From an uncultured Alphaproteobacteria bacterium (GTDB lineage Bacteria > Pseudomonadota > Alphaproteobacteria > Rhizobiales > Beijerinckiaceae): DNA of 64,000 nucleotides. The stretch covers positions 164,995 to 228,994 of the forward strand of contig CAVVTP010000011.1 in the NCBI GenBank assembly GCA_963751165.1. Direction: 5' to 3'. The position numbers were made by a program, and so were the translations under genes. Shown piece after piece: positions 1 through 64,000 of the stretch (positions within the stretch are counted from its first letter, which is position 1; every line of letters begins with the position of its first letter). The notes under the pieces are model-generated. The model was not told where the DNA came from and did not search any database. It was given only the letters and a program-made list of their open reading frames with translations.

Positions 1-1173
1 TCCGGAATGGCGACAAACTGCACGCCCGTGTAGGGAACGGGATCCTTGGTCGGGTGGGTCGGGTCGGCCGACATGATCGCTTTCAAGACGATCGGCGCGA
101 AGGGCGCCGCCTTCAGGTAGTCGGGATTGTCGTAGGTGGACTTGCGCGTGCCGGGAGGGACGGAGACCCATCCCTCGGTGTCGCCGACCAGCTTGACGTA
201 GTCCTTGGACGTCGCCCAGTGTACGAAATCCTTGGCGACCGCCTCCTTCTTGGTCGAGGTCGGAATAGCAAGCGCCCAGGACCATGCCCATTGGGCGCCG
301 TTCGGCGTCACCGCGATCGGCGCCTTGGCGAAGCCGACCTCGGCGGCCACCTTGCTCACTTTCGGATTTGAGATCCGGCCCGCCGCCGACGTCGCGTCGA
401 TCCAGATCGCACACTTGCCGTCGGCAAATAGAGCCTGGTTCTCGTTGAAGCCGTTCGCCGAGGCGCCGGGCGGTCCGTCGGCCTTCATCAGATCGACGTA
501 GAAGGTAATCGCCTTCTCCCAAGGCTCAGAGGTCAGCTGCGGCTTCCACTCCATGTCGAACCACCGGCCTCCGAACGTGTTCACCAGCGTGCCGAGAAAC
601 GCCATGTTCTCGCCCCAGCCCGGCTTGCCGCGCAGGCAGATGCCGTAAACACCGTTGGCCTTGTCGGTCAGTTTGTCGGCGAACTGCTTGATCTGATCGT
701 ATGTCGGCTGCTCGGGCATGGTGAGGCCCGCCTTCTCGAACAGGTCCTTGCGATACATGGTGAAGGAACTCTCTGCGTAGAACGGCAAGGCGTAGAGCTT
801 GCCGTTCACGGAAAGCCCCGCCTTCACCGGCGCGAGCAGATCTTCGTAGTCATAGTTCTTCAAGTCATCGAGCTGGTCGAGCCAGCCGCGCTTACCCCAA
901 AGCGGCGTTTCGTATGCGCCGATCGTAATGATGTCGTAAGAGCCGCCCTTCGTCGCGATGTCGAGGGTCACTTTCTGGCGGAGGACATTCTCCTCTGAGA
1001 ATCACCCAGTTGATCTTGTTGCCGGTCTGCTGCTCCCATTTGGACGACAGCTTCTGCATGATGATCATGTCGTCGTTGTTGACGGTCGCAATCGTCAACG
1101 TTTCCGCGTGAACCGCGGTCATACCGCCGAAAGCAAGCGCTAGTCCGGCCACCCAAATCTTGAGCCCTGTCAT
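1..1173 (-). CDS. ABC transporter extracellular solute-binding protein, family 1 sugar/polyol type (SmoE/UgpB-like). N-terminus and signal peptide at 1173, gene runs off the window start. Single frameshift near 985-1000.
   Basis: ORF 892-1173 begins MTGLKIWVAGLALAFGGMTAVHAETLTIATVNNDDMIIMQKL (signal peptide plus SBP N-terminus). A second frame downstream reads NVLRQKVTLDIATKGGSYDIITIGAYETPLW, a typical family-1 SBP continuation. Confidence 0.6.
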
Positions 1174-1628
1174 GGCATCTCCCTCCTGTCGCCACGGCCA
1201 ACCAAACTGGCCATGACCTTTTGCTACAATGTCTCAGTAAAGTATATCAGCGGTGCTCGCCAGTTTCGCCGAGGCGTCCGCCCTGGCGCGGCCAATCGCA
1301 TGCGACTCTCGCAATCTCGCCGGTTTCCCATCCAAATTCCGGCTCTTTTGTCATGCTAACGTTGAGCGTTTGATCGACAGGCGGACCGCCGAAGCACGAC
1401 GCGGTCGGACCGCTCGAGGCCGCAGACGACGACGTTCCGATTTGAGGTCGCCAAAGCGGCCGCCCTCGGCCGACCGAACCACCTCCAACCTACGCCGTAC
1501 GTCGGACGCGGCGTTCCGGCGCGTTTCAAGACTGCCGTTCGCGCAAGAACGGCTGCTTCCGCGCCGTGCGTGAGCAGGGCGGCGATCGCATTCCGCCGTG
1601 TGGACGGAAACAGCGAGGAGAATCAAGG

Positions 1629-2906
1629 ATGGCATACCGCGATCGTCTGATCCTTTCGACCTCAGCAGCCCTGGCTTTGTCCGCGCTCGCCGCGGCGCCG
1701 GCCTGGGCCGCGGAAACCAAGGGTTTCGTCACCGACCCGCTCGGCGTCGTCGCTGTCCCGAAAGGCGCGCCGCTCGACTTCGGCGGCTATTGGGTGATGT
1801 CGGGACCCGATTCTGCGCTCGGCATCGACGAGAAGCGCGGCGTCGAGCTCGCGATCAAGGACGAGGGCGGGACGCTGCTCGGTCATCCGATCGAGCTGCG
1901 CGTCGAGGACACCCAGTGCAACGCCGAGGGCGGCCAGACTGCCGCGACCAAGCTCGCCGCCGACCCGAACACTGTGGTCGTGCTCGGACCCGCGTGCTCG
2001 AGCGCGGCGACGCCCGGCGCCCCGATCCTGTGGAAGGCCGGCATCGTCGACATCGCCACCGCGACCACGGCGCCGGCCCTGACCGCCCCGGACCGCAAGC
2101 CGGGATATGACGGCTTCTTCCGCACCGTCTACAGCGATACCGATCAGGGCGCCGCGGACGCAAAATACGTCTACGACGTCATGAAGGCGCGCAAAATCGT
2201 CACCGTTCACGACGGCAGCCCCTACGCCCAGCAGCTGGCGAGTGTGATGGCCGACAATTTCAAGAAGCTCGGCGGTCAGGTGCTGTCGGTCGAGGCGGTG
2301 TCGCCGACGGAAGTGGACATGCACCCGGTGCTGACCCGCATCGCAACGGAGAAGCCCGACATGATCTACGCGCCGATCTTCGTCGCCGCCGGGGCGCAGC
2401 TCCTGCGGCAGGAAAAGGACACCCCCGGCCTCGAGAAGGTTCCGTTGATCGGCAGCTCCGGCCAGATGGCGCCGGATATGATTTCCGCCGCCGGCCAGGC
2501 GGTCGTCGGCTACAGGATCACCTACCCCGACGTGTCGCCCGAGGCCATGGGGGCGGCCTATCCGAAGTTGGTCAAGGAATATACCCAGACATACGGCGAG
2601 CCGCCGATCTCCGGCTATCACGCCAACGCCTATGACGCCGCCGTGCTCGCCATGAAAGCGATCGAGAAAGCGGCGAAGACCGATGCGAGCGGCACGACCT
2701 ATATCGGCCGAATGGCGCTGCGCGACGCCGTCCGGACGATCAAGTTCGACGGCGTCAGCGGGCCGATCGCCTGCAATCAATATGGCGAGTGCGCCAAGTT
2801 CAAGCCGGCGGTCTACAAATTCACCAACGCCGATCCGTCGACCTTCAAGATCGGGGTGAACCCGAAGAAGGTATGGCCGGAGACCCACTCGGCCAGTTCA
2901 AAATAG
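1629..2906 (+). CDS. Branched-chain/general amino acid ABC transporter substrate-binding protein (LivK family)
   Basis: GGAGGAGA Shine-Dalgarno before the ATG at 1629. Signal peptide MAYRDRLILSTSAALALSALAAAPAWAAE. The protein has the Leu/Ile/Val-binding-protein family fold with LGP..SS motifs. First gene of a livKHMGF-like run. Confidence 0.8.
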   Translation: MAYRDRLILSTSAALALSALAAAPAWAAETKGFVTDPLGVVAVPKGAPLDFGGYWVMSGPDSALGIDEKRGVELAIKDEGGTLLGHPIELRVEDTQCNAEGGQTAATKLAADPNTVVVLGPACSSAATPGAPILWKAGIVDIATATTAPALTAPDRKPGYDGFFRTVYSDTDQGAADAKYVYDVMKARKIVTVHDGSPYAQQLASVMADNFKKLGGQVLSVEAVSPTEVDMHPVLTRIATEKPDMIYAPIFVAAGAQLLRQEKDTPGLEKVPLIGSSGQMAPDMISAAGQAVVGYRITYPDVSPEAMGAAYPKLVKEYTQTYGEPPISGYHANAYDAAVLAMKAIEKAAKTDASGTTYIGRMALRDAVRTIKFDGVSGPIACNQYGECAKFKPAVYKFTNADPSTFKIGVNPKKVWPETHSASSK

Positions 2907-2980
2907 AAGCGACGACGCGCGCCCCGTGTCCAAGCTCGGGCGCGGGGCGCGGCGCGGCGCCTGAAGGCGAGGGCGAGGCC

Positions 2981-4075
2981 ATGTCCGAAACGTCGGCGAC
3001 TCGAAGCCTGCTTGCGAGCCTCCACAGGCGAGCGCGCTTCGGGTTTATCGACATCGTGTTGTGGTGCTTGCGCGCCGCAGTCGTCGCAGTGGTCGCCGCC
3101 GGCACGGCGGGCACTCTGATCAAAGGCCGCTACGGGCTCGCCGACTGGCTCGAATTCCTCGCCTACGGCGTCACCATGGGCAGCGTCTACGCCCTGATCG
3201 CGCTCGGCTACACCATGGTCTACGGCGTCTTGCGCCTGATCAATTTCGCCCACGGCGACATCATGATGACGGGGGCGTTTGCCGGGTATTTCCTGGCCGC
3301 CTATTTCGACGAGACCGGCTTCCTGCGGCACGAGCCGGCGCTCGCCATGCTCGCGGTTCTCGCGCTCGGCGTCGCAACTTCCACGATTATCGCCTTGCTG
3401 ACGGAGCGGCTCGCCTACCGTCCGTTCCGCCGGGTCCGCGGTCTCGCGCCGCTGATCTGCGCCATCGGCGTCTCGTTCTTCCTCGAGCAATCGTTCCGCG
3501 GCGCGTTCGGTTCGGGGGTCCACGCCTATCCGGACACGGTTTGGCAGAACGAGACGGTTCCCGTTTTCGGCTTTGGGATCCCAGTCGTTCAATTGATCGT
3601 GGTCGTCATCGCGTTCGTCTCGATGACGATTCTCTACCTGATCGTTCAGCGCACGCGTATGGGCATGGCGATGCGGGCGGTTTCGGAAGATGCCGACGCC
3701 GCCGCGATGATGGGGATCGACGTCGACAAGGTCATCGTCTTCACTTTCGTCCTCGGCGGCGCGATGGCCGGGGTCGCCGGCGTCTGCTACGCCTTCGTGT
3801 TCAAACAGGTCTATTTCTTCATGGGGTTCACGCCGGGCGTCAAGGCGTTCGGCGCGGCGGTGCTCGGCGGCATCGGCAGCGTCCCGGGCGCGATGCTGGC
3901 GGGACTGTTCCTCGGAATCATCGAATCCGTGGGACCTGCTCTCTTCCTCGATGGAATCGGCATTCCAGCGCCCTACCAGCTGCGTGACCTCATCGCCTTC
4001 ACGCTCCTCATCATGGTGCTGATCTTCCGCCCGTATGGGATCATGGGCGAGCGCATGGCGAAGAAGCGCGCATGA
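2981..4075 (+). CDS. livH: Branched-chain amino acid ABC transporter permease (LivH family)
   Basis: Polytopic membrane protein. The GYTMVYGVLRLINFAHGD motif is typical of LivH. Start MSETSATRS at 2981. The stop overlaps the next gene. Confidence 0.8.
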   Translation: MSETSATRSLLASLHRRARFGFIDIVLWCLRAAVVAVVAAGTAGTLIKGRYGLADWLEFLAYGVTMGSVYALIALGYTMVYGVLRLINFAHGDIMMTGAFAGYFLAAYFDETGFLRHEPALAMLAVLALGVATSTIIALLTERLAYRPFRRVRGLAPLICAIGVSFFLEQSFRGAFGSGVHAYPDTVWQNETVPVFGFGIPVVQLIVVVIAFVSMTILYLIVQRTRMGMAMRAVSEDADAAAMMGIDVDKVIVFTFVLGGAMAGVAGVCYAFVFKQVYFFMGFTPGVKAFGAAVLGGIGSVPGAMLAGLFLGIIESVGPALFLDGIGIPAPYQLRDLIAFTLLIMVLIFRPYGIMGERMAKKRA

Positions 4076-5807
4076 GCGCGACCACGCTGGTCGCCGGGAC
4101 CCGCGCGACTCCCGATCCGTGGGGGGCGCCCTCAAGCTCGGGCTCGTCTTCGGCGCGGTCGCCGTCTACATCGCTGTCGTCGGTATCCTGCCGATGTTCG
4201 ATCGGCGCTGGATCGTCGTCGACGTCGTCTCGCTCGGGCACGCCGCCCTGATCACAATCGCGCTCGGCGCGGGAGCGGCGACAGTCTTGCGTTCGCGACC
4301 CTTGAAGCCGTTGCCCGCCGCCGCCGCCGGCCTCGTGGCGGGAGGCGTCGCCGGATCGCTGCTCGCCCTCTTGGCGCTGGCGATGCAGGTTCTGCCGCTC
4401 CGGCGGATTTTCATCGCGCTGTCGCCGATTCTTCTGCGGGCGCTGACTTTCGGCCTCGGCGCGCCGGCCGGCGGATTGATCCTCATCGCCGGAGCCGCGG
4501 TTCTGGGCGCAGTCGGCGCGGCGATGGCGCTCGCTTCCCCGCGAGCCCGCGATCCTCTGCTGATCGGCCTCGCCTTCGTCGTCGTGTTCGGCGTTTTCCA
4601 GGAACTCATCCAGATCATTCTGCGAGGAAACGCCGCCGCCGACGCCGTGCGCCAGGCGCTCTATTCCTGGGAGGGGCTCGAGCCGCGCGGCGCGGCGGCG
4701 ATCTTCCTCCTTGCGAGCGCAGGCGCGGCGCTCTGGATGGGCGCTCCGCGCGCGAGGTTGGGCGAGGCGTTCGCAGGGTTGTCGCCGAGGCGACGAAGTC
4801 AGGCAAGAGCGATGCGCGCCGCGGGCCTTGTCGCGCTCCTCATCCTGATGCCGGTCCTCGCAGGCTCCTACATCGGCCAGGTCATGCTGCTGGTCGGGCT
4901 CTATATGCTGATGGGAATGGGACTCAATCTCGAGGTCGGCCTGGCCGGGCTGCTCGACCTCGGCTTCGTCGCCTTCTTCGCGGTCGGCGCCTATGCGACG
5001 GCGCTCCTGACCGCCAACTCTTCGCACGCGCTCGCGTCCTATACCCCGCTGCCGAGCCTTTCCTTCTGGGCCGCGGCGCCGATCGCGGTCCTTGCTTCGG
5101 TCGCGGTCGGGGTGCTGTTCGGCATTCCGGTGCTCGGCGTCCGCGGCGACTATCTTGCGGTCGCCACCATGGGGCTCGGCGAGATCGTGCGCGTCATCGT
5201 CCAGTCGGACATGGCGGCGCCCCTGCTCGGCGGCGCCCAGGGGATCCTGCAGATCCCGAAGCCAAGAATTGGCCACTTCGAGCTCGCCGACCCGGTCGAC
5301 CTATTCTATCTGACACTGATCGCCTCGGGGTTCGCCGCCTATTGCGCCTGGCGCCTGGAAAACTCTCGCCTTGGGCGGGCCTGGACGGCGGTGCGCGACG
5401 ACGAGGACGTCGCGCAGGCGCTTGGCGTCAATCTGGTGGAGGTCAAGCTCCTGGCCTACGGCCTCGGCGCGGCTTTTGCCGGTCTCGCCGGCTCGATCTT
5501 CGCGGTGATGCTGACATCGGTCTATCCGAGCAGCTTCCAGCTCCTCGTATCGATCAACGTGCTGGCGCTGATCATCGTTGGCGGTCTCGGCTCTCTGCCC
5601 GGGGTCGTCGTGGGCGCGGTCGCGCTGGTCGGCCTGCCGGAGCTTTTGCGCGAGTTCGGCGAGTACCGCTACCTGTTCTACGGCGTCGCGCTGATCGTAA
5701 TGATGCGGTTCAAGCCGGAGGGCCTGTGGCCATCACCCGTGCGCCGCCGCGAATTGCGGGCCGCAACCGCTGCGCCGGCGAGCGGGCGGGCGGGAGCCGT
5801 AAGATGA
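4035..5807 (+). CDS. livM: Branched-chain amino acid ABC transporter permease (LivM family) with N-terminal membrane extension
   Basis: 590-aa polytopic membrane ORF. The C-terminal half carries the LivM signature (GLNLEVGLAGLLDLGFVAFFAVGAY...GVRGDYLAVATMGLGEI). Exact start is uncertain (M at 4035 or an internal alternative). Confidence 0.75.
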   Translation: MGSWASAWRRSAHERDHAGRRDPRDSRSVGGALKLGLVFGAVAVYIAVVGILPMFDRRWIVVDVVSLGHAALITIALGAGAATVLRSRPLKPLPAAAAGLVAGGVAGSLLALLALAMQVLPLRRIFIALSPILLRALTFGLGAPAGGLILIAGAAVLGAVGAAMALASPRARDPLLIGLAFVVVFGVFQELIQIILRGNAAADAVRQALYSWEGLEPRGAAAIFLLASAGAALWMGAPRARLGEAFAGLSPRRRSQARAMRAAGLVALLILMPVLAGSYIGQVMLLVGLYMLMGMGLNLEVGLAGLLDLGFVAFFAVGAYATALLTANSSHALASYTPLPSLSFWAAAPIAVLASVAVGVLFGIPVLGVRGDYLAVATMGLGEIVRVIVQSDMAAPLLGGAQGILQIPKPRIGHFELADPVDLFYLTLIASGFAAYCAWRLENSRLGRAWTAVRDDEDVAQALGVNLVEVKLLAYGLGAAFAGLAGSIFAVMLTSVYPSSFQLLVSINVLALIIVGGLGSLPGVVVGAVALVGLPELLREFGEYRYLFYGVALIVMMRFKPEGLWPSPVRRRELRAATAAPASGRAGAVR

Positions 5808-6662
5808 ATGGCGCGGCTAGCGAGCCGATCCTCAGAACGGAACGCCTGACGATCCGCTTTGGCGGTCTCGCCGCGGTCAACGACCTCAACCTTCACGTGC
5901 GCCAAGGGGACATCCACGCCGTCATTGGTCCAAACGGGGCCGGCAAGACGACAGTGTTCAATTGCGTGACGCAGAAATCTGCGCGTGACCGGCGGCAAGA
6001 TCTGGTTTCGCGGCGAGCGTCTGGACGGCCTGACGCCGAACCGTGTCGCCGAGGCCGGCGTCAGCCGCACCTATCAGAACATCCGGCTCTTCAGAAACAT
6101 CACCGCCATCGAGAACCTGCTGGTCGGGATGCATCTCCATCTCAAGTCGCACTGGTGGGGCGCGCTTGTTCATTCGCGGTCGACTCAGCTCGACGAAAGG
6201 CGCGCGCACGAGGAGGCCCTCGAGCTTCTGGCGTTCGTTGGGCTCAAGGGTCGCGGCGACCTCCTTGCGCGCAATCTCGCCTACGGCGAACAGCGCCGCC
6301 TCGAAATCGGCAGAGCGCTCGCGACCCGTCCGAAGCTCCTGTTGCTGGACGAGCCGACCGCGGGGATGAACCCGAGCGAAACCTCGGAGATGATCGAGTT
6401 CGTTCGTCGCACCCGCGACCTGTTTGGCGTCACGATCCTGCTCATTGAGCATCAGATGCGCGTCGTCATGGCGATATCGAACGTCGTCACCGTTCTGGAC
6501 TACGGCGTGAAGATCGCCGAGGGGCCGCCGTCTCAAATCCAGCAGGATCCCAAGGTCATCGAGGCCTATCTCGGCCGGCCGAGGGCGTCACTGACGTCCG
6601 CACGGAGGCATGCGGCCGAGCGGATGAGCGAATCGCCGGCCGAACCGGACGGCGGCGCGTAG
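5804..6662 (+). CDS. livG: ABC transporter ATP-binding protein LivG, split by a frameshift at about 5970-5985
   Basis: ATG at 5804 overlaps the livM stop (ATGA). The Walker A motif GPNGAGKTTVFNCVT is in frame 2. The remainder (GGKIWFRGERLDGL...LSGGQ-like...LLDEPTAGMNP...IEHQMRVV) is in frame 0 from 5985. One indel is needed to join them. Confidence 0.75.
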
Positions 6663-6672
6663 CGAGGCCTCC

Positions 6673-7380
6673 ATGGCTCTTCTCGAAATCGATGACTTGC
6701 GGGTGTCTTACGACAATATCGAGGCGCTGAAGGGCGTCTCGCTCAAGGTCGAGGCGAAAGAGATCGTCACGCTGATCGGCGCCAACGGGGCCGGCAAGAC
6801 GACGACCTTGCGGGCGATCAGCGGCCTCATCCCGCCGCGCTCGGGCGACATAAGGTTCGACGGCGAAAGCCTCACGGGCGTCGCCCCGCACGCGATCGCC
6901 GCGCGCGGCGTCTTGCAGGTGCCCGAAGGGCGGCGCATTTTCGCCCGCCTGACGGTCGCCGAGAATCTGGCGATGGGCGCGTTTCCCCGGCGCGACGTCG
7001 GCGCCATCGCCGCCGACCGGGAGCGCATGCTCGAATTGTTCCCGCGGCTCAGAGAGCGCCTGAGGCAGGTCGCCGGGACGCTATCGGGCGGCGAGCAGCA
7101 GATGCTGGCGACCGCGCGCGCCCTGATGGGACGCCCGCGCGTCCTGATGATGGATGAGCCAAGCATGGGTCTTTCGCCGCTCATGATCGACAGCGTGTTC
7201 GAGACGATCCGGACCATCAACGAACAAGGCGTGGCGATTCTGCTTATCGAACAGAACGCCCTCATGGCTCTCGACGCGGCCGACCGGGCCTACGTGATGG
7301 AGAGCGGCCGCATCGTCCTGTCTGGTTCCGGGAAGGCCTTGCTTGGCGACGAGAAGGTGCAGCATGCTTATCTCGGCTGA
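6673..7380 (+). CDS. livF: ABC transporter ATP-binding protein LivF
   Basis: Walker A GANGAGKTT, signature LSGGEQQML, Walker B VLMMDEPSMGL. 235 aa, the typical LivF size. Confidence 0.85.
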   Translation: MALLEIDDLRVSYDNIEALKGVSLKVEAKEIVTLIGANGAGKTTTLRAISGLIPPRSGDIRFDGESLTGVAPHAIAARGVLQVPEGRRIFARLTVAENLAMGAFPRRDVGAIAADRERMLELFPRLRERLRQVAGTLSGGEQQMLATARALMGRPRVLMMDEPSMGLSPLMIDSVFETIRTINEQGVAILLIEQNALMALDAADRAYVMESGRIVLSGSGKALLGDEKVQHAYLG

Positions 7381-7395
7381 GCGAACGGAGGCGAC

Positions 7396-8640
7396 ATGCG
7401 GATCGTAGTGCTCGGCGGCGGCGTGGTCGGCGTCACGACCGCCTATCAGTTGCAGCGCGACGGCCACGAGGTCGTGATTCTCGAACGCCGCAGCCAAGTC
7501 GCGGCAGGAGCGAGTTTCGGCAATGCAGGCATGATCGCGCCGGGTCACTCCTTCGTATGGTCCTCGCCGCGCGCCCCGATGATCCTGGCGAAATCCGTTC
7601 TGTTTCGGAACCAGGCCCTGCGTTTCAAGTTCTCCGCCGATCCGCGGCTCTATGCATGGACACTTGGGTTCCTGAAGGAATGCACAGCCGCAAAGGCGCG
7701 GCGCAACACGCTGCTCAAGCATCGGCTCGCCGCCTACTCGCAGTCGGTGCTGCAAAGCGTCGTCGCCGAGGAGTCGATTGCCTACGACGGCAACAGGCGC
7801 GGCATTCTCTACCTGCACCGCAGCCGGCGCGCGCTCGAAGACGGCGTCGAGCACATGAAGCTGCTTGAATCGGACGGGCAGGCGATCAAGGTCCTGGACC
7901 GAGACCAGGTCGTCGCGCTCGATCCTGCGCTCACTCACGCTGCCGACCGGATCGCCGGCGCGATCCTCTGCCCGACGGACGAGACGGGCGACTGCGCGAA
8001 GTTCACCCGCGCGCTCGCCGCGAGGATCGTCGAGCGGGGCGGCCAGATCGTGACCGGCGCGAGCGTCGCCGGACTTGCCGCCGACGGCGACAGGATCACC
8101 GGCGCGGAAACCGACCGCGGCCGGTTCGCCGGGGACGCTTACGTTCTGGCTCTCGGCGCCGAAAGCCCACTCTTGGCGCGGAAACTCGGCGTCCGGCTGC
8201 CGATCTATCCGATCAAAGGCTATTCGCTGACGATTCCCATCGGCGCGTCGCGGTCGCCGCCGACGGTCGCCTGCGTCGATGAGCACCATCTCGTCGCCAT
8301 TTCGCGATTCGGCGACCGCCTACGGGTCACGGCGACCGCCGAATTCGCCGGCTACGACGAGAGCTGCAAGCCGGCCGACTTCGTCTTCATGAAGGACGTC
8401 GTGCGCGAACTCTATCCAGACGGCGCCGAGTACGACCAGGCCGAAATGTGGGCGGGCTTGAGGCCCATGACCCCGACCAACCTGCCTTTCCTCGGCTCCG
8501 CGCGGCTCGGCAACCTGTTTCTCAACTGCGGTCACGGCCACATCGGCTGGACCATGTCGCACGGATCGGCGCGAATCGTCGCCGACCTGGTCGCCGGCCG
8601 GCCGACCGCCATCCCCATGGACGGCCTCACGCCCCAATGA
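7396..8640 (+). CDS. dadA: D-amino acid dehydrogenase small subunit
   Basis: N-terminal FAD fold MRIVVLGGGVVGVTTAYQL. Collinear over its full length with the DadA family (414 aa). Confidence 0.8.
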   Translation: MRIVVLGGGVVGVTTAYQLQRDGHEVVILERRSQVAAGASFGNAGMIAPGHSFVWSSPRAPMILAKSVLFRNQALRFKFSADPRLYAWTLGFLKECTAAKARRNTLLKHRLAAYSQSVLQSVVAEESIAYDGNRRGILYLHRSRRALEDGVEHMKLLESDGQAIKVLDRDQVVALDPALTHAADRIAGAILCPTDETGDCAKFTRALAARIVERGGQIVTGASVAGLAADGDRITGAETDRGRFAGDAYVLALGAESPLLARKLGVRLPIYPIKGYSLTIPIGASRSPPTVACVDEHHLVAISRFGDRLRVTATAEFAGYDESCKPADFVFMKDVVRELYPDGAEYDQAEMWAGLRPMTPTNLPFLGSARLGNLFLNCGHGHIGWTMSHGSARIVADLVAGRPTAIPMDGLTPQ

Positions 8641-8655
8641 CGGAAGGAGCGCTTT

Positions 8656-9450
8656 ATGTCTCTCGACCTCGCCTCGCTCTCCGAGCCGCTCGATCTCGGA
8701 ATCATGCCGTCGGAACTCGATGCGGGCGTCGCCTGGCGTGCGGCGGTCGGGCTCGTGGTGCTCGCCACCGACCAGACGATGGAGCACGAGTTCCGCGCGC
8801 TCTTGCATCTGCCGGGCGTCGCCGTGTTCGAGTCGCGCGTCTTCAACGACAACGACATCCGGCCCGAAACCCTGCGCGCCATCGGGCCAAGGATCGCGCC
8901 GAGCGTCGCTCTCATCTTGCCAAGCGTCAATCTCGACGTCGTCGCGTTCGGCTGCACTTCAGCGACAATGACTCTCGGCGAGGACGCGGTGTTCGCGGAA
9001 ATTCGCAAGGCGCGGCCCGCTGTCGCATGCACGACACCGGTCACCGCAGCGCTCGCGGCATTTCGCGCGCTTGGCGCAAAGTCGGTCGGGCTTTTGACGC
9101 CCTACGCGCCCGAGATCAACGCCTCGCTTGTCGCCTATTTCCGTGCGCGGGGCGTCGGCGTGTCCGCCGTCGCGACCTTCGACCGCCGCGATGACCGCGA
9201 CGCGGCGCGTGTCTCACCGGACTCGATCGAACATGCGACGCGGCGCCTCGCCTCGGCGCCGGGAGTCGAAGCGGTCTTCGTTTCCTGCACGAGCCTGCGC
9301 GTCGCCGAGGCGGCGGCGACGCTCGAACGTCTCACTGGCGCGCCGGTGACCTCGAGCAATCACGCGATGGCCTGGCATTGCCTGCGCCTCTCCGGGGTCG
9401 GCGATGCGCTGCCGAACGCCGGAAGGCTATTCGAATTGCCGCAAGCTTAA
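8656..9450 (+). CDS. Asp/Glu/hydantoin racemase-superfamily protein (maleate isomerase/arylmalonate decarboxylase-like)
   Basis: 264 aa with two conserved Cys-containing segments (VAFGCTSAT; VFVSCTSLRV) characteristic of the Asp/Glu racemase fold. Immediately downstream of dadA. Confidence 0.55.
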   Translation: MSLDLASLSEPLDLGIMPSELDAGVAWRAAVGLVVLATDQTMEHEFRALLHLPGVAVFESRVFNDNDIRPETLRAIGPRIAPSVALILPSVNLDVVAFGCTSATMTLGEDAVFAEIRKARPAVACTTPVTAALAAFRALGAKSVGLLTPYAPEINASLVAYFRARGVGVSAVATFDRRDDRDAARVSPDSIEHATRRLASAPGVEAVFVSCTSLRVAEAAATLERLTGAPVTSSNHAMAWHCLRLSGVGDALPNAGRLFELPQA

Positions 9451-9487
9451 CGCGCCGCGGAAACGCGGTTCGCCCGCAGGCTCCTCG

Positions 9488-10385
9488 TCAGACGCGCGAC
9501 CGCAGCGAAGGCCCTGTCAACGCAACGCCCGCGAGGACGAGCGCGAGGCCGGCCCAGGCGGCGACGGCGACCGGCTCTCGCAGCGCCGCCGCGCCCGCCA
9601 TGACGCCGATCAAGGGAACGACGTAGTTATTGAGGCTGGCGAAGGTCGGCCCTTCGCTCGCGATCAGGCGGAAGTAGATATAATAGGCGAGCGCGGTGTT
9701 GAGGACGCCGAGCGCAACCATCGCGGCGATCGGAGCGTACGGCGCGGCGAGGGTCGCGTCGACCGACGGCCGGTCGCCGAGAGCGAGATCAATTCCCGCC
9801 AACACGACAGTCGATATCGTCATCGACGCGGCGACGGCTTTGGCGGCTCCGATTTCGCGCGTCGGGGCCGCCTGAGAAGAGGGCGCTCATTGCGTAACAG
9901 AAGGCGGCTGCGAGCGCGATCGCCCGCCCCTCGACGGGATTTGGGGCGGCAGCGGTCTGCCCGACCGGAGATAAAAGCGCGAGGCTGACGCCGGCAAATC
10001 CGAGTGCGAGCCCGAGCGCGCCCCTGAGGCTCCACCGGTCGCCCGACCCGACGAACCGTCCAACGAGAAAAACAAAGATCGGTGAGGCGCCCATCATCAG
10101 CGCCATGTCAGCGCTGCTCGCCAGTTTCGCGGCCTTGCCGAGCAGCAGGAAGGGGACGACCTGGCCGGCCAGCGAGAGGACGACGAGCTTGCTCCAAAGT
10201 CCCAGCCGCCGGCCAGGCCAGATGGGTCCCGCGAGCGCGGCCCCGACGAGAAGCGCACCGGCGGCCACGCCGACCCGCGCGAGCGCGAAACCGAAAGGAT
10301 CGAAGACGCGAGCGGCGATCTTGATCAGGAAAAACGAGGAGCCCCAGAGAAACGACAGAAACGCCAGGCTCGCATAGGCCGCCAT
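9488..10385 (-). CDS. EamA/DMT-family transporter, split by a frameshift at about 9825-9880
   Basis: Two consecutive minus-strand ORFs (9789-10586 and 9488-9823), both polytopic with EamA-like repeats. Probable start is MAAYASLAFLSFLWGSSFFLIK at about 10385. Confidence 0.6.
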
Positions 10386-11320
10386 GAAACTCTCGATGTT
10401 GGGAGGCGAGCTATGCGATCGCGGTCCGGCGCCGTCAACGGCCGTGCCCCCGGGCGCGTTCCGCGCGGCCCAGAAAAAGGCTCTCTCTCCCGTAGATTTC
10501 GTTGGACCCCGTTCGTGAGGCGACGCCGCCGAGAACCAGATCATTTGGTCTCTGCCTGATGAAGCAGGATGCAGACCGGCTTCCACATCAAATAGGCGGT
10601 AGTTGTGTACGACACTCCTTCAGCCGCAGTGGCTTCACCGCCGCGGTTAAACTAACGTTCAAACTGGACCACTTATAGAGTGAGCCCGGCGAAGGGAATG
10701 CTCCGGAGGCGCTAAGGACGCCGCCCGGGTCCGCTGAGGTCGTTCTTCAAGTCTCCTTCGGGGCCCCTTATTGGGGTCCTAGAAGAGCGCAGACGCGAGC
10801 TCCGTATGGTGACAGGGATGGAAGACGTCAGTGTCGGCGGAGCAGGGGTTCAGGTTTCTCGAGGCGGCTAGGGCGATGCTGGTCAACGGAATTCTCGAAG
10901 AATTTCGGATTTCCGCGGGACGGAAAATCTAGAGGGACCGATTTTTTTGATCCTCCCACCCAGAAAGCGTTGATATGTATAGAATCGGCGCCATAGATGG
11001 AAGGGGATGGAAATGGCTGGAAGGGCTTTTCGGGCCTCCTTCGCGCGCAATCGTAGCTCGACTGCGTTTGGTTGCCCATCAGCACCGCTTAGTTGCAAGA
11101 CAAACGGCTTCTGCTTCGCCGAAAGCCGCCCACGAAATTTCAAAGAGAGGGGGTCGGAGCTTTCGTTCGCAGCGGGTCGGCGCCGCCGGGTGGCCAACTC
11201 AGCACGAGGGCGACGGGCTTTTGACACAGGCCCTTAGTTACGGCGAGTCAGCAGGCCAGATCTCGACAATGGATACGCACCGAACCATGCCCAGCCCGGC
11301 TTCAGCTCTCGAGTTCGAGC

Positions 11321-12226
11321 GTGCGTCCGATCAGCGTCGAACTGATCGCCGTGCTCGTCGCGGTCGCGGAGGGCTCGCCGCTCGTGCTCACGATCGACGA
11401 CGGCAGCGCCCTGCCCTCCGGGCCCTTCGAGGTCGCCCATCGTTCGCTGCAGTCCGGCCTACGGGCCTGGGTTGAGCGGCAGACCGGGCATCCGTTGGGC
11501 TATGTCGAGCAGCTTTACACATTTGCCGATTCCGATCGCCACGTTGCAGCCAACGGCGCGCGAGCGATTTCGATCAGCTATCTCGGGCTGATGCGGGAGG
11601 AGCGCGCGGCCGTCCCACGGGCTGCCTGGCGGCCCTGGTATCACTTTTTCCCCTGGGAGGACCATCGTGCGGGCTTCCCGGCACTTATCGTCGAGACCAT
11701 CGCGCCGGGTCTCAAACGCTGGATCGAGGCGGGAAACGACGGCACACAGCGCCGTGTCCGTGCAGCCATCGCGTTCGGCCTCGACGGACGACGCTGGAAC
11801 GAAGAGCTCGTCCTGCAGCGCTACGAGCTCCTGTACGAGACAGCGCTCATCGAAGAGGCGTGGCGGCGGAGCGGCCAGCGCGACGGTCCGGCTCTCGGCT
11901 GGTCGATGACCGGCGATCACCGCCGTATTCTGGCGACCGGCATCGCCCGTGTGCGGGCCAAGATCAAATACAATCCGGTTGTCTTCGAGCTCATGCCGCC
12001 TGTCTTCACCCTGCTGCAGCTCCAGCGTTGCGTGGAGGCGGTGTCCGGCTTCAAAGTGCACAAGCCAAACTTCCGGCGCGTCATCGAGCAGCAACAGGTC
12101 GTCGAGGAGACCGGCGAAACGGTGTCCGACACCGGCGGGCGACCCGCCAAGGCCTACCGCTTCCGCGCCGCAGTGCGCGAGGAGCGCGCCGCGGCGGGAA
12201 CCAAGCTGCCACTCGCCCCCTCTTGA
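11321..12226 (+). CDS. nrtR: NrtR-like Nudix-related transcriptional regulator (degenerate Nudix domain plus C-terminal winged-helix), upstream of nadABC
   Basis: 301 aa. The N-terminal half is Nudix-like without an intact Nudix box. The C-terminal region is basic and helical. Position immediately upstream of nadA-nadB-nadC matches the known NrtR regulon arrangement. The GTG start at 11321 has a weak SD, so the start is uncertain. Confidence 0.5.
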   Translation: MRPISVELIAVLVAVAEGSPLVLTIDDGSALPSGPFEVAHRSLQSGLRAWVERQTGHPLGYVEQLYTFADSDRHVAANGARAISISYLGLMREERAAVPRAAWRPWYHFFPWEDHRAGFPALIVETIAPGLKRWIEAGNDGTQRRVRAAIAFGLDGRRWNEELVLQRYELLYETALIEEAWRRSGQRDGPALGWSMTGDHRRILATGIARVRAKIKYNPVVFELMPPVFTLLQLQRCVEAVSGFKVHKPNFRRVIEQQQVVEETGETVSDTGGRPAKAYRFRAAVREERAAAGTKLPLAPS

Positions 12227-12283
12227 CAGCGCTTATTCTCATGATAAGTATATCTTCGGATATGCTCATTTTGAGTATAACGC
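12223..12283 (+). promoter_or_regulatory. nadA promoter region with a TTGACA -35 element and an imperfect palindrome ATGAtaagTATATCttcgGATATgcTCAT, a candidate NrtR operator
   Basis: An AT-rich 60-bp island within a GC-rich genome. TTGACA at 12223-12228. An inverted repeat spans 12241-12269 and ends 15 bp before the nadA ATG. Confidence 0.4.
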
Positions 12284-13264
12284 ATGACCCTCCTCGACAC
12301 CCAGTCCGCTGCCGGCGCCCTCTACCAGCGCGTCAGCCACGTCGTCACCCCGATGGAATGGCCCGACTTCGAGGCCGACATCGACGCGATCCTGCGCCTC
12401 AAGCGCGAGCGTGAGGCGATCATCCTCGCGCACAACTATCAGTCGCCAGAGATCTTCCACTGCGTCGCCGATGTGGTCGGCGACAGTCTGGCGCTCGCGC
12501 GCGAAGCCGCGAAAAGCGAGGCGAGCGTCATCGTCATGGCCGGCGTCCACTTCATGGCCGAGACGGCGAAGCTCCTGAATCCGACGAAGACCGTGCTGAT
12601 CCCCGACGCGAAGGCCGGCTGCTCGCTCGCCGAGTTGATCGCGCCCGAGGACATCGCGCTCTTGCGGCAGGCCTACCCGGGCGCGCCTGTCGTCACGTAT
12701 GTCAACACCTCGGCGGCGGTGAAGGCGGCCTCCGACATCTGCTGCACCTCCGCCAACGCGGTAAGGGTGGTCGAGTCGCTCGGCGTCCCGCGGGTCATCA
12801 TGATCCCCGACGAATATCTTGCCAAGAACGTCGCGGCCCAGACCCAGGTCGAGATTATCGCCTGGCGCGGGCGCTGCGAGGTGCACGAGCAGTTCACCGC
12901 ACGCGATATTCGCGAATTGCGCGAGGCCTATCCAGGCGCGGTCGTGCTTGCCCATCCGGAATGCTCGCCGGAGGTGGTCGCCGAAGCGGATTTCGCCGGG
13001 TCGACCGCCGACATGATCGGCTACGTCGGTCGGAATCGGCCGGCGCGGGTGGCGTTGGTGACGGAGTGCTCGATGAGCGCCAACGTCTCGGTCCACTACC
13101 CCGAGATCGACTTCGTTCGCCCTTGCGCGCTCTGTCCGCACATGAAGCGGATTACGCTGCCCAAGATCCGCCGCGCGCTCGAAACGATGCAGGACGAGGT
13201 CACGATCGACCCTGCGGTCGCCGCGCCGGCTCGCCGCGCCGTCGACCGGATGCTGGCGCTATGA
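12284..13264 (+). CDS. nadA: Quinolinate synthase
   Basis: 326 aa. Contains the HNYQ...H.ECSPEV...C..M motifs and is collinear with NadA. Confidence 0.9.
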
Positions 13265-14796
13265 CCGCCGAATGGCTCCGCGGTCGCGTCGTCATCGTCG
13301 GCGCGGGCATCGCCGGTCTGATGACCGCGCTGTCGCTCGCGCCACGTCCGGTGGTTCTGCTCAGCAAAGCGCTCCTCGGGGCGGAAGGCTCGACCCTGCT
13401 GGCGCAAGGCGGGATGGCGGCGGCGCTCGGGCCCGACGACAGGCCTGCCCTTCACGCAGCCGATACGATCGCCGCCGGCGACGGGCTCTGTGACGTTTCG
13501 ATCGTCGAGCTGTTCACCCGCGCCGCCCCCGCCGCGATCGAAAGCCTCGCCCGGCTCGGCGCGCGTTTCGACCGGACGCGCGACAGCGGCTTCGCGCTCG
13601 GCTTGGAGGCCGCCCACGCGCGACGGCGCATTGCCCATGCCGGCGGTGACGGCGCAGGGCGCGAAGTCATGCGCGCCCTCGCGGCGGCGACTCGCGCGAC
13701 GCCCTCGATCACGGTTCTGGAGGGCCTCGAGGCGCGTCGCCTCGTCGTCGAGGACAATGCCGTGCGCGGCGTGATCGCAGTCGGAGCCTCAGGGCCGGTC
13801 CTTCTCCCCACCAGTGCGGTCGTGATCGCCACCGGCGGGATCGGCGGACTCTACGACGACAGCACCAATCCGCGCGGCAGCTTCGGACAAGGCCTGGCGC
13901 TCGCGGCGCGCGCTGGCGCCGAACTCGTGGACCTGGAGTTCGTGCAGTTCCACCCGACCGCGCTCGACGTCGCAGTTCGGCCGACGCCGCTGGTCAGCGA
14001 GGCGGTGCGCGGCGACGGCGCGATCCTCGTCGACGATGCGGGTTGTCGGTTCATGGCGGATGTCCCGGGCGCCGAGCTCGCGCCGCGCGACGTCGTGGCT
14101 CGCGCCATCGCCGCAGAGTGCGCGAAAGGCCGGCGCATCTTCCTCGACACGCGCGCGGCGATCGGGGCGCGGTTTCCGGAGCGCTTCCCGGCCATCGCCG
14201 CAGCCTGCCGCGCCGCCGGCATCGATCCGACGCGCGAGCCGATCCCGGTCCGCCCCGCGCAACACTATCATATGGGCGGAATCGCCGTGGACGCCGAGGG
14301 CCGCAGCTCCATCTCGGGCCTTTGGGCCTGTGGCGAAGCGGCCTCGACCGGCCTGCACGGCGCGAACCGGCTGGCGAGCAATTCGCTGTCCGAGGCGGCC
14401 GTGTTCAGCCCAATCCTCGCCCGCTCGATCGAAGCCGCGCCCTCGCGCTCGCCCGCTCGGCTTCGTCCCACCCCGACGATCCCTCCAGCCGATCCGGCGC
14501 CGGTGCGGCCGATGTTTGCTGGCGCCGCCGGCGTCACCCGCGACGGCGCGACGCTCGCCGCCGCCGTCGGCCCGCTCGCAGTCCTCGCCGCGACGGGCTC
14601 GCCGGCTGCCGATCCCGCCGCAGTTGCGCTAATGATCACCGTCTCGGCGCTGAAGCGCGGGCATAGCATCGGCGCCCACAAGCGGGTCGACTTCCCGGAG
14701 CGGGCGGCCGAGCCGCGTCGTTCGCGGCTGACCCTAAGCGAAGCCTTCGCCGAGGCCGCTGCGTTTGCCCCCAATATCCGCGCACGGAGAGCCTGA
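13261..14796 (+). CDS. nadB: L-aspartate oxidase
   Basis: ATG at 13261 overlaps the nadA stop (ATGA). FAD-binding [11 protein letters not shown]. Collinear with NadB. The listed ORF 12961-14796 is the same frame extended upstream. Confidence 0.85.
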
Positions 14797-14797
14797 C

Positions 14798-15649
14798 ATG
14801 CCGCTCGTCCCGCTTCCCACTCTGCTCATCGAGCCGCTCGTGCGGCAGTCCCTCGTCGAGGACCTCGGTCGCGCCGGTGACATCACAACCGACGCCATTG
14901 CGCCCGCCGACAAGATCCTCCGCAGTGTCATGAATGCTCGACAGGTGGGGGTCGTGGCCGGGCTTGACCTCGCCGCCCTCGCTTTCCGGCTGATCGACCC
15001 GGCGATCCGCCTTGCACCGGAGGTGACCGACGGCGCGTCAGTCGCGCCAGGCGCGACGATCGCTTCTGTCGTCGGCCCGGCGCGCGGCGTGCTGACCGCC
15101 GAGCGCACGGCGCTCAACTTCATGAGCCGGCTGAGCGGCGTCGCGACCGCCACAGCAAGGTTGTCGCGATCGATCGCCCACACCAAGGCGCGCATTGTCT
15201 GCACCCGAAAGACGACGCCCCTGTTACGCGCGGTCGAGAAATACGCGGTGCGCGCGGGTGGCGGCGCCAATCACCGCTTCGGGCTAGACGACGCAGCGCT
15301 GATCAAGGACAACCACATCGCCATTGCCGGGTCGGTCGGCGAGGCGATCCGCCGCGTCCGCGCTCATGTCGGGCATCTCGTCAAGATCGAGGTCGAGGTC
15401 GATACGCTGGCGCAGCTCGACGAGGCGCTCGGCGCCCGCGCCGACGCGATCCTGCTCGACAATATGTCGCTCGACGACTTGCGCCGAGGCGTGGCGATAA
15501 TCGGCGGCCGGGCGATCAGCGAGGCCTCCGGCCGCGTGACTCCGGAAACAGCGCCCGCTATCGCCGAGACCGGCGTCGACCTCATCTCCGTCGGCTGGCT
15601 CACCCACAGCGCGCCAATCCTCGACATCGGTCTGGACACTGTGGCCTAG
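14798..15649 (+). CDS. nadC: Nicotinate-nucleotide pyrophosphorylase (quinolinate phosphoribosyltransferase)
   Basis: Starts MPLVPLPTLLIEPLVRQSLVED, 2 nt after the nadB stop. Collinear with NadC (about 283 aa). Confidence 0.85.
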   Translation: MPLVPLPTLLIEPLVRQSLVEDLGRAGDITTDAIAPADKILRSVMNARQVGVVAGLDLAALAFRLIDPAIRLAPEVTDGASVAPGATIASVVGPARGVLTAERTALNFMSRLSGVATATARLSRSIAHTKARIVCTRKTTPLLRAVEKYAVRAGGGANHRFGLDDAALIKDNHIAIAGSVGEAIRRVRAHVGHLVKIEVEVDTLAQLDEALGARADAILLDNMSLDDLRRGVAIIGGRAISEASGRVTPETAPAIAETGVDLISVGWLTHSAPILDIGLDTVA

Positions 15650-15683
15650 ACTAAACCGGCTTCCAGTCACATTATTCTTCGGG

Positions 15684-16250
15684 TCAGCGCCTCGACGCCG
15701 AACGCCGGTTCGATTGCCCCGGGCATAAAGATCGTCCCGAATGACGAGCTTCATTCCCCAGCGCGAACTCCAAGTTCTCCTCCGTCAACCCGACCCTTAG
15801 CCGACCAAGGGGTTCACCACCGCAATGTTCGCGACGCGGTTGAAGTCGCGATCCGCCGACCAAAGCTCGCCCCCCATGCTGCTTACAAGAGTTCGCGATG
15901 CGCGCATCGGGAACCTGAGCCCCGGCAATTCGTCCGGCGACGATCAGCGCCCGCAACGACGGCCAGTGGGCTTCCCACTCAGCCAAGAGCACGAGCGTGG
16001 GCGCCTCGAGCCAAGCGTCCGCCCTGTCGAGCGCCCGGCGCAAGCGCGTTGGAGGCGCGTAGATGCGGGGATGGGTGACAGTAGCGAGAAACTCGTGAGT
16101 GCATGGCCAGGGGATCGACCACGTCACCGGTCCCTCCGTGAGTTCCGCAATTCGCTTCGAAGCAGCATCGTGAAACGGCGAGTCCTCGCGATGAGCGTGG
16201 CGGGAATGTTCGTGTCGACGGCGATCAAGCGCCGCGAACTCTCATAGCCC
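15684..16250 (-). CDS. PIN-domain (VapC-like) toxin, disrupted by a frameshift near 16127
   Basis: The PIN N-terminal motif LIAVDTNI is in the 16124-16459 ORF frame. The continuation (....QVPDARIAN...) is in the 15684-16127 frame. Sits next to a VapB-like antitoxin. Confidence 0.35.
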
Positions 16251-16253
16251 AGT

Positions 16254-16481
16254 TCACACAGCTTGTCCCACGACGCGTCGTGGAGAAAACTGGCTGAAGC
16301 CCCCTGCCCTTGAAGCTGGCGTGGCGCAGCTTGAAGGGCGCGGTTGGCCTTGTCTCCGCGACGACACGACGAAGCCCCGCTCCACGCACAAGCGCAGCGT
16401 GACTCCCTCGCGCTCAGGAAGCTTGTGGACCTCGCGAAGAAGCGGATCGGAAACTTCAATCCTCGTCTTCATGGTCCTCAC
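16254..16481 (-). CDS. VapB-family antitoxin-like small protein
   Basis: N-terminus MKTRIEVSDPLLREVHKLPEREGVTLR resembles VapB/RHH-type antitoxins. The C-terminus appears frameshifted. Confidence 0.4.
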   Translation of the reverse strand: MRTMKTRIEVSDPLLREVHKLPEREGVTLRLCVERGFVVSSRRQGQPRPSSCATPASRAGGFSQFSPRRVVGQAV

Positions 16482-16592
16482 GTATGGGACAAGCTATATG
16501 GCCGCCCATACTCTAGATTGTTGGGCCCAGGGAGCAAGTCGCCGCGCTCTGTGGATGTCTGGCGACCATCGATTTCGCTGCTTGCGCGACTG

Positions 16593-19500
16593 TCACCGGA
16601 AATTTCGCCCCGCCGGCATCGCGCGCCTCGCCTCGATGATCTCGGATGCGATATCGGCTGGCGCATGCGGCGCGTCGAGCCGCGGCGTCTGGGCGAACCT
16701 GTTGCCCTGGCGCTTCTGCGCCATCGTCAGCTGCGGCCGTTTGACTTCGTCGGCGCGGGCAGTCGCCGCGATCGTCTCTCCTGCCTCCGACAGGAGCCCG
16801 AGCCACGGCGTCAGGTCCTCCATGCGGTCGGCGACGACGTGGACGACGCCCTGCTCGTTCTGCAGCTTCCCGGTGACGGCGACGAAGCGGGCGCCGAGCA
16901 CGATTGCGCGCAGGCGCTCGAACGCCTTCGGCCAGACGATGACGTTGGCGACGCCCGTCTCGTCCTCGAGCGTCATGAAGATGACGCCCTTGGCGGTGCC
17001 GGGCCGCTGGCGCACCAGCACGAGGCCTGCGACAGTCACGCGCTCGCCGCTCTTTGCCGAGGCAAGCGCCTCCGAGCGCAGGATTCCCCGCGCGGCGAGG
17101 CGGGCGCGCATGAACGAGGTCGGATGGGCCTTCAAGGACAGCGACAGGCGCCGGTAGTCCTCGACCACATGCGTCCCGAGCGGCATCGGCGGCAATTTCG
17201 CGTCGGGCTCCGCCTCGCGTCCGGGCCGCGAGGCGGCGAACAGCGGCAGGTCGTCCTGGTCGCCGACCCGGTCAAGGCCGCGCACCGCCCACAGGGCCTG
17301 GCGCCGGTTGAGGCCGAGCGAGCGGAAGGCGTCGGCGTCGGCGAGCTTTTCGAGCGTGGCGGCGCCGAGGCCGCTCCTGAGCCAGAGGTCGCGCACCGAA
17401 TCGTAGCCTTCTCCTCGCCGCTCGACCAGACGGCGCATGTCGTCCTCCTTAACCCCGACAACCTGCCGCAAGCCAAGGCGCACGGCACGAGTTCGCGCGG
17501 ATGAAAGGCGCCATCGAGGCGTGGCGGGGGTGGATGTTTCCCTTCTCCCGCTCGCGGGAGAAGGTGTCGCCGAAGGCGACGGATGAGGGCTTTGCGCCCT
17601 CGCCCTCACCCCCGACCCCTCTCCCGCAAGGGGGAAAGGGGAGAGACTCCAGCGTGCAGTCCCAGTCCGACAGGTTGACATCGACCTCGCGCAATTCGAC
17701 GCCGTGCTCGCGCGCGTCGCGCACGAGCTGGGCGGGCGCGTAGAAGCCGAGCGGCTGGGAGTTGAGCATCGCGGCGGCGAAGACGTCGGGGTAGCGGCAT
17801 TTCATCCAACACGAGGCGTAGACGAGAAGCGCGAAGCTCGCCGCGTGGCTCTCGGGGAAGCCGTATTCGCCGAAACCCTCGATCTGGCGGAAGCAGCGCT
17901 CGGCGAAGTCGCGATCGTAGCTCCTGGCCGCCATGCCCTCGATCATCTTGTCCTGAAACGTCTGGATCGTGCCAACCCGGCGGAAGGTCGCCATGGCGCG
18001 GCGCAGCCGGTCGGCTTCCGAGGGCGTGAAGCCGGCCGCGACGATGGCGATCTTCATCGCCTGCTCTTGGAAGAGCGGCACGCCGAGCGTCTTCTTCAGG
18101 ACCGCCTCGAGCTCCCGCGAGGGATAGACGACCTCCTCGAGCCCCTGCCGGCGACGCAGATAAGGGTGCACCATGTCACCCTGGATCGGGCCAGGCCGCA
18201 CGATCGCGACCTCGATGACGAGGTCATAGAACGTCTCGGGCCTGAGGCGCGGAAGCATCGACATCTGCGCCCGGCTCTCGATCTGAAACACGCCGATCGT
18301 GTCGGCGCGCTGGATCATCGCGTAGACGCAAGCCTCCTCCGGCGGGATGGTCGCGAGCGTCAGGCTCTCGCCATAATGTTTTCCAAGGAGATCGAGGCTC
18401 TTAGACAGCGCCGTCAGCATGCCGAGCGCGAGCACGTCGATCTTGAGGAGGCCGAGCGCGTCGAGATCGTCCTTGTCCCATTCAATGGTGGTGCGGTCCT
18501 CCATCGCGGCGTTCATGACGGGAACGACCTCGTCGAGCCGGTCGCGAGTGATGACGAAGCCACCGCTGTGCTGGGTGAGATGGCGTGGAAAGCCGGTCAA
18601 TTCCTCCGCCATTTCTAGCGCCAGCCTGAGCGTTGGATCGGCCGGATCGAGGCCCGCGGCGCGCGCCTCCTTCTCGCCGATCGGCGTCGAGCCGTGGCCC
18701 CAGGCGGTTCCGTTCAGCGCCGTGATCACGTCATCGGAAAGGCCGAACACTTTCGCCGTCTCGCGGATCGCCGAACGCGTCCGGTAGGTGGTCACCGCCG
18801 CGGCGAGCCCCGCCCGCTCGCGCCCGTAGCGCCGGTAGATGTACTGGATGACCTCCTCGCGCCGCTCATGCTCGAAATCGACGTCGATGTCCGGCGGCTC
18901 GTTGCGTTCGGGCGAGACGAAGCGCTCGAACAGGAGATCGAAGCGCGCCGGATCGACCTCGGTGATTCCGAGACAGAAGCAGACCGCCGAATTCGCCGCC
19001 GAGCCGCGGCCCTGGCATAGAATTCCGCGCGAGCGGGCGAAACGCACGATATCATGCACCGTGAGGAAATAGGGCGCATAGTCGAGCGAAGCGATGAGGG
19101 CGAGCTCGTGCTTCAGCACCTCGCGCGTCCTCTCTGGCACGCCCTCGGGATAGCGCGCCCTGGCGCCTTCGAGGGCGAAGGCTTCGAGCGCGGCCTGCGG
19201 GTCGGGAAAACCCTCGCGCAGCTCCTCCGGGTAGCTGTGCGCAAGTTCATCGAGGCTGAAAGCGAGGCCGTCGAGGAAGCTTATCGTCTCCTCGACCGCC
19301 GCCGGCGCCTCGGCGAACAGCCGCGCCATTTCGCGCGGGTCTTTCAGATGACGTTCGGCATTGGCCTGCGTCAGGCGGCCGGCGGCCTCGAGTATCGTCT
19401 TCTCGCGGATGCAGGCGACGACGTCGGCGAGCGCGCGTCGCTCGGGCGCATGCATCAGCGCGTCGTTGGTCGCAAGGAGCGGCGCGCCGAGCCTCTTCGC

Positions 19501-20144
19501 CAGCGTCGCGCGCCTCGCCAGCGCCCCCCGCATGTCCTCCCCGTAGGTCAGGCTCGCGCCGATCCACAAGCGCCGGCCGAAGGCTTCACGCAGGCGGCTG
19601 AGAATCTTGCCCTCACCCCCAACCCCTCTCCCGCATAGCCCGTTGAGAGACGGGCGTCTTTCGACGCCCTTTGCGGGAGAGGGGCGCGCGTCCCTTCTCC
19701 CGCTTGCGGGAGAAGGTGGCCCGAAGGGCCGGATGAGGGGAAGCGCCACGATCTGCAGCCCCGCGCCATGCTCGAGGAGATCCTCGACCTGTAGTCGGCA
19801 CTCGCCCTTCGGCGCGCGCAGGTTTCCCGCGGTGAGAACCCGGCAGAGCCGGCCGTAGGCCACGCGGTCCTTCGGATAGGCGAGGAGATCGGGCGTCCCG
19901 TCGTCGAATGCGAGCCGCACGCCCGGAGCGATCCGCATACCCATGAGCGCCGCCTTGTTCTCGCGGGCGAAGACATGCGCGCGCACGACGCCGGCAAGCG
20001 TGTTGCGGTCGGCGATCCCGATCCCGGCGAGCCCGAGCTCCGCCGCCCGCGCGACCATCTCCTCGGGATGCGAGGCCCCGCGCAGGAAGGAGAAATTCGT
20101 CATCGCCGCCAGCTCGGCGAAGTGCGGCTCGAGGCGGATCATTT
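16593..20144 (-). CDS. dnaE2: Error-prone DNA polymerase DnaE2 (ImuC), reconstructed from two ORFs (17449-20229 and 16593-17681). Contains two mosaic-repeat insertions, and the frame changes across the second one.
   Basis: N-terminal PHP domain [24 protein letters not shown], with AGGAAAAATG-type context directly after a repeat hairpin. The polymerase core and the C-terminal [16 protein letters not shown] are collinear with ImuC. Gene order imuA-imuB-dnaE2. Confidence 0.85.
17540..17646. repeat. Mosaic palindromic repeat, solo cargo-less copy: H1 hairpin CCCTTCTCCCGCTCGCGGGAGAAGG, H2 hairpin GTCGCCGAAGGCGAC, module GGATGAGGGC, inverted module, terminal hairpin CCCCTCTCCCGCAAGGGGG. Lies inside dnaE2 at the point where the reading frame changes.
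   Basis: Direct reading of the sequence. The same modules recur at 19606, 20147/20577, 20941, 24244 and 61975. Confidence 0.7.
19606..19745. repeat. Mosaic palindromic repeat copy read through in frame inside dnaE2. Encodes ...[40 protein letters not shown]...
   Basis: Modules CTTGCCCTCACCCC, CCCCTCTCCCGCA[loop GCCCGTTGAGAGACGGGC]GCGGGAGAGGGG, CCCTTCTCCCGCTTGCGGGAGAAGG, GGCCCGAAGGGCC, GGATGAGGG. The 926-aa ORF runs through it without a stop. Confidence 0.7.
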
Positions 20145-20146
20145 TT

Positions 20147-20640
20147 CCCTTCTCCCGCTTGCGGGACAAGGCGGCGCGCCGAAGGCGCGCCTGATGAGGG
20201 CAAGAGCGCGCCTCACCATGACAAACCACATTTCGCGGCGATGGTCGCCAGCACGCTCTCGCGCGCCGTCAGAACGTCGCGATTACTGAATCGCAGGACC
20301 GTGTAGCCTTCGCGAGCGAGCCAGGCGACGCGAACAGAATCGCGTCGGCTCTCGGCATGTTGTGATCCATGCGCTTCCACGACGAGCCGGTGTGCGACGC
20401 AGAGGACGTCGACGATATAGGAGCCAATCGGCGCTTGCCGGCGAGACTTGAGCGCCTGCATGCGTCGGTCGCGCAGGGCGTACCAGAACCGCCGTTCGGC
20501 GTCGGTCGGATCGGTGCGCATCGTACGCGCGCGGGATTTTGCGGAAATGGGGACGTCGTTGCGCATGACTGTCTCCTCTCTTGCCCTCATCCAGCCGCGC
20601 TTCGCGCGCTCACCTCTCCCGCAAGCGGGAGAAGGGATCA
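20147..20640 (-). mobile_element. Candidate small mobile element: a DUF559 endonuclease gene flanked by terminal inverted repeats built from the mosaic-repeat modules, inserted between the imuB stop and the dnaE2 start
   Basis: Left end: CCCTTCTCCCGCTTGCGGGACAAGG, GGCGCGCCGAAGGCGCGCC, TGATGAGGGCAAGAG. Right end: CTCTTGCCCTCATCC, GCCGCGCTTCGCGCGC, CCTCTCCCGCAAGCGGGAGAAGGG. These are the reverse-complement order of the same modules. Solo copies such as 17540-17646 have the identical ends with only about 5 bp between them. Confidence 0.5.
20213..20566 (-). CDS. DUF559 (Vsr-like very-short-patch-repair endonuclease fold) domain protein
   Basis: About 117 aa: [35 protein letters not shown]...[23 protein letters not shown]...[22 protein letters not shown] matches the DUF559 family. 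Strong SD GAGAGGAGA 6 nt upstream. Same strand as imuB and dnaE2, so it can be co-transcribed from the LexA-controlled promoter. Confidence 0.7.
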
Positions 20641-22341
20641 CGCGAACACCCCGTGCACAAACCATTTCGCCTGCTCCGTCTCTTTCCCCCAGAGGCCCTC
20701 ACGGTAGAGCCAGAAGCGGCGGCCGTGTGAGTCCTCGGCGCGGAAATAGTCGCGCGTCGGGACGTCAGGGCTGCGCCACCAGGGAGCGGCGATGCGCTCG
20801 GGGCCCTCGATGGCAGCGACGTCGTGCAGCACGCGCCGCCAGCGGAAGCGGAGCGGCGGCCCGTCCGGCACTTCGGCGATCGCGTCGATCGGCTCGGGGC
20901 GGGTGAAGAGTCTCAGCGGTCGCGCCGGCGCGCTTCCTTCGCCCTCATCCGGCGACCCCCGGATCAAGTCCGGAGATCCCCGGCTACCTTCTGCTGCATA
21001 GAGCGTCGAAAGACGCCCGTCTCTCGATGGGCTAGGCAGGAGAAGGAATTCGCCCCCTCTCCCGCATGGGGCGTCGAAAGATGCCCGTCTCTCGACGGGC
21101 TTTGCGGGGGAGGGCTGGGGTGAGGGTGCGAGCGAAGCCGGCGCAACCCGCTCGGCCTGTTCGGGTAGATGCGCTTCGACGCGTTCGCGTCGCGTCACCG
21201 CGCGCACCCCCAGCCTCGCGCCGAGCCGATCGATGAGATCGGCGAGCGCGCGGGTTCGCTCGGCCTCGTAGGCGCGCTCGAGTTCGGCCTGCGAGGGCTC
21301 GAGCGGTTCGGCCATGAGGCACGAGAGGCGTATGAGGTCGACGCCGAAGCCCGCTTCGATCGCCTCCTCCTGCAGGCTTGCGAGCTTTTCGGCGAATAGG
21401 CGGAGAAAAGCGCGAGCTTCGTTGAGCGGCCGCGAAGCGCCGACCAGGATGCGGCGCACGTTGCCGTCGACGCGGTAGAGGCTGAGCTCGATCCGCCGAG
21501 CCCCCTTGGCCTGCCGCTCGAGCAGTACGACGAGATCGTCGGCGAGCTTGCGCAAAGACGCCTCGATCGCCTCGACCGTCTGCACGGGCGAGGTGAAGCG
21601 CCGCTCGGCGCAGAAATCGGGGGCGGCGAAGCGCGGCGCGATCGAGGCGCGATCGAGGCCTTTCAGCGCGTCGAGCCGCGCCATCGGCTGGGCGCCGAAC
21701 CGCGCCGTGATCGGCGCGCGCGGCCTGAAGGCGATGTCGCCGACGCGTTTCAGGCCCGCCCGCGCCATGTCGGCGACGGTCTTGTCGTCGAGGCCGAGGG
21801 CGGCGAGCGGCAGGTCGTGGAAGAGCCTTGCGAGGGCCTTGTCGCTCAAGGGCTCGGGCGCGATCTTCTGCGTCGAAAAGCGCGCCAGCGCCCAGGCGGC
21901 GCGCGGATTGCCGGCGGCGCCGCCCGCCGCGGCGACGCCGAGCGCGGCGAGGCGGCTGACGCAAGATTCCATCAGCGCCTGTTCGCCGCCGAACAGATGC
22001 GCCACGCCGGAAATGTCGAGCATCAAGCCGTCGCGTCCGTCGAGCGCGGCGAGCGGGGTGAAGCGAGAGCACCAGTCGCATAAACGCTCGAGAAGCCGCG
22101 CCTCTTCCGCCGGATTAGCCTGGACCGCGACGAGGGCGGGATGACGCGCGCGCACGTCCGCCAGCGAGAGGCCGGCCGTCAGGCCGAGTTTTGCGGCGTT
22201 CATGTCGACGCAGACGAGCCGCTCGGCGTTGTTGACCCTGGCGACCGCCGCGAGCGGCGCCGCCCGATCAATGGCCTCGAGCCGCCGGGCTCGGTCCGTC
22301 GCCAAACGCGGCAGCCAGAGAGAGAGAAATCGCCGAATCGT
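20638..22341 (-). CDS. imuB: ImuB (Y-family polymerase-like SOS mutagenesis protein), carrying an in-frame mosaic-repeat insertion
   Basis: Collinear with ImuB. Likely TTG start at 22341 (MTIRRFLSLWLPRLATDR) behind GAGGAG, whereas the listed ORF extends to 22395. C-terminus ...RLFTRPEPI...WFVHGVFA. The stop abuts the DUF559 element. Confidence 0.8.
   Translation of the reverse strand, partial: TIRRFLSLWLPRLATDRARRLEAIDRAAPLAAVARVNNAERLVCVDMNAAKLGLTAGLSLADVRARHPALVAVQANPAEEARLLERLCDWCSRFTPLAALDGRDGLMLDISGVAHLFGGEQALMESCVSRLAALGVAAAGGAAGNPRAAWALARFSTQKIAPEPLSDKALARLFHDLPLAALGLDDKTVADMARAGLKRVGDIAFRPRAPITARFGAQPMARLDALKGLDRASIAPRFAAPDFCAERRFTSPVQTVEAIEASLRKLADDLVVLLERQAKGARRIELSLYRVDGNVRRILVGASRPLNEARAFLRLFAEKLASLQEEAIEAGFGVDLIRLSCLMAEPLEPSQAELERAYEAERTRALADLIDRLGARLGVRAVTRRERVEAHLPEQAERVAPASLAPSPQPSPAKPVERRASFDAPCGRGGEFLLLPSPSRDGRLSTLYAAEGSRGSPDLIRGSPDEGEGSAPARPLRLFTRPEPIDAIAEVPDGPPLRFRWRRVLHDVAAIEGPERIAAPWWRSPDVPTRDYFRAEDSHGRRFWLYREGLWGKETEQAKWFVHGVFA
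20941..21136. repeat. Mosaic palindromic repeat copy read through in frame inside imuB. Encodes ...[64 protein letters not shown]...
   Basis: Modules GCCCTCATCCGG, nested hairpins CCCCCTCTCCCGCA[GGGGCGTCGAAAGATGCCCGTCTCTCGACGGGC]GCGGGGGAGGG, GGGGTGAGGGTGCGAG. The 585-aa ORF is continuous across it. Confidence 0.7.
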
Positions 22342-23164
22342 CAAAAGTCGTCTCCTCGCTTCGCCATTCGAGCCTGACTGCCCGCGCGGGGTCATTTAGC
22401 CGTGCTCGCTGAACGCGGCCGTCGCGGTTCATAGGACATCCGGAAGGACGCCCGTCTCCCGACGAGCTATCGGCCGCGCCTACAGAACCGCCAAGGCGCG
22501 CCTTGACGAGCCGCGCCCGGCAGGCGAAGGGGCCCGGCAGGTCCCGGCCAGCCGCCGCAGAAATTTTTGCGCTCGGTGCGGCGGCGATCTCGAACCGCGT
22601 CTCGGCTGCGCTCGACAGTTTGTCCGCCTGGCCATAGGCGCTCGCCAGGACGAGCAGCGCCGGCGCGCGCCCTTTTCGCGCAGCGAGCAGCAGGCGGCGG
22701 GAGGCGGCGAGGCTGTAGCCCTTCAAGTTCCAAATCTCGCCGACGACCGCAGCCGTCGCGCCGCATTTGAGCGCCTCCTCCATCGTCCAGAATGCCGCCT
22801 CGGCGTCGGGCGCCTGGACGAAGACGAGGCGGCTTACGGGAAGCCCATGCGCGGCGAGCCCCGGCCCATAGAGCGCGCCTGCCTCGCGCCCCACGAAACT
22901 CTCGCCGACGAACAGCGCGGCCGACGGCCGTTGCTTCAGGAATTGCGCGGCGAGAGCGAGCGCGAAGCCCATCGCCGCGGCCCCGTCGGCCGGCTCCGCC
23001 GGGGCGATCTCGTGCAGGGCGTCGACGGCGAGGCCTCCGCCGAGCGCTGGATCGAGCGCGCGGGCAAGCGGGAGCCGCCGCGCGGCGCGCTGAAGTCCCG
23101 TCCCCTCGATTTCCGAGACGGCACGCCGCAAACGCGCCATCTCCGCTTTGCCGCCGAGCGACAT
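22268..23164 (-). CDS. imuA: ImuA (RecA/SulA-like SOS mutagenesis protein). The 3' end is uncertain and the ORF probably over-extends across a repeat fragment at 22447-22467.
   Basis: First gene of the cassette. ImuA-like N-terminal 230 aa. A LexA box lies 19 bp upstream of the ATG at 23164. The last 60-70 codons overlap imuB and look non-native. Confidence 0.65.
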   Translation of the reverse strand: MSLGGKAEMARLRRAVSEIEGTGLQRAARRLPLARALDPALGGGLAVDALHEIAPAEPADGAAAMGFALALAAQFLKQRPSAALFVGESFVGREAGALYGPGLAAHGLPVSRLVFVQAPDAEAAFWTMEEALKCGATAAVVGEIWNLKGYSLAASRRLLLAARKGRAPALLVLASAYGQADKLSSAAETRFEIAAAPSAKISAAAGRDLPGPFACRARLVKARLGGSVGAADSSSGDGRPSGCPMNRDGRVQRARLNDPARAVRLEWRSEETTFDDSAISLSLAAAFGDGPSPAARGH

Positions 23165-23182
23165 TCGGTCTCACGCCTTTCT

Positions 23183-23197
23183 GTTCAATCTTTGTTC
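23183..23197. promoter_or_regulatory. Alphaproteobacterial LexA (SOS) box GTTCaatctttGTTC upstream of imuA
   Basis: Exact GTTC-N7-GTTC, with a second overlapping GTTCtcgttttGAAC palindrome at 23194-23208. Located 19 bp upstream of the imuA start. Confidence 0.8.
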
Positions 23198-23439
23198 TCG
23201 TTTTGAACCTTGGCGCGGCGAGAGTCAAGAGGACGGGCGCGCATGGCGCTGACCTTCAGGTCCGCGAGGCATGCGGGGTCCTCGCAAACATCCCGATATC
23301 GTTAGACGGCTTGAGCCTGACGCCGATGTCATTCCACAGTTTTTCTGCCGGTGACCCCCTGCTTTTGCTCCAGGCACAGCGGAACAAAACGGGCGGCGCG
23401 AGCACGCAAGCCCTCTTATTTCAAAGAGCCGGGAAGGCA

Positions 23440-23621
23440 GCCCGGCGATTACGCCAAAGTATGGACGCCGCCGCCCGGCAAGGCGCCCAGAAGCCAAAGC
23501 AACACCAGGACGACCGGACCAGTCCCAGCACGCCACCGAGACCGGGACCGCCACAGCTGCCGGTAGCCGTAGTAGCCGCCTCCGCCACTGAGAATGATCA
23601 GCACCAAAAATGATCAGAAGG
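23440..23621 (-). CDS. Small two-TM membrane protein (DUF3309-like, GGGGYYGY motif), apparently disrupted by a homopolymer indel
   Basis: Reading ATGATAACGATCCTTCTGATCATT...: after removing one T from a T5 run the ORF becomes MITILLIILVLIILSGGGGYYGYRQLWRSRSRWRAGTGPVVLVLLWLLGALPGGGVHTLA (60 aa). Confidence 0.3.
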
Positions 23622-23685
23622 ATCGTTATCATATGCGCAGGCCCTTCGATCCGAACCGACAACAGGGGCGCGCAGGAACGAGAGG

Positions 23686-23961
23686 TTAGCTCAATTGCTC
23701 GCCCTCTTGAACCTTTGCCTGCCCTTTATAGGGAGAGCGAGGCCGGATGCCGGTCTCGCTCCATGGCGGAGAGCCGGCTACTTCGCCGACTGGCTCTTCC
23801 GTCAGCCGTCTCCGAGTGCTCGTGTGCGGTCTTCGACTTGCTGTGCGCCCGGGCGGATTCCTCCCGCCCTTGGCGTGATCCCCCTTGGCACGATGCTCCG
23901 CCGCCATGCGGTGGCTCCTGGCGGCATTGTCGTGGTGATCGGCAGCCTTGCTGTGGGCGTC
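23686..23961 (-). CDS. Small His/Ala-rich hypothetical protein (MPKDAHSKAADHHDNAARSHRMAAEHRAKGDHAKGG...). The 3' part changes frame.
   Basis: Strong SD GGAGGCTCTC before the ATG at 23961. Repeated AxxHH/AAEH motifs. Downstream, a second frame continues the His-rich theme (ARAHSKSKTAHEHSETADG), suggesting an indel. Confidence 0.3.
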   Translation of the reverse strand, partial: DAHSKAADHHDNAARSHRMAAEHRAKGDHAKGGRNPPGRTASRRPHTSTRRRLTEEPVGEVAGSPPWSETGIRPRSPYKGQAKVQEGEQLS

Positions 23962-24243
23962 CTTGGGCATGAGAGCCTCCTCTGTCGAATTTAAGATCGA
24001 CCCCGCCAGAACGTTCGAGACGAACGAACCTGCCGTGGGAGCGCGCGGCGGTCGGCGGCACGCCGAACCTGGCGTCAGGGAGGAACCACATGCGTCAGAT
24101 CGTGGCGCCGTAGCCGTTGTCTGGCTCTTTGCCCTTACGCGCGAGCAATAACGGACGATGGACAGGATATCGGGCGCCGCCTGCGACGGCGACCCCGACG
24201 CGAAGGCGGTCGTCAGCTGCGCGACCAAGTAGATCCTCGCCCC

Positions 24244-24310
24244 GGCTTCTCCCGCATACGGGGCGTTCGCAAGAACGCCTCGCTCTCGAGCGACTCAGCG
24301 GGAGAAGCCG
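24244..24310. repeat. Mosaic-repeat-family hairpin GGCTTCTCCCGC[..GGGGCGTTCGCAAGAACGCCTCG..]GCGGGAGAAGCC, intergenic and possibly terminator-like
   Basis: Nested perfect stems read directly from the sequence. Confidence 0.5.
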
Positions 24311-24423
24311 GCGCGACAGCCGGCGCGAGATCGCGAGACGCCTGTGACACAACTGGATATGGCTCCGGACGAGGGTCTCCGCCAAATTCCTCAAATGGAA
24401 TTAGCCGCCGCGCGGCGCCAAAG

Positions 24424-24774
24424 CTACTTAAGGGTCTTGCTGCGCGCCGGAGGACGTGCGCCAGCCGCCGAGGCGTCCGCCGAGTTGCGCCCGGTCCAGG
24501 ACGTGTCCGCGGCGCCCTCAGCGGCCAACTCTGCGCCGACAAGTTCGAGAATGTCTTCGGTCGCCACCCGCTCGTAGTTTTCGCCGTCGTTGCGCAGGCG
24601 ATATTGCAGGAGGTTGTCGCGGGGCGGCAACGTGCGAGTGATGCGGAAAATTTCGTCCGTTTTGGGAAAGACGCCGCTCCTGCTCCTCATCCGAACAATC
24701 TGTCCGACCGAGAACAGATGAGCTGCGGCCTCAAGCGAGGGAATCCGCGTGACGCCAGGGCCTCGAATGGTCAT
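24424..24774 (-). CDS. Conserved hypothetical small protein
   Basis: Start MTIRGPGVTRIPSLEAAAHLFSVGQIVRMRSRS... preceded by AAGGA..GAGAG. No recognisable domain. Confidence 0.35.
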   Translation of the reverse strand: MTIRGPGVTRIPSLEAAAHLFSVGQIVRMRSRSGVFPKTDEIFRITRTLPPRDNLLQYRLRNDGENYERVATEDILELVGAELAAEGAADTSWTGRNSADASAAGARPPARSKTLK

Positions 24775-25196
24775 ACTCTCGTGATCCTTGCCAAACCGGC
24801 TTCGCATCGGCCGCATCAAAAGAGCCCAGCCGATGCTGCCGGGCGATGAAAGGCGCCGACGCGCCCAAAGACGGCCGCAGCAGCGCCGATACCCCACCAG
24901 GCGCGCCCGGTCCGGCTAATCTTAATCCAGAATTTCGGGAAATGCAGCCAATTCGTCACGATTTCCGAGAGATCGTCGATGAAATCCTCCCAACATTGGA
25001 ACAAGCGTCCAGACGGTTCGCCCGGTAGACGTGGATGCCCGCTGCCTCCGTCTCGAAATTCGCCAGAACCCGAGTGAGCTGGTCGGCGGCGCGCGCATCG
25101 GCCACGAGCCCAGGCGGGCTCGGGATCAGCAACGTTTGCTCGAAAACCGCCTTTCGAGCGTGAGCGCGACACGCCGGTCAGCCGGGGAGCCGCGTG

Positions 25197-25400
25197 CTCA
25201 TGGCTGGATTCAGCGGATCTCTTTGGCCGCAAGCAGCGCAACCGCGTCGACGTTGGACGAATCGACGAACGCGCCGGCTGTATTGATGTGGAGGCCCGAG
25301 AAGCCGAACTTCTTGGTCAGGCAGATATTGAGGATCGGGATATAGCCCTGCAGGTAGGGCTGCTGATCGATGATCCCGTCCACGCTACGGAGCAGCGGCG
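25197..25400 (-). pseudogene. 3' remnant (about 68 codons) of a periplasmic sugar-binding protein gene, no start
   Basis: The minus-strand frame reads ...IIDQQPYLQGYIPILNICLTKKFGFSGLHINTAGAFVDSSNVDAVALLAAKEIR*, abutting the arfB stop. No upstream continuation. Confidence 0.4.
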
Positions 25401-25410
25401 CCCGCCGCAG

Positions 25411-25824
25411 TCAGTCGGCGCCCGTTTTCCCCCTCAGCGCCTTGATCGCCCCGCGCCGGTTCTTTTCGTCCAAGCGGCGAGTGCGCGAGGCGAACGTCGG
25501 CTTGGTTGGCCGGCGCGGCTTTTCCCGCTCCTGCGCCTTCGAGAGCAGGTCGACGAGGCGGGCGCGAGCGTCCTCGCGATTGCGCGGTTGGCTGGCGAAT
25601 TTTTGGGCGAAGATGACGATGACGCCATCCTGGGTCGCGCGGGCGCCGGCGAGCTTGACCAGCCGGACGGCGACATCGTTCGGCAGACTGGGCGAATGGC
25701 GCGCGTCAAAGCGCAATTCGACCGCGCTCGCGACCTTGTTGACGTTCTGCCCGCCAGGGCCGGAGGCGCGCACGAACGTCTCGACGATCTCGCCCTCATC
25801 GATGAGAAGGTCGCCGACTTTCAT
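25411..25824 (-). CDS. arfB: Alternative ribosome-rescue factor ArfB (peptidyl-tRNA hydrolase, YaeJ family)
   Basis: GGQNVNKVASAVELRFD class-I release-factor catalytic motif plus a basic C-terminal tail. About 137 aa from MKVGDLLIDEGEI. Confidence 0.85.
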   Translation of the reverse strand: MKVGDLLIDEGEIVETFVRASGPGGQNVNKVASAVELRFDARHSPSLPNDVAVRLVKLAGARATQDGVIVIFAQKFASQPRNREDARARLVDLLSKAQEREKPRRPTKPTFASRTRRLDEKNRRGAIKALRGKTGAD

Positions 25825-25954
25825 GGATCGCTGCTTCCTAAGCCGCAATTGCGAGCGAAGCGAAATCCAGCGAACCTAGGTCGCCAGCCGGCTTCTGGGT
25901 TGCTTCGTAGCTTCGCCCCTCGCCATGACGGTCGGCGCTTCATTGCAAAGGCGC

Positions 25955-27358
25955 CTACCGCCACTCCCTCACATCCACAAACCGCCCGGCGACGGCGGCG
26001 GCGGCGGCCATGGCGGGCGAGACGAGGTGCGTGCGTCCCTTGTAGCCCTGGCGGCCCTCGAAATTGCGGTTCGACGTCGAAGCGCAGCGCTCGCCCGGCG
26101 CGAGCTTGTCCGGGTTCATCGCAAGGCACATCGAGCAGCCGGGCTCGCGCCATTCGAAGCCCGCTGCGAGAAAAATCTTGTCGAGGCCTTCCGCCTCGGC
26201 CTGCGCCTTGATCAGCCCGGAGCCGGGCACGACCATGGCATTGACCCGCTCGCTGACTTTCCGCCCCGCGGCGATCTTCGCCGCGGCGCGCAAGTCCTCG
26301 ATGCGCCCGTTGGTGCAGGAGCCGATGAACACTCGGTCGATCGCGATCTCGGAGATCTTTTCTCCGCCCTCGAGGCCCATATAGTCCAGCGCGCGTCGGA
26401 TCGAGGCGCGTTTCTGCTCAGTCGGCGCGTCGGAGACGCGGGGCACCATGCCAAGGATGGAGGCGACGTCCTGCGGGCTCGTGCCCCAGGTGACGACCGG
26501 CGGCAGATTCGCGGCGTCGAGCCTGACCTCGGCGTCGAAATGCGCGCCCTCGTCGGTTCGCAAGCCGTCCCAGTAGGCCCGCGCCCGATCCCAGAGGGCG
26601 CCCTTCGGCGACTTCGGCCGATCCTTCAGATAGGCGCAGGTCTTCTCGTCGGGCGCCACCATGCCGGCGCGCGCGCCCCCCTCGATCGACATGTTGCAGA
26701 CCGTCATCCGTCCTTCCATCGACAGCGCCTCGATCGCCGAGCCGCAATATTCGATGACGTGGCCGGTCCCGCCCGCCGTGCCGATCTCGCCGATGATCGA
26801 GAGTATGATGTCCTTTGCGGACACGCCTTCGGGCAGGGCGCCGTCGACCCTGACCCGCATGTTCCTGGCCTTGGTCTGGATCAAGGTCTGGGTCGCCAGC
26901 ACATGCTCGACCTCGGATGTGCCGATGCCGTGGGCGAGCGCGCCGAAGGCGCCGTGGGTCGAGGTGTGGCTGTCGCCGCAGACGATGGTCGTTCCGGGCA
27001 AGGTGAACCCCTGTTCCGGCCCGATGATGTGCACAATGCCCTGCCTCGGATCGAACTCGTCGTAATATTCGATGCCGAATTCGCGGGCATTGGCCGCCAG
27101 CGTCTCGACCTGCTGCCGGCTCTCGGGATCGGCGATCCCCTTGCTGCGGTCGGTCGTCTGGATGTTGTGATCGACGACGGCGAGCGTCTTCTCCGGCGCA
27201 CGCACGCTTCGCCCGGTCATGCGCAGGCCCTCGAAAGCCTGCGGGCTCGTCACCTCGTGCACCAGATGGCGATCGATATAGATGAGAGTCGCGCCGCCGG
27301 ACGTCTCGATGACATGGTCGTCCCAGATCTTGTCATACAACGTACGCGGCTTGTCCAT
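25955..27358 (-). CDS. leuC: 3-isopropylmalate dehydratase large subunit
   Basis: [15 protein letters not shown]...[13 protein letters not shown]...CNMSIEGG...SCTNGR, aconitase-family LeuC motifs over the full length. Confidence 0.9.
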
Positions 27359-27672
27359 AACCGTCTCCGGCGCCGATCGGCGCAATATGGAAGGGGAAAT
27401 GCGGGCTATCTAGGCCCGATGGGGCCAAGAAGGAAGGGCCCGCCTGTGCGATTGGCTCCCGAGCGCGCCGCGTCTCCGGCCGGTTGGACTGGAGGCGAAA
27501 GGCTGAAGCTCCTCAACGCGCGCTTTATGCGATTCAGCCGACTGTCAAATAAACCAAGTCACGACCTTATGACGATTTTAATGCCGATTTTTTGAACATC
27601 TGCCCGCGAATCGGTGTTATGAGAACGGCCCCGATGGGCTCCGGCCCGGGGAGTCGGGGAGGACAATGCGCA

Positions 27673-29463
27673 GTGCAAGCGACCGACATCGCCGATCCGA
27701 ACTATTTCCATAAGGTTGTCGACTGCCAGTGGGCCTGCCCGGCCCACACACCCGTCCCGGAATATATTCGCCGGATCGCGCAGGGCGACCATAACGGCGC
27801 CTATCTGATCAACTGGAAGTCGAACGTCTTTCCCGGCATCCTGGGCCGCACCTGCGACCGACCGTGCGAGCCCGCCTGTCGGCGGGGACGTCTCGAGGAG
27901 CAGCCGGTCGCCATCTGCCGGCTGAAGCGGGTCGCGGCCGACCGGAAGCAAAATATCGAAGCCCTGCTGCCGAAGGCGCCGCCGACGCTGAACGGCAAGC
28001 AAATCGCCTGTGTCGGAGCGGGGCCGGCGTCACTGACGGTCGCGCGCGACCTGGCGGCGATCGGCTACGCAGTTGTTGTTTTCGATTCCGATTCGCGCGC
28101 CGGCGGCATGATGCGCAGCCAGATTCCGAAATTTCGCCTGCCCGACGAAGTGATCGACGAGGAGGTCGGCTACGCGCTCTCGACCGGCGGCCGGTTCATC
28201 GCCGGACGGCGCATCAACAGCCTCAAGGCGCTGCTCGGCGAGGGCTACGACGCGATCTTCGTCGGTTGCGGCGCGCCGCACGGTCGTGACCTCGAGATCC
28301 CCGGCCGAGGGGAAGCCTCGAACAACGTACGGGTCGGGATCGAGTGGCTGGCCAGCGTGTTCTTCGGGCACACCCACTCGATCGGAAAGCGGGTCGTTGT
28401 CTTAGGCGGCGGCAACACCGCGATGGATTGCTGCCGGAGCGCGCGCCGCCTCGGCGGCGTCGACGTAAAGGTCGTGGTGCGCTCGGGCTACGCCGAGATG
28501 AAGGCCTCACCCTGGGAGAAGGAGGACGCGACCCACGAGGGCGTCGAAATCCTCAATTTCCTCGTCCCGAAGGCCTTCACGCACGACCAGGGACGTCTGA
28601 CCGGTGTCGTGTTCGAGAAGGTGAAGGCGGAGAAGGACAACCGCGGCCGGCGCCAGCTCACGCCAACCGGCGAGCCCGACATCCACATTCCTTGTGACGA
28701 CGTGCTGATCGCGGTCGGGCAGGAGAACGCTTTTCCCTGGATCGAGGCCGACCTCGGAATCGCCTTCGACCGCGGCGGAATGCCGTCGGTCGATCTTGTC
28801 ACCTTCCAGTCCAGCCTGCCCCACGTGTTTTTCGGCGGCGACGCCGCGTTCGGCCCGAAGAATATTATCACGGCGGTCGCACACGGCCACGACGCGGCGA
28901 TCTCGATTGACGCCTATTGCCGGGGCGTCGACACGCGCGTGCGTCCCCCGCCGACGACCAATCTCGTCAGCCAGAAGATGGGAATCAGCGACTGGTCCTA
29001 CGACAGCGCGATCACGCTCGACCGCCGGTTCGCGGTGCCGCAGGTCGAACGCGCCGCGGCGCTCAGGAACCTCCGCACGGAGGTCGAACTCGGTTTCACC
29101 GACGAGCAGGCGCTTGGGGAAGCAGGTCGCTGCCTCAACTGCGACGTCCAGACCGTCTTCTCGGCGCCCGCCTGCATTGAGTGCGACGCCTGCGTCGACA
29201 TCTGTCCGATCGACTGCATCTCCTTCTTGCCGAACGCGCCCGAAGAGGAGTTGCGCCAGTCGCTCAACGTACCGGCGCTCAATCTCGAGCAGGCGATTTT
29301 CGTTTCGGATCCCGTCAAGAGCCTGCGCATCATGGCGAAGGACGAGGATCTGTGCCTGCACTGTGGACTGTGCGCCGTCCGCTGCCCGACCGGAGCGTGG
29401 GACATGCAGAAATTTACTCTTGAAATGGCGCAAGCGGGGCGGGCATGCCAATCCAGGCCGTAA
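27673..29463 (+). CDS. Glutamate-synthase-small-subunit-like FAD/NAD(P)H oxidoreductase fused to a C-terminal 2x[4Fe-4S] ferredoxin domain (KorAB-associated)
   Basis: Two Rossmann motifs (ACVGAGPASLTVARDL; VVVLGGGNTAMDC). C-terminal CIECDACVDICPIDC and CLHCGLCAVRCP clusters. Probable GTG start at 27673 behind GGGGAGGA, whereas the listed ORF starts at 27592. Confidence 0.65.
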   Translation: MQATDIADPNYFHKVVDCQWACPAHTPVPEYIRRIAQGDHNGAYLINWKSNVFPGILGRTCDRPCEPACRRGRLEEQPVAICRLKRVAADRKQNIEALLPKAPPTLNGKQIACVGAGPASLTVARDLAAIGYAVVVFDSDSRAGGMMRSQIPKFRLPDEVIDEEVGYALSTGGRFIAGRRINSLKALLGEGYDAIFVGCGAPHGRDLEIPGRGEASNNVRVGIEWLASVFFGHTHSIGKRVVVLGGGNTAMDCCRSARRLGGVDVKVVVRSGYAEMKASPWEKEDATHEGVEILNFLVPKAFTHDQGRLTGVVFEKVKAEKDNRGRRQLTPTGEPDIHIPCDDVLIAVGQENAFPWIEADLGIAFDRGGMPSVDLVTFQSSLPHVFFGGDAAFGPKNIITAVAHGHDAAISIDAYCRGVDTRVRPPPTTNLVSQKMGISDWSYDSAITLDRRFAVPQVERAAALRNLRTEVELGFTDEQALGEAGRCLNCDVQTVFSAPACIECDACVDICPIDCISFLPNAPEEELRQSLNVPALNLEQAIFVSDPVKSLRIMAKDEDLCLHCGLCAVRCPTGAWDMQKFTLEMAQAGRACQSRP

Positions 29464-31277
29464 ACGATTTCGTCATTCGGTTCGCCAACGTCAACGGCTC
29501 CGGCTCGGCGAGCGCCAATCTCCTGTTCGCCCGGTCGATCCTGCGCATGGGCGTGCCGATCGCGCCGCGCAACATCTTCCCGTCCAATATCCAGGGCCTG
29601 CCGACCTGGTACGAGGTTCGAGTCAGCGAGCGCGGCTGGCTCGGCGCGCGCGGCGGCGCCGACATGCTGGTCGCGATGAACCCGCAGACTTTCGTTCAGG
29701 ACATCGCCGCGCTCAACTCCGGCGGCTATCTCTTCTACGATTCGACCCGCCCGCTGCCGCCCGCCGTATCGCGTGACGACATCGTGACGCTCGGCATGCC
29801 GCTCACCGAGATCTGCACCGCGCAATACCGAGACCCGCGGCAGCGCCAGCTCTTCCGCAACATCATCTATGTCGGCGCCCTCGCCGCGCTTCTCGACATC
29901 GACCTCGGCGTCATGGAGAAGCTCGCCGCCGAACAGTTCAAAGGCAAGGAGAAGCTGATCGAGGCCAACCAGCGGGCGCTGCGCCTCGGCCACGAGGAGG
30001 CGAGATCACGCTTCGCTTGCCCGCTCGACATTCGCGTCAGGCGCAGCGAGGCGGTCGGCGACCGTATCCTCGCCGAAGGCAATTTCGCCGCCGCGCTCGG
30101 CGCGGTCTACGGCGGAGCGACGGTCTGCGCGTGGTATCCGATCACGCCGTCGACCTCGGTCGCCGAGGCGTTCGAGCGCCACTGTGCGCGCTTTCGCATC
30201 GACGCGACGGGGAAGAAAAACTATGCCATCCTCCAGGCAGAGGACGAGATCGCGGCGATCGGGATGGTCGTCGGCGCCGGTTGGAACGGCGCGCGCGCCT
30301 TCACCGCCACCTCCGGTCCCGGCATCTCGCTGATGCAGGAGTTTTTCGGCCTCGCCTATTTCGCCGAAGTTCCGGTCGTGGTGTTCGACGTGCAGCGCGG
30401 CGGGCCATCAACCGGCATGCCGACCCGGACCCAGCAGTCGGATCTCCTGTCCTGCGCGTTCGCCTCCCACGGCGACACCAAGCACGTGCTGCTCATTCCC
30501 GACGACCCCAACGAAGTGTTCGAATTCGCCGCGCGGGCGTTCGATCTCGCCGAGCGACTGCAAACGGTCGTCTTCGTCATGCTCGACCTGGACCTCGGCA
30601 TGAATTCGCATCTCTGCGCGCCATTCAGATGGGATGACGCCCGGACTTACGACCGCGGCAAGGTGCTCTCGTTCGAGGAACTGGAAAAGGCGCCGAATTT
30701 CGGGCGCTACGACGATGTCGACGGCGACGGAATTCCTTATCGGACGCTGCCCGGCGGCCATCCGACGCGCGGCGCCTATTTCACCCGCGGCACCAGCCGC
30801 GATCGCTTTGCACGCTACACTGAGGAAGGCCTGCCCTATATCGACAACATGGAGCGGCTGGAGCACAAATTCGAGACCGCGCGCGCGATGCTGCCGCGGC
30901 CGGTCCTCAAGCGGGCGACGAAGCCGACGCGAATTGGCGTTCTGCATTATGGATCGACCGCCGCGCCGATGGACGAAGCCCAGCAGATGCTGGCTGGCGA
31001 GGGTCTTCATGTCGACACCCTCCGTATCCGCGCGTTTCCGCTGCCGCGCGAGGTCGCCGAATTCATCGACAGCCATGATCGGATCTTCGTGGTCGAGCAG
31101 AATCGCGACGCACAGATGCGCACGCTCATTTCGACCGATCTTGGCGTCGCCACGGACCGATGGACGCCGGTCCTCCACTTTAACGGTATGCCGACCTCCG
31201 CCCGTTTCATCCATCGCGAAATCGCCGCGTGCTTGCGCAAGCCGGTCGCCCCGCAACTTCTCGAGGCCGTCAAGTGA
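29445..31277 (+). CDS. korA: 2-oxoglutarate/2-oxoacid:ferredoxin oxidoreductase alpha subunit (fused gamma-alpha)
   Basis: 610 aa. Pyruvate-flavodoxin/ferredoxin oxidoreductase N-terminal and core domains (GNFAAALGAVYGGATVCAWYPITPST). Followed by a TPP-binding beta subunit. Confidence 0.8.
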   Translation: MPIQAVNDFVIRFANVNGSGSASANLLFARSILRMGVPIAPRNIFPSNIQGLPTWYEVRVSERGWLGARGGADMLVAMNPQTFVQDIAALNSGGYLFYDSTRPLPPAVSRDDIVTLGMPLTEICTAQYRDPRQRQLFRNIIYVGALAALLDIDLGVMEKLAAEQFKGKEKLIEANQRALRLGHEEARSRFACPLDIRVRRSEAVGDRILAEGNFAAALGAVYGGATVCAWYPITPSTSVAEAFERHCARFRIDATGKKNYAILQAEDEIAAIGMVVGAGWNGARAFTATSGPGISLMQEFFGLAYFAEVPVVVFDVQRGGPSTGMPTRTQQSDLLSCAFASHGDTKHVLLIPDDPNEVFEFAARAFDLAERLQTVVFVMLDLDLGMNSHLCAPFRWDDARTYDRGKVLSFEELEKAPNFGRYDDVDGDGIPYRTLPGGHPTRGAYFTRGTSRDRFARYTEEGLPYIDNMERLEHKFETARAMLPRPVLKRATKPTRIGVLHYGSTAAPMDEAQQMLAGEGLHVDTLRIRAFPLPREVAEFIDSHDRIFVVEQNRDAQMRTLISTDLGVATDRWTPVLHFNGMPTSARFIHREIAACLRKPVAPQLLEAVK

Positions 31278-32329
31278 GCTACCTCGCCAAGCCAAAGTTT
31301 CACCACCCGGCGATCCCGAGCAACGCGCTCGGCTTCACCCGCCGCGACTACGAAGGCTCGATGTCGACGCTCTGCGCCGGCTGCGGCCACGACTCGATCA
31401 CCGCGGCGATTGTGCACGCCTGTTTCGAGCTCGCCCTGCCGCCTCACCGCATCGCGAAGCTCAGCGGCATCGGCTGCTCGTCCAAGACGCCGACTTACAT
31501 GCTCGGCCAGAGCCACGGCTTCAACTCGGTGCATGGGCGCATGCCGTCTGTGTTGACCGGCGCCAATCTCGCCAACCGCGAGCTCGTGTATCTTGGCGTT
31601 TCCGGCGACGGCGACACGGCCTCAATTGGGTTCGGCCAGTTCGCCCATGTGATGCGTCGCGGCGTCAACATGGTCTATATCGTCGAGAATAACGGCGTCT
31701 ACGGCCTCACCAAAGGGCAGTTCTCGGCGACCGCCGATCGCGGTTCGAAAAGCAAGAAGGGCGTGCGCGCCGCCGATGAGCCAATCGACCTCGTCGCCGT
31801 CGCGATCCAGCTCGGCGCGACCTTCGTGGCGCGCAGTTTTTCGGGCGACAAGGCGCAGCTCGTGCCGTTGATCAAGGCGGCGTTCGAGCATCGCGGCGCC
31901 GCCTTCATCGACGTCATTTCGCCCTGCGTCACCTTCAACAACCACGAGGGCTCGACCAAGAGCTACGACTACGTGCGCGAGCACAATATTGCGGTCAGCT
32001 CGCTCGACTTTATCACCGGCAAGGAAGCGATCGCGATCGACTACCCCGAGGGCGCGGCCCATCCGGTGACGATGCACGATGGAACGACCCTTGTCTTGCG
32101 CAAGCTCGACGCCACTCATGACCTCGGAGACCGAGCGGCGGCACTGACCATGCTTGCAGGCTGCCGCGCTACCGGCGAGATCCCGACGGGCCTCATCTAC
32201 GTCGACCGGGAGGCCGAGGAGTTGCACGACACCATGAACACGACGCTGCGCCCACTGAACGAACTGACCGAAGCCGAGCTTTGTCCCGGCTCCAAGGCGC
32301 TCGGGGCGATCAACGCGTCGATGAGGTGA
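31274..32329 (+). CDS. korB: 2-oxoglutarate/2-oxoacid:ferredoxin oxidoreductase beta subunit (TPP-binding)
   Basis: GTG at 31274 overlaps the korA stop (GTGA). CAGCGH...GIGCSS...GDGDTASIG...YIVENNGVYGLTKGQ TPP motifs. Confidence 0.8.
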   Translation: MSYLAKPKFHHPAIPSNALGFTRRDYEGSMSTLCAGCGHDSITAAIVHACFELALPPHRIAKLSGIGCSSKTPTYMLGQSHGFNSVHGRMPSVLTGANLANRELVYLGVSGDGDTASIGFGQFAHVMRRGVNMVYIVENNGVYGLTKGQFSATADRGSKSKKGVRAADEPIDLVAVAIQLGATFVARSFSGDKAQLVPLIKAAFEHRGAAFIDVISPCVTFNNHEGSTKSYDYVREHNIAVSSLDFITGKEAIAIDYPEGAAHPVTMHDGTTLVLRKLDATHDLGDRAAALTMLAGCRATGEIPTGLIYVDREAEELHDTMNTTLRPLNELTEAELCPGSKALGAINASMR

Positions 32330-32379
32330 GGGACGCTCAGCTGCCCTCAAGCCGGAGCAAAGCCCTCGGCGGAGTAGTC

Positions 32380-33408
32380 ATGACGAGCGTTCAAGCCGTC
32401 GTTGGCGCCTCGCTTCTCATAATGGCGCTCCTATTGGGGTTTCCGGTCGCGGCTTCGGCCGAGGAGCCGTTGTACGGCCCCGAGCTTCAGGGCTTCGACT
32501 ATCCCTGGCCGGTGTACGACTTCGCCTTTTCGTCGCAGGGCGAGGCGATGACCATGCGCTACATGGACGTGTCCCCGACCGGCGCGCCGAACGGCCGGAC
32601 GGCCGTCGTCCTGCACGGCAAGAACTTCTGCTCGGCGAGCTGGGAGCAGACGATCATAGCGCTGAGCGGCAAGGGCTATCGGGTGATCGCGCCGGACCAG
32701 ATCGGCTTCTGCAAGTCGACCAAGCCCGAGCGCTACCAATACAGCTTCCAGGCGCTGGCCGAGAACACCCACGCGCTGCTCGCCTTGCTCGGCGTCAAGG
32801 ACGCCGTGGTGATCGGCCACTCGACCGGCGGCATGCTCGCGGCGCGCTACGCGCTCATGTATCCGAAGGACGTCTCGGCGCTCGTTCTCGTCGATCCGAT
32901 CGGGCTCGAGGACTGGAAAGCGCTCGGCGTTCCGGCGCTGACCGTCGATCGATGGATCGATCGGGAGAAGGGCCTGACCGCCAAGCGCCTCCGGGCCTAC
33001 GAGCAGTCGACCTATTACGCCGGCGAATGGCGCCCCGAATACGAGCGGTGGGTCGCGATGCTCGCGGGCCTCGCGCAGGGAGCGGGGCGCGACATCGTCG
33101 CCCGCAACGCGGGGCTGATCGACGACATGATCTACACCCAGCCGGTCGTCTACGAGTTCCCGCTGCTCGAGGTCCCGACGATCCTGATGATCGGCGACAA
33201 GGACACGACCGCGATCGGCAAGGACTTTTCGCCCCCCGACGTGCGCGCGCGCCTCGGGCACTACCCGGAGCTGGCGCAGAGGACGAAAGCCGCCATTCCG
33301 GGCAGCGAGCTCATCGAATTCCCCGAGGCCGGACACGCCCCGCAAATCCAGGAGCCAGAAAAGTTCAACGCCGCTCTTCTCGGCGCGCTCGAGAAGGTTC
33401 CCCGCTGA
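32380..33408 (+). CDS. Secreted alpha/beta-fold hydrolase
   Basis: Signal peptide MTSVQAVVGASLLIMALLLGFPVAASA. GHSTGG nucleophile elbow. C-terminal His. Confidence 0.7.
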   Translation: MTSVQAVVGASLLIMALLLGFPVAASAEEPLYGPELQGFDYPWPVYDFAFSSQGEAMTMRYMDVSPTGAPNGRTAVVLHGKNFCSASWEQTIIALSGKGYRVIAPDQIGFCKSTKPERYQYSFQALAENTHALLALLGVKDAVVIGHSTGGMLAARYALMYPKDVSALVLVDPIGLEDWKALGVPALTVDRWIDREKGLTAKRLRAYEQSTYYAGEWRPEYERWVAMLAGLAQGAGRDIVARNAGLIDDMIYTQPVVYEFPLLEVPTILMIGDKDTTAIGKDFSPPDVRARLGHYPELAQRTKAAIPGSELIEFPEAGHAPQIQEPEKFNAALLGALEKVPR

Positions 33409-33559
33409 CGCTTTTCATGGAGTGGAGTGCGGCCAGACAAAGCGGCGCGCGCGCATGGCCTCGCTAGACCTTGCCCGCTTGATTGACCACGCTTCGCTCC
33501 GGGCGATAGCCTCGTAAGGCGGGTTTGAAACGACCGGCGTCGGCTCCTGGAGGACTGTC

Positions 33560-34636
33560 ATGAAGCCGCTTCTAGCAGCAGCGTTTGCCGCACTCGCGCT
33601 CAACGGGGCCGGAATGACGCAGGCGCAGCAGACGATAAATTATCCGGCCCCAAGAGAAGGCAATTGGGTCGCAAAGGACTTCAAATTTCACACCGGTGAA
33701 GTCATGAGCGGCCTCAACGAGCATTATTGGTCAGTTGGCGATCCATCTGGCGAGCCCGTCTTGATTCTGCACGGAACGACGCAATCCGGAGCCAGCCTTT
33801 TGAATCCGAATTTCGCGGGTCAGCTTTTCGGGCCTGGACAGCCGCTCGACGCGACGAAATATTTTATCGTTCTGCCCAATTCGATCGGCGCGGGAAAATC
33901 GGCCAAGCCGTCGGACGGCCTTCGCGCGAGATTCCCTCGATACGACTACGACGACATGGTGTCGGCTCAATATAGGCTCGTCACCGAAGGCCTGGGTCTC
34001 CACCACTTGCGGCTCGTCATGGGTAATTCGATGGGCGGCATGCACGTCTGGCTCTGGGGCGAGCAGCATCCGGAGTTTATGGATGCCCTGGCGCCGATGG
34101 CCTCTCTCCCGACCGAGTTGTCGGGGCGGAACTGGTTGATGCGGCGCTATCTGATCGAGGCCGTTCGCAATGACCCGACCTACGATAACGGGAATTACAT
34201 CGTTCAACCGCCATCGCTCCGGTTTGCCGCGATGCTGTTCAACACCGGCACGACCGGGGGCGATCTAGGATGGTCCAGGCGCGCTCCAACCCGCGCCGCA
34301 GCAGATGAACTCGTCGAAGAAGCTCTTGCAGCTCCCTCCGCCTACCCGGATGCAAATGACTACATTTATCAGTGGCGATCGAGCTCCGACTACGACGCCT
34401 CACGCCAACTCGAACGCATCCACGCTTCCCTGCTGGCGATCAACTCGTCGGATGACGAACGCAATCCGCCCGGGCTCGGAATCATGGAGCGTGAGATCAA
34501 ACGGGTAAAGAACGGCAGCTATTACCTCATACCGGCAAGTCCAGAGACTTTCGGCCATGGCACGACAGCCTTCGCAAAATTCTATGCGAAGCAGCTTCAA
34601 GACTTTCTTCAGAAAGCGCCGCATCGTAGAGTGTAA
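33560..34636 (+). CDS. Secreted alpha/beta-fold hydrolase (homoserine-acetyltransferase-like fold), in a lower-GC patch
   Basis: Signal peptide MKPLLAAAFAALALNGAGMTQA. GNSMGG nucleophile motif. GC content of this gene is visibly lower than its surroundings. Confidence 0.65.
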   Translation: MKPLLAAAFAALALNGAGMTQAQQTINYPAPREGNWVAKDFKFHTGEVMSGLNEHYWSVGDPSGEPVLILHGTTQSGASLLNPNFAGQLFGPGQPLDATKYFIVLPNSIGAGKSAKPSDGLRARFPRYDYDDMVSAQYRLVTEGLGLHHLRLVMGNSMGGMHVWLWGEQHPEFMDALAPMASLPTELSGRNWLMRRYLIEAVRNDPTYDNGNYIVQPPSLRFAAMLFNTGTTGGDLGWSRRAPTRAAADELVEEALAAPSAYPDANDYIYQWRSSSDYDASRQLERIHASLLAINSSDDERNPPGLGIMEREIKRVKNGSYYLIPASPETFGHGTTAFAKFYAKQLQDFLQKAPHRRV

Positions 34637-34774
34637 TGTTAGGGCCTGTCTTCATTTGATTTGAGAACGGATTGGAATCGGAGGCGGAACGTTTTGTGTT
34701 TTGGATAGGAGAGGGATTGCCAAATCAGCAAATGTCTGACTCGTGAGCGGTCGGCCTTCAGGAGGGGCTGACCG

Positions 34775-35110
34775 ATGCGACGATATTCCCTGCGCGACGA
34801 CCAGTGGGATCGGATCAAGGACATTCTGCCGGGCCGCGAAGGCCATGTGGGCGGCACGGCGGCGGACAATCGGCTGTTCGTCGAAGCTGTTCTTTTCAGG
34901 TTTCGAGCCGGTGTTCCGTGGCGTGATCTGCCCGAGCGCTTCGGCGACTGGAAGATCGTCTACCAGCGCTTCAACCGATGGGCCAAGAGCGGCGTTTTCG
35001 AGCGGGTTTTCAAGCTCTTGGCCAACGACCACGACAACGAGTACATGATGATCGACGCCACCATCGTGCGCGCTCATCAGCATAGCGCGGGCGCCCAAAA
35101 AAAGAGGGCG
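34775..35110 (+). CDS. IS5-family (IS427 group) transposase OrfA, with a programmed-frameshift motif CCCAAAAAAAG
   Basis: MRRYSLRDDQWDRIKDILPGREGHVGGTAADNRLFVEAVLFRFRAGVPWRDLPERFGDWKIVYQRFNRWAKSGVFE is the classic IS427-group OrfA. Confidence 0.8.
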
Positions 35111-35386
35111 CGCAAGCCATCGGCCGATCCCGCGGCGGATTGACCACCAAAATCCACGCGGTTGTCGATGCCCTCGGCAATCCCGTCGGGATCATGCTAA
35201 GCCCGGGCCAGGATCATGATCTGACTTGCGCCGAAGCTCTGATCGAAGCCCTCGACCCCCACGCTCTGATCGCCGACAAGGCCTTCGACGCCGACTCCTT
35301 CATCTGAAGTGGCCCCGGTTTTTGGGACCACTGGCCTGGTTGGAGGAAGTCTGCTCCGAATGGGATAGGACGGAGCGGAGCATGAC

Positions 35387-35669
35387 GAAGACGAGACGGA
35401 AGATTGACGCGGCGCTGAAGGCGAAGATCGCGCTGGAGGCGCTGCGCGAACAAGCGACGGTAACCGACCTGGCGCAGCGCCATCAGGTTCATCCCAACCA
35501 GATTTACGCCTGGAAGAAGCAGCTGCTGGACCATGCGGCGCGGGCGTTTGATCCGAAGGTTGGTGTGGACGCGGAGGCGGCGTCGGCGCGCGAGATCGAG
35601 AAGCTTCACGCCAAGATTGGCCAGCTGACGATCGAGAACGATTTTTTCGTCAGGAGGTTCGGCAAATGA
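35387..35669 (+). CDS. IS3-family transposase OrfA (HTH)
   Basis: [49 protein letters not shown]... with a leucine-zipper end. Confidence 0.8.
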
Positions 35670-36262
35670 GCGCGTCGAACCGTCGAGCTAAGCTCGATCG
35701 CCATCACCCCGATTTATCGGTACGCCGACAATGCGCAATGCTCGGCGTGGCGCGCTCGGGCGTCTATCGCGAACTGCGACCGGCCAACGACAACGACCTT
35801 GAGGCGATGCGGCGCATTGACGTGCTGTTCACCGCACGGCCGTTCTTCGGCGCCCGGCGTATTGCGCGGACGCTGACGGAGGAGGGTTTTGCGATCGACC
35901 GCAAGCGCGTACGGCGGCTGATGCGGCTGATGGGGATCGAGGCGCTCGGGCCGAAGCCGAGGACGAGCAAGCCCGCGCCGGGGCACAAGATTTATCCCTA
36001 CCTCCTGCGCGACATGACGATCGAGCGGTCGAACCAGGTCTGGGCGGCCGATATAACGTACATCCCGATCGGCCGGGGCTTCCTCTATCTGGTCGCGGTC
36101 ATCGACTGGGCGAGCCGGGCTGTTCTCTCCTGGCGGCTCTCTAACACGATGGACGCCTCGTTCTGCCTTACTGCGCTGGAAGAAGCACTGGCCAGATACG
36201 GCAAGCCGGAGATTTTCAACACCGACAGTCAGAGGATAACCGCCAGTTTCCGGGCGGCCTGA
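35666..36262 (+). pseudogene. IS3-family transposase OrfB (integrase core), N-terminal 190 aa, truncated by the IS110 insertion after ...EIFNTD
   Basis: The rve-domain N-terminal region ends abruptly. The continuation QGSQFTAAAF... is found at 37608. Confidence 0.7.
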
Positions 36263-37607
36263 CTCAAACACCGATCGACCGACTGGTAGGCTGGCGCCGC
36301 GAGGCGCCCGGTGCGGTCTGACCCGCACTCCGATCGACCGGCCGTGTCTTTCCCCGGACCTGTCGGCCGCCCGGGAACACCTCGCGGTGAGGCTTTGCCT
36401 CGCCGATGCCTGTGACCCGAGAAGGGCCTGACCTCCATGGTCTCGTGACTGTCCTGTCCGCGCATTCGGTCCCGGCAAAGCCATTCGTGCACGACAAGCC
36501 GGAGGCTGGGAATGGCGATCATCGAAGGGCAGGCGCGTCGTATCGTCGGCGGCGTCGATACGCACAAGGATCTTCACGTCGCAGCAGTCGTGGATGAGCA
36601 GGATCGCGTTCTCGGAACGCGGTCGTTCGCCACGACCCGACAAGGCTATCGCCAGATGCTGGCCTGGATGCAATCCTTCGGCGAGTTGCGCCGCATCGGA
36701 ATCGAATCGACCGGCAGTTACGGCGCAGGGCTTTTGCGCTTCATGCAGCAGGCGAAGGTTCCGGTGCTGGAGGTCACCACCCCCGACAAGCAGGATCGAC
36801 GTCGGCGCGGCAAGAACGACGATCTCGACGCCCAGAATGCCGCTCACGCCGCCTTTGCAGGCCAGCGGACCGTGACCCCGCGAAGCCGGGACGGCATGAT
36901 TGAATCCTTACGGATTCTGACGGCTTGCCGGAGGACGGCGGTCAGCGCCAGGCGCGTCGCCCTGCAAATGATCCATAACACGATCGTGTGCGCCCCTGAC
37001 GGCCTGCGCGATCAACTGCGCGGCCTGACGCGCATGCAGCTCGTCCGGACGTTGGCGTCCTCGCGGCCGGATCTGACAGCCTATCGCGATCTGGATTCCG
37101 CCTATCGCATCGGCCTCAAGTCTCTCGCGCGGCGTTACCTCGAGCTGCACGACGAGATTGCGGACCTCGACGCCATGATCGCCGCCATCGTCGACGAGCT
37201 GGCGCCAAACCTCGTCGCGCGTAATTCGATCGGCCATGTCGGAGCCGCTCAGCTTCTCCTTACGGCCGGCGACAATCCCGAGAGATTGCGCTCGGAATCC
37301 AGTTTCGCGTCGCTGTGTGGCGTGAGTCCGGTTCCTGCATCCTCGGGAAAAACGGTCAGGCATCGGCTCAACCGCGGCGGAGATCGCGCCGCCAACAGCG
37401 CGCTCCACATCATCGCCATCGGACGCCTGCGGACCGACCAGAAAACGAAAGACTATGTCGCTCGCCGGATCGCCGAGGGACATTCCAAACTCGACGCCAT
37501 ACGCGCTTTGAAGCGCTACCTCGCCAGAGAAATCTTCACACTCATCATCCAACGACGCAGAGAGATCAACGCCACCCAAATCGCCGCTTGACAAACAGAA
37601 GGGCGTC
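36227..37607 (+). mobile_element. IS110-family insertion sequence (about 1.38 kb, no IRs) inserted into the IS3 orfB
   Basis: Boundaries inferred from the break in IS3 OrfB (NTD | QGSQFT). Carries an intact 359-aa IS110 transposase. Confidence 0.65.
36512..37591 (+). CDS. IS110-family transposase
   Basis: N-terminal DEDD domain (VGGVDTHKDLHVAAVVD) and C-terminal ...SGKTVRHRLNRGGDRAANSALHIIAIGRLR motif. Confidence 0.85.
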   Translation: MAIIEGQARRIVGGVDTHKDLHVAAVVDEQDRVLGTRSFATTRQGYRQMLAWMQSFGELRRIGIESTGSYGAGLLRFMQQAKVPVLEVTTPDKQDRRRRGKNDDLDAQNAAHAAFAGQRTVTPRSRDGMIESLRILTACRRTAVSARRVALQMIHNTIVCAPDGLRDQLRGLTRMQLVRTLASSRPDLTAYRDLDSAYRIGLKSLARRYLELHDEIADLDAMIAAIVDELAPNLVARNSIGHVGAAQLLLTAGDNPERLRSESSFASLCGVSPVPASSGKTVRHRLNRGGDRAANSALHIIAIGRLRTDQKTKDYVARRIAEGHSKLDAIRALKRYLAREIFTLIIQRRREINATQIAA

Positions 37608-37976
37608 CAAGGCAGCCAGTTCACCGCCGCCGCCTTCACCGGCGCGTTGCTCGAGGCTGGCGTGCGCATCTCGATGGACGGGCGCGGCCGCTGGATGGAC
37701 AACGTCTTCATCGAACGCGTCTGGCGCTCGCTGAAGTATGAGGATATCTATCTCAAGGGCTACGCCGACGGCCGCGAGGCGAAAGCCGGGATCGGCGAAT
37801 ATTTCGCCTTCTACAACGAGCGTCGTCTTCATCAGGCGCACGGCTACCGCGCCCCAATGGCCGTCTGGCGCGACGGCGCGGTCCGGACCCGTGGACATGT
37901 GGACAACGCTGACGCGTTGACCACAGGCCCACAGGCAGAGCAGAATCAGCAGCAGACAGAACCCTTGGCGGCTTGA
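37608..37976 (+). pseudogene. IS3-family OrfB C-terminal part (continuation after the IS110 insertion)
   Basis: QGSQFTAAAFTGALLEAGVRISMDGRGRWMDNVFIERVWRSLKYEDIYLKGY...YNERRLHQAHGYRAP is the DDE C-terminal region. Confidence 0.7.
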
Positions 37977-38109
37977 TAAAGGACAACCAGCAGACGGTCT
38001 TCCAACTTAACCGCCGCCAAAAACGGTCCCGCTGCGCGGGGCCACTTCAATCAGCGCCCTCAATGCTCGAGCGATCACCCCAGTCATCCCACCCAAATCA
38101 AACCGAAAA

Positions 38110-38342
38110 ACCCCCCGCCCGTGCGATTTCATCCTCTACTGCGAACGCAATCTCATTGAGCGTTTCTTCAACAAGCTCAAACATTTCCGCGCCATTGCCA
38201 CGCGCTACGACAAGCTCGATAAGATTTTCCTCGCCGGGGTTCAACTCGCCTGCGCCGTCATCCTCCTTAACGAACACAGGCCCTACCTGGAGCGAAACCT
38301 CAAACGCTGCCCGGGCGCCGCTTGCGGTCGCCTTACCGCAAC
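38110..38342 (+). pseudogene. C-terminal fragment of the IS5-family transposase OrfB, separated from its N-terminus by the nested IS3 element
   Basis: Frame reads YCERNLIERFFNKLKHFRAIATRYDKLDKIFLAGVQLACAVILLNEHRPY with no start codon. Confidence 0.6.
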
Positions 38343-38424
38343 AGCTTGAACGCGTGCGGCGACCAGTCGCCCCGACCCACGCCCGGAATGCACCACAGCA
38401 TGCAAAGCGGCTCGATCGCCCTAG
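38333..38424 (-). pseudogene. 3' end (...RAIEPLCMLWCIPGVGRGDWSPHAFKLLR*) of a COG2085 NADP-dependent oxidoreductase gene, cut off by the IS1380 insertion
   Basis: The frame continues exactly from the 5' part at 40063 across the IS, giving ...GAVEAA|RAIEPLCMLW. Confidence 0.65.
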
Positions 38425-40062
38425 CCGCATTTCTCACAGCTCCATGGCGGCGCGCTTGCTGTTTGAGCGCGGCCGCGTTGCCCAAGCCTTGATGGCAGAA
38501 AGGCCTTGTGGCGGGAATTACAGGCGCACGGCGGCGGCCGCCGGATCGGCGGCGCTATTTTGGGTTATGTCGACTGTGCGCTGTCTGGTTCGTCAGATCG
38601 CCGCTGCGGCGAGCCGGACGTGGGCGATCCGGAATTCGCGCGGGTTGGGGAAGGATGAGGCCATGGCGAGCTTGATGCGGCGGACCGAGATTCGCACCAG
38701 CGCGCCGATCTTGAGCAACTTGAGACGGATGGTTGCGCAATTGGCCTTGGCGAACTGCGTGCGCTTGAGGCCGATGCGGCGCACGGCGCACAAGAGAATG
38801 TAGGCGAAGGAGGCAAACCACAGCCGCAGCTGATTGGCGCGCATGGTTGCGGTCGAGGTGCGGTCGGCGAACAGGTCGGCTTGGCATTCCTTGATCCGGT
38901 TCTCCATGTCGCCGCGGGCGCAATAGACCTTCTCGTAGAGACGCCGGGCGCCGGTCTCTTCTCGGCTGAGCGAAGTGACGACGAAGCGCGGGTTGGCCTC
39001 GCCTTGCGTCCATTCCGCCTTGGCGATGACCGGCGCTCGCGCGACCAACTGTCCAGCGTGGTCCACGAGAACTCCTTGAAGCGGCGCACCGGCTTTCCGC
39101 TCGCCTCCGCCGCAGCCTTGGCCGCGGCCAACTCGCGCTCGATCATCGCGGCGAGACGGGCGTTGCGCGCCAGACCGAACAGATAATCGACCCGGTTGGC
39201 CTCGCACCAGGCCATCAACGCTTCGCGGGCGAAGCCGGAATCGGCGCGCAGCAAGATGCGGGTGTGCGGCCAGCGAGCGCGGATCTGCGCCACGATGCGG
39301 GCGATCTCCTCCACCGCCCCGGCGGAAGCGTCGATGTCGGCTTTGCGCAGCTTCGCCGCCAGGAGATGGCGGCCGCAGAACACGTAAAGCGGCAGATAAC
39401 AATAGCAGTCGTAATAGCCGTGGAAGAACCGGCCCTCCTGATGGCCGTGCAGCGGGTCGTCGGTGGCGTCGAGATCGAGGATGATCTGCTTCGGCGGGCG
39501 GCGATGCGCCTCGACGAACAGGTCGACCGGCAGCCGCTCGATCATCGCCGCATCGTGGCTGATCTTGTGATAGCGGGTCGGCAGCGGCCGGCTGAGCTCG
39601 AGCCGGTTCAGCGTCGACTTGCCCGCCACCGCAGCGCAATCCTCGCGCCGCGCTTCCAGCTTGCCGGCGAGGATCGCCATCACCGGGTCATGGCGCAGGT
39701 GATCGTGATCGTTGAGGTCCTCATAGCCGAGCGCCAGTCCGAACACCCGCTGGCCGATCAGCGTCTTGACCTCGTGCTCGATCAGGTCCTGGCGGCGCGC
39801 GTCGCGGAAGCAGGCGGCGAACCGATCGATGAGACCGATCGCCCGGTCGGTTGAGCCAAGCAGCGTCGCGCCGGCGTCCGAGGTGATGCTTCCGCCGTCG
39901 AAAGCAGCCACCACCCAACGTCCTTCAACCGGTTCAAATTCAAACAAATCCGGGATACAGTCTGTTTGCATCGAGGCACCTCGCGAGTCAAGCTAAGCTG
40001 TTGCTGCACAACATACTTTCGCTGATTCGGGCCTCGATGACCTACTGTTTGAGAAATCCGGG
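38425..40062 (-). mobile_element. IS1380-family insertion sequence (1638 bp) flanked by a 4-bp CTAG target duplication
   Basis: IRs CCGCATTTCTCACAGC... / ...CTGTTTGAGAAATCCGGG (reverse complement CCCGGATTTCTCAAACAG). CTAG is directly duplicated at 38421-38424 and 40063-40066. Removing the IS restores the host gene. Confidence 0.75.
38565..39971 (-). CDS. IS1380-family transposase with a frameshift near 39050-39100
   Basis: N-terminus MQTDCIPDLFEFEPVEGRWVVAAFDGGSITSDAGATLL...DATDDPLHGHQEGRFFHGYYDCYCYLPL. The C-terminal DDE part (...LYEKVYCARGDMENRIKECQ...) is in a second frame (ORF 38593-39639). Confidence 0.75.
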   Translation of the reverse strand: MQTDCIPDLFEFEPVEGRWVVAAFDGGSITSDAGATLLGSTDRAIGLIDRFAACFRDARRQDLIEHEVKTLIGQRVFGLALGYEDLNDHDHLRHDPVMAILAGKLEARREDCAAVAGKSTLNRLELSRPLPTRYHKISHDAAMIERLPVDLFVEAHRRPPKQIILDLDATDDPLHGHQEGRFFHGYYDCYCYLPLYVFCGRHLLAAKLRKADIDASAGAVEEIARIVAQIRARWPHTRILLRADSGFAREALMAWCEANRVDYLFGLARNARLAAMIERELAAAKAAAEASGKPVRRFKEFSWTTLDSWSRERRSSPRRNGRKARPTRASSSLRSAEKRPAPGVSTRRSIAPAATWRTGSRNAKPTCSPTAPRPQPCAPISCGCGLPPSPTFSCAPCAASASSARSSPRPIAQPSVSSCSRSARWCESRSAASSSPWPHPSPTRANSGSPTSGSPQRRSDEPDSAQST

Positions 40063-40616
40063 CTAGCCGCCTCGACCGCTCCCATGTCCTCGACGTCCCA
40101 GCCGAACTGGTCGCAGATCGACCCGACCGTCCTCTTGGCGGCGACGTCGTTTCCGCAAATGAACATGGTCGGCCGTCCGCCGGCGAATTGCGGGTTGATC
40201 ATCTGCGCGGCGCCGACCGAATTGAACGCCTTGACGAAATAAGCATGCGGGTAAGCGCTTTGCAGCTGCTCCATCAGCAACTCCTTCATCGTGGTGAAGA
40301 ACGACAGGACGCCGTTGACCGGCGGCCCGCCGCCGATCGGATTGCAGGCGTCGATCACCGGCTTGCCGTCGAGCGCGGTACCGCCGCACTGATTGAGCGC
40401 CTCGAGCGCCGCCTCGCCCGCGATCGCGAGCACGACAACCTCGCCGAAGGCCGCGGCCTCGCCCATCGACTTCACCTGCGCGCCGGGGTTCTTCGCCGCC
40501 CACTCCTGGAGTTTTCCGGAATCGCGGGTTCCGATCGCGACCTCATGGCCGTGTTTCAAAAAGCCGCCGGCAAGCGTCTGACCGACGACGCCCGAGCCGA
40601 TGACGCCTACTTTCAT
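40063..40616 (-). CDS. COG2085-type NADP-dependent oxidoreductase (F420-reductase/ProC-like dinucleotide-binding), 5' part. The gene is interrupted by IS1380 near its 3' end.
   Basis: MKVGVIGSGVVGQTLAGGFLKHGHEVAIGTRD Rossmann N-terminus. The listed ORF tail after ...GAVEAA is IS-derived. Confidence 0.7.
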
Positions 40617-40764
40617 GGATCGTCTCCCTGGTGTCGGCCCCGCTCAGCATGCGCGGCTCCGGCAAGGTTAACCTGGGATGGGGCAAGCGGCTTCACAAGG
40701 GCGGAATTCCCCAGCGGCGCCGCGTTGCCCGGTTGCCGCCTGCCACGCACTGCCATACGTAACG

Positions 40765-40927
40765 CTCGATGGTTCTCTTCGGGGATCAGAAGGGAACATG
40801 GTGCAGGCCGAAAGGCCATTGCCGTGGCTGCCCCGCAACTGTAAGCGGTAAGATGACGCCACTTGTGATCACTGGGCAACCGGGAAGATCGGCGTCTGTC
40901 GTCGACCCGCGAGCCAGGAGACCTGCC
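40765..40927 (+). ncRNA. Cobalamin (adenosylcobalamin) riboswitch
   Basis: Conserved blocks in the canonical order: AGAAGGGAAC...GGTG...GCTGCCCCGCAACTGTAAGCGG...GCCACTtG (B12 box)...GGGAAG...AGCCAGGAGACCTGCC. A hairpin plus T-run (TGCTGTTTCCCCAAACAGCA...CTCGAGTTTTTT) follows at about 40990-41045. Confidence 0.85.
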
Positions 40928-41179
40928 ATCGCTCGTGCAGCCGATCTCGGGCGAGGTGACCGATGGTTTGTCTCTTTAGCGGCATCACCCGGCTTCGTGC
41001 TGTTTCCCCAAACAGCATGCGAGGGTGTCATGCCTGGAATTGTCTCGAGTTTTTTGAGGCCAAGTCGGAGTTTCCTGATCGGCATATTGGGCCCACCTCG
41101 GCGATGTCTCCTTAAAGACATGTCGGCGCCCCTTCTCGCGCCGAGGCCTGACGCGTCTTAACACCAGAGGGTTGCAAAA

Positions 41180-42814
41180 ATGGCCCGACGAGCCCGTGAC
41201 GTTCTGCTCGACATCCTCCGCGACGAGGGGATCACCCACGTATTCGGCAATCCCGGCTCGACCGAAATGCCGCTGATGGACGCGCTCGTCGACGCGCCGG
41301 ACATCACCTACGTCCTCGGCCTCCAGGAGGCCACGGCGGTCGGCATGGCGGATGGGTGGGCGCTGGCGTCGGGGCGGGCGGGCTTCGTCAGCCTGCATGC
41401 GATGGGCGGACTCGGCAATGCAATGGGGGTGCTGGTCGCCTCCAAGGCGAGCGAGACGCCGCTTGTCATCACCGCGGGACAGCAGGACACCCGTCACCTG
41501 ATGACCGAGCCCTGGCTGTCGGGCGACCTCGTCGCGCTCGCCGCGCCAGTGACCAAATGGGCGAAGGAAGTTCGGCGCGGGGAGGACGTCGGGCAAGCGC
41601 TGCGCCGCGCCTTCACGGTCGCGCGCACCGCGCCTTCAGGACCGGTGTTCCTGTCGCTGCCGATGGACGTCCTCGACCAGGAGGTGAGCGGCAAGACCCC
41701 GCGGGCCTCCGCTCCGCCGCGCCTCGGGGCCTCGCCCGATGCGGCGCGCCTTGCCGAGCTTCTCGCAACACTCGATCCGGACAAGGTGGTCGTTTTGCTC
41801 GGCGACGACCTGTCGGCCTCGATCAGCGCGGGCTTGACCGCCTTCGTCGAGGCGGGCGGATTCCCGGTCTGGGGGACGCAGCTTACCTCACGCGTCGCCT
41901 TTCCCTCGGGCCATCCCTCACGGGCGGGCGTCATGAAGCCGGACTTCGCCGTGATGCGCGAGCATTTCGCCAACGCCCAGGCGATCGTGCTCGTCGGCGG
42001 ACGCGCTTTCGTCGCTTATCCCTATCGCGCCGCCGAGCCGGTGCCGGAAGGCGTCGCCATTCTGCACATTGCCGACAATCCGGAGGCGTTCGGCCGCGAG
42101 CAGGCCGCCGACCTAGCGCTCCTCGGCGACGTTGGCCTGACGCTCTCCGCCGCGGCGAAGCGACTCGCCGACATTGTCGACCGCGACCGGGTTGAAGTCT
42201 TGCTCGCCGCACGCGGCGCGAAGAAGCGCGCCGTGATGGAGGCGTTGCGGGCGGAGATTCTTGCCGAGACCGACTCGCCGCTTTCTGCGGACGCAGCGGT
42301 GCTGGCGGCGCTCGATGCGTTGCCGGCAACCGCGCTGATCGCAAACAACTCCGCCGCCACCTTCGGCCGGGTGCAAGACCTGCTCATCACCCGGCCCGGT
42401 CGCTACTTCTTCGCCCGCGGCGGGGTGCTCGGCTGTAACATGCCCGCCGCCATCGGCGCGTCCTTGGCCGGCGCGGACTGGGTCGCCTCATTCGTTGGCG
42501 ACGGCGGGGCGATGTATTCGCCGCAGGCCCTTTGGAGCGCCGCGCATTACCGGGCGCGGGTGATCTTCTTCGTGTTCAATAATCGCCGCTACGGCGTGCT
42601 GCAAAACGTCGCCACGAGCCTCGGCTATTCCAACGCCGTCGCCGGTCGGTTCGTCGGCATGGCTATCATCGAGCCGGCGATCGACTTTCAGGCGCTTTCG
42701 GCGTCGATGGGCGTGCCAGCGGTTCGGGCCGACGATCGCGCGGCGATCGGCGCCGCGGTCGTGAAGGCGCTCGAGCGGGACGGGCCGAGCCTGATCGAGA
42801 TCGGGATAAGGTAA
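41180..42814 (+). CDS. Thiamine-diphosphate-dependent enzyme of the benzoylformate decarboxylase / acetolactate-synthase-like family
   Basis: N-terminal MARRARDVLLDILRDEGITHVFGNPGSTEMP. ThDP motif GDGGAMYS...NNRRYG. 544 aa. Confidence 0.8.
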   Translation: MARRARDVLLDILRDEGITHVFGNPGSTEMPLMDALVDAPDITYVLGLQEATAVGMADGWALASGRAGFVSLHAMGGLGNAMGVLVASKASETPLVITAGQQDTRHLMTEPWLSGDLVALAAPVTKWAKEVRRGEDVGQALRRAFTVARTAPSGPVFLSLPMDVLDQEVSGKTPRASAPPRLGASPDAARLAELLATLDPDKVVVLLGDDLSASISAGLTAFVEAGGFPVWGTQLTSRVAFPSGHPSRAGVMKPDFAVMREHFANAQAIVLVGGRAFVAYPYRAAEPVPEGVAILHIADNPEAFGREQAADLALLGDVGLTLSAAAKRLADIVDRDRVEVLLAARGAKKRAVMEALRAEILAETDSPLSADAAVLAALDALPATALIANNSAATFGRVQDLLITRPGRYFFARGGVLGCNMPAAIGASLAGADWVASFVGDGGAMYSPQALWSAAHYRARVIFFVFNNRRYGVLQNVATSLGYSNAVAGRFVGMAIIEPAIDFQALSASMGVPAVRADDRAAIGAAVVKALERDGPSLIEIGIR

Positions 42815-42831
42815 GGCGGAGCGCCCCCGCC

Positions 42832-43605
42832 TTAGCGCTTTGGCGCGACCACGGCAAACATCGCGTTCTGCGGATCATGCGCCTGCACGATCCATTGCCC
42901 GCCGGGAACCTCATGCGGCCCGTTGATGATCCGCCCGCCGCGCGCCGTGATCCGCCCCGCCGCCGCCTCCGCGCCGTCGACATTGAAATAGTAGAGCCAG
43001 AACGCCGTCGGCGTCTGCGGCATGCGGGTCATGATGCCGCCTTGCTCGCCATGGCGGGTGTTGAACAAATGGTAGACGCCGATCGGTCCCATGTCGAACT
43101 CGCCGTCCTTGTTCCAGCCGAAGAAGCTGGAATAGAAATCGAAGGCCTTGCCGCCGTCGTCGGCGTGCAACTCATGCCAGCCGACCGTGCCCAGCGCGCC
43201 CGACGCCGCGGGCGGCGGCGGGTTCCCCTCCAAGTCGCGGAAGAGCATAAAGGTTCCGCCGTAAGGGTCGGCGACCACGGCGAATCGGCCGAATTCCGGG
43301 AATGTCGGTCGGCGCCTTGAACACCTTTCCGCCGGCCGCCATCAGCTTCGGCAGCGCGGCGTCGACGTCTTCGACCCAGATGTAGCCCATCCATGACGGC
43401 CTTGCGCCCATCGACTTGGCGTCGGGGGAATCGTCATCATTCCGGCGATCGGCGTCGTGCCGGCCGACACCACCTTGTAGGGGAAGTCGGCCATTCCGCT
43501 GTCCTCCGCCGTCCAGCCGAGCACATGCGTATAGAACCCGACCGCGGCGGCAAGGTCGTCGCCCATATACTCGTACCAGACGAATTTCCCGATCGGCGTC
43601 GACAT
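42832..43605 (-). CDS. Two-domain VOC (glyoxalase/bleomycin-resistance/dioxygenase) family protein, split by at least 2 frameshifts
   Basis: Three consecutive minus ORFs (43342-43605, 43172-43411, 42832-43278), each with a VOC fold (KFVWYEY...FYT.VLGW; ...GYIWVEDVDAA...; ...VGWHELHADD...FY...FGW). Confidence 0.6.
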
Positions 43606-43771
43606 GCGTTGGTCCTCCGCGATGCTGGAGTTGAAAGATTAGCGCCTCGCGGCGAAAAGATTAAGACCGGCGTCGGTTCCAGTCTGGTTCAGAAAATTCC
43701 GCGCCCGGCGCCAAGCGTCCCTCCCCCTATCCCGTTCGCTCAAGCGGCTCCGGATTGGCGCGCAAGTAATA

Positions 43772-47016
<3,245 letters not shown>

Positions 47017-47020
<4 letters not shown>

Positions 47021-47064
47021 GGCGCTTGGAGCGCAACGCCGATGCGAACGATTGCGGTCTTCAT
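47017..47064 (-). CDS. 15-codon leader uORF (MKTAIVRIGVALQAP) whose TGA overlaps the RND permease GTG start (GTGA)
   Basis: GAGGAA SD 4 nt before the ATG. The stop is out of frame but overlaps the start of the SD-less downstream gene. Reads as classic translational coupling or a leader-peptide arrangement. Confidence 0.35.
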
Positions 47065-47258
47065 GTTTCCTCGTCCGGGCGGCCTTGCAAACGGGCGTCA
47101 GGCCACAAGCTCAATCGATTTTCCTGCTCGAGAGGTCTCTCTTCCTCAACAGTGGCGACGAGATGTCAGCGATTGGCGCCGAAAAGATGAAGACCCGGAC
47201 ATGCGCTGGTGTGAGAATCGGAAGGAGGGCCAGCCTTCCGCATCTGGAGGATGACAAC

Positions 47259-47513
47259 TCACTTGACCTTGCTGTTCGGGTCGCCCGATCGCGCCCGCAC
47301 GTAAGCACGCTCACCCGTGCGCGGCGCGAGCCACACCTCGATCAGCTCGCCCGACTGCGGATCGACGAAGCGTTCGCCGGTGAATGTCCAGTCGCGCCCC
47401 GGCGGCGCGTCCAAAGGGCGCCGCTTGTAGCCGCCGCTGCGGAACAGGAGCCAGACCAGGACGAGCGCGGCTGGAACCGCAATCCAGAAGAGCGAGGCGA
47501 GGCAGACGGTCAC
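47259..47513 (-). CDS. Small membrane-anchored hypothetical protein (N-terminal TM, about 84 aa), translationally coupled to ybjQ
   Basis: GTG at 47513 overlaps the ybjQ TGA (GTGA). VTVCLASLFWIAVPAALVLVWLLFRSGGYKRRPLDAPPGRDWTFTGERFVDPQSGELIEVWLAP... Confidence 0.45.
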   Translation of the reverse strand: MTVCLASLFWIAVPAALVLVWLLFRSGGYKRRPLDAPPGRDWTFTGERFVDPQSGELIEVWLAPRTGERAYVRARSGDPNSKVK

Positions 47514-47845
47514 GCCGCGCGTTCGATAACGGCTGCTGTGCCGTAAGCCACGATCTCGCTCATCGTATCGCCGATCTCGGCGCTGTCGTAGCGCATCATC
47601 AGGACGGCGTTCGCCCCCATGGCGGTCGCGTTCTGGACGAGCCGATCGAGCGCGTGGCGGCGCGCCTCCTCGAGAAGCTGGGTGTATTCGTGGATCTCGC
47701 CGCCGACGATCGAACGCAAGCCGGCCATCAGATTGCCGCCGAGGCCGCGGCTGCGGACCACGACGCCGAAACATTGTCCGAGCGTCTGCACGGTCCGATG
47801 CCCGGCGACGTTCTCCGTCGTTGCGATGATCATTGGCGACTCCAA
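47510..47845 (-). CDS. ybjQ: YbjQ/UPF0145 (DUF74) family protein
   Basis: MESPMIIATTENVAGHRTVQTLGQCFGVVVRSRGLGGNLMAGLRSIVGGEI...ANAVLMMRYDSAEIG matches the UPF0145 family over its full length. Confidence 0.8.
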   Translation of the reverse strand: MESPMIIATTENVAGHRTVQTLGQCFGVVVRSRGLGGNLMAGLRSIVGGEIHEYTQLLEEARRHALDRLVQNATAMGANAVLMMRYDSAEIGDTMSEIVAYGTAAVIERAA

Positions 47846-47904
47846 GAGCTTGCGAAGAATTGGCGCGGCCGTCGCGCCTCCGCCGGATTATAGCGAACGA
47901 GAGC

Positions 47905-48591
47905 TTACTCAACCGTTCCGCGCTTCGTCGCGCCTCGCGGCGCCTTCCGCCGCGGCGCCGGGCCGCACAGCGCGTAAACGGCGTCGTCGACGATCGGCTC
48001 GATCGCGGCGCGCGGAATGCGGGCGCGGGCGCGGATCGACAGCGTATGGACTGCGGCCGAAGCGACGCGCGCCAGGCGCCGCGGATCGGCCTCGGCAGGA
48101 AGCTCGCCCGCGGCCCGCGCCGCCTCGAACAGGCGCTCGAAGGCGCGATCGGTACTGTCGATCGCTTCCACGACAATCTTGCGAATCTCTGGGTCGGAGA
48201 CCGCGTCGGAGGAGGCGCTGAGCACGGTGAAGCAGCCGCGCGGACCCTCTTCGCCGCTGAGATAGAGATCGAGCGCGGCAAGAAGGATGCGCCGCAGCTT
48301 GTCGCGCAGCGGCGCCTTCTCGGCGAACAATGGTGCGAATGCGTCGCGCACATGCTCGCGGTAGCGGCGGTATGCCTGGACGTAAAGCGCGCGCTTGTCG
48401 CCGAAGGCGCCGTACAGGCTCGGCCGGTTGAGCCCGGTCGCAGCGCTCAGGTCGTCGAGCGAGGTCGCTGCGAAGCCGTCCTTCCAGAAGGCCTCCATGA
48501 CGTGGGTCAGGGCCGCACCGGCCTCGAATGCGCGCGGGCGGCCCGGTCGGCGGGGCGGGACTGCGGAAGATGCGCGTAGCTTTTGTACCAT
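47905..48591 (-). CDS. TetR-family transcriptional regulator
   Basis: N-terminal HTH GRPRAFEAGAALTHVMEAFWKDGFAATSLDDLSAATGLNRPSLYGAFGDKRALY. Confidence 0.8.
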   Translation of the reverse strand: MVQKLRASSAVPPRRPGRPRAFEAGAALTHVMEAFWKDGFAATSLDDLSAATGLNRPSLYGAFGDKRALYVQAYRRYREHVRDAFAPLFAEKAPLRDKLRRILLAALDLYLSGEEGPRGCFTVLSASSDAVSDPEIRKIVVEAIDSTDRAFERLFEAARAAGELPAEADPRRLARVASAAVHTLSIRARARIPRAAIEPIVDDAVYALCGPAPRRKAPRGATKRGTVE

Positions 48592-48674
48592 TTTGCACAA
48601 AACTCTTGACTGAATCTATTTTATGCGAAAAGGTACATAAACAGCCAAACAGATAATCGCCAGGGAGAATCGCA

Positions 48675-49322
48675 TGGACCTGTTCTTTTCCCCGCTCGCC
48701 TGCTCGATGTCGGCGCGCATCGCCTTCGCCGAGGCAGGGGCTGACGGTCAATTTCATCGAGGTCGATCCGAATACGAAAAGGGTGCTCGCGACGGGTGAG
48801 GATTATCGGGCCATCAACCCGGTTGGCTACGTGCCGGCGCTCCGCCTCGACGACGGAACCGTGCTGACCGAGAACGCCGCCATCCTGCAATATATCGCCG
48901 ACGCCTTTCCCGAGGCGAAGCTTGCCCCGCCCGCGTCCGACGCTCTCGCGCGGGCGAGGCTGCGGCAATGGCTGAGCTTCGTGGGAAGCGAACTGCACAT
49001 CGGCCTGATGACGCCTCTGCTCGGGCGCGAGACGCCGCCCGAGGTCAAGGCCTGGGTGGTGAAGAAATACCTCTCCCGCTTCGCCTACCTCGACGGCAAG
49101 CTGGCGGGGCGGGAGTTCCTGCTCGAAACCTTCAGCGTCGCCGACGGCTATCTGGCGACGGTGCTGAACTGGACCCAGGCGACGCCCGAGATCCACCTCG
49201 CGTCCTATCCGAACATGAAGGCCTATCTCGACCGCATGCGCGCAAGGCCGAGCATGGCCGCGGCGCTCAGCGTCGAGATCCCGCTGTTCCGGGCGGAGAT
49301 GGCGCGACGGAAAGCGGCCTGA
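48675..49322 (+). CDS. Glutathione S-transferase, with a 1-nt insertion (GACGgTCAAT) near 48744 splitting the N-terminus from the listed ORF 48783-49322
   Basis: MDLFFSPLACSMSARIAFAEAGAD then, after removing one G, VNFIEVDPNTKRVLATGEDYRAINPVGYVPALRLDDG... is a contiguous GST N-terminal thioredoxin-like domain. Confidence 0.75.
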   Translation, partial: WTCSFPRSPARCRRASPSPRQGLTVNFIEVDPNTKRVLATGEDYRAINPVGYVPALRLDDGTVLTENAAILQYIADAFPEAKLAPPASDALARARLRQWLSFVGSELHIGLMTPLLGRETPPEVKAWVVKKYLSRFAYLDGKLAGREFLLETFSVADGYLATVLNWTQATPEIHLASYPNMKAYLDRMRARPSMAAALSVEIPLFRAEMARRKAA

Positions 49323-50061
49323 GCGGTCGGGCAGCCAACAGTTCGTGGCGGCAAACCCAAGCCGTCGCGGCGTCGGTCCCACCCGGACGCGGCGCCGACC
49401 CCAAGTCGCCGCCAACGCGCAACAACACCCACCCATTCGCAAATCACCCGTTATCATAGGGGTAAAACAATCAAAGCCAGTGGATATTGCGCCAAAGTCC
49501 GGGGAAGCCGGAGCAAAGCCAAGGGAAGCCGGAGCAAACAAAAAGTCTTCCTAGAATCTATAATTTTCAAGGCTTTACACCGGAATCCAAATCGTTTGAT
49601 CGTTTGCGTCTCCGTGCCCCGCCTCCTCGCCCTTCTTGGCCCCCCTCGGGCGCCAGCCGGCCAATGAGCCTCCGATTCATCGCCGCCGCCCGATTTTTAT
49701 CCATGCCGGCGTCGTTTCCGCCTGGGCTGGACGGACTCTGTTCGAAAGTCGCTCAGACCACATTATGTTCCTTATTTGTTCACAGCGCAAGACATTTTCG
49801 AGGCGGCTGCCCGCCAGGGTTAATGGCTCCGCGCTCTGGGCGGGCATCCCGGGCGATCGATACGACGATGGGGCGCGCCCCGCGCGCGGCCTCGTGGCCG
49901 GGGCGCCGAAGCGGATCTCGGCGTAGCGCGCCGGAGGGTGATCAGGGCGCCCCGGCAATCGTTCCTCGACGCTCCGCCGCCGGTCCAGGCGGCAACCTGT
50001 CGCGGCCCTCCCGATCTAGGTATGATCCGCCCGGAAGGTCGGTCCCGACGAGGGTGGCAAA

Positions 50062-51408
50062 TTGAACACGACGCCCAATGACACGTCAGCCGATCCCGAG
50101 CAGGTCATAGCCGTCCTGCAAAGTCAGCTTGCAGAGTGCAAAGCCGAGCGTGACGAGGCGCTCAAGCAGCAGTCCGCAAGCGCCGAGGTGTTACAGGTGA
50201 TTAACGCATCGCTCGGCAATCTTGCGCCAGTTTTCGACGTCATTTTGGAAAAGGCGCACGGCCTCTGCGGCGCCGACCGTGGCAGCTTGTACATAACTGA
50301 TGGTGAGACCTTTCGCGCAGTGGCCGCGCACGGTCTGTCACCTGCGTTTGCGCAATTGATAAGACAGCCATTTCACCCGGGCCCGAACCACCCCGTCCAA
50401 CAGTTGATCGGTGGTTGTTCGTTTGCTTCAGTTCAGGATGCAACTGAGGTCGACGACCCAATTATACAGAGTTCACTCAAGCTTTCCGGCATGCGCAGCG
50501 CGTTATTTGTGCCGTTACGAAGAGACAAGGTTCTATTGGGCTATGTGGTCGCAAGTAGCCCTGATGTGCGGGTATTCACCGACAAGCAGATCGCGCTGCT
50601 ACAAAACTTCGCTTCTCAGGCGGTCATTGCGATGGAGAACGCGCGGCTGCTCGACGAACTGCGCGAGCGCACCGATCAGATAGCGGAGCTGAACCGCGGT
50701 CTCGAAGCGCGGGTCGCAGAACAGGTCGCGGAGTTGGGACGGATCGGGCGACTGAAGCGGTTTCTGGCTCCGCAGCTGGCGGAGTTGATCGTGTCGCAAG
50801 GCAACGAGCAGATCCTCGAAAGCCATCGCCGCGAGATCGTCGTCGTGTTCTGCGATTTGCGCGGTTACACCGCCTTCACCGAGACGGCCGAACCAGAGGA
50901 AGTGCTCGATCTGCTGCGCGAGTACCACGGCGCGTTGGGACCTCTCGTCCTTCAATTCGAGGGGACGCTCGACCAGTTCTCGGGCGACGGGATTATGGTG
51001 TTCTTCAATGACCCGGTCCCCTGTCCCGATCCGGCGGAGCGCGCGATCAAGATGGCAGTGACGATGCGGCAAGCCGCCGGCGCATTGACTGCCAAGTGGC
51101 GCCGGCGCGGCCGTGAGCTGGGCTTTGGCGTCGGGATAGCTCAGGGCTATGCGACATTGGGCCAGATTGGTTTCGCTGATCGCTCCGGCTACACCGCGAT
51201 CGGCACGGTATGTAATCTTGCCGCCCGTCTCTGCGCGGAGGCCAAGGACGGACAAATCCTTGTCGCCCAGCGAGTCGCCGTCGAGGTCGAGAAGGCGACG
51301 ACGCTCGAAGAAATGGGAGCGCTTGCCCTGAAGGGGTTGAGAGAGCCTGTGGTAGCTTTCAACGTGCCGCTAACCGTCGGGCCCACCGATAATATCTCAT
51401 CGAAGTAA
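50062..51408 (+). CDS. GAF-domain sensor fused to a class III adenylate/guanylate cyclase
   Basis: N-terminal coiled coil. GAF domain (LYITDGETFRAVAAHG...). C-terminal CYC domain (VVVFCDLRGYTAFTE...FSGDGIMVFFNDP...GIAQGYATLGQIG). Confidence 0.8.
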   Translation: MNTTPNDTSADPEQVIAVLQSQLAECKAERDEALKQQSASAEVLQVINASLGNLAPVFDVILEKAHGLCGADRGSLYITDGETFRAVAAHGLSPAFAQLIRQPFHPGPNHPVQQLIGGCSFASVQDATEVDDPIIQSSLKLSGMRSALFVPLRRDKVLLGYVVASSPDVRVFTDKQIALLQNFASQAVIAMENARLLDELRERTDQIAELNRGLEARVAEQVAELGRIGRLKRFLAPQLAELIVSQGNEQILESHRREIVVVFCDLRGYTAFTETAEPEEVLDLLREYHGALGPLVLQFEGTLDQFSGDGIMVFFNDPVPCPDPAERAIKMAVTMRQAAGALTAKWRRRGRELGFGVGIAQGYATLGQIGFADRSGYTAIGTVCNLAARLCAEAKDGQILVAQRVAVEVEKATTLEEMGALALKGLREPVVAFNVPLTVGPTDNISSK

Positions 51409-51414
51409 GCGTAC

Positions 51415-51565
51415 ACGCTCGCCCTGAACACCTCGCAGGCCGCCTTCGCCGCGCGAATCGGAAATCCGGCCGCGTCGTTGCGCGAGTGGGCACAGGGCCG
51501 TCGGGCGCCGCGACGCAGAGCGACCTGCGGGTCATCGCCCGCATGCCGGAAGCCGTTACACGACG
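51415..51565 (+). pseudogene. 5'-truncated relic of an XRE-family HTH antitoxin gene (HigA-like C-terminal region)
   Basis: ...TLALNTSQAAFAARIGNPAASLREWAQGRRAP... then out of frame ...RVIARMPEAVTRRD. No start. Abuts the cyclase stop. A paralogous relic lies at 59651-59768. Confidence 0.45.
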
Positions 51566-51794
51566 CGACGGGAGCGCATGCGCGCGCGGCCGATCGTCGC
51601 CCTCGACGGCGCTCGCGACAGAAGTTCCGGTGTTCCGAGCAGAGAGGGCGCGACGAAAGGCGGTGCGAGGCTCTGCCGACGGCTCATGCGACAGAAAGCG
51701 ACGACACGGTTTTGCGCCGCCGCGCCGATTGCGTATGCTCCCTCGAAGCCGAAGGCCTGGCGCGTCAACCAGGCGCATCAAGCGAGAACGCTCA

Positions 51795-53129
51795 ATGCTG
51801 AACCGCCGCCGCTTTCTCCAGGGGAGTGCCGCAGTCGCGCTCGCTGGGCTCCGACGAACAGCGTTCGCCGAGGAGCAATCGGCCGTTCCGATCGTCTTCG
51901 TGCACGGCGACAGCGATCTGGCCGCGACCTGGGAGACGCAGATCTGGCGGTTCGAGAGCAACGGCTACCCGCGAAACCGGCTTTTCGCCATCAGCTTCAC
52001 CGATCCGCAGGCGCGCGACGACGATAGCGTCGCGCAAGCCAACCGCTCCTCGACCCAGGACCAGTTACGCGAACTGACGACGTTCATCGACGGCGTCAAG
52101 GCGCAAACCGGCGCGCACAAGGTGGCGATCGTCGCGCTGTCGCGCGGCGGATATTCGACGCGCAGCTATGTCGCAGCCAATCCGGGGAGCGTCGAAAAGG
52201 CGGCGCTCGGCGGCACGCCCAATCACGGCGTCTTCGCCACCGACGCGGTGCTCGGCAGCGAATACAACGGGCGCGGCCCTTTCCTGAAGAAACTCAACGC
52301 GGGCGACAGCGAGGTCACGCTGGGCGTGCCGTTCATGACGCTGCGCAGCGACGGCTATGACCTCTATGCGCAGCCCGACGGCCGCTTCATCGGCCATCCC
52401 GGCATGGCGACGAATGTGACCGCCGACGGACCGGCGCTCAAAGGCGCCTCGAACGTCCTGCTCGGCGAGGTCGATCATCGTGAGACGGCCTTGAGCCCGG
52501 TCGCCTTCGCCCAGATCTACAGGTTCATCACCGGCCGCGCCCCGGCGCGCATCGCGATCGCGCCCGAGGCGGAAGTGATCCTGAACGGGCGCGTCACCGG
52601 CGTCGTCAACGGCACGCCGACCAACCGCCCGGTCGAAGGCGCGCGGGTCGAGGTCTATCGCGTCACCGCCGAGACCGGCGAGCGGCAAGGCGGACCCGCG
52701 CTGACGAAGACGACCGGCGCCGACGGCGTCTGGGGCCCGGCGACGTTCGACGCCGCGACGCCGCTCGAATTCGTCGTCGCGGCGCCCGACGCGCCGATCA
52801 CCCATATCTATCGCTCGCCTCTGCCGCGTTCGTTCGACCAGATCGATCTGAGGCCCGCCGCGGCGGGCAAGGACGACGCCGGCGCCGAGGCGGTGGTGCG
52901 GATGGACCGTCCGCGAGGCTATTTCGGTCTGCCACGCGACATCGTGCTCCTGGACGGCAAGGAGCCCGCCGACATCCCGCACGGCGTGCCCGCCGCGTGG
53001 CATACCACGCTGAAGCTGCCGGCCGTCGAGGACCGGCCGATTATCGGCGAGTTCAACCAGGAGCGGATCATCGCCCGGGCCTGGCCGGCCAAAAACGGCC
53101 ACATGACGGTCATGGAGCTGACGGGTTGA
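51795..53129 (+). CDS. Tat-secreted lipase-like alpha/beta hydrolase with a C-terminal beta-rich domain
   Basis: Twin-arginine leader MLNRRRFLQGSAAVALAGL. PIVFVHGDSD and AIVALSRGG lipase-like nucleophile elbow. Confidence 0.65.
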   Translation: MLNRRRFLQGSAAVALAGLRRTAFAEEQSAVPIVFVHGDSDLAATWETQIWRFESNGYPRNRLFAISFTDPQARDDDSVAQANRSSTQDQLRELTTFIDGVKAQTGAHKVAIVALSRGGYSTRSYVAANPGSVEKAALGGTPNHGVFATDAVLGSEYNGRGPFLKKLNAGDSEVTLGVPFMTLRSDGYDLYAQPDGRFIGHPGMATNVTADGPALKGASNVLLGEVDHRETALSPVAFAQIYRFITGRAPARIAIAPEAEVILNGRVTGVVNGTPTNRPVEGARVEVYRVTAETGERQGGPALTKTTGADGVWGPATFDAATPLEFVVAAPDAPITHIYRSPLPRSFDQIDLRPAAAGKDDAGAEAVVRMDRPRGYFGLPRDIVLLDGKEPADIPHGVPAAWHTTLKLPAVEDRPIIGEFNQERIIARAWPAKNGHMTVMELTG

Positions 53130-53329
53130 AAGACGGGAGCGGGATGATTTTAGGCGGATCGCCCGACTGGATTTGCTTCTCCGCCGCGCCTCCCGCGGCT
53201 AAAGTGCTTGCAAATTCAAAGCGCTGGTCTGAATCCAGCGCAGCGGGCGGAGCAGCGGGAGAATTCGCCGCAGCAGCGGATGCTGACGGCACCGCTGATT
53301 TCAATCTGCAAGGGCAGGCGCGGCGACTC

Positions 53330-53908
53330 TCAGTCCGTTCGGGACGGGCCAGCGTAGGCTCCGCCTTCCACCCCCTCATGGCCGACAACCGGCGGTTCGG
53401 CGGTCCAAGAACTCCGCGATGCGCCGGAGGCGCCCCAAGCCAGGAGCGTCCAGACCACGGCGACGAACGCCGCGGCGTCGGCCGCAGCGCGAAAGTCGAC
53501 GCCCCAGATCACGTATTGATCGAAGATGGGCTGAAGATCCGCCGCCGGTTGGGCCGCGTCGATAAACTGCACCAGGTGGGCGGCTTTGGCGGTGAGCAGC
53601 AGGCCGATCAGGGAGAAAATGATGGCGAGGATCAGGGAGACCGGCGTCTCCCGTCGCCCATCGCGGTCGAAATGGCCGGATGCGGCAGCCGCAAACATCA
53701 GCGCCGCCGCCACCACCCCGACAGCGGCGTCCAGCGTGAGACCCGTTCCGAAAGCCGGGCCCCGACTGAAGCTCGCCCAAGCCTCGGGGCCGAGCGCCCG
53801 CCACACGGGCGCCCCGACCGCCGATCGTTCGAGCGCGGCGCCGGCCACCCAGCCGCTCAGAACGGTCGCCGCGGCGAGCAGAGCAGAATTGCGCGCGCTG
53901 GTCATGGT
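53330..53908 (-). CDS. DUF1772 (anthrone-oxygenase-like) membrane protein
   Basis: Four predicted TM helices. MTSARNSALLAAATVLSGWVAGAALERSAVGAPVW... is the typical DUF1772 layout. Confidence 0.55.
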   Translation of the reverse strand, partial: TMTSARNSALLAAATVLSGWVAGAALERSAVGAPVWRALGPEAWASFSRGPAFGTGLTLDAAVGVVAAALMFAAAASGHFDRDGRRETPVSLILAIIFSLIGLLLTAKAAHLVQFIDAAQPAADLQPIFDQYVIWGVDFRAAADAAAFVAVVWTLLAWGASGASRSSWTAEPPVVGHEGVEGGAYAGPSRTD

Positions 53909-54181
53909 CGAAGAGACCTTCTCACACCGCCCGCTCGCCGCCCGTTTCAGCTTTGACGCCCGAGCCCGACCGGCTTGGCGGCCGAGGGTCATCGAACCGG
54001 CTTCGGCGCGGCGGCGAGCACGAAGCTGCGGTCCCGATGGTTCCGCGTCGTCCCACTTACAATCGCCGTGATCGATGCGATGTTCCCCGCCGCTCGGCGG
54101 CTTCCAACGCGATCCCGACGGCCATGCGGGGATCGCGTGGCGGGAGGCGAAGTCTTCTACCGCATGGCGCCAGGAATTCGG

Positions 54182-54991
54182 CTACGCTTTCGAGCCGGGG
54201 GCCAGCGCAACGGCGGCCTCCGCCGTGAGCAGGAGAAATGTGAAAGTCTCCTGCAGGTACAATCGGACAGCCGCATCGGTGTGGCTCAAATAGCCGATGG
54301 ATATGTCCTGGCCGATGTGCAAGCCGAAGTCGCCGCCACGCGTCGTGAGCACGAATGCGCCTGTAATCGCCGGGGCCCAGATGATCTCGCCGTCCACGAG
54401 GCGCTTGATATGCTCCAGCACCGGATATCCATGGTCCCTCGTTTCGCTGAGTCCGGTATAGGCGTCGGCGCTCAGCAAGACCGAGTAGGGACCGTTGACG
54501 CCGACAAGACGCAATTGGCTAACCGCTTGCGCGATGGCGTCGGGGTAGTCCCTGACGTCGGCAGGGAGGGTCATTGCGGCATTGCTGGTTCCCTGGCGGA
54601 TCCCTTCGATGCCGGCGGCGGAATAGCCTTCGAAGATGGCGCGGTCCTCGGCAAAGGCGAGCCGGCGCGCGGCTTCCTTCGCGGGCTGCCAATCCGAGTC
54701 GTTCGCGCCACGGGCCACGTCGTCGATCTGCTGACGGTCGAGATCGAATGGCGCGCGCAGTTCGACGAGGGCTTTGACCTCGCGCTGGTGCGCCAGGATA
54801 TTGTCGCCCGGGGCCTCGACATTGCGCAGATGGCCGGTCCCGACCGCCGACAACGCAACGCCGCCGGGTCCCTGCACGTCCACGACTCGGCGGCCCGCGA
54901 GATACCGCTTGAGGGTGCGCGTCGTCTCTTGCTCGATTTGAGACCATGCCTCGTCGGAAATAGGGGCGAGCTCGCGGTGAAGATTATTCAT
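54182..54991 (-). CDS. Family 1 encapsulin nanocompartment shell protein
   Basis: MNNLHRELAPISDEAWSQIEQETTRTLKRYLAGRRVVDV...VELRAPFDLDRQQIDDVARG...IGYLSHTD is collinear with linocin-M18-type encapsulins. Start overlaps the Dyp stop. Confidence 0.85.
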   Translation of the reverse strand: MNNLHRELAPISDEAWSQIEQETTRTLKRYLAGRRVVDVQGPGGVALSAVGTGHLRNVEAPGDNILAHQREVKALVELRAPFDLDRQQIDDVARGANDSDWQPAKEAARRLAFAEDRAIFEGYSAAGIEGIRQGTSNAAMTLPADVRDYPDAIAQAVSQLRLVGVNGPYSVLLSADAYTGLSETRDHGYPVLEHIKRLVDGEIIWAPAITGAFVLTTRGGDFGLHIGQDISIGYLSHTDAAVRLYLQETFTFLLLTAEAAVALAPGSKA

Positions 54992-56077
54992 GCGATGGGT
55001 CTCCTTTGAGAGATCCGATGCCGAGCGAACCGTCGCGCGCCGACGTATCCGGTTGCGAGGGTGCAACGACGACGTCGGCAGGCGACGCTGCTGTCGCGGG
55101 CTCGTCGTCCGCAACGCTCTCGAGAAATGTGGCGGATGGGGCGAAGAAGAGACTTCCCGTGACGGCGCGACTGAAATCCAGCAGCCGATCGTAGTTGCCA
55201 GTAGGCAGGCCGACGAACATGTTCGACAGCATCTGCTCGATCGTTCGGGGCGAACGCGCGTAGCCGATGAAATAGGTGCCGAATTCGCGCTGCGCGACAT
55301 TGCCGAACGCCATATTGTCGCGAAGAATTTCTTCTCTTCGCCGCCCTCCACGATCGTGGTCAACGCATTGTGGGCGAACGTCGGCTTGACCGCGTCGTCG
55401 AGTTCGATGTCGGAAAGTTTGGTGCGCCCGATGATGCGCTCCTGCGCCTCGTTCGGCAGCGCGTCCCAGGCCATTAGATCGTGAAGGTATTTTTGCACCA
55501 GCACATAACTGCCGCCGGCGAACGCCACATCCTCGATGTCCACCAACGCGGCGTCGATCGCCGCCTGACCCATTGGGTTCTCCGTTCCGTCGACAAAGCC
55601 GATGAGATCACGATCATCGAAATATTTGAACCCATGCACTTCGTCGACGGGCGAGACCGCGTCCCCGAGGCGCGTCATGATCTGCTTCGCCAGTTCAAAA
55701 CACAGGTCCATGCGCTTCGAACGGATATGAAAAAGGAGATCACCCGGCGTGGCGACCGCATGCCGAGAGCCAGCCCGGATTTCGCGGAACGGATGCAATT
55801 CGGCCGGCCGCGGCGAACCGAATAGCCTGTCCCAGGCCTCGGACCCGAAACCCATCACGCAAGACAGGCTTCCCTCGATATCGCGGAAGCCCACGGCGCG
55901 CAGAAGTCCCGGCAGGTCGCCGCAGAATGACCGGACCATGTCGCGGTTGGCTGGGCCGGGGTTCATGGTCGCGACCAGAAAGATCGCGGCGCGGGTCAGA
56001 GGCTGAACCACCGCCTGGGGGATGGCCGACAGCCCATCCTTGGCTCCGGACGAGTTCAACGGCTCGAACTCCATCAA
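54984..56077 (-). CDS. Dyp-type peroxidase encapsulin cargo with a C-terminal targeting peptide. Single-base frameshift near 55315.
   Basis: N-terminal Dyp core in the 631-aa ORF frame (...GFVDGTENP...). C-terminal part in ORF 54984-55313 (MAFGNVAQREFGTYFIGYARSP...DGSLGIGSLKGDPSHE). SLGIGSLK is the canonical encapsulin cargo-loading peptide. Confidence 0.8.
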
Positions 56078-56195
56078 TGGCGTCGCCAGGCGCGCGAAAA
56101 TGCGTCCCCTGAAATCCCCTCACCGAACAGGATGCGATAGATTGTCGGAGCACGCAATATTCGGGTCTGATTGACTCTTGGTGCAAGTGGTCTTT

Positions 56196-57068
56196 CTACA
56201 ACGGCATCATCCGAGCGCGGAGCAACTCGACTCCGGCGCGGCCATACATGGCTCGCTTGAGGGTCTTCAATTTGTTGATCTGTCCTTCGGTCTGTCCGTT
56301 GCTCCAGGGTTCCGACACAGCGTTCCGAACCGCCTCCAGGTCTTGGCGTATCGTCCTCGCGAAACGCTGCAACGCGTAGATGCCAGACGCGCGAGCGTCG
56401 ATCAGCCAAGCGTCCAGGCCCTCCGGCGTTCCGCCACGAAGCAGGCCTCGAAAGCGCATCGCCAGGCGCCGCATCGCGGTGAACTCGGCGGACGCCGCTT
56501 TCAGCGCGGCGACGTTGGCGGCCTGCCGGGCGGTCATCTGGCCGCGGGGTTTGACGCACAGCGCCGCGGCGGTGAGCGGCGAGATCAGGCGACCAGTCAT
56601 CGGATCCAGCGTTCGCACGCGGACCGGGGCCCGCTCCCCCTGCTCGTCGCCATCGAGTAAAGGCTTGCCGCCGCGCCAGGGAGCAAGGAAACGCGCCAGA
56701 TGACTGAAGGACCCGGTATAGCCGCGATGGCGTATCTCGGCGAATAAGTGCCGAACCTTAGTGATGCCTTCGGCCCACCGCCGCTCCAGCAGAACGCCAA
56801 AATACGCCGGGGCGGAAGGGGTTGACGCCATTGTGTTGCGGTCCGGCAAATCGATCCGACGGACCCACCGTTCGACCCGCCGGCGACCAAGACCGAGTTT
56901 TTGGGCGATTTCCCGGATGGAACTGCCACCTTCAAAAAGCGTCCTGATCTCATCGAATAGCTGTTGCCGGACAGCTTGGCAGTATTTGGCATCGCAAACG
57001 CACGTGATTGAGCCGATGCTGCGCTGTTGCGCTGCGCTTAAATGGGGTCTGATTGACTTCTGGTGCAA
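56196..57068 (-). pseudogene. ISL3-family transposase derivative (HTH region plus C-terminal SNGQTEGQINKLKTLKR motif, DDE core missing), copy 1
   Basis: ...IREIAQKLGLGRRRVERWVR...PWSNGQTEGQINKLKTLKRAMYGRAGVELLRARMMPL. About 290 aa versus about 450 for intact ISL3 transposases. Confidence 0.6.
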
Positions 57069-57077
57069 GTCGTCTTC

Positions 57078-57893
57078 CTACAACGGCATCATCCGAGCGC
57101 GGAGCAACTCGACACCGGCGCGGCCATACATTGCTCGCTTGAGGGTTTTCAATTTGTTGATCTGTCCTTCGGTCTGCCCGTTGCTCCACGGTTCCATCAC
57201 AGCGTTCCGAACAGCCTCCAGGTCCTGCCGTATCGTCCTCGCAAAACGCTGCATCGCGTAGATCCCAGACGCGCGCCCGTCGATCAGCCACGCATCCAGC
57301 CTCTCCCGCGTTCCACCGCGAAGCAGACCTTGAAACCGCATCGCCAGATGCCGCATCGCGGTGAACTCCGTCGACGCCGCCTTCAGCGCATCGACGTTGG
57401 CGACCTGCCGGGCGGTCATCTGGCCACGGGGTTTGACGCAAAGCGCCGCCGCAGTCAGCGGCGAGATCGCGCGGCCGGTCATCGGATCCAGTGTTCGCAC
57501 ACGGACCGGCGCTGGCTCCTCCTGCTCGACACGCACCTGCTCGTCACCATCGAATGAAGGCTCGCAGTTGCGCCAGGGAGCGAGGAAACGTGCCAGATGG
57601 CTGTAGGACCCGGTATAGCCGCGATGGCGAATCTCAGCGAACAAGTGCCGGACTTTGGTAATGCCTTCAGCCCAACGCCGCGCCAGCAGAGCGCCGAAAT
57701 ACGCTGGGGTGCACGGATTTGGCGCCATGGTGTTGCGATCCGGCAAATCGATGCGACGGACCCAACGTTCGACCCGTCGGCGACCAAGACCGAGCTTGCG
57801 AGCGATCTCCCTGACGGAACTGCCACCTTCAAAAAGCGCTCTGATTTCATCGAATAGCTGTTGCCGAATCGCCTGGCGTCCGTGGCGCATCAA
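57078..57893 (-). pseudogene. ISL3-family transposase derivative, tandem copy 2
   Basis: Near-identical to copy 1 (same internal deletion). Confidence 0.6.
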
Positions 57894-57924
57894 GCGCTTT
57901 AGAGCGGTTTCCGATCAATCCGTA

Positions 57925-58623
57925 TCATATCGGCAGGCCTTGAAGTAATTGACGCATTCGGCGGGTTTGAAAAATTTCGGCGCAGGCGTCGAGGGCGTTC
58001 ATCAGGCCTGAGACGGTGCGCTCGGCAATCTTGCGCAGGAAGGCTTTCAGCTTGGAATAGGCCTTTTCGATGGGGTTCATGTCGGGGCTGTAGGGCGGCA
58101 AATATCGTAACTCGGCTCCAGCGGCCTCGATGAGTTTCTCGACCCTTGGCCCCTTGTGGCTCGACAGATTGTCCATGACGACGACGTCGCCCTTCGAGAG
58201 CGTGGGGACGAGACATTTTTCCGCCCAGTCCTCGAACGTGGCGGCATTCATCGGCTTGTCGAAAGCCTTCTGCGCCACGAGGCCCGAAAGGCGCAGCCCG
58301 GCCACGAGGGTGATCGTCTTATAATGGCCATGCGCAACGCCGACGCGCAGCCGCCGCCCGCGCCGGCAGCGTCCGCTTTTGCGCGCCAGATTGGTGGAAG
58401 CCCCGGTTTCATCGATGAAAACGAGCTTCCTCGGATCGAGGTCGAGTTGCGCCCCAAACCACGCCTGACGCTGCTTCAAGACGTCCGGGCGCTGCTGCTC
58501 CTCGGCTGCCGGCTGTCCACCGTGACCGTCCAAGCCTGTTCTCCCCGTTCGACCCTCACGACGTTCAGGCTTGGCGCGGGTGACCATATAACTGATGTTT
58601 TCATGACGCCCGTGCTGCCGCAT
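57925..58623 (-). pseudogene. IS630/Tc1-mariner-family transposase, DDE domain only (N-terminal HTH missing or frameshifted)
   Basis: ...LVFIDETGASTNLARKSGR...YLPPYSPDMNPIEKAYSKLKAFLRK is the DDE(D) catalytic region of IS630 transposases. Confidence 0.65.
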
Positions 58624-58894
58624 AACAGCGCAAGATGCCAGTCCGCGGGCGCTTCATCGGGCATGCCGTGTCCGGCGCATGTACCAAGAGTCAATCAGAC
58701 CCCAATATTCGGAGGTGTCCGCCCTGAAGCGTGAACGGTCCGCAGCGCCGCCACGACGCGCCGAGCGCGCCGACCCTTGTGGCGAACATCCCGAATGCCC
58801 GGAATGCCCGCGCTTCTGGATGGGCGCCGTGGCGATCGAGTTCAAAGCAGTCTTGCGGAAGACGTTACGAACCCTCGTTCGGGAGGGGCTTGCA

Positions 58895-59248
58895 TCATGG
58901 CTCATCTTTCAACTCCGCCTCGATCGCCAACACGGCAGCCTTCAATGGCGGAAGATTCACTTGAACGACATTCCATATCAGCCTGTCGGAGACCCGATGA
59001 TATTCGTGCCGCAGCACGTTGCCAATTCCCGCGATCTGCGACCATGGGATCTGTGGCTGGCTTGCCAGGACTTCAGGCGGAATGCGGCGGGCCGCCTCCG
59101 AGATGATCTCGATGCCCCGCTGAACCCCATGGCGGAGAAGCCAATTGCCGCCAAAGTCGTCGAACGTCTTGCCTTTCGTGGCGGCTTCGATGCCTTCGAT
59201 CGCTTCGAGAATGGCCAGCAACGCCGGACGGACAAGTCGCGCCATCAA
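58895..59248 (-). CDS. hepT: HepT-family (DUF86, HEPN) toxin
   Basis: ...LRHGVQRGIEIISEAARRIP...IAGIGNVLRHEYHRV with the HEPN R-x4-6-H motif. Overlaps the upstream mntA by 4 nt. Confidence 0.8.
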   Translation of the reverse strand: MMARLVRPALLAILEAIEGIEAATKGKTFDDFGGNWLLRHGVQRGIEIISEAARRIPPEVLASQPQIPWSQIAGIGNVLRHEYHRVSDRLIWNVVQVNLPPLKAAVLAIEAELKDEP

Positions 59249-59577
59249 AAGACGCGCTCTGCCGAGGCCTCGATCCCACTGCGCAGCAGCGGGTCGAGGC
59301 TGTCGCGGGTCGTCAGGTCAACCGGAACGCCAAGGCGGCGCTCCAGGAGCTGTTTGACGCCGACCAGGTCGACAAGGGAAAATCGGCCGCCCTGATCGTA
59401 GTCGACGAAGAGATCAAGGTCGCTCGCCGCGAGCAATTCCTCGCGAGCCATCGATCCGAAAAGATAAAGGGCCGTGACGCCACGGGCCTTCACTTCGTCG
59501 GCTTGTCCCCTCAGCGCTTCGACCGCATCCTGTTTTCTCATGACCATATCGTACACCGGCTCTCGGGACCCAGCCAT
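59245..59577 (-). CDS. mntA: MntA-family nucleotidyltransferase antitoxin
   Basis: LYLFGSMAREELLAASDLDLFVDYD is the minimal nucleotidyltransferase GS...D.D motif. Confidence 0.8.
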   Translation of the reverse strand: MAGSREPVYDMVMRKQDAVEALRGQADEVKARGVTALYLFGSMAREELLAASDLDLFVDYDQGGRFSLVDLVGVKQLLERRLGVPVDLTTRDSLDPLLRSGIEASAERVF

Positions 59578-59650
59578 CCCCAGCGGCTAGCCGTGCCGCT
59601 CCCTGCCCCGCTGCCCTACCGACCGGCGCCGATAATCAGAGTTCACGTTG

Positions 59651-59768
59651 CGCGATTGGGAACAGGGCCGTCGGGCGCCGGACGCCGGACGCCGGGACGA
59701 AGAGCCACCTGCAGGTCATCGCTCGGACGCCGGAAGCCGTCGCCAAGGCGCTGCACGACGCGGTTTGA
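59651..59768 (+). pseudogene. Second relic of an XRE-family antitoxin 3' end (FTLRDWEQGRRAPD...LQVIARTPEAVAKALHDAV*), with an internal CCGGACG tandem duplication and a frameshift
   Basis: About 80% identical over about 100 bp to 51469-51560. Ends in a proper stop codon. Confidence 0.45.
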
Positions 59769-59830
59769 GCCTTGCATAGCACGCAAACCCTAATCCGGCG
59801 CTTCGCGCTGCTCCGTGCGCGGGAGAAGGG

Positions 59831-62893
<3,063 letters not shown>

Positions 62894-62961
62894 CGGACCT
62901 CGACGACAATTTTCGGGCTTCGAGCGCGAATCGCGCTTGCGCGAGCCGGGTCTCGATGCTA

Positions 62962-62976
62962 GAACAAATAAAGAAC
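62962..62976. promoter_or_regulatory. LexA (SOS) box GAACaaataaaGAAC in the divergent uvrA-ssb intergenic region
   Basis: Exact GAAC-N7-GAAC, the reverse complement of the alphaproteobacterial GTTC-N7-GTTC consensus. Confidence 0.75.
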
Positions 62977-63168
62977 AAGGGGAAGGCGCCCCGTGCGCCC
63001 TGCCTCCGGTTCTCCCTAATGTAGGCGAGGCGGCGCTCCTTCCCAAGCGTCGCGCGCGCCGAAGTGTGGACAAGTCTGGTTGTCGAGCGCGCTGACGGCC
63101 TCGCCTGCGCCGCTTTCGGCTATGCATGATGAAACGAGCAGCGCCGCAGGGCGCGTCAGGAGCAGACC

Positions 63169-63666
63169 ATGGCGGGCAGCGTCAACAAGGTGATCCTCGT
63201 CGGCAACCTGGGCAAGGACCCGGAAGTGCGCCGGCTGAATTCCGGCGATCCGGTGGTGAGTTTCTCCCTCGCCACCTCGGACTCCTGGCGCGACAAGACC
63301 ACAGGCGAGCGAAAGGAACGCACCGAGTGGCACAACATCGTGATCTTCAACGAGAACCTCGGTAAAATCGCCGAGCAGTACTGCAAGAAGGGCACGAAGG
63401 TTTACGTCGAAGGCCAGCTGCAGACGCGCAAATGGCAGGACCAGAGCGGCAACGACCGCTATACCACCGAGATCGTGCTGACCCGCTTCCGCGGCGAACT
63501 GCAACTGCTCAACTCCCGCGGCGGCGGCGAGGCCCGCGACAGTTTTCCCGATGAGAACGGCTCCCGCAGCTTCGCCCGCCCGTCTATTGGCGGCGGCGAG
63601 CGCAAGCCGGCGCTCTCCGGCGGCGTCGGAGGGCCCGGGCCGATCGACGACGATATTCCATTCTGA
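63169..63666 (+). CDS. ssb: Single-stranded DNA-binding protein
   Basis: [21 protein letters not shown]...OB fold...Gly-rich tail ending in the acidic DDDIPF. Confidence 0.9.
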
Positions 63667-63849
63667 GTGTCGTGCGCAGATAGGGCGTCGGCTCGAACGG
63701 CCGAGCGCGCGCCCGCCCCCTTCTGGGATGACGATGGTCTGGGATCGCGCCAATCCTAGCTTGGGCGATCCTCGTATCCTTAAACCAGACACTTAACCTC
63801 TTGCTTCACTATCCGCGGCGTGATACTGAAGTGTACGCGTAACTATTCA

Positions 63850-64000
63850 GCCGCCCTCATCGCGCCTTTCAGGTCCTCGCCGATCCGACCCGGCGGGCGA
63901 TGGTCGTGCGGCTCGCGCGTGGGCCGGGCCGTCCGCGAACTCGCCCGGCCGCTCATGATGTCGCTGCCCGCGGTGATGCAGCATCTCGCGGTGCTCGAGG
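63850..64000 (+). CDS. ArsR/SmtB-family HTH regulator, N-terminal part. Runs off the window end and contains an indel in a GGGCCGGGCC run.
   Basis: ...FQVLADPTRRAMVVRLARGP then, out of frame, VRELARPLMMSLPAVMQHLAVLE. Confidence 0.4.

Follow-up and report, generated by a model that had tools for sequence, protein, structure and literature searches.

Frameshifts in a 64-kb segment of a Roseiarcus-like genome are very probably nanopore consensus errors

The stretch of DNA analyzed here, 64,000 nucleotides from an uncultured Alphaproteobacteria bacterium (hereafter the window), contains core genes interrupted by single-base frameshifts, including livG, dnaE2 and uvrA. Either the genome is in active decay or the assembled sequence is in error, and all functional calls in the window hinge on which of these is the origin. 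An earlier note on the same sequence had claimed an exceptionally high density of such lesions and had favoured assembly error. The closest named proteins of the window are those of Roseiarcus MAGs, and contigs from other ENA assemblies, 99.1-99.7% identical to the window and bearing Flye-style contig_N names, served as relatives for comparison.

Interrupted genes and their counterparts in relatives

Lesions were placed by frameshift-aware protein-to-DNA alignment with the intact proteins of near-identical relatives, together with base-level DNA alignments; GC3 frame plots and stop-to-stop ORF lists show frame changes but are too coarse for this purpose. In total, 55.8 kb of the window was aligned to the relatives, yielding 307 substitutions and 44 indel events. 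The assemblies of these relatives, taken as truth, seem likewise to be of nanopore origin; the correct version at each site was deduced from the integrity of the reading frame. Both kinds of alignment confirmed the high density of single-base frameshifts. Corrections of 1 nt are firmly needed in 11 ORFs, encoding SBP, LivG, EamA, NrtR, DnaE2, an IS1380 transposase, VOC, GST, Dyp, UvrA and ArsR, and probably in 2-3 further ORFs of the 64-kb window. The previous count of at least 15 ORFs was thus slightly generous but essentially right. About 35 other genes of the window are intact, with 98-100% amino-acid identity to the proteins of relatives.

The positions proposed in the earlier note are given in brackets below, and a lesion was confirmed in each of the genes beside which they stand. 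The gene of the sugar ABC substrate-binding protein SBP_bac_1 (3-1171, minus strand) has one extra nucleotide within 993-997, placed at 997 (near 990). The added G is 2 nt from a GAATC site, and the 435-aa orthologue of relative L005 is intact, with 99.7% identity on either side of the shift. In livG (5806-6659, plus strand) an A is inserted at 5975, exactly where it had been placed (5975), within a CcrM site (GAATC to GAAATC); LivG of L005 is intact (285 aa, 99.6% identity). The nrtR gene (11271-12223, plus strand) is shifted 15 codons in by an extra T at 11314, where GAGTC reads GAGTTC (GACTC to GAACTC on the other strand), and the 318-aa NrtR of L005 is 100% identical to that of the window save for the shift. 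This frameshift was absent from the earlier list. Two shifts, 44 codons apart and compensating each other, are found in the VOC/glyoxalase gene (42835-43603, minus strand): an A added within GATTC at 43292, giving GAATTC, and a G6 run shortened to G5 at 43423 beside a GAATC site (near 43300). The L003 protein is intact (257 aa, 99.6% identity). The Dyp peroxidase gene (54987-56072, minus strand), which sits upstream of an encapsulin gene, has lost the G of a GATTC site at 55328, about 10 nt from the former placement (near 55315), and its L004 orthologue is intact (363 aa, 99.4% identity). In the GST gene (48676-49319, plus strand) a G is added in codon 24 at 48743 (48744), outside any GANTC site; the 215-aa GST of L003 is intact.

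The dnaE2 gene, running from 20140 to 16596 on the minus strand, has a single frameshift (+1 within 17486-17492, placed at 17490; near 17600) against the intact 1232-aa DnaE2 of L002, and the local GAGTTC looks like a damaged GAGTC site. L001 has a different, private frameshift at 17638 (C4 vs C3), so that the gene is broken at separate sites in the window and L001. The gene of an RND efflux pump (43775-47018, minus strand) ends early at 43772-43774, where CGA reads TGA 14 codons before the end; the change, C>T at the fifth base of a GAATC site, has the stereotyped form GANTC to GANTT/AANTC. The 1112-codon open frame at 43775-47110 is this pump, intact save for the early stop. By ORF length, this frame and that at 17452-20268 had come into consideration as uvrA; both were rejected, being the RND pump and dnaE2 respectively.

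The lesions are private to single assemblies. As the earlier note had proposed, orthologous loci in related genomes were compared: LivG, NrtR, VOC, GST, Dyp and UvrA are intact across L003, L004 and L005. Additionally, L001 has 9 private indels where the window agrees with L003, a split aconitase included, and L005 has its own LivM frameshift (GATTC to GAATTC), at which the frame of the window is coding-like (GC3 0.84).

Several breaks may nevertheless be real, and a mixed origin, in which most lesions are artefacts and a subset (the IS1380 transposase, EamA, the DUF3309 ORF and some intergenic indels) is true strain-level variation, is possible, though doubtful. The ORF of the small DUF3309 membrane protein (about 23460-23640, minus strand) needs at least 2 frame repairs. 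Its hand-repaired peptide matches PF11752 over positions 1-48 of 50 (22.5 bits), and its raw frames do not. Its sequence is the same in L001 and, from 23561, in L003, and it is broken alike in the three assemblies. A broken small membrane protein gene had indeed been claimed earlier; its T5 run lies at 23606-23610, however, not at 23440. A shared lesion is no proof of reality, because systematic errors recur at the same site across independent assemblies. The DUF3309 breaks may be true lesions or a systematic error that recurs.

The EamA/DMT transporter gene (9491-10515, minus strand) has, compared with L005, an extra C in a G/C run at each of two positions, 9868 and 9927 (near 9850). EamA of L005 is likewise split (133+208 aa), which speaks for real lesions; these are not the same in both, however, and phase arithmetic indicates that the window and L005 are each off by one base, differently. 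The EamA lesions could be real. In the IS1380-family transposase (38565-39971, minus strand) one G is missing within 39025-39035, at about 39030 (near 39070), where CCGGGTC reads CCGGTC; the Pfam DDE_Tnp_1_4 match reaches no further than position 292 of 435 in the profile, the C-terminus being encoded in another frame. Transposase decay is common, and this lesion, in a mobile element that has no close relative for comparison, could be real. Against a real subset it also counts that all candidate sites lie in short G/C or T runs.

Among the indels separating the window from L003, L004 and L005, about half are intergenic, above the intergenic share of the sequence, and this excess, too, fits a real subset. 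These events include C5 to C4 at 41005, loss of the G of GAGTC at 41062 and an added T at 41158 (41005-41158), and others at 1227, 1304, 25340, 47079, 53215 and 58841, the last being GAGTC to GAGTTC. An intergenic excess of indels is also expected from purifying selection on real indels.

A low-quality patch spans the ssb-arsR intergenic region and the arsR start (63689-63930, plus strand), with five 1-2 nt deletions and scattered transitions against L004. Two of the deletions shift arsR, -1 at 63858 and -2 at 63928, in the GGGCCGGGCC context that had been described. A chimera with the L007 allele was considered and gave no match; the patch resembles an ordinary consensus of low quality. The ORF pair at 15684-16459 (listed earlier at 16127) gave no convincing family match, the best being Bestrophin-like (E=0.018), and lies outside the coverage of relatives.

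Lesion spectrum and the GANTC motif

Nearly all of the damage consists of single-base indels (40 of the 44 indel events). The broken genes are 98-100% identical in protein to their intact orthologues and show no codon indels, and the sole premature stop is the GANTC-type C>T of the RND pump. In real decay, as in Mycobacterium leprae or recent symbionts, nonsense mutations occur side by side with larger deletions and an accumulation of substitutions, and lesions are common to close relatives. The window resembles such reductive decay in its many interrupted core genes and its IS elements, and differs from it in having neither a mixed lesion spectrum nor shared lesions, with the DUF3309 ORF as the exception on sharing.

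Genuine pseudogenisation, in which livG, uvrA, dnaE2, Dyp and others would be truly inactivated in a genome in active decay, is therefore very improbable. The frameshifts are truly present in the deposited sequence, and mobile-element activity looks real: the relatives lack the IS clusters at 34.65-40.06 kb and 56.2-58.7 kb, one of which truncates an F420-dependent oxidoreductase gene. Yet the lesions are confined to single assemblies within a set more than 99% identical, there are neither larger intragenic deletions nor an excess of amino-acid change, and the link to GANTC, with its stereotyped forms, has no mutational rationale and matches a known sequencing artefact. Within the first cluster, an ORF with an HTH_Tnp_1 domain (35226-35669) overlaps one at 35666-36262 that falls in a "putative transposase" cluster with members of about 309 aa. 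This overlap is probably normal IS architecture and not error (compare the programmed frameshift of IS3-type orfA/orfB).

As tested over 763 motifs, GANTC, the site of CcrM N6-adenine methylation in Alphaproteobacteria, ranks first for differences between assemblies, with 45 of 351 events (10.3x enrichment, p=7.6e-31), and AANTC, the error product of GANTC, ranks second. Against a baseline of 1.25%, GANTC holds 9 of the 44 indel events (p=3.5e-9) and 36 of the 307 substitutions (p=1e-23). Most in-motif substitutions (28/36) change the G of motif position 1 to A or the C of position 5 to T, and the stereotyped forms at the motif are GANTC<->AANTC and GANTC to GAANTC. The motif itself is under-represented in the window (129 observed vs 204 expected), and no ccrM gene was found within the 64 kb. 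About one quarter of the indel events lie at most 3 nt from GANTC; the rest have no specific signature and are singly indistinguishable from real polymorphism.

Ambiguity between A and G, or between C and T, has been described as the form of error in ONT R10.4.1 data, with RA/TY as its minimal motif (Lohde et al. 2024, PMC11610573), a signature that the in-motif substitution pattern of the window matches. GANTC methylation has been described for many Alphaproteobacteria, and GANTC is named as an error motif in agrobacterial ONT assemblies (PMC12710330). We infer GANTC methylation in the source organism.

Ordinary homopolymer-length errors of long-read or 454/Ion Torrent data, in which methylation has no role, would account for the run-length changes G6/G5 at 43423, C5/C4 at 41005, C4/C3 at 17638 and GGG/GG at 39030. 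As a full explanation they were rejected as unlikely: only 5 of the 38 single-base events fall in runs of at least 4 and 16 are at a non-repeated base, GANTC is the top context, and the substitutions have the same motif bias. The earlier attribution to long-read error thus stands as far as an artefact is concerned, but classic homopolymer error covers a minority, and uvrA is a separate kind of artefact. It is also conceivable, at a very low probability, that CcrM-methylated GANTC sites are true mutational hotspots in wild Roseiarcus, with recurrent G>A and +/-1 indels as real polymorphism between strains; livG, Dyp, VOC and nrtR would then be reversibly switched on and off between co-existing strains.

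The divergent tract of uvrA

The uvrA gene runs from 62890 to 59834 on the minus strand, and most of it (60240-62840) is a chimeric tract. The tract differs from L004 by about 11%, while its flanks match L004 at about 99.5% identity. At least 5 frameshifts had been claimed here; the tract needs about 17 corrections, between 60650 and 62840, a density about 20-fold above the rest of the window. Two parents can be recognized, a Roseiarcus-type allele (L004) and an allele matching JGI contig L006, about 76% identical to each other and both with close relatives. Of the 673 sites at which these differ, 660 (98%) show the state of one or the other parent in the window, and 277 of its 306 differences from L004 equal L006. 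The split between parents is 275:276, in 181 alternating runs within about 2.6 kb, each of which holds 3 informative sites on average. The frame-corrected UvrA is 86.5% identical to that of L004 and otherwise at most about 85-86% identical to any of 5.8e9 proteins, while the UvrA of L004 has relatives at 95%. Its private residues number 14, below every natural sequence examined (minimum 22-27), and substitutions outnumber indels by about 5:1.

Taken together, these alignments indicate that the tract is a chimeric consensus of two alleles and arose neither by recombination nor by decay. A natural allele, formed by recombination or acquired horizontally, its frameshifts real or erroneous, would fit the sharp boundaries between tract and flanks and the fact that nearly all differences from L004 are states found in natural UvrA proteins. 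It was rejected, and is regarded as scarcely credible, because of the 181 alternations of parent at 50:50; the ceiling of identity near 86%, the paucity of private residues and the frameshift density also count against it. Nor is the tract a real old pseudogene, since its differences from L004 are natural-allele states, not drift, and its private residues are fewer than in natural sequences. An unpolished raw read was likewise rejected, given the excess of substitutions over indels and the 98% of informative sites that equal real alleles.

Proposed origin of the errors and its consequences

The frameshifts of the window are very probably consensus errors in a nanopore-only assembly and not gene decay. 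The preference for assembly error expressed at the outset is strongly supported by four independent lines of evidence: the private lesions, the GANTC bias, the indel-only damage and the uvrA chimera. From the contig naming and the error signature we infer the nanopore platform, and the window, part of a contig of 228,994 bp, would belong to a Roseiarcus-like (Hyphomicrobiales) MAG assembled from nanopore reads only. Three kinds of error may be combined: methylation-induced errors, generic low-coverage noise and one patch of chimeric consensus. For the first kind, CcrM would methylate the adenine of GANTC, as in Alphaproteobacteria, and the modified signal would mislead the basecaller or polisher. 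The neighbouring G would be miscalled as A (GANTC to AANTC, or GANTT on the other strand), or a base would be gained or lost in or beside the motif (GANTC to GAANTC, or loss of G). Such errors would break livG, nrtR, VOC, Dyp and probably dnaE2 and the SBP gene, and would make the early stop of the RND pump. The lesions of EamA, the IS1380 transposase and GST, and the arsR patch, may be generic noise of low coverage, with changes of +/-1 nt in short G/C runs. In uvrA, the consensus would be drawn from two read populations, the organism's own allele and that of another alphaproteobacterium, about 76% identical, resulting in a switch of parent every 14 nt or so and many indels. Cross-recruitment of foreign reads in polishing may be the cause of this mosaic, although reads only 76% identical are at the edge of what long-read mappers map.

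Similar errors are known from other assemblies. As in reports of ONT R10.4.1 methylation errors (PMC11610573; Chiou et al. 2023, as cited in PMC12710330), errors are concentrated at a methyltransferase target and vary between assemblies of one organism, and purine/purine or pyrimidine/pyrimidine confusion occurs 5' of the methylated A (RA/TY; PMC11610573). Unlike in those reports, the site here is the CcrM site GANTC, the source is an uncultured Roseiarcus-like MAG, examined here as assembled sequence, and a substantial share of the errors are ORF-breaking 1-nt indels, not SNPs alone. The agrobacterial nanopore assemblies (PMC12710330, mSystems 2025) share the motif, bacterial class and assembler/polisher family, and contaminant reads are reported there to have given dense error clusters in conserved loci. 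That study used isolates at 17-173x coverage checked with Illumina data, whereas the present case is a metagenomic contig alone, and the partner in the uvrA chimera is, unlike in those cases, a chromosomal gene of another taxon. Gene fragmentation in long-read MAGs (Sereika et al. 2022, PMC9262707; proovframe, 10.1101/2021.08.23.457338) is similar in its ORFs split by small indels in nanopore-only assemblies and in a severity that depends on coverage (compare L001 with L003); both sources stress homopolymers, whereas runs of at least 4 are a minority of events here.

Differences and frame breaks piled at GANTC, AANTC and GAANTC offer a read-free diagnostic for alphaproteobacterial nanopore MAGs, and a second sign is conserved genes in which the sequences of two taxa alternate on a fine scale. 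Protein databases and phylogenies can be contaminated by chimeras of this kind, and the UvrA of the window looks "consensus-like". The frameshifts are of low biological interest and high practical importance for annotation. As the frameshifts are very probably artefacts, the genes of the window are to be treated as intact, and the genome should not be called decaying or devoid of nucleotide excision repair, branched-chain amino-acid import, Dyp-encapsulin cargo or the DnaE2 mutasome.

Frameshifted genes in the window and in its relatives

Assembly error, the reading favoured in the earlier note, very probably explains the frameshifts of this window, with a sequencing platform and a methylation state that we infer. 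It is supported by the private nature of the lesions, a GANTC signature, damage made up of indels only, and a mosaic in uvrA. The GC content across the 64 kb is 62-69%, and the nearest proteins to those encoded here belong to Roseiarcus MAGs (Alphaproteobacteria, Hyphomicrobiales). Near-identical contigs were taken for comparison from other ENA assemblies, every one with a Flye-style 'contig_N' name. L001 (ERZ25039518) covers window positions 16331-30289, L003 and L004 (ERZ25039540, contig_60477) cover 23561-34642, 40063-49911, and 50626-64000, and L005 (ERZ25039540, contig_58215) covers 1-15648. Identity to these relatives is 99.1-99.7% over 55.8 kb aligned, and L002 (ERZ25039538) is a relative at 85-91%. 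Lesions were called with a purpose-written frameshift-tolerant protein-to-DNA aligner, with the relatives' intact proteins as queries against the window; the correct version of each site was judged by whether the reading frame is intact, in assemblies that are prone to errors of their own.

Frameshift-aware alignment confirmed that many ORFs need 1-nt corrections, firmly for 11 ORFs and probably for 2-3 more, and the coordinates of the earlier note lie mostly 0-110 nt from those of the aligner. Extra bases were found in SBP_bac_1 (+1 at ~997), LivG (+1 at 5975), EamA (+1 at 9868 and at 9927), NrtR (+1 at 11314), DnaE2 (+1 at 17490, with the intact 1232-aa L002 protein as query), and GST (+1 at 48743). 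VOC carries +1 at 43292 and -1 at 43423, Dyp -1 at 55328, ArsR -1 at 63858 and -2 at 63928, and UvrA requires ~17 corrections from 60650 to 62840. One G is absent at ~39030 in the IS1380 transposase, where the DDE_Tnp_1_4 match breaks off at position 292 of the 435 in the profile, and the C-terminus, which is conserved, resumes in another frame. The small membrane protein described as containing a T5 run is a DUF3309 ORF (~23460-23640) that matches its family only after frame repair; the run is present, at 23606 rather than 23440. About 35 further genes of the window are intact at 98-100% identity.

Neutral decay would bring premature stops, larger deletions, and drift by missense change. The broken genes show none of this; the sole premature stop found, in an RND pump (43772-43774, CGA to TGA), is created by a GANTC-type C>T at position 5 of GAATC. 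Amino-acid identity is 98-100% on both sides of every shift, and no codon indels were seen in the broken genes when aligned to the relatives' intact proteins. Single nucleotides account for 40 of the 44 indel events, the other four being two of 3 nt and two of 2 nt. A 3-nt insertion (TGA) relative to L005 lies at 10948-10950, beside a T6-7 run in the intergenic region upstream of nrtR. Classic homopolymer error is a minor component: runs of at least 4 contain just 5 of 38 single-base events.

Comparison with orthologous loci, which the earlier note had proposed, found most of the broken genes intact in relatives and the relatives carrying breaks of their own. With the exception of EamA, dnaE2, and the IS1380 transposase, each of the listed genes has an intact counterpart in a contig of at least 99% identity; for dnaE2 the one intact copy is that of L002, a more distant contig, and for the IS1380 transposase no relative was available. 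L001 carries 9 private indels within 23561-30289, a stretch over which the window equals L003, and a split aconitase gene is among them. In dnaE2, the break of the window is at 17490 and that of L001 at 17638. LivM is frameshifted in L005, while the corresponding 590-aa frame of the window is coding-like (GC3 0.84). The window protein (4035-5807, +) has a hydrophobic N-terminal extension of ~160 aa. At L005 positions 6680-8413, a 427-aa call and a 450-nt 'gap' arise from that contig's own GATTC to GAATTC frameshift, and therefore the LivM error lies in the relative and not in the window. Independent inactivation of different genes in populations only 0.3-0.9% apart is implausible, and private, differing breaks in each assembly are directly explained by assembly-specific error.

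That at least some of the lesions in IS1380, EamA, the DUF3309 ORF, and intergenic DNA are real is somewhat doubtful. For the IS1380 lesion there is no relative to compare, the EamA gene is disrupted in L005 as well as in the window, three assemblies share an identical DUF3309 ORF, and several intergenic indels could be genuine. However, the EamA breaks of the window and L005 are different lesions, and systematic errors can recur in separate assemblies, so a shared lesion is no proof of a real mutation.

The dnaE2 gene belongs to an imuA-like / imuB-like / DUF559 / dnaE2 mutagenesis cassette (16596-23170, -). In the imuB region ~150 bp of the window (~20975-21137) are missing from L001, and many codon-level indels are seen relative to L002. 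GC-rich palindromic REP-like elements (CCCCTCTCCCCGC...GCGGGGAGAGGG...GGGGTGAGGGG) occur at 17600-17650, 19600-19740, and 61960-62080, two of them within the coding frame of dnaE2 and the third within that of uvrA, and are translated as 'GRGVGGEG'-type peptides. The copy beside the L002 dnaE2 matches window 19606-19739 in inverted orientation, and the uvrA insertion (61960-62080) is specific to Roseiarcus-type alleles.

The GANTC signature

A recurring motif in the indel contexts prompted a test of GANTC. The motif makes up 1.25% of the aligned columns but contains 9 of the 44 indel events (p=3.5e-9) and 36 of the 307 substitutions (p=1e-23). When 763 motifs (four-mers, five-mers, and gapped) were scanned without bias, GANTC came first, with 45 of 351 events (10.3x enrichment, p=7.6e-31), and its error product AANTC second. 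The changes are stereotyped, with 28 of the 36 in-motif substitutions being G>A at position 1 or C>T at position 5. The recurrent indel, GANTC to GAANTC, occurs three times in the window (5975, 11314, and 43292) and also in L005, at the counterparts of window 1304 and 4427. The motif G is lost at 41062 and 55328, and G-run changes adjoin GANTC at window 43423 and in L001 at 24739. Outside uvrA and arsR, 4 of the 10 window-specific coding frameshifts lie inside GANTC, two more adjoin it (997, 43423), and another, GAGTTC in dnaE2 (17490), is an apparent damaged site.

The motif is the target of CcrM, a cell-cycle adenine methyltransferase of many Alphaproteobacteria, and it is a named error motif in agrobacterial nanopore assemblies (PMC12710330). 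R10.4.1 (Kit 14) errors are ambiguities between A and G or between C and T, and their minimal motif is RA/TY (Lohde et al. 2024, PMC11610573), that is, a G before the methylated A, an exact fit to the GANTC/AANTC exchange observed here. The window holds 129 GANTC sites compared to 204 expected from base composition, and at least 14 further sites were apparently erased by AANTC-type or indel errors. At 27421 three assemblies give three versions, CCCC-ATCGG in the window, CCCCGATCGG in L001, and a substitution relative to the window in L003; this may be a second, GATC-like, systematic-error context.

At 54182-56072 (-), the Dyp-type peroxidase gene stands directly upstream of a family-1 encapsulin (Linocin_M18) shell gene. 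The pair, a classic cargo-shell operon, is intact in L004; in the window Dyp is broken solely by the GANTC-linked deletion.

The mosaic uvrA

The uvrA frameshifts are confined to a 2.6-kb tract (~60240-62840) that is ~11% divergent from L004, with flanks ~99.5% identical. The frame-corrected UvrA is 86.5% identical to that of L004, and a search of 5.8 billion proteins returned nothing more than ~85% identical to it; in contrast, the L004 protein has relatives at 95%. Among the positions differing from L004, 103 carry the non-Roseiarcus UvrA consensus residue, and private residues number only 14, compared to a minimum of 22-27 in the natural sequences examined. Drift was thus ruled out.

The DNA was compared with two other contigs, L006 (the closest 'far' homologue, JGI sample 3300055024) and L007 (a Roseiarcus-type allele). 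The uvrA of L004 and L006 are merely 76% identical, and at 660 of their 673 differing sites the window equals one of these two parents. Within the tract the sites split into 275 of L006-type and 276 of L004-type in 181 alternating runs, averaging ~3 informative sites (~14 nt). Natural recombination was rejected, as no such process yields as many as 181 crossovers within 2.6 kb; such switching does result when a consensus is taken position by position over two mixed read populations. The Roseiarcus-specific insertion stays L004-type and is dotted with single-base deletions, suggesting low coverage there by the genome's own reads, and foreign reads would be unable to cover it. Reads of a more abundant alphaproteobacterium may have been recruited to the highly conserved uvrA during consensus or polishing. 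An analogous case is known in which contaminant reads gave hundreds of errors in conserved plasmid loci (PMC12710330). The uvrA lesion appears to be an artefact of a different kind from those of the other genes.

L006 (Ga0556608_0001202) comes from an unrelated JGI metagenome, and its uvrA neighbours (Adenyl_transf, GST) differ from those of the window. The foreign parent matches it at ~98% of informative sites, and the L006 organism, or one very closely related to it, was therefore probably also abundant in the sample from which the window came.

Insertion sequences and consequences for annotation

The IS clusters at 34.65-40.06 kb and at 56.16-58.70 kb, which L003 and L004 lack, are real structural differences. 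The 5.4-kb cluster at 34650-40063, which the 99%-identical L003 lacks, holds a DUF4096/IS5-like fragment, an IS3-like orfA/orfB pair, an IS30 transposase, and the IS1380 transposase, with a 145-bp remnant of the original locus stranded inside (38284-38428). For the adjacent F420-dependent oxidoreductase gene (40065-40614, -), the alignment is limited to residues 1-184 of 213. In contrast to the 1-nt indels, this looks like genuine structural damage: the IS1380 insertion appears to have cut off the 3' end of the gene. The 2.5-kb insertion relative to L004 (56164-58703) lies between the Dyp gene and a HepT/NTP_transf_2 toxin-antitoxin pair. It contains a DDE_3 transposase and a tandem pair of ISL3-like transposase ORFs, 290 and 271 aa long. 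In both ORFs the match is limited to an HTH and the C-terminal half of DDE_Tnp_ISL3.

The errors belong to known classes, namely methylation-induced nanopore errors, low-coverage indels, and chimeric consensus, and the feature is an artefact of low biological interest. Two useful diagnostics that need no reads emerge, the GANTC signature and the test for a two-parent mosaic. The artefact matters for annotation, since the affected genes should be read as intact.

Follow-up and report, generated by a model that had tools for sequence, protein, structure and literature searches.

Rickettsia palindromic elements (RPEs), made known by Ogata et al. in 2000, are said to be dispersed repeats that lie in frame within functional ORFs and are translated, reportedly at surface or loop positions. 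RIME and Sm-repeats of Sinorhizobium, as well as box C of E. coli, are GC-rich palindromes described as intergenic. REP dimers or groups occur in frame in dnaE2 of R. palustris (aa 128-157, RPE_1827), S. wittichii (aa 166-246, Swit_1119), E. litoralis (aa 175-203, ELI_05390) and O. terrae (aa 934-971), and in dnaE of R. conorii (aa 853-861); uvrA is tagged too, and repair genes are often the sole REP-tagged ORFs of a genome (Di Nocera, De Gregorio & Rocco 2013, BMC Genomics 14:522, PMC3733652). A report on Coxiella burnetii describes MITEs in ORFs as small nonautonomous elements adding peptide segments, in a different organism and of a different type (PMC5896051).

Here, short hairpin-forming selfish repeats occupy flexible loops in all three proteins of the imuA-imuB-dnaE2 operon of a Roseiarcus-group soil bacterium. 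This kind of event is already known; its concentration in this operon is unusual. With a probability of roughly 0.7 for the explanation as a whole, we interpret the segments as copies of a dispersed family of GC-rich nested palindromes of the REP/REPIN/RIME type. The published dnaE2 REPs at aa 128-246 in three alphaproteobacteria coincide with the PHP-loop position of our site 1, and the R. conorii insertion at 853-861 lies near site 2, but those families are GTAG- or CGTC-tagged and encode other peptides, ImuB is absent from the published table, and imuA and imuB are not reported there (PMC3733652). Whole-operon occupancy, clade-wide turnover, a nested growth series and the link to a DUF559 gene go beyond that survey. 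The first-pass annotation of this DNA was unaware that REPs at the same dnaE2 position had been published (PMC3733652).

Palindromic repeats throughout the SOS mutagenesis operon

The window, i.e., the whole 64,000-nt stretch analyzed, contains a minus-strand operon with the order LexA box-imuA-imuB-DUF559-dnaE2. In alphaproteobacteria, the LexA box consensus is GTTC-N7-GTTC.

23183..23197, minus strand: LexA (SOS) box, GAAC-N7-GAAC on the sense strand, with the imuA ATG 19 nt downstream
22268..23164, minus strand: imuA, 298 aa (NCBIfam ImuA_translesion, E=1e-14; 40 orthologues aligned)
20638..22344, minus strand: imuB, 568 aa (Pfam IMS/IMS_C; orthologue starts), with a TTG start at 22344 after GGAGA
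20214..20566, minus strand: DUF559 gene, 117 aa, Vsr-like PD-(D/E)XK endonuclease (Pfam PF04480, E=4e-34)
16593..20142, minus strand: dnaE2, error-prone polymerase (NCBIfam PRK05672, two ORFs)

Gene order, family-level matches and the upstream LexA box identify an imuA-imuB-dnaE2 SOS mutagenesis cassette, in which the two dnaE2 ORFs share out PRK05672 profile positions 4-808 and 809-1039. Repeats or repeat-derived segments were mapped at six places.

22397..22492, minus strand: residues 225-256 of the ImuA C-terminal region, a variable in-frame stretch derived from repeats (core with repeat similarity, 22430-22470)
20926..21129, minus strand: palindromic insert, nested and in frame, at residues 406-473 (68 aa) of the linker between the ImuB domains
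20580..20639, minus strand: unit made up of hairpin 1, hairpin 2 and a GGATGAGGGCAAG tail between imuB and DUF559, starting 1 nt past the imuB stop; left arm of an inverted pair
20145..20206, minus strand: unit made up of a CTTGCCCTCATC tail, hairpin 2 and hairpin 1 between DUF559 and dnaE2, with its end 3 nt upstream of the dnaE2 ATG; forms the right arm of that pair
19606..19751, minus strand: dnaE2 site 1, in-frame inverted doublet with tails outward in the PHP domain loop, residues 136-179 (44 aa)
17533..17646, minus strand: dnaE2 site 2, in-frame inverted doublet with tails inward, residues 833-869 (37 aa)

The basic unit of about 50 nt comprises hairpin 1 (CCTTCTCCCGC-NN-GCGGGAGAAGG), an optional hairpin 2 whose pairing is kept while its stem sequence varies, and a tail (GGATGAGGG or GGGGTGAGGG). 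Units are arranged as inverted doublets, with extra hairpins nested inside the loops. One nested hairpin, GGGCGTC-TTTC-GACGCCC, carries CGTC within its stem, and hairpin 1 bears neither a GTAG nor a CGTC tag. Predicted folds of the segments are strong (z = -4.7 to -6.1). The core palindrome CYTCTCCCGCNNGCGGGAGARGG matched 11 times (0.02 expected) and the remaining modules two to three times each (0.01-0.02 expected), so the repeats are not a product of chance. DnaE2 site 1 ends in terminal inverted repeats (CTTCCCCTCATCC ... GGGTGAGGGCAAG), as MITEs do; comparison of filled and empty sites revealed no visible target-site duplication, no IS was found that could be the parent, a role for which DUF559 with its matching arms is only a candidate, and the repeats had no match in Rfam.

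An unbiased census of short nonsyntenic similarity across the 64-kb window returned six segments only (17533-17645, 19606-19751, 20145-20206, 20580-20639, 20987-21126 and 22430-22470), all within the cassette. Density there is 0.64 repeat segments per kb versus 0.062 in the flanks, a roughly 10-fold enrichment over DNA that includes intergenic sequence. The repeats that the first-pass annotation had placed in imuB and dnaE2 are confirmed, with refined limits (20926-21129, 19606-19751 and 17533-17646), in genes whose identities the profiles bear out. The open read-through that it had described, adding about 65 and about 46 residues, amounts to 68 aa in ImuB and 44 aa at DnaE2 site 1. It had not listed the insert in imuA, either of the intergenic units next to DUF559, or a similar element in uvrA. 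The latter, also an SOS gene, holds the only other copy in the 64 kb.

Relation to described repeat families

Like RPEs, these are dispersed, hairpin-forming palindromic repeats within ORFs that stay open, at linkers or loops. RPEs are described as AT-rich and Rickettsia-specific, whereas this host is free-living with a GC content of about 68%, and its repeats form nested mosaics at four sites in one operon. The resemblance to RPEs proposed earlier therefore applies to behavior (in-frame, palindromic, at linker or loop sites) and not to family membership. Assignment to the Rickettsia RPE-1..10 or CGTC families was rejected upon comparison of encoded peptides, which differ, and GC content (66-70%); R. 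conorii RPE peptides include VIPAKAGI, SFPRKRES and DSRFRGND (PMC3733652). As in RIME and Sm-repeats, mosaic GC-rich palindromes occur in intergenic Rhizobiales DNA, a likeness judged by the descriptions of those families. With REPINs and REPtrons, the family shares many dispersed short imperfect palindromes, inverted doublets folding into a long hairpin, and a small gene flanked by inverted units as RAYT is by REPs. Unlike in those systems, the flanked gene encodes a PD-(D/E)XK Vsr-like nuclease instead of an IS200/IS605 HUH tyrosine transposase, and hairpin 1 is devoid of GTAG.

Inserts in tolerant linkers and their turnover

In the ImuB insert, a unit whose loop holds a nested double hairpin is present twice, together with an expanded second hairpin and the GGATGAGGG tail. 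It extends the linker to 68 aa, whereas the median among 139 diverse ImuB representatives is 21 aa; where the linker is empty, related genomes encode about 50 aa fewer at that place. In a high-confidence AlphaFold model (pLDDT 88.8), the sole stretch scoring <50 is residues 418-466, inside the insert, which falls in a predicted disordered linker joining the Y-family-like module to the C-terminal domain. The states of this site form a graded nested series from empty (138-144 nt) through a simple two-hairpin unit to a double hairpin in loop 1, an expanded hairpin 2 and, finally, an additional unit. Even the empty linkers look like the right half of a repeat unit; therefore, some of the variation may stem from a single ancient insertion that decayed, not from recurrent insertion.

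The two DnaE2 sites vary among 17 orthologues, are short in the Ferrovibrio outgroup, and coincide with gaps when aligned to solved structures of Pol III alpha. The related locus L164 has an empty site 1. Site 2 lies between a 12-residue stretch and IHPRHA, immediately before the HhH domain, and reproduces the DUF559-flanking layout minus the gene. The observation that homologues are short at the inserts holds for all three imuB and dnaE2 places in the orthologue alignment, either in outgroups or in empty relatives. At site 1, the element DNA of the window and locus L003 is about 97% identical, and 1-nt and 2-nt indels shift the frame of the middle 20 codons. These codons are thus read in different frames, which argues that the peptide is not under selection.

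In over 30 genomes of relatives, among them the isolate Roseiarcus fermentans, the four protein sites carry differing module combinations, and empty alleles exist. Close species differ freely in the modules they contain and in element orientation and length; the encoded peptides are not conserved, only the open frame is. The family is also widely dispersed: 116 of 120 metagenome loci with the repeats are devoid of imu cassette genes, and the module at 19672-19752 occurs at 601 places in 234 Rhizobiales replicons (Sinorhizobium, Rhizobium, Shinella, Azospirillum), with no annotated feature beneath any of the 30 matches listed. Genuine in-frame copies were also found in Mur ligase and MetH. Different elements per species, empty alleles and unconserved peptides lend good support to the earlier suggestion of insertion-tolerant linker sites.

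The error-prone assembly of the window, evident, e.g., in its fragmented uvrA, and the general variability of ImuB linker length might suggest native linkers of low complexity or assembly artefacts in place of insertions. We consider this extremely improbable, because the same DNA modules are present at five or more further positions of the cassette and at unrelated loci in the hundreds, some orthologues have empty sites, and the elements appear in more than 30 independent assemblies, among them short-read (k141) MAGs and the isolate genome of R. fermentans.

Alternatively, the repeats could be kept as regulators of the mutasome, either through mRNA hairpins that attenuate, pause or stabilize or through peptides that tune ImuA-ImuB-DnaE2. 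A regulatory or mutagenesis role of intragenic REPs has likewise been speculated upon (PMC3733652). The predicted RNA structures are very stable, and pairing of hairpin 2 is perfect despite stem changes between copies and species. Something is retained at both DnaE2 sites in every clade member, the repeats of the window are confined to LexA-regulon repair genes (imu operon, uvrA), and the ImuB insert stops a few residues short of the conserved PLRLF motif. However, neither the peptide nor even the frame inside the insert is conserved, modules, orientation and length vary freely between close species with empty alleles among them, and the family also resides in unrelated genes and mostly in intergenic DNA. 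Hairpin conservation is also expected for any element spread by a hairpin-recognizing mechanism. A regulatory function is improbable, and nothing testable here supported the earlier idea of selection on mutagenesis-cassette activity.

We favor a history of selfish colonization, in which the distribution across genomes points to mobile elements and hints at how they might be mobilized; neither a transposase nor a fresh insertion event was observed. The elements would have entered the LexA-controlled imuA-imuB-DUF559-dnaE2 operon in an ancestor of the Roseiarcus clade, settling in the few tolerant spots: the ImuA C-terminal linker, the ImuB disordered linker, the DnaE2 PHP loop, the DnaE2 hairpin loop just before the HhH domain, and two intergenic spacers. 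Survivors would be the insertions whose length and frame keep the ORF open, translated as presumably neutral P/G/R/S-rich filler. Resident palindromes may have served as landing pads or conversion partners, such that sites were repeatedly re-filled, nested into, inverted and partly deleted; landing at existing palindromes would explain hypervariable linkers at the same sites across species. Enrichment of the cassette over its flanks and the location of the sole extra 64-kb copy in the SOS gene uvrA count against tolerance alone.

A possible role for the resident DUF559 nuclease

The local concentration might be due to the resident DUF559 protein acting as a dedicated palindrome nuclease, analogous to RAYT for REPs. 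Such an enzyme would nick or cleave hairpins, chiefly near its own gene, and copy repair from other units would spread and reshuffle the repeats. This proposal concerns mobilization and is compatible with the dispersed-repeat explanation. In the window and most related loci, inverted units bracket DUF559 with their tails abutting the gene (GGATGAGGGCAAG-RBS-ATG ... TGA-N8-CTTGCCCTCATC). Bracketing extends to DUF559 of a second allele type, which shares only 48-50% identity, and the dnaE2 site 2 element is this arrangement without the gene. Cassettes with DUF559 have 5.4 module matches versus 0.9 without it; in imuA-imuB alone, the figures are 0.83 and 0.20 (p = 0.006, uncorrected for phylogeny). 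A metagenome sample contained three DUF559 genes, each with a repeat less than 100 nt away.

Palindromes of the CCCTCNCCC-loop-GGGNGAGGG type likewise flank DUF559 genes in unrelated contexts. Among 13 loci examined, 10 have such a palindrome no farther than about 250 nt from DUF559, and 7 have inverted arms whose score exceeds that of every shuffle, although only weakly in E. coli. The DUF559 gene of S. meliloti pSymB has 125-nt arms (score of 224, shuffle maximum of 57). Further examples come from Sphingomonas (two loci), Deinococcus, Synechocystis, A. lipoferum, Shinella, Methylobacterium, Azospirillum TSH58 and E. coli ycjD, the last adjoined by a CCCTC..GGGAG..GGGGTGAGGG repeat. Nonetheless, three of the 13 loci have no such palindromes, and lineages without DUF559 also have filled ImuB linkers, derived from other repeat families. 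This DUF559 subfamily is fixed at one cassette position (about 21 related loci and R. fermentans), which is the behavior of a gene inherited vertically with its operon, not of a mobile one, and for the Caulobacter DUF559 protein VsrA, the proposed role is that of an ordinary endonuclease for T:G mismatches, induced in the SOS response (PMC12907096). On balance, we regard the dedicated nuclease as a rather doubtful source of the local concentration.

Bracketing of DUF559 by this palindrome type in several phyla nevertheless suggests a dedicated endonuclease. In its broadest form, the idea is that DUF559 proteins are dedicated endonucleases of a widespread CCCTCNCCC-loop-GGGNGAGGG / GGGGTGAGGG palindrome superfamily, of which the copy in the Roseiarcus imu operon was domesticated, seeding repeats there. 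We deem this generalization quite unlikely. If true, the superfamily would take in the elements described here, RIME-like Rhizobiales repeats and possibly E. coli box C, as a 'REPtron' built on a different enzyme. Nicking of hairpins upon DNA damage, with subsequent repair that is error-prone or templated, would then seed new repeats nearby and reshuffle them, which would account for SOS and repair genes as favored intragenic hosts of such repeats.

The dnaE2 frame break

The third copy, at dnaE2 site 2, had been taken to coincide with a frame change. The break lies elsewhere, 40 nt downstream of this repeat.

17493, minus strand: single extra base (A on the sense strand) breaking the dnaE2 frame, placed by comparison with locus L001

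The extra base (sense GCG-AAC versus GCG-ACT) falls within the conserved native motif IRAT-AVRLG. The base is missing from L001, an independent assembly that is 99.74% identical; DnaE2 of L001 is intact (1182 aa) and contains the same repeat in frame. The break is therefore unrelated to the repeats and represents an independent 1-nt indel in native sequence. Because it is absent from L001 and uvrA of the same window is multiply frameshifted (at least five ORFs), it is probably a consensus error of long-read metagenome assembly; a very recent strain-specific mutation is the less likely origin. Many sibling MAGs carry a multiply broken dnaE2.

Repeat elements of the imu cassette

The GC-rich nested palindromes (REP/REPIN/RIME type) within the SOS mutagenesis cassette are real, and their in-frame presence in its genes is a genuine feature of this operon. 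Gene assignments rest on Pfam and NCBIfam matches.

Genes, LexA box and in-frame repeat-derived segments of the cassette (window positions)
23183-23197, minus strand: LexA box GAAC-N7-GAAC, 19 nt upstream of imuA
22268-23164, minus strand: imuA
22397-22492, minus strand: ImuA C-terminal region, residues 225-256, 32 aa, in frame
20638-22344, minus strand: imuB, TTG start after a GGAGA motif
20926-21129, minus strand: ImuB linker, residues 406-473, 68 aa, in frame
20214-20566, minus strand: DUF559 gene, 117 aa
16593-20142, minus strand: dnaE2
19606-19737, minus strand: DnaE2 site 1, residues 136-179, 44 aa, in frame
17536-17646, minus strand: DnaE2 site 2, residues 833-869, 37 aa, in frame

Roseiarcus-group MAGs, together with Roseiarcus fermentans, are the nearest relatives of the window. 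Counting both strands, there are 11 copies of the palindrome CYTCTCCCGCNNGCGGGAGARGG versus 0.02 expected, and three further modules occur 1-3 times each versus ≤0.02 expected. An all-against-all census of short non-syntenic similarity in the window and 40 related loci marked six segments in 64 kb (17533-17645, 19606-19751, 20145-20206, 20580-20639, 20987-21126 and 22430-22470), all of which fall in the cassette; for the copies that the first-pass annotation had proposed, the coordinates agree to within a few bases. At the mRNA level, predicted folding of the three coding copies is far stronger than that of shuffled sequences (z = -4.7, -6.1 and -6.0). Scanning 16000-24000 against Rfam (E≤1) gave only a spurious miRNA match, and no target-site duplications were identifiable.

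The basic unit, of about 50 nt, has three parts: hairpin 1 (CCTTCTCCCGC-NN-GCGGGAGAAGG), hairpin 2 and a tail (GGATGAGGG, or GGGGTGAGGG in the variant lacking hairpin 2). The stem of hairpin 2 varies among copies (e.g., GGCCCTTCGGGCC, GTCGCCTTCGGCGAC, GGCCGGCGAAGCCGGCC and GGCGCGAAGCGCC), and pairing is always kept. Units are found as inverted doublets and can host others; a 36-nt double hairpin (GCCCGTC-GAGA-GACGGGC then GCGTC-TTTC-GACGC) can nest in the loop of hairpin 1, and an extra hairpin, CCCCCGGA-CTTGA-TCCGGGGG, inside hairpin 2.

Protein context of the insertions

Linker length in ImuB is variable (median, 21 aa; 10th-90th percentile, 14-54, among 139 diverse representatives), and a low-complexity peptide could be native to such a position. 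We reject this explanation because the repeat modules recur in the cassette, are dispersed elsewhere, and are missing from the orthologous sites of some relatives. An origin as assembly artefacts is likewise rejected, since short-read assemblies and the isolate R. fermentans carry the inserts too.

An AlphaFold model of ImuB built on a 112-sequence alignment, which replaced an unusable one from a shallow 21-sequence alignment (mean pLDDT, 45), is confident overall (mean pLDDT, 88.8; pTM, 0.81). Residues 418-466 are its sole segment with pLDDT <50, and residues 402-476 have no secondary structure; the insert therefore occupies a linker, predicted to be disordered, that joins the Y-family-like module to the C-terminal beta domain. 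A search of the PDB sequence copy with ImuB found no match. The first DnaE2 site falls within the PHP domain, immediately before the region aligning to residue 162 of Escherichia coli Pol III alpha, and the second follows the stretch aligning to residue 881 of the Thermus aquaticus alpha subunit, immediately before the HhH domain; both are short in the Ferrovibrio outgroup.

The ImuA segment, which the first-pass annotation had not reported, is also variable and repeat derived. In many relatives, a second variable ImuA region near the C terminus (ImuA alignment; loci L010-L034, ~9950-10100) is made up of short, tandemly repeated peptides (QDLTFKDMTF..., QFEELQFEEL); the window lacks it.

Among the six possible frames, the imuB insert leaves 1 open, site 1 leaves 3 and site 2 leaves 4. 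That the inserts are open is therefore partly a by-product of GC richness and partly the outcome of a survival filter.

The frame break in dnaE2

ORF 17449-20229 covers positions 4-808 of the NCBIfam error-prone-polymerase profile and ORF 16593-17681 covers positions 809-1039; thus, dnaE2 is complete but read in two frames. The frame change had been described as coinciding with the third repeat copy, which our comparison does not bear out. The window has a single extra A at 17493 (sense CGCGCG-A-ACTCG) relative to L001, an independent ENA assembly 99.74% identical across 11.7 kb. The extra base falls within the conserved motif IRAT-AVRLG at a distance of 40 nt downstream from the repeat, and DnaE2 of L001 is intact (1182 aa) with the same in-frame element included. 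We thus reject the repeat as the cause of the frameshift, the indel being outside the element and absent in L001.

The break could still mark a genuine pseudogene. However, besides the intact L001 copy, dnaE2 is broken into 4-7 pieces in several sibling long-read MAGs, and uvrA in the window (59831-63127, minus strand) falls into five or more ORFs, with NCBIfam UvrA profile pieces at 5-173, 245-316, 396-556 and 686-942. The fragmentation of uvrA shows that the assembly of the window contains indel errors. Taken together, these observations favor a consensus error over a real pseudogene by roughly seven to three. The practical caution is that what looks like a dnaE2 pseudogene most likely stems from an error in the assembly, and that peptides encoded by the repeats make the annotation of cassette proteins both inflated and confusing.

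Turnover of the insertions across the clade

The four orthologous sites are hypervariable throughout the clade. The shortest ImuB linkers ("empty") measure 138 nt and the longest 414 nt, and several different repeat families occupy them. Their DNA forms a graded series, from empty linkers (L026, L004) through a simple two-hairpin unit (L036), a double hairpin nested in loop 1 (L003, L027, L034) and an expanded hairpin 2 (L006, L008) to the window, which combines all these features with an extra unit. Site 1 of DnaE2 is empty in L164 (LQIVAM-GGSAP-LLSRLREVF) and elsewhere holds doublets in differing arrangements, and at site 2 a single type of doublet points one way in some species and the other way in others.

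The site 1 elements of the window and L003 share ~97% DNA identity; 1-nt and 2-nt indels put the central 20 codons in different frames, after which the frame is restored. What selection preserves at the inserts is therefore the frame and its openness rather than the peptide. With more than 30 genomes and empty, simple and nested alleles at four orthologous sites, the clade provides a natural experiment in which palindromic selfish DNA enters and evolves inside essential-fold proteins, with the reading frame kept and the peptide not. The permissive sites thereby mapped in ImuA, ImuB and DnaE2 are useful for tagging or engineering the mutasome.

A dispersed family concentrated in the cassette

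Matches to the module at 19672-19752 number 601 across 234 records of Rhizobiales plasmids or chromids, and none of the 30 matches listed falls under an annotated feature. An exact-pattern scan of metagenome contigs yielded at least 120 loci, with cassette genes on 4 of the 120 listed. Concentration in the cassette might suggest a cassette-specific family, which is rejected because the other 116 listed matches lie elsewhere. A few of 140 matches listed are genuine in-frame insertions in other genes, namely Mur ligases (L073/L148, L076) and MetH (L125). The cassette nevertheless holds 0.64 repeat segments per kb, compared with 0.062 per kb across its flanks (581 kb; binomial P ~1e-44). The only further copy in the window is a diverged inverted doublet of the same type inside uvrA, another LexA-regulon gene (~61975-62095, minus strand), read through between UvrA profile positions ~244 and 245.

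The likeness to Rickettsia palindromic elements proposed in the first-pass annotation is apt insofar as palindromes lie in frame within ORFs; the dnaE2 case, however, was already published. Di Nocera et al. (2013; PMC3733652) cataloged REPs inside ORFs, many in replication/repair genes, which are sometimes the only REP-tagged ORFs of a genome. Their list includes dnaE2 of Rhodopseudomonas palustris (aa 128-157), Sphingomonas wittichii (166-246), E. litoralis (175-203) and O. terrae (934-971), dnaE of Rickettsia conorii (853-861) and uvrA of several species; the authors also note that CGTC REPs have no known transposase. What is new here is the involvement of imuB and imuA, the simultaneous occupation of the whole operon, the clade-wide turnover, including a series of progressively nested forms, the frame switch as evidence that the peptide is not selected, the quantified enrichment, and the association with DUF559. 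The preference of intragenic REPs for repair genes, published for dnaE2 and uvrA, is now extended to the whole imu operon.

DUF559 and its flanking palindromes

DUF559 occupies the same cassette position in ~21 related loci. That it is a wandering gene within the clade is not supported, since all close homologues looked up (≥68% identical, R. fermentans included) lie between imuB and dnaE2, in neighborhoods that otherwise differ. DUF559 is therefore a stable fourth gene of the Roseiarcus-clade cassette. The Caulobacter DUF559 protein VsrA is reported to be DNA damage inducible (PMC12907096).

The gene is bracketed by inverted units whose tails directly adjoin it (hairpin 1-hairpin 2-GGATGAGGGCAAG-RBS-ATG ... 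TGA-GGCGCGCT-CTTGCCCTCATC-hairpin 2-hairpin 1), in the window, in L164 (arms of ~48 nt with almost perfect complementarity) and around a second allele type only 48-50% identical. The site 2 element of dnaE2 has this architecture minus the gene. Flanking arms of 125 nt surround DUF559 on Sinorhizobium meliloti pSymB (score, 224 versus a shuffle maximum of 57), and palindromes of the same type flank the genes of Sphingomonas (between sufB and sufC; between gatB/yqeY and dnaG), Deinococcus, Synechocystis and Azospirillum lipoferum; they are on the upstream side only in Shinella, Methylobacterium and Azospirillum TSH58 and on the downstream side only at E. coli ycjD. Such a palindrome lies within ~250 nt of DUF559 in 10 of 13 loci, and inverted arms outscore every shuffle in 7, E. 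coli being a weak case. In distant bacteria, DUF559 genes appear as intruders in conserved neighborhoods (sufB-sufC; gatB/yqeY-dnaG), flanked by CCCTCNCCC-loop-GGGNGAGGG palindromes with near-perfect inverted arms of up to 125 nt.

Cassettes with DUF559 average 5.4 module matches versus 0.9 in those without; within imuA-imuB alone, the values are 0.83 versus 0.20 (P = 0.006, uncorrected for phylogeny). In lineages without DUF559, the ImuB linker is still filled, by other repeat families. Searches of the literature for DUF559 with repeats, imuB with very-short-patch, and RIME in coding regions found nothing specific. We regard the putative association as a lead rather than a demonstration. A minority reading would make DUF559 the cognate nuclease of the repeats, with insertion coupled to the SOS response. 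If confirmed, this reading would be considerably more interesting. As a lead, the association offers a testable candidate mobilizer for REP-like families without a known transposase.

Other observations

On one metagenome contig (L048), DUF559 instead precedes imuA. In R. fermentans (L163, 5355-5842), the DUF559-dnaE2 spacer is enlarged to 488 nt; within it are a small G/L-rich ORF of 59-60 aa and, immediately upstream of dnaE2, a second LexA box (GAACAAAGATTGAAC). A subclade (L011, L016, L017, L019, L024, L025, L030-L032) has imuA-imuB without adjacent dnaE2 or DUF559 within 10 kb, and its ImuB linkers are occupied by repeats of other families, with peptides that include HCEELSDEAIQ and GLLRFARNDE.

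LexA-box-like GTTC-N7-GTTC sites number 4 in the window versus 2.1 expected, an excess not significant alone. One (62962-62976) lies between divergent uvrA and ssb (63169-63666), and another (49767-49781) within an uncharacterized ORF (49487-50065) that matches no Pfam family and lies upstream of a GAF-adenylate/guanylate cyclase gene (50062-51408). At 56163-57835, two neighboring stretches of ~880-900 nt, 86-90% identical (direct repeat families D1/D2), are probably tandem paralogous genes.

Follow-up and report, generated by a model that had tools for sequence, protein, structure and literature searches.

Within the window (the whole 64,000-nt stretch of DNA that was analysed), the minus strand carries imuA (22268-23164, assigned from its position and orthologues), imuB (longest ORF 20638-22395, stop codon 20638-20640), encoding a Y-family polymerase-like protein with Pfam IMS and IMS_C matches, and dnaE2 (16593-20142, ATG at 20142-20140), encoding an error-prone polymerase III alpha homologue with Pfam PHP, DNA_pol3_alpha, finger, HHH_6 and OB matches. 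As the public gene call for imuB in L001, a near-identical assembly, is 555 aa, imuB probably starts near 22305. A LexA-type SOS box of alphaproteobacteria (GTTC-N7-GTTC, GTTCAATCTTTGTTC; 23183-23197) precedes the imuA ATG by 19 nt. This gene order and LexA box define an SOS mutagenesis cassette, which here contains one extra gene, encoding a DUF559 protein. An earlier note on this DNA had placed the DUF559 element between imuB and dnaE2 and a LexA box at 23183, and both positions are correct; the DUF559 cassette in fact occupies the whole imuB-dnaE2 spacer. It measures ∼495 bp and consists of the gene for a 117-aa protein and two inverted arms of ∼60 nt. No promoter-like or terminator-like sites were detected within 16000-23600, and the possibility that the arms act as terminators or promoters was discarded since no consensus sites were detected. 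The presence of the LexA box and the lack of a predicted terminator inside the operon fit co-transcription, as the earlier note had supposed, and DUF559 probably shares a transcript that starts at the imuA promoter under LexA control.

Compared with L001, in which dnaE2 is intact (1182 aa), the window has one inserted nucleotide near 17492, and this accounts for the change of the dnaE2 reading frame; disruption of dnaE2 by the repeat copy within it was therefore ruled out. The uvrA gene switches frame at least five times and, together with the dnaE2 insertion, this indicates that the window assembly carries indel errors. A second GTTC-N7-GTTC box was found by sequence match at uvrA (62962-62976). 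Further matches at 43676 and 49767, adjoining RND pump and GAF-cyclase genes, are probably due to chance.

The DUF559 gene (COG2852, YcjD-like; 20213-20569, minus strand; 117 aa plus stop) belongs to a Vsr-fold endonuclease family and is preceded by a GAGGAG ribosome-binding site. Its product matched PF04480 (DUF559) with E = 4.3e-34 (117 bits, cut-off 20.6; profile positions 3-107 of 109), confirming its initial identification as a Vsr-like nuclease, and PDB 3HRL with E = 8e-32; a 100% identical protein (P0001) is present in public data. DUF559, which has a PD-(D/E)XK fold, was the only domain detected by Pfam, in agreement with the proposal that a Vsr-fold protein takes the place of a RAYT at this locus. 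The NCBIfam YcjD equivalog model scored 86 bits against a model cut-off of 218, so the protein is a member of the DUF559 family and not a YcjD orthologue. The Vsr family was absent among the Pfam matches of the window and no methyltransferase gene was found between imuA and dnaE2, the neighbours of DUF559 being imuB and dnaE2; within this neighbourhood, the gene has neither of the features that mark a true Vsr, namely a family match and a link to a C5-cytosine methyltransferase.

The catalytic residues of Vsr are D51, H64, H69 and D97, and the Vsr-type candidate residues D53, E64, H70 and D76 are present in the window protein. The protein deviates from its family at four nearly invariant residues (F41S, F54V, D66H and D80V). 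In an alignment made by eye, D66 is opposite Vsr His64, a position that is variable, being Asn208 in the Vsr-fold homing endonuclease I-Bth0305I (PMC3239194), and position 80, which is Val in the window copy, is Thr in PDB 3HRL. The idea of a catalytically dead copy does not appear to hold, as D66H is Vsr-like at that position and 3HRL also lacks D80. The dN/dS of DUF559 was ∼0.13 at a dS of 0.68 among syntenic orthologues. Carriage by phages was considered and rejected, as a viral collection gave only 25 weak matches, many of them near the ends of the retrieved contig stretches, and neither a known RNA family (no noteworthy Rfam match) nor a known defence system (no PADLOC match) was recognised at the locus. 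The DUF559 family is very large (∼29,000 clusters at 50% identity) and, to our knowledge, has almost no assigned function.

The arm on the dnaE2 side (20146-20206) is composed of hairpin H1 (20147-20171), hairpin H2 with a GCCgaaGGC loop (20173-20191) and a third-strand block M (20193-20206). The arm on the imuB side (20578-20637) is an inverted copy, with M' at 20578-20591, H2' at 20594-20609 and H1' at 20613-20636, and it abuts the imuB stop codon. The bracketing of the gene by inverted H1-H2-M modules, and the layout of these modules at the two ends, are thus as originally described: 20146-20179 pairs with 20604-20637 (34 nt, 85% complementary) and 20180-20206 pairs with 20578-20604 (27 nt, 78% complementary). 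A DNA energy model that excludes triplexes predicted that the dnaE2-side arm folds into both hairpins, H1 and H2 (-18.5 kcal/mol; z = -2.2). The H1 core pattern occurs 10 times in the window compared with 0.62 expected matches, a count that was not attained in any of 100 shuffles.

The BoxC/PIT/TM repeats date back to the early 1990s (as BoxC, with the name PIT dating from 2000), are present in hundreds of genomes and are markers of unstable loci; we know of no origin, partner or function for them. Judged by their sequence pattern, the arms are such BoxC/PIT/TM intrastrand-triplex motifs and not a new repeat, which replaces the earlier view of them as a mosaic MITE/REP-like family of their own. 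Each arm comprises a CCCTYCTCCC/GGGAGRAGGG hairpin, a mirror third block (GGATGAGGG) and, in loop 2, a GNA-loop mini-hairpin; the three blocks in this lineage are CCTTCTCCC / GGGAGAAGG / GGATGAGGG. A motif was scored as triplex-compatible if a pyrimidine block and a complementary purine block were followed by a purine-rich third block in mirror register (G*G:C, A*A:T or T*A:T triplets). By this measure, 113 of 147 DUF559-flanking arms had 9/9 valid purine-motif triplets, compared with a mean of 21 when the hairpin block was swapped between classes. For purine blocks that are not mirror-symmetric, the antiparallel register fitted 62 of 89 arms and the parallel register 4 of 89. These comparisons show covariation between the third block and the hairpin, of the kind that an antiparallel purine triplex demands. 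A hairpin of 12-26 nt was found inside 62 of 74 long second loops, with 49 distinct stems that mostly close GNA triloops such as GCgaaGC. The window arms are slightly decayed, with one stem mismatch in the dnaE2-side H1 and 7/9 valid triplets on each arm in the strict 9-nt test; most relatives have 9/9. Triplex formation was demonstrated in vitro for the E. coli TMECO element, while stable triplexes were not detected in vivo (Holder et al. 2015, PMC4666352), and in E. coli the loci of TM repeats show unusual instability (PMC4666352). Papers on BoxC/PIT/TM repeats (Hoyne & Maher; Holder et al., PMC4666352) give no associated protein and no link to a mobile element.

Other copies of the motif are present in the window. 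A gene-less inward-facing dimer of an A-type and a B-type motif with a 13-nt gap (17541-17641) lies in frame inside dnaE2, as it does in L001. The earlier note had read this copy (as 17540-17646) as the two cassette ends joined; one arm is indeed A-type, but the other is a different subtype without H2. A composite of an inverted B-type motif with a long-loop H1 and a direct A-type motif (19604-19745) leaves the reading frame open in the N-terminal region of dnaE2; the site is a hot spot of insertion, and relatives carry different variants there. The triplet test gave 9/9 at 17541-17589 and at 19693-19739. In imuB, a block of triplex and CGTC-type repeats (∼20936-21114) is also in frame, and a repeat fragment of family D14 (22443-22469) lies near the 3′ end of imuA. 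The only dimer of the window outside the imu operon is located inside uvrA (61975-62090). All motifs of the window are thus within the imu operon or uvrA, the two loci that are preceded by the GTTC-N7-GTTC boxes at 23183-23197 and 62962-62976. Across the loci compared, motifs were likewise clustered, with 38 in 52.9 kb of imu operon versus 4 in 94.7 kb of flanking DNA.

The pairing of DUF559 with flanking modules, which the earlier note had suggested checking in other DUF559 genes, was recovered well beyond this locus. The flanking inverted-repeat score had a median of 53 at 78 DUF559 loci compared with 19 at 1,796 control positions (Mann-Whitney; p = 4e-37), and 59 of the 78 loci exceeded the 99th percentile of the controls. 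The remaining 19 of 78 were under this percentile, and some flanks are one-sided or absent, which counts against a partnership. When the imu-operon loci were left aside, the stretches ≤150 nt from the ends of DUF559 genes contained 121 perfect motifs (5.48 per kb), and the remainder of these contigs contained 25 (0.084 per kb), a 65-fold higher density beside DUF559. The gaps of inward-facing pairs were bimodal (0-80 nt or 325-390 nt); the second class always encloses DUF559, and no other cargo was seen inside such pairs. In most loci examined, the right arm begins 0-11 nt past the stop codon. Within the 4-20 kb loci compared, dispersed copies resembled the arms of the local DUF559 gene (similarity 0.821) more than the arms of other loci (0.720; permutation maximum 0.765, n = 300).

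The same layout occurs in S. meliloti, where the arms match over 110/114 nt, in Sphingomonas between sufB and sufC, and in Deinococcus and Synechocystis, although in both of the latter the orientation of the motif with respect to the gene is reversed, which counts against a partnership. Arms are identical in L023 (53/53 nt), and one cassette lies inside a DUF1156 gene. Partial layouts were seen for E. coli ycjD and in N. gonorrhoeae. E. coli K-12 has 23 TMECO copies and a single ycjD with repeats on its 3′ side only, and ycjD is missing from 38% of E. coli genomes; both observations also count against a partnership. A duplicated fragment of a DUF559 3′ end lies between ycjD and a TM in K-12. 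The E. coli pangenome was tried as a test of filled and empty sites; ycjD-less strains have an efflux operon at the site instead, an allelic replacement that says nothing on mobility. Overall, the association spans Alpha-, Beta- and Gammaproteobacteria, Deinococcota and Cyanobacteria with repeat sequences specific to each lineage, and this pairing across many bacteria makes the nuclease a candidate protein partner of the BoxC/PIT family. No paper that links DUF559 to BoxC, or gives DUF559 a role with these repeats, was found in the literature, in keeping with the earlier statement that no repeat-mobilising role is described for DUF559. We know of no biochemical activity of any DUF559 protein on these repeats.

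The cassette is syntenic at the imuB-dnaE2 junction in at least 13 related loci (L001-L007, L011, L012, L074, L094, L106), and its divergence equals that of its imuB and dnaE2 neighbours. Recent mobile insertion was therefore ruled out and, on the evidence of synteny, divergence and dN/dS, the cassette has long resided in the imuA-imuB-dnaE2 operon, where it is inherited vertically under purifying selection, and is not an element lodged there as a mobile insertion as the earlier note had it. The term 'autonomous' was also too strong, because a 117-aa PD-(D/E)XK nuclease cannot be a complete transposase. Target-site duplications were absent at 22 cassette ends, including those with perfect arms. 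None of 90 loci shared a near-identical cassette with a locus of different context. The junction shows a decay series, from the full cassette, through a broken DUF559 gene (L007, and possibly L006) and two arms separated by 76 nt with the gene absent (L107), to a single remaining hairpin (L104). In a tree of ImuB, the gene-less L107 and L104 are nested within the gene-bearing clade, and they thus represent losses and not the ancestral state; read in this order, the gene-less dimer of L107 and then the single hairpin of L104 appear to derive from the cassette by deletion. A recognisable DUF559 remnant in the 76-nt spacer of L107 was discounted, as similarity was not above shuffled controls, and L095, L096 and L105 were set aside because imuB is not followed by dnaE2. 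The kind of short gene-less derivative that had been predicted is represented at the orthologous site by L107. A relative with both flanks and no gene had been named in advance as evidence against the proposal; L107 is such a relative, but its place in the tree indicates loss.

We propose, with about an even chance of being right, a RAYT/REPIN-like partnership in which a predicted Vsr-fold nuclease, co-transcribed with the SOS operon, acts on folded triplex ends. DUF559 would be the protein partner of the triplex repeat family, as RAYTs are for REP/REPIN elements. In the arms, the purine block M could lie on H1 as a third strand, and the nuclease may recognise this folded, single-stranded form and nick or cut there. 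The resulting break would be repaired by copying, with the arms providing homology, and such repair could spread, homogenise and turn over motifs at the gene ends and in distant gene-less dimers. SOS induction would couple nuclease activity to times when single-stranded DNA is abundant. Precedents are the Vsr-fold homing endonucleases such as I-Bth0305I (PMC3239194), the damage-induced and DNA-damaging VsrA of Caulobacter (PMC12907096) and the instability of E. coli TM loci (PMC4666352). Points against the proposal include the four deviating residues of the window protein, the missing signs of recent movement (no cassette shared between contexts and no target-site duplications) and the failure of Holder et al. 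to detect stable triplexes in vivo. A broader form of this proposal, which we put forward tentatively and would give a little under an even chance, is that DUF559 proteins, E. coli YcjD included, are the missing partner of BoxC/PIT repeats across bacteria. They would then form a second RAYT-like class of nuclease-repeat systems, with intrastrand-triplex and GNA mini-hairpin ends recognised by a Vsr-fold nuclease, wired in this lineage into an SOS operon.

The cassettes could instead have arisen through a homing-type selfish gene, i.e. a free-standing DUF559 nuclease that cuts the centre of existing dimers and is copied in, with the arms as its target and the repeats spreading by other means. 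In its favour, one family of proven homing endonucleases has the Vsr fold, cassette ends lack target-site duplications and the pair gaps correspond to 'empty' dimers or 'filled' pairs with nothing between. Cassettes are also found between genes of unrelated operons (sufB/sufC, imuB/dnaE2) and within the DUF1156 gene, and the DUF559 of L074 resembles copies from other contexts (67% to L051) more closely than it does those of the remaining imu loci. We nevertheless consider this explanation unlikely: the gene-less two-arm state at the imuB-dnaE2 junction is derived and not ancestral, filled/empty polymorphism among close relatives was captured only as loss, and purifying selection at one fixed locus over a dS of ∼0.7 would be atypical of homing genes, as these should degenerate after fixation.

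We also think it improbable that DUF559 is a host repair enzyme, a VsrA-like mismatch or damage endonuclease that was recruited to the SOS operon, with the motifs being REP-like repeats that act as cis elements of the gene (as insulators or through mRNA or DNA structure) or have merely accumulated. This explanation leaves unaccounted for the same inverted motif with its fixed spacing, polarity and 65-fold enrichment across contexts and phyla, as well as the dispersed copies that match local arms. It would fit the conserved operon position and low dN/dS, and the confinement of the window motifs to two loci with GTTC-N7-GTTC boxes, the imu operon and uvrA. Moreover, Caulobacter has two DNA-damage-induced DUF559 genes, and one of their products, VsrA (CCNA_02930), itself damages DNA and has a phenotype tied to a cytosine methylase (PMC12907096); no methyltransferase gene, in contrast, lies between imuA and dnaE2. 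Similarly, REPs are already known inside dnaE2, uvrA and other repair genes (PMC3733652), yet a cis-regulatory role for the motifs is at odds with the lack of promoter or terminator activity of PIT elements in E. coli.

That there is no functional link at all, DUF559 ends being preferred landing sites (with a target such as CTTGCCCTC) or the pattern reflecting shared ancestry of a few old cassettes, is very unlikely. In its favour are the differing right-hand flanks of orthologues (an inverted A motif in L001-L003; an inverted B and a direct A motif in L004-L006) and the operon hot spots refilled by different variants in different genomes; against it are the association across five bacterial groups with lineage-specific repeats, the narrow spacing of the right arm past the stop codon and the near-identical arms of L023 and S. 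meliloti.

If the proposed partnership between DUF559 and BoxC/PIT repeats is true, each of two old orphans would acquire a testable role, and the idea of a long-lived nuclease-repeat partnership, as developed for RAYTs and REPINs, would extend to a second enzyme fold. It would also provide a natural protein that reads a DNA triplex. In this lineage, repeat turnover would be inducible by DNA damage, and placement in a LexA-controlled operon could explain the accumulation of these repeats in dnaE2, imuB and uvrA and, more widely, the known excess of palindromic repeats in repair genes. The link is readily testable in E. coli, in which ycjD is the only DUF559 gene and 23 repeat copies have been mapped.

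Several known systems share features with the cassette. Caulobacter VsrA (CCNA_02930) and CCNA_02876 (PMC12907096) are also alphaproteobacterial DUF559 proteins, which are induced by DNA damage and can cause it, but VsrA is read as acting in very-short-patch repair in connection with a solitary cytosine methylase, and its gene lies outside the imu operon. EDxHD homing endonucleases (PMC3239194; PMC2677866) have a Vsr-type catalytic core in a selfish, invasive gene; they are found in group I introns and inteins and carry extra DNA-binding domains, whereas DUF559 here is free-standing and single-domain, with structured-repeat flanks. Intragenic REPs (Di Nocera et al. 2013, PMC3733652) and Rickettsia palindromic elements resemble the copies in dnaE2, imuB and uvrA in being in-frame repeats in repair genes, although the former are GTAG- or CGTC-tagged REPs discussed with RAYTs, with no link to DUF559 drawn. 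A MITE with its autonomous parent would share the terminal inverted repeats but not the absence of target-site duplications.

The BoxC/PIT/TM(ECO) repeats, reportedly described by Bergler (1992) and by Hoyne & Maher (2000, 2002), have the same CCCTCNCCC - loop - GGGNGAGGG - loop - GGGNGAGGG pattern, inverted A + B dimers and a triplex-compatible third block. The arms studied here differ in their lineage-specific blocks and in the GNA-loop hairpin of the second loop, and they bracket DUF559 genes. A further parallel, and an apt one when first drawn, is with the REPtron and RAYT-REPIN systems, which are said to go back to Nunvar (2010) and Bertels & Rainey (2011). The DUF559 protein is a 117-aa PD-(D/E)XK, Vsr-fold nuclease and not an HUH Y1 (IS200/IS605-like) transposase, and the repeat, instead of being a GTAG- or CGTC-tagged palindrome, consists of three triplex blocks and a mini-hairpin. 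In both, however, a small nuclease gene is framed by inverted copies of a structured repeat that is also dispersed (here within loci of 4-20 kb), dispersed copies resemble those that flank the gene nearby, and gene-less inverted dimers comparable to REPINs occur; DUF559, at one conserved locus per sampled genome, also appears to be conserved and vertically inherited.

The DUF559 gene is a 117-aa ORF on the minus strand (20213-20569; Pfam DUF559, E = 4.3e-34), as is every gene of the imuA–imuB–DUF559–dnaE2 region: imuA (22268-23164), imuB (20638 to about 22305/22395; Pfam IMS and IMS_C) and dnaE2 (20142 down to 16593; PHP, DNA_pol3_alpha, finger, HHH_6 and OB domains). Around the ORF runs an inverted repeat of ∼60 nt (34 nt at 85% and 27 nt at 78% complementarity). 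It consists of exactly the three modules that the earlier note had described as bracketing the gene, namely H1 (a pyrimidine/purine hairpin), H2 (a mini-hairpin) and M (a mirror third-strand block). Nothing but the cassette formed by gene and arms separates the imuB stop codon (20638-20640) from the dnaE2 start (20142). The LexA box proposed at 23183 is likewise present, as an alphaproteobacterial GTTC-N7-GTTC at 23183-23197, 19 nt upstream of imuA. Given this box, and since no promoter-like or terminator-like sites were found in 16000-23600 of the window, DUF559 is plausibly transcribed together with the mutasome genes.

The sole solved structure related to this protein is 3HRL, a structural-genomics entry from Neisseria gonorrhoeae (E = 8e-32). 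Compared with 21 relatives, the window's protein alone departs at four nearly invariant positions (F41S, F54V, D66H and D80V). In our alignment D66 faces His64 of true Vsr, and D66H thus brings in the Vsr residue; the position is variable, being Asn208 in I-Bth0305I (PMC3239194). Many database DUF559 proteins (representatives P0241-P0388) are annotated with 40-100 extra N-terminal residues, which are probably ORF calls running through the upstream repeat arm and not real domains.

By its block sequences, the pattern of the arms was matched to the BoxC/PIT/TM repeat of Holder et al. 2015 (PMC4666352). The repeat had been taken for a new mosaic family, but it is the already known BoxC/PIT motif, CCCTCNCCC - loop - GGGNGAGGG - loop - GGGNGAGGG, which can form an intrastrand purine-motif triplex (PMC4666352). 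Accounts of the same pattern cited in that paper include BoxC (1990s) and the PIT elements (Hoyne & Maher 2000, 2002). The motif hairpin corresponds to H1 and the third strand to M, with H2 placed in the second loop. The authors of PMC4666352 and of earlier papers connect these motifs with no gene class or mobile element, and report that promoter or terminator activity is absent and that genomic instability around the motifs is raised. They also describe inverted dimers of an A-type and a B-type motif in E. coli, which resemble the window's 'solo' copy at 17541-17641.

The ability to form a triplex was examined in 147 DUF559-flanking arms with a 9-nt pyrimidine/purine hairpin, by seeking a third block within 45 nt and scoring valid triplets (G·G:C, A·A:T and T·A:T). 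Nine of nine triplets were valid in 113 arms, compared with a mean of 21 and a maximum of 31 when the hairpin block was swapped between sequence classes (500 trials). Where the purine block lacked mirror symmetry, the register was antiparallel in 62/89 arms and parallel in only 4/89. Examples of such pairings are GGGAGAAGG with GGATGAGGG (15/15), GGGGGAGGG with GGG[AT]GGGGG (14/16) and AAAGGGGGG with GGGGGGATT. The second loop was at least 12 nt long in 74 of the 113 perfect arms, and 62 of these 74 loops contained a hairpin, with 49 different stems, mostly closed by C:G and capped by GNA triloops (GCgaaGC 16 times, CCgaaGG 10 times and GCgcaGC 7 times). Triloops of the d(GCGAAGC) type are classic extra-stable DNA mini-hairpins. 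Nearest-neighbour DNA folding returned the H1 and H2 hairpins for the window arms (z-scores -1.6 to -3.5). Work that Holder et al. (PMC4666352) cite indicates that RNA does not form purine-motif triplexes; together with the GNA triloop hairpins, this points to selection on the single-stranded DNA structure of the arms.

The earlier note's expectation that DUF559 genes are regularly framed by inverted modules was borne out across the family. Genome and metagenome scans and exact look-ups gave 90 loci, 78 of them testable, in which the 200 nt upstream of DUF559 were aligned to the reverse complement of the 200 nt downstream. Inverted-repeat scores had a median of 53 at DUF559 and of 19 at 1,796 control positions within these loci; 59/78 loci lay above the controls' 99th percentile and 19/78 below (Mann-Whitney p = 4e-37). 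The layout in most loci is H1-H2-M-gene-M'-H2'-H1' (primes marking inverted copies), with a cassette length of typically 431-513 bp. Arm positions were examined in 18 loci; in those of them where the repeat was recovered, the left arm ends 5-47 nt before the start codon, and the right arm, with one exception, starts 0-11 nt past the stop codon. Outside the imu operon, perfect motifs were 65-fold denser within 150 nt of the gene ends (121; 5.48/kb) than elsewhere (25; 0.084/kb). Gaps between inward-facing motif pairs were bimodal, with 21 dimers at 0-80 nt and 47 pairs at 325-390 nt; all 47 enclose DUF559, and no other cargo was seen between such pairs. Dispersed motifs resembled the DUF559 arms of their own locus (similarity 0.821) more than those of other loci (0.720; maximum of 300 permutations, 0.765). 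Among predicted programmed-inversion targets, the annotation 'DUF559 domain-containing protein' shows a 14-fold enrichment, the outcome expected from flanking inverted repeats. On these sequence comparisons, pairing with the repeat is a property of the DUF559 family.

Cassettes are found inside unrelated operons and genes, as between sufB and sufC on a Sphingomonas (S. parapaucimobilis) plasmid (L103 1430-1875) and after a short DUF1156 ORF on a plasmid of Synechocystis sp. B12 (L098 840-3318), where the DUF1156 gene is apparently interrupted. The arms reach 114 nt in Sinorhizobium meliloti (110/114 identical), in Deinococcus proteolyticus and Synechocystis the motif points the other way with respect to the gene, and partial forms, present on one side, occur in Azospirillum and N. 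gonorrhoeae. In E. coli (L091 2540-3340, K-12, ycjD-fabI; L093 1860-2580), ycjD ends inside a degenerate triplex hairpin; next come a repeated piece of the DUF559 3′ end and the motif copy TMECO no. 9, which we take to be the original BoxC, adjoining fabI. In a divergent E. coli allele the gene is followed by a B motif in inverted and an A motif in direct orientation, as in L004-L006, relatives of the window. Motifs number 23 in E. coli, whereas ycjD occurs once at most, being present in 3,378/5,426 complete genomes and absent from 38% of strains; in the one O157:H7 strain without ycjD examined, an efflux operon adjoins sapF.

The cassette had been described as lodged in the operon like a mobile insertion, but its position is syntenic and it has diverged as its neighbours have. 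A second assembly, L001, which matches the window at 99.7% identity over 14 kb, encodes the identical protein, and L002-L007 and L011 carry homologues of 77-85% identity at the imuB-dnaE2 junction. L012 (65%), L094, L106 and the distant L074 (DUF559 47%, ImuB 42-45%) have the gene there too. As DUF559 divergence is on par with that of ImuB (71-81%) and DnaE2 (79-85%), a fresh insertion is ruled out. Six intact DUF559 orthologues gave a dN/dS of 0.13 at dS 0.68, and the first 130 dnaE2 codons 0.15 at dS 0.46. By these measures the cassette is old and conserved, under long-term purifying selection. The DUF559 gene is broken in L007 and possibly in L006.

The earlier note had counted against its own reading any gene-less relative with the flanks at this junction. 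Such flanks do exist: L107 keeps both arms with only 76 nt between them, in which no relation to DUF559 was detectable, and in L104 a lone long-loop hairpin of the H1 type is what remains between imuB stop and dnaE2 start. They appear as products of decay, not as an ancestral state. In an ImuB core tree (neighbour-joining, 365 columns, no bootstrap), L107 falls beside L011 and L104 beside L005, both within the gene-bearing clade, and core identity to the window is 88.6% for L107, 90.6% for L011 and about 80% for the gene-bearing L002, L003 and L005. Judged by this nesting, the gene-less junctions are derived losses. Since H1 reads the same on both strands, its two terminal copies form direct repeats as well, and deletion between them would be a simple route to the single hairpin. 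In a sub-clade (L095, L096 and L105; ImuB core 77% identical), imuA-imuB is followed by transglutaminase-like genes and not by dnaE2, so that these genomes have a divided mutasome operon.

Under a less strict hairpin test, eight of the window's ten triplex-type hairpins lie in the imu operon: in dnaE2 (17541-17641 and 19604-19745), in the imuB linker (about 20936-21114) and in the arms flanking DUF559. The other two form a dimer (61975-62090) inside the reading frame of uvrA (minus, about 60700-62900), about 100 nt upstream of which lies a second GTTC-N7-GTTC LexA-type box (62962-62976). Within the 64-kb window, triplex-type hairpins are thus confined to repair genes with such a box in front of them. 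In eight imu loci, 52.9 kb of operon contained 38 perfect motifs and 94.7 kb of flanks 4. Alignment with L002-L007 and L011 revealed five or six fixed indel hot spots common to all relatives (about 22340-22500, 20940-21130, 19606-19742, 17540-17644 and 16450-16580), filled with different motif variants in each genome; the dnaE2 N-terminal hot spot is almost empty in L002 and holds a CCAAAC tandem run in L003. The proteins tolerate 30-60 extra residues at these places. Di Nocera et al. 2013 (PMC3733652) had already reported, without explaining them, REPs that lie in frame within dnaE2, uvrA and further repair genes. Some H1 hairpins carry a 42-nt loop insert made of a pair of small hairpins, e.g. 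CGTCGAAAGACGCCCGTCTCTCGACGGGC (19623-19683, 20986-21046, 21054-21114 and 22443-22469). The insert is a second repeat nested in H1, similar to the CGTC-tagged REPs described in PMC3733652; the lone hairpin of L104 belongs to this long-loop kind.

The uvrA frame switches at least five times in the window, and dnaE2 has a 1-nt insertion at about 17492 relative to the 99.7%-identical L001, where the gene is intact (1182 aa). The window is probably a long-read metagenome assembly with indel errors, and its apparent pseudogenes are therefore untrustworthy. Two pairs of 300-nt direct repeats at 56163-57835 (56163/57045 and 56639/57536; 86-90% identity, ∼880-900 nt apart) look like a tandem duplication of a ∼0.9-kb gene.

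The REPtron-like reading of the earlier note holds for the family-wide pairing of inverted repeats with DUF559 and is less credible as transposition. No target-site duplication was seen at 22 cassette ends, and a 117-aa PD-(D/E)XK protein cannot carry out strand transfer; break-and-copy is thus the more credible route. The nuclease would recognise the folded ends and nick or cut there, copying repair that uses the arms as homology would spread and homogenise the repeats, and SOS control would time the nuclease to periods of abundant single-stranded DNA. We give even odds to such a partnership, in which DUF559 acts on the repeats. Its precedents, besides the enrichment among inversion targets, are homing endonucleases with the Vsr fold (PMC3239194) and a DUF559 protein of Caulobacter that DNA damage induces and that itself damages DNA (PMC12907096). 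No recent movement was caught when a near-identical cassette in two contexts was sought among the 90 loci. A pure homing gene targeting pre-existing dimers is improbable. We rate just as low a host repair enzyme with regulatory or incidental flanks, which would leave the recurrence of the flanks across the family unexplained. That gene and repeat, each known on its own, lack any functional link is very doubtful.

Both families, that of the repeat and that of the protein, are already known, as are REPs in repair genes. Neither a DUF559-BoxC/PIT link nor a conserved place for such a cassette within the SOS mutagenesis operon was found in the searchable literature, whose incomplete coverage makes prior description of either possible. 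RAYT/REPIN systems share with the cassette the partnership of a nuclease with a repeat, and differ from it in nuclease fold and in the triplex-forming ends seen here; if the partnership is true, DUF559 and BoxC/PIT would constitute a RAYT/REPIN-like system built on these different parts.

Follow-up and report, generated by a model that had tools for sequence, protein, structure and literature searches.

The cobalamin riboswitch in the window (the whole stretch of 64,000 nucleotides, 64 kb, analyzed here) is very probably a NiCoT-type B12 riboswitch that was stranded by the loss of its NicO gene. Comparison with related loci indicates that its adjacency to the gene of a ThDP-dependent enzyme is a deletion scar and not a new B12-controlled pathway, and that the ThDP gene is a bystander, not the cognate target of the riboswitch. 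Read on its own, the locus would point to a new B12-controlled ThDP pathway; the closest relative, contig L084, and 15 metagenomic contigs show a cobalt-permease riboswitch instead.

The Rfam search matched the Cobalamin model (RF00174) at positions 40753–40944 of the forward strand with 107.6 bits (E 5.4e-26; gathering score 31.5), and this was the sole Rfam match over the 64 kb window. The match spans the full model (positions 1–189 of 189), in agreement with the well-formed cobalamin riboswitch claimed by the first-pass annotation. The B12 box AGCCAGGAGACCTGCC is located within the match at 40912, and the conserved core GGGAA...GGTG is present 5' of it as GGGAACATGGTG. Also the lineage covariance model R1 recognized the aptamer (204 bits), which is a full-length cobalamin aptamer of the AdoCbl type. 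It is collinear with, and close in sequence to, the aptamers of L084 and of the 15 metagenomic NicO leaders. At columns invariant in these 16 relatives the window aptamer has seven private changes, among them A to G at 40789, C to T at 40776 and a C-run near 40830 that is one C shorter; a difference in homopolymer length accounts for at least one of the seven, and their excess does not reach significance. In the comparison made for relaxed constraint, the window aptamer was 16 differences away from its nearest neighbour, and more divergent sequences had 5–12 private changes. At 107.6 bits the aptamer is without obvious decay, which is compatible with kept function too.

The closest relative of the window is L084, with 92% amino acid identity in the ThDP protein. 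Collinearity spans the entire 4.4-kb L084 contig at 91–97% identity, the matching window blocks being 40486–40731, 40727–41057, 41098–42823 and 42828–42918. In L084 the riboswitch (RF00174, 121 bits, 859–1051) is followed by NicO (PF03824, E 3e-103, 1138–2208), a NiCoT cobalt/nickel permease, and the ThDP gene (2493–4127) is the next gene after NicO at a gap of 285 nt, with no terminator called in this spacer. Of the synteny pattern that the first-pass annotation had named as telling against its reading, namely a different gene behind the riboswitch in relatives and the ThDP gene elsewhere, the first half was thus found, with NicO in L084, but the ThDP gene is adjacent there and not elsewhere. 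Because the intact order riboswitch–NicO–ThDP is present only in L084, the ancestral order rests on one close relative together with the remnants in the window. Upstream of the riboswitch, window positions 40690–40731 correspond to L084 208–248 and positions 40727–40760 to L084 833–866; the 584 bp between them (L084 249–832), which in L084 carry a GNAT acetyltransferase gene (Pfam), are missing from the window, and GTTGCC is found on both sides of the indel.

Both ends of NicO are recognizable in the window. Junction mapping places the 5' remnant, the start codon and first 23 nt of the coding sequence, at 41030–41052 (+), and the segment 41020–41052, including the NicO SD and ATG, is identical to L084 1128–1160 at 33 of 33 positions. 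The 3' remnant at 41054–41085 (+) comprises the last 26 nt of the gene and 7 nt beyond the stop (L084 2183–2215). The identity is here 27/33 (82%) and the BLAST match taken alone has E 0.04, while position and collinearity support the assignment. The former NicO stop TGA (41076–41078) is now out of frame. Altogether 1,022 of the 1,071 nt of NicO (L084 1161–2182) are absent, and a second deletion of ~182 nt has affected the NicO–ThDP spacer, where 194 nt in L084 (2216–2409) are replaced by 12 nt in the window (41086–41097). An intact unit, with the riboswitch directly followed by NicO and the SD/AUG within the platform, is thus not present, only 23 + 26 nt of the gene being left, and no other NicO was found in the 64 kb window (best tblastn E 0.07). 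The T6 run at 41050–41055 (+) is composed of TTT from the NicO 5' end, the junction base 41053 and TT from the NicO 3' end; intact relatives have GAGTTTCCTGAA or similar at this position, without a T6 run, and the run is the scar of the NicO deletion. Translation across the junction gives a chimeric 43-codon remnant ORF (MPGIVSSF...PDAS and stop; 41030–41161, +), which starts at the old NicO ATG and ends with TAA at 41159–41161, 18 nt 5' of the ThDP ATG. The remnant ORF shows no sign of function, and its frame, as well as small indels at the junction, are uncertain because homopolymer length is decisive and many genes of the assembly are split.

These remnants bear on the direction of the change. 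The opposite history, in which the riboswitch–ThDP arrangement is ancestral and NicO was inserted in L084, is extremely improbable, even though the riboswitch lies beside the ThDP gene only in the window and L084 and the polarity comes from internal evidence. The window retains the SD, ATG and first 23 nt of NicO (33/33) and its last 26 nt with the old stop, and under an insertion the 'empty' site could not hold both ends of the inserted gene; furthermore, the 15 other relatives of the riboswitch are all joined to NicO at the same ATG. The possibility that an error of assembly or consensus in the metagenome-assembled genome created the deletion, the real organism having an intact NicO, is also small. 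It draws on the absence of the deletion allele from the 15 metagenomic contigs and on the many window genes split across ORFs (DnaE2, UvrA, VOC and an ABC ATPase), which suggest an error-prone consensus. Consensus errors are, however, typically indels of 1–2 nt, whereas the window has three clean deletions (1,022, ~182 and 584 nt) with flanks 91–100% identical, and both sides of the junction are collinear with L084.

The search with a 24-mer taken from the platform and NicO start recovered the 15 metagenomic contigs, of which three end within ~100 nt of the NicO start. RF00174 was detected in 15/15 of them (102–125 bits) with the same expression platform, and in 16/16 related loci (L084 and the 15 contigs) the riboswitch is followed by NicO with the same ATG. 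None of the 15 contigs had a ThDP match over its sequence extent, and none carried the deletion allele. In one of them, L097, NicO is followed by DUF1636 and nitroreductase-family genes and then by CobB-, corrin-methylase- and CbiD-family genes, and the riboswitch–NicO module is therefore tied to B12 synthesis. In the literature, NiCoT permeases under an AdoCbl riboswitch form an established class, predicted to import cobalt for B12 synthesis (PMC7689651). The window shares with such RF00174–NiCoT units (HoxN/NhlF/NicO, TC 2.A.52) the same full-length aptamer with its B12 box; its close relatives share the riboswitch directly before a PF03824 permease (16/16) and, in one case, a permease abutting cob genes (CbiD, CobB, corrin methylase). 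In contrast to these units, the window riboswitch is without its cognate gene and faces an unrelated enzyme gene.

The segment following the aptamer, 40945–41029 (+), is the expression platform of the lost NicO gene, with 112/117 identity to L084 over 40936–41052. It contains the hairpin GCTGTTT-CCCC-AAACAGC and the NicO SD GAGGG (41021–41025). In the consensus fold 40945–40962 pairs with the SD/AUG segment at ~41024–41039, and also the single-sequence fold buries the SD and AUG (z = -1.65, not significant). No covariation was detected in this helix: both strands are invariant, the 3' strand being partly fixed by the search 24-mer, and because every pair is invariant the helix gains no covariation support. 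The platform would probably act by sequestering the SD and AUG upon B12 binding. On the sense strand no GC-rich hairpin is directly followed by a U-run, and the terminator scan of 40550–41250 (+) gave no terminator-like site. The 'hairpin plus U-run' pointed out in the first-pass annotation is physically present; the T6 run, however, begins 11 nt past the nearest predicted hairpin, the arrangement is not terminator-like, and the U-run is the junction of the NicO deletion. The promoter of the riboswitch transcript is presumed to lie in 40617–40752, the divergent intergenic region, although a sigma-70 scan of this region called no promoter.

The ThDP gene (41180–42814, +) is intact and encodes 544 amino acids. 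Its ATG is 235 nt past the aptamer end in the same orientation, and the co-oriented 544-aa ThDP gene ~250 bp downstream that had been annotated earlier was accordingly found in place. The three ThDP Pfam domains PF02776, PF00205 and PF02775 are all above the cut-offs, which assigns the protein to the superfamily of the POX/ALS/BFD type. The best NCBIfam match was benzoylformate decarboxylase (BFD; NF005485) with 350 bits, under the equivalog cut-off of 493, and the best PDB match was the BFD entry 4q9d (E 7e-76). Catalytic residues of BFD are Ser26, Glu47, His70 and His281 (P. putida numbering). In the alignment to PDB BFD chains, Ser26, Glu28, Glu47, His70 and the ThDP/Mg motif GDGG...NN are kept, and position 281 is Tyr instead of the catalytic His, as also in 4Q9D. 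The active-site comparison proposed earlier, here made with BFD only, thus found three of these catalytic residues (Ser26, Glu47, His70) kept and His281 changed to Tyr. The window enzyme shares the three-domain ThDP fold family of benzoylformate decarboxylase (MdlC; NF005485; 1BFD, 4Q9D) but differs from it in scoring under the equivalog cut-off and in the Tyr at the His281 position. An exact-sequence look-up of the window's ThDP protein returned no record.

The proximal 5' region of the ThDP gene, 41098–41179 (+), is retained and aligns to L084 2410–2492. It includes a palindrome, ATGTCT-N6-AGACAT, at 41104–41121, and the gene's own SD, AGAGGG, at 41166–41171. Full-length orthologues were found in 80 species-representative genomes (61–90% amino acid identity) and in three metagenomic contigs, the overall range being 61–92%. 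The DNA homology with the 80 genomes ends at the start and stop codons of the ThDP gene. The 5' regions of the orthologues are mutually unrelated and share no common motif, the proximal 82 nt being shared with L084 only, and no conserved neighbourhood surrounds the gene in the orthologue loci examined.

A cobalamin riboswitch within ~4 kb of the ThDP gene was present in L084 only among the orthologue loci. Rfam detected the riboswitch in 1/52 orthologue loci (L084, with NicO between) and no cobalamin riboswitch in the remaining 51, which included 48 species representatives and the metagenomic L085 and L086. Across 85 sources (795 kb) model R1 found only the window and L084, and neither R1 with the B12-box motif in all 80 species-representative loci nor a B12-box regular expression across the 83 ThDP orthologue loci revealed a riboswitch. 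Rfam did not bear out a borderline R1 match in L035 (16.8 bits). When the 83 orthologue loci were searched by BLAST with the aptamer, the leader and the region 5' of it, nothing matched, which suggested a leader unique to the window until L084 was compared.

The first-pass annotation had suggested that the ThDP gene could be a B12 regulon member or bypass, and this claim found no support, no riboswitch having been detected at the 80 species-representative orthologues and the one in L084 preceding NicO. That the enzyme is a selected member of the B12 regulon, e.g. a B12-repressed, B12-independent bypass, has a very low probability. It would fit the intact aptamer and the co-oriented layout, in which 235 nt without a detectable terminator separate riboswitch and gene, and in L084, too, the ThDP gene is 3' of the riboswitch–NicO pair with no called terminator, so that co-transcription is possible there. 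Against it are the 0/80 species-representative loci with a riboswitch (Rfam on 48; R1 and B12-box on 80), the lack of an Rfam match in L085 and L086, the mutually unrelated 5' regions, and the 15 other riboswitch–NicO contigs with no ThDP match over their sequence extent. Furthermore, the SD and AUG of the platform are those of NicO while the ThDP gene has its own SD, the ~40 window ORFs scanned included no B12-dependent enzyme or cob gene, and the literature search for a cobalamin riboswitch with a BFD-family enzyme found no linking paper. The layout is superficially like that of metE and nrdAB/nrdEF, with a cobalamin riboswitch before an enzyme gene not using B12. Those pairings, however, are conserved across many taxa and their platforms act on the SD or terminator of the enzyme gene itself, whereas the riboswitch–ThDP pairing is found in one genome and its platform carries the SD/AUG of the deleted NicO.

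According to the preferred explanation, stranding by loss of NicO, the cobalamin riboswitch would ancestrally have controlled a gene of a NicO/NiCoT-family cobalt(/nickel) permease, repressing cobalt uptake when B12 was plentiful. Nearly all of NicO would then have been deleted, the promoter region, aptamer, platform, SD, start codon and both coding ends staying in place, and the additional deletion of ~182 nt would have shortened the spacer to the ThDP gene. On this account the NicO and spacer deletions brought an existing neighbour, the ThDP gene, to its present distance of 235 nt from the aptamer. Since no terminator is detectable, read-through from the old NicO promoter probably carries transcription across the 43-codon remnant ORF and into the ThDP gene. 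If the ThDP gene responds to B12 at all, the response would therefore be non-adaptive, a by-product of polarity or mRNA stability. It is unlikely, though less so than the regulon and artefact readings, that through such read-through the stranded riboswitch and promoter now drive ThDP expression or modulate it, making a BFD-family enzyme B12-responsive in one lineage. If the ThDP promoter was lost with the ~182 nt, the old NicO promoter could be the main ThDP promoter, and were the read-through reading true, the locus would capture a deletion in the act of rewiring a riboswitch to a new gene. No sign of selection on the new riboswitch–ThDP pairing was found here. The locus may serve as a natural example of how deletions strand regulatory RNAs beside new genes, one possible route of regulatory rewiring, and it gives reason for caution, as adjacency in one genome alone can be a badly misleading guide to a riboswitch regulon once the cognate gene is lost. 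The 'orphan riboswitch' of the literature, meaning one whose ligand is unknown, is a different concept from a stranded riboswitch.

On the other side of the divergent intergenic region is an NADP/F420-type oxidoreductase gene (39993–40616, -; PF03807, E 2.9e-16), the 5' part of which, with its upstream region (40486–40731), is 92% identical to L084 3–248. Beyond it an IS1380-family insertion sequence of ~1.65 kb occupies ~38421–40066 (-), identified from the NCBIfam match, inverted repeats and BLAST. Its DDE transposase gene (38565–39971, -) matches NF033539 with 271 bits (cut-off 180), imperfect terminal inverted repeats, CTAG-CCGCATTTCTCA and CTAGCCCGGATTTCTCA, are located ~1.65 kb apart at 38421–38436 and 40050–40066, and rhizobial IS1380 copies are homologous by BLAST over ~38634–40074. 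The transposase may be frameshifted, because the Pfam match includes only amino acids 13–314 of the 468-aa ORF. The native oxidoreductase coding sequence probably extends from 40616 to ~40067, the last ~24 codons being IS-derived, and IS1380 thus appears to truncate the gene at its 3' end.

The right end of the insertion (~40066) is 687 nt from the aptamer, close to the ~700 bp reported earlier. An IS1380-mediated rearrangement that joined the riboswitch and the ThDP gene is scarcely credible. The insertion itself and an IS110-family transposase gene nearby (36512–37591) do show a locus in flux; yet the IS end lies beyond the divergent oxidoreductase gene, and both the oxidoreductase–riboswitch and the riboswitch–ThDP order are the same as in L084. 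The 4.4-kb L084 contig has no IS, although the contig cuts its oxidoreductase off after 44 codons, before the position of the window IS is reached. With the IS end 687 nt off and neither IS sequence nor inverted repeat found at the NicO junction, the IS1380 explanation was rejected. The accidental pairing in a rearranged locus that had been offered as an alternative in the first-pass annotation holds as far as the pairing is accidental, but its cause would be the NicO and spacer deletions, not IS1380. On the ThDP side, a convergent VOC/glyoxalase-family gene (42832–43605, -) is split into two ORFs, 43605–43342 and 43278–42832, both matching PF00903, and window positions 42828–42918 are 97% identical to L084 4321–4411.

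The Rfam search identified a cobalamin riboswitch (RF00174) at 40753–40944 on the forward strand of the window, scoring 107.6 bits (gathering score 31.5) over the whole model. This was the sole Rfam match in the 64-kb window. The B12 box AGCCAGGAGACCTGCC begins at 40912, and clear decay of the aptamer was not found. The next gene on the forward strand is the ThDP-enzyme ORF (41180–42814, +; 544 aa, three ThDP-enzyme Pfam domains), and the first-pass annotation was thus correct in placing a cobalamin riboswitch ahead of a co-oriented ThDP gene. The element is of a known kind: a cobalamin riboswitch belonging to a NiCoT cobalt permease and left stranded by the deletion of the permease gene (NicO).

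The closest protein (P0002, 92% amino acid identity) is encoded on L084, a 4.4-kb JGI metagenomic contig with which the window is collinear across the entire contig. In L084 the RF00174 riboswitch (859–1051; 121 bits in Rfam) is followed by a NicO/NiCoT permease gene (1138–2208; PF03824, E 3e-103) and, after a 285-nt spacer, by the ThDP gene (2493–4127), an intact order known from this one contig only. Window positions 40486–40731 correspond to L084 3–248, positions 40727–41057, including the aptamer, the expression platform and the NicO start, to 833–1165, positions 41098–42823 to 2410–4136, and positions 42828–42918 to 4321–4411.

Window 41020–41052, which takes in the Shine-Dalgarno sequence (SD) and the opening 23 nt of NicO with its ATG at 41030, is identical to L084 1128–1160 at 33 of 33 positions. 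Window 41054–41085, spanning the last 26 nt of NicO with the former stop codon at 41076–41078, is identical to L084 2183–2215 at 27 of 33. The 1,022 nt of NicO body between them (L084 1161–2182) are absent from the window, L084 2216–2409 is reduced to 12 nt, and no second NicO was found elsewhere in the 64 kb. As NicO coding sequence survives in the window from the 5' and the 3' end alike, the window's state is a deletion, and an insertion of NicO in L084 is ruled out. Also absent is a 584-bp segment with a GNAT (Acetyltransf_8) gene (L084 249–832), which in L084 sits between the oxidoreductase and the riboswitch, the corresponding window site being 40727–40731. GTTGCC is present on either side of this indel, and the sequence hints at microhomology-mediated loss or gain.

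Searching with a 24-mer that bridges the expression platform and the beginning of NicO retrieved 15 metagenomic contigs. All 15 included RF00174 (102–125 bits) with NicO directly behind it, beginning at the same ATG, the gene being full length in eight, frameshifted in one and cut by the contig end in six, three of these last ending about 100 nt or less from the NicO start. Neither a ThDP match (0.6–4.8 kb of downstream sequence available) nor the deletion allele was detected in any of the 15. In contig L097, DUF1636 starts 14 nt past NicO on the same strand, followed by a nitroreductase-family gene, possibly BluB-like, and then by CobB-, corrin-methylase (TP_methylase)- and CbiD-family genes; here the riboswitch–NicO unit adjoins a cob cluster, in the ~5 kb past the NicO stop. 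Among NiCoT permeases, those controlled by AdoCbl riboswitches form a recognised class that is predicted to import cobalt (PMC7689651).

Two of the contigs showed further RNA matches. L092 has another, different B12 riboswitch match at 3129–3203 (+) (AdoCbl RF01482, 55 bits, partial model), pointing away from the Cobalamin–NicO riboswitch of the same contig; the contig would thus have a divergent, back-to-back pair of B12-sensing leaders. L095, in which NicO is frameshifted at about residue 108, has a group II intron D1–D4 match (RF02003, 63 bits) at 5931–6026 (+), close to the contig end.

The ThDP protein is a member of an abundant orthologous group in Hyphomicrobiales. Scanning a single genome for each GTDB species gave 80 orthologue loci (61–90% amino acid identity), including those of Roseiarcus fermentans, Rhodopseudomonas palustris BisB18 and JSC-3b, R. 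faecalis, Rhodoblastus and Astrobacterium, and in all 80 the nucleotide-level match to the window ends at the gene's start and stop codons. Rfam searches of 15 diverse orthologue loci, of five of the closest genomes and of 30 further close relatives gave no cobalamin riboswitch, and a B12-box and core motif screen of 83 orthologue loci found none. In 795 kb, the covariance model R1, built from this riboswitch's own lineage (alignment A1), picked out just two loci, the window (204 bits) and one more (219 bits); all remaining scores were ≤17 bits. Because the screens revealed no riboswitch at an orthologue locus other than L084 and the 5' regions of the orthologues bear no relation to one another, the pairing is not a conserved regulatory unit. 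The ThDP gene had been proposed to belong to a B12 regulon; the Rfam, motif and R1 screens of orthologue loci gave no conserved pairing, and the proposed link is an artefact of the NicO deletion.

Judged by its sequence, the 544-aa protein is a BFD-family enzyme. Among NCBIfam models it matches benzoylformate decarboxylase best (350 bits, below the 493-bit cut-off), and in the PDB the BFD entries come out on top (E 7e-76). In the alignment with solved BFDs, Ser26, Glu28, Glu47, His70 and the GDG...NN motif are kept and the catalytic His281 is replaced by Tyr. No conserved gene neighbourhood was found around the orthologues at the loci examined, nor any cob or B12-dependent genes among the ~40 window ORFs scanned, and the enzyme has no visible tie to B12 metabolism. 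A palindrome, ATGTCT-N6-AGACAT, lies at 41104–41121, ~60–75 nt 5' of the ThDP start, and is largely kept in L084 (ATGCCT...AGACAT); it could be an operator for the gene's own regulation. A second ThDP enzyme system, unrelated to the BFD-family one, is the 2-oxoacid:ferredoxin oxidoreductase cluster at 27592–32329 (+) (POR, POR_N and TPP_enzyme_C subunits), adjoining a Fer4/pyridine-nucleotide-disulphide oxidoreductase gene.

The former NicO ATG now starts a 43-codon chimeric ORF (41030–41161) ending 18 nt 5' of the ThDP ATG, and the ThDP gene still has an SD of its own, together with 82 nt of its 5' region. The U-run reported in the first-pass annotation exists (41050–41055), but it is not terminator-like: the run is a deletion scar (TTT, junction base, TT) missing in the relatives, and the forward-strand scan from the aptamer to the ThDP gene found no terminator-like site. 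In folding, the segment immediately 3' of the aptamer would pair with the SD and AUG, which suggests that the platform acts by this pairing; the pairs of the helix are invariant in the compared sequences, and the mechanism is therefore inferred only. Transcripts from the old NicO promoter could plausibly read through into the ThDP gene. That the riboswitch now measurably modulates this gene is quite improbable, and there were no signs that any B12 side effect on its transcript was selected.

Several genes of the window appear split, among them a DnaE2-type polymerase (two ORFs), a UvrA-like ABC ATPase (several ORFs), a VOC/glyoxalase (two ORFs) and an ABC ATPase (adjacent or overlapping ORFs), in regions 16593–20229 (−), 59831–63792 (−), 42832–43605 (−) and 5342–7380 (+). 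The pattern points to small indels introduced during assembly or else to pseudogenisation on a wide scale; given such possible indels, neither the frame of the remnant ORF nor the exact length of the T-run is certain.

An IS1380-family element (~38421–40066), with imperfect terminal repeats and homologous to rhizobial IS1380 copies, lies upstream, 687 nt from the aptamer, in agreement with the ~700 bp noted earlier. The accompanying idea that its rearrangement created the riboswitch–ThDP pairing was rejected, the element being at that distance and absent from every deletion junction. Its right end falls within the 3'-terminal part of the divergent NADP/F420-type oxidoreductase ORF (39993–40616), the last ~24 codons of which are IS-derived, and it appears to have truncated this gene. 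The Pfam profile covers only residues 13–314 of the 468-aa transposase ORF, which may be frameshifted. With an IS110-family transposase gene (36512–37591, +) and a DDE_3/IS630-type one (57925–58623, −), the 64 kb include at least three IS families. DyP peroxidase (cargo) and encapsulin (shell) are usually encoded by two adjacent genes; at 54182–56077 (−) a single 631-aa ORF combines both DyP-peroxidase domains, the C-terminal one matched only in part, with a full-length encapsulin shell domain (Linocin_M18). This would be either a true fusion or an artefact, due to a frameshift or to the consensus.
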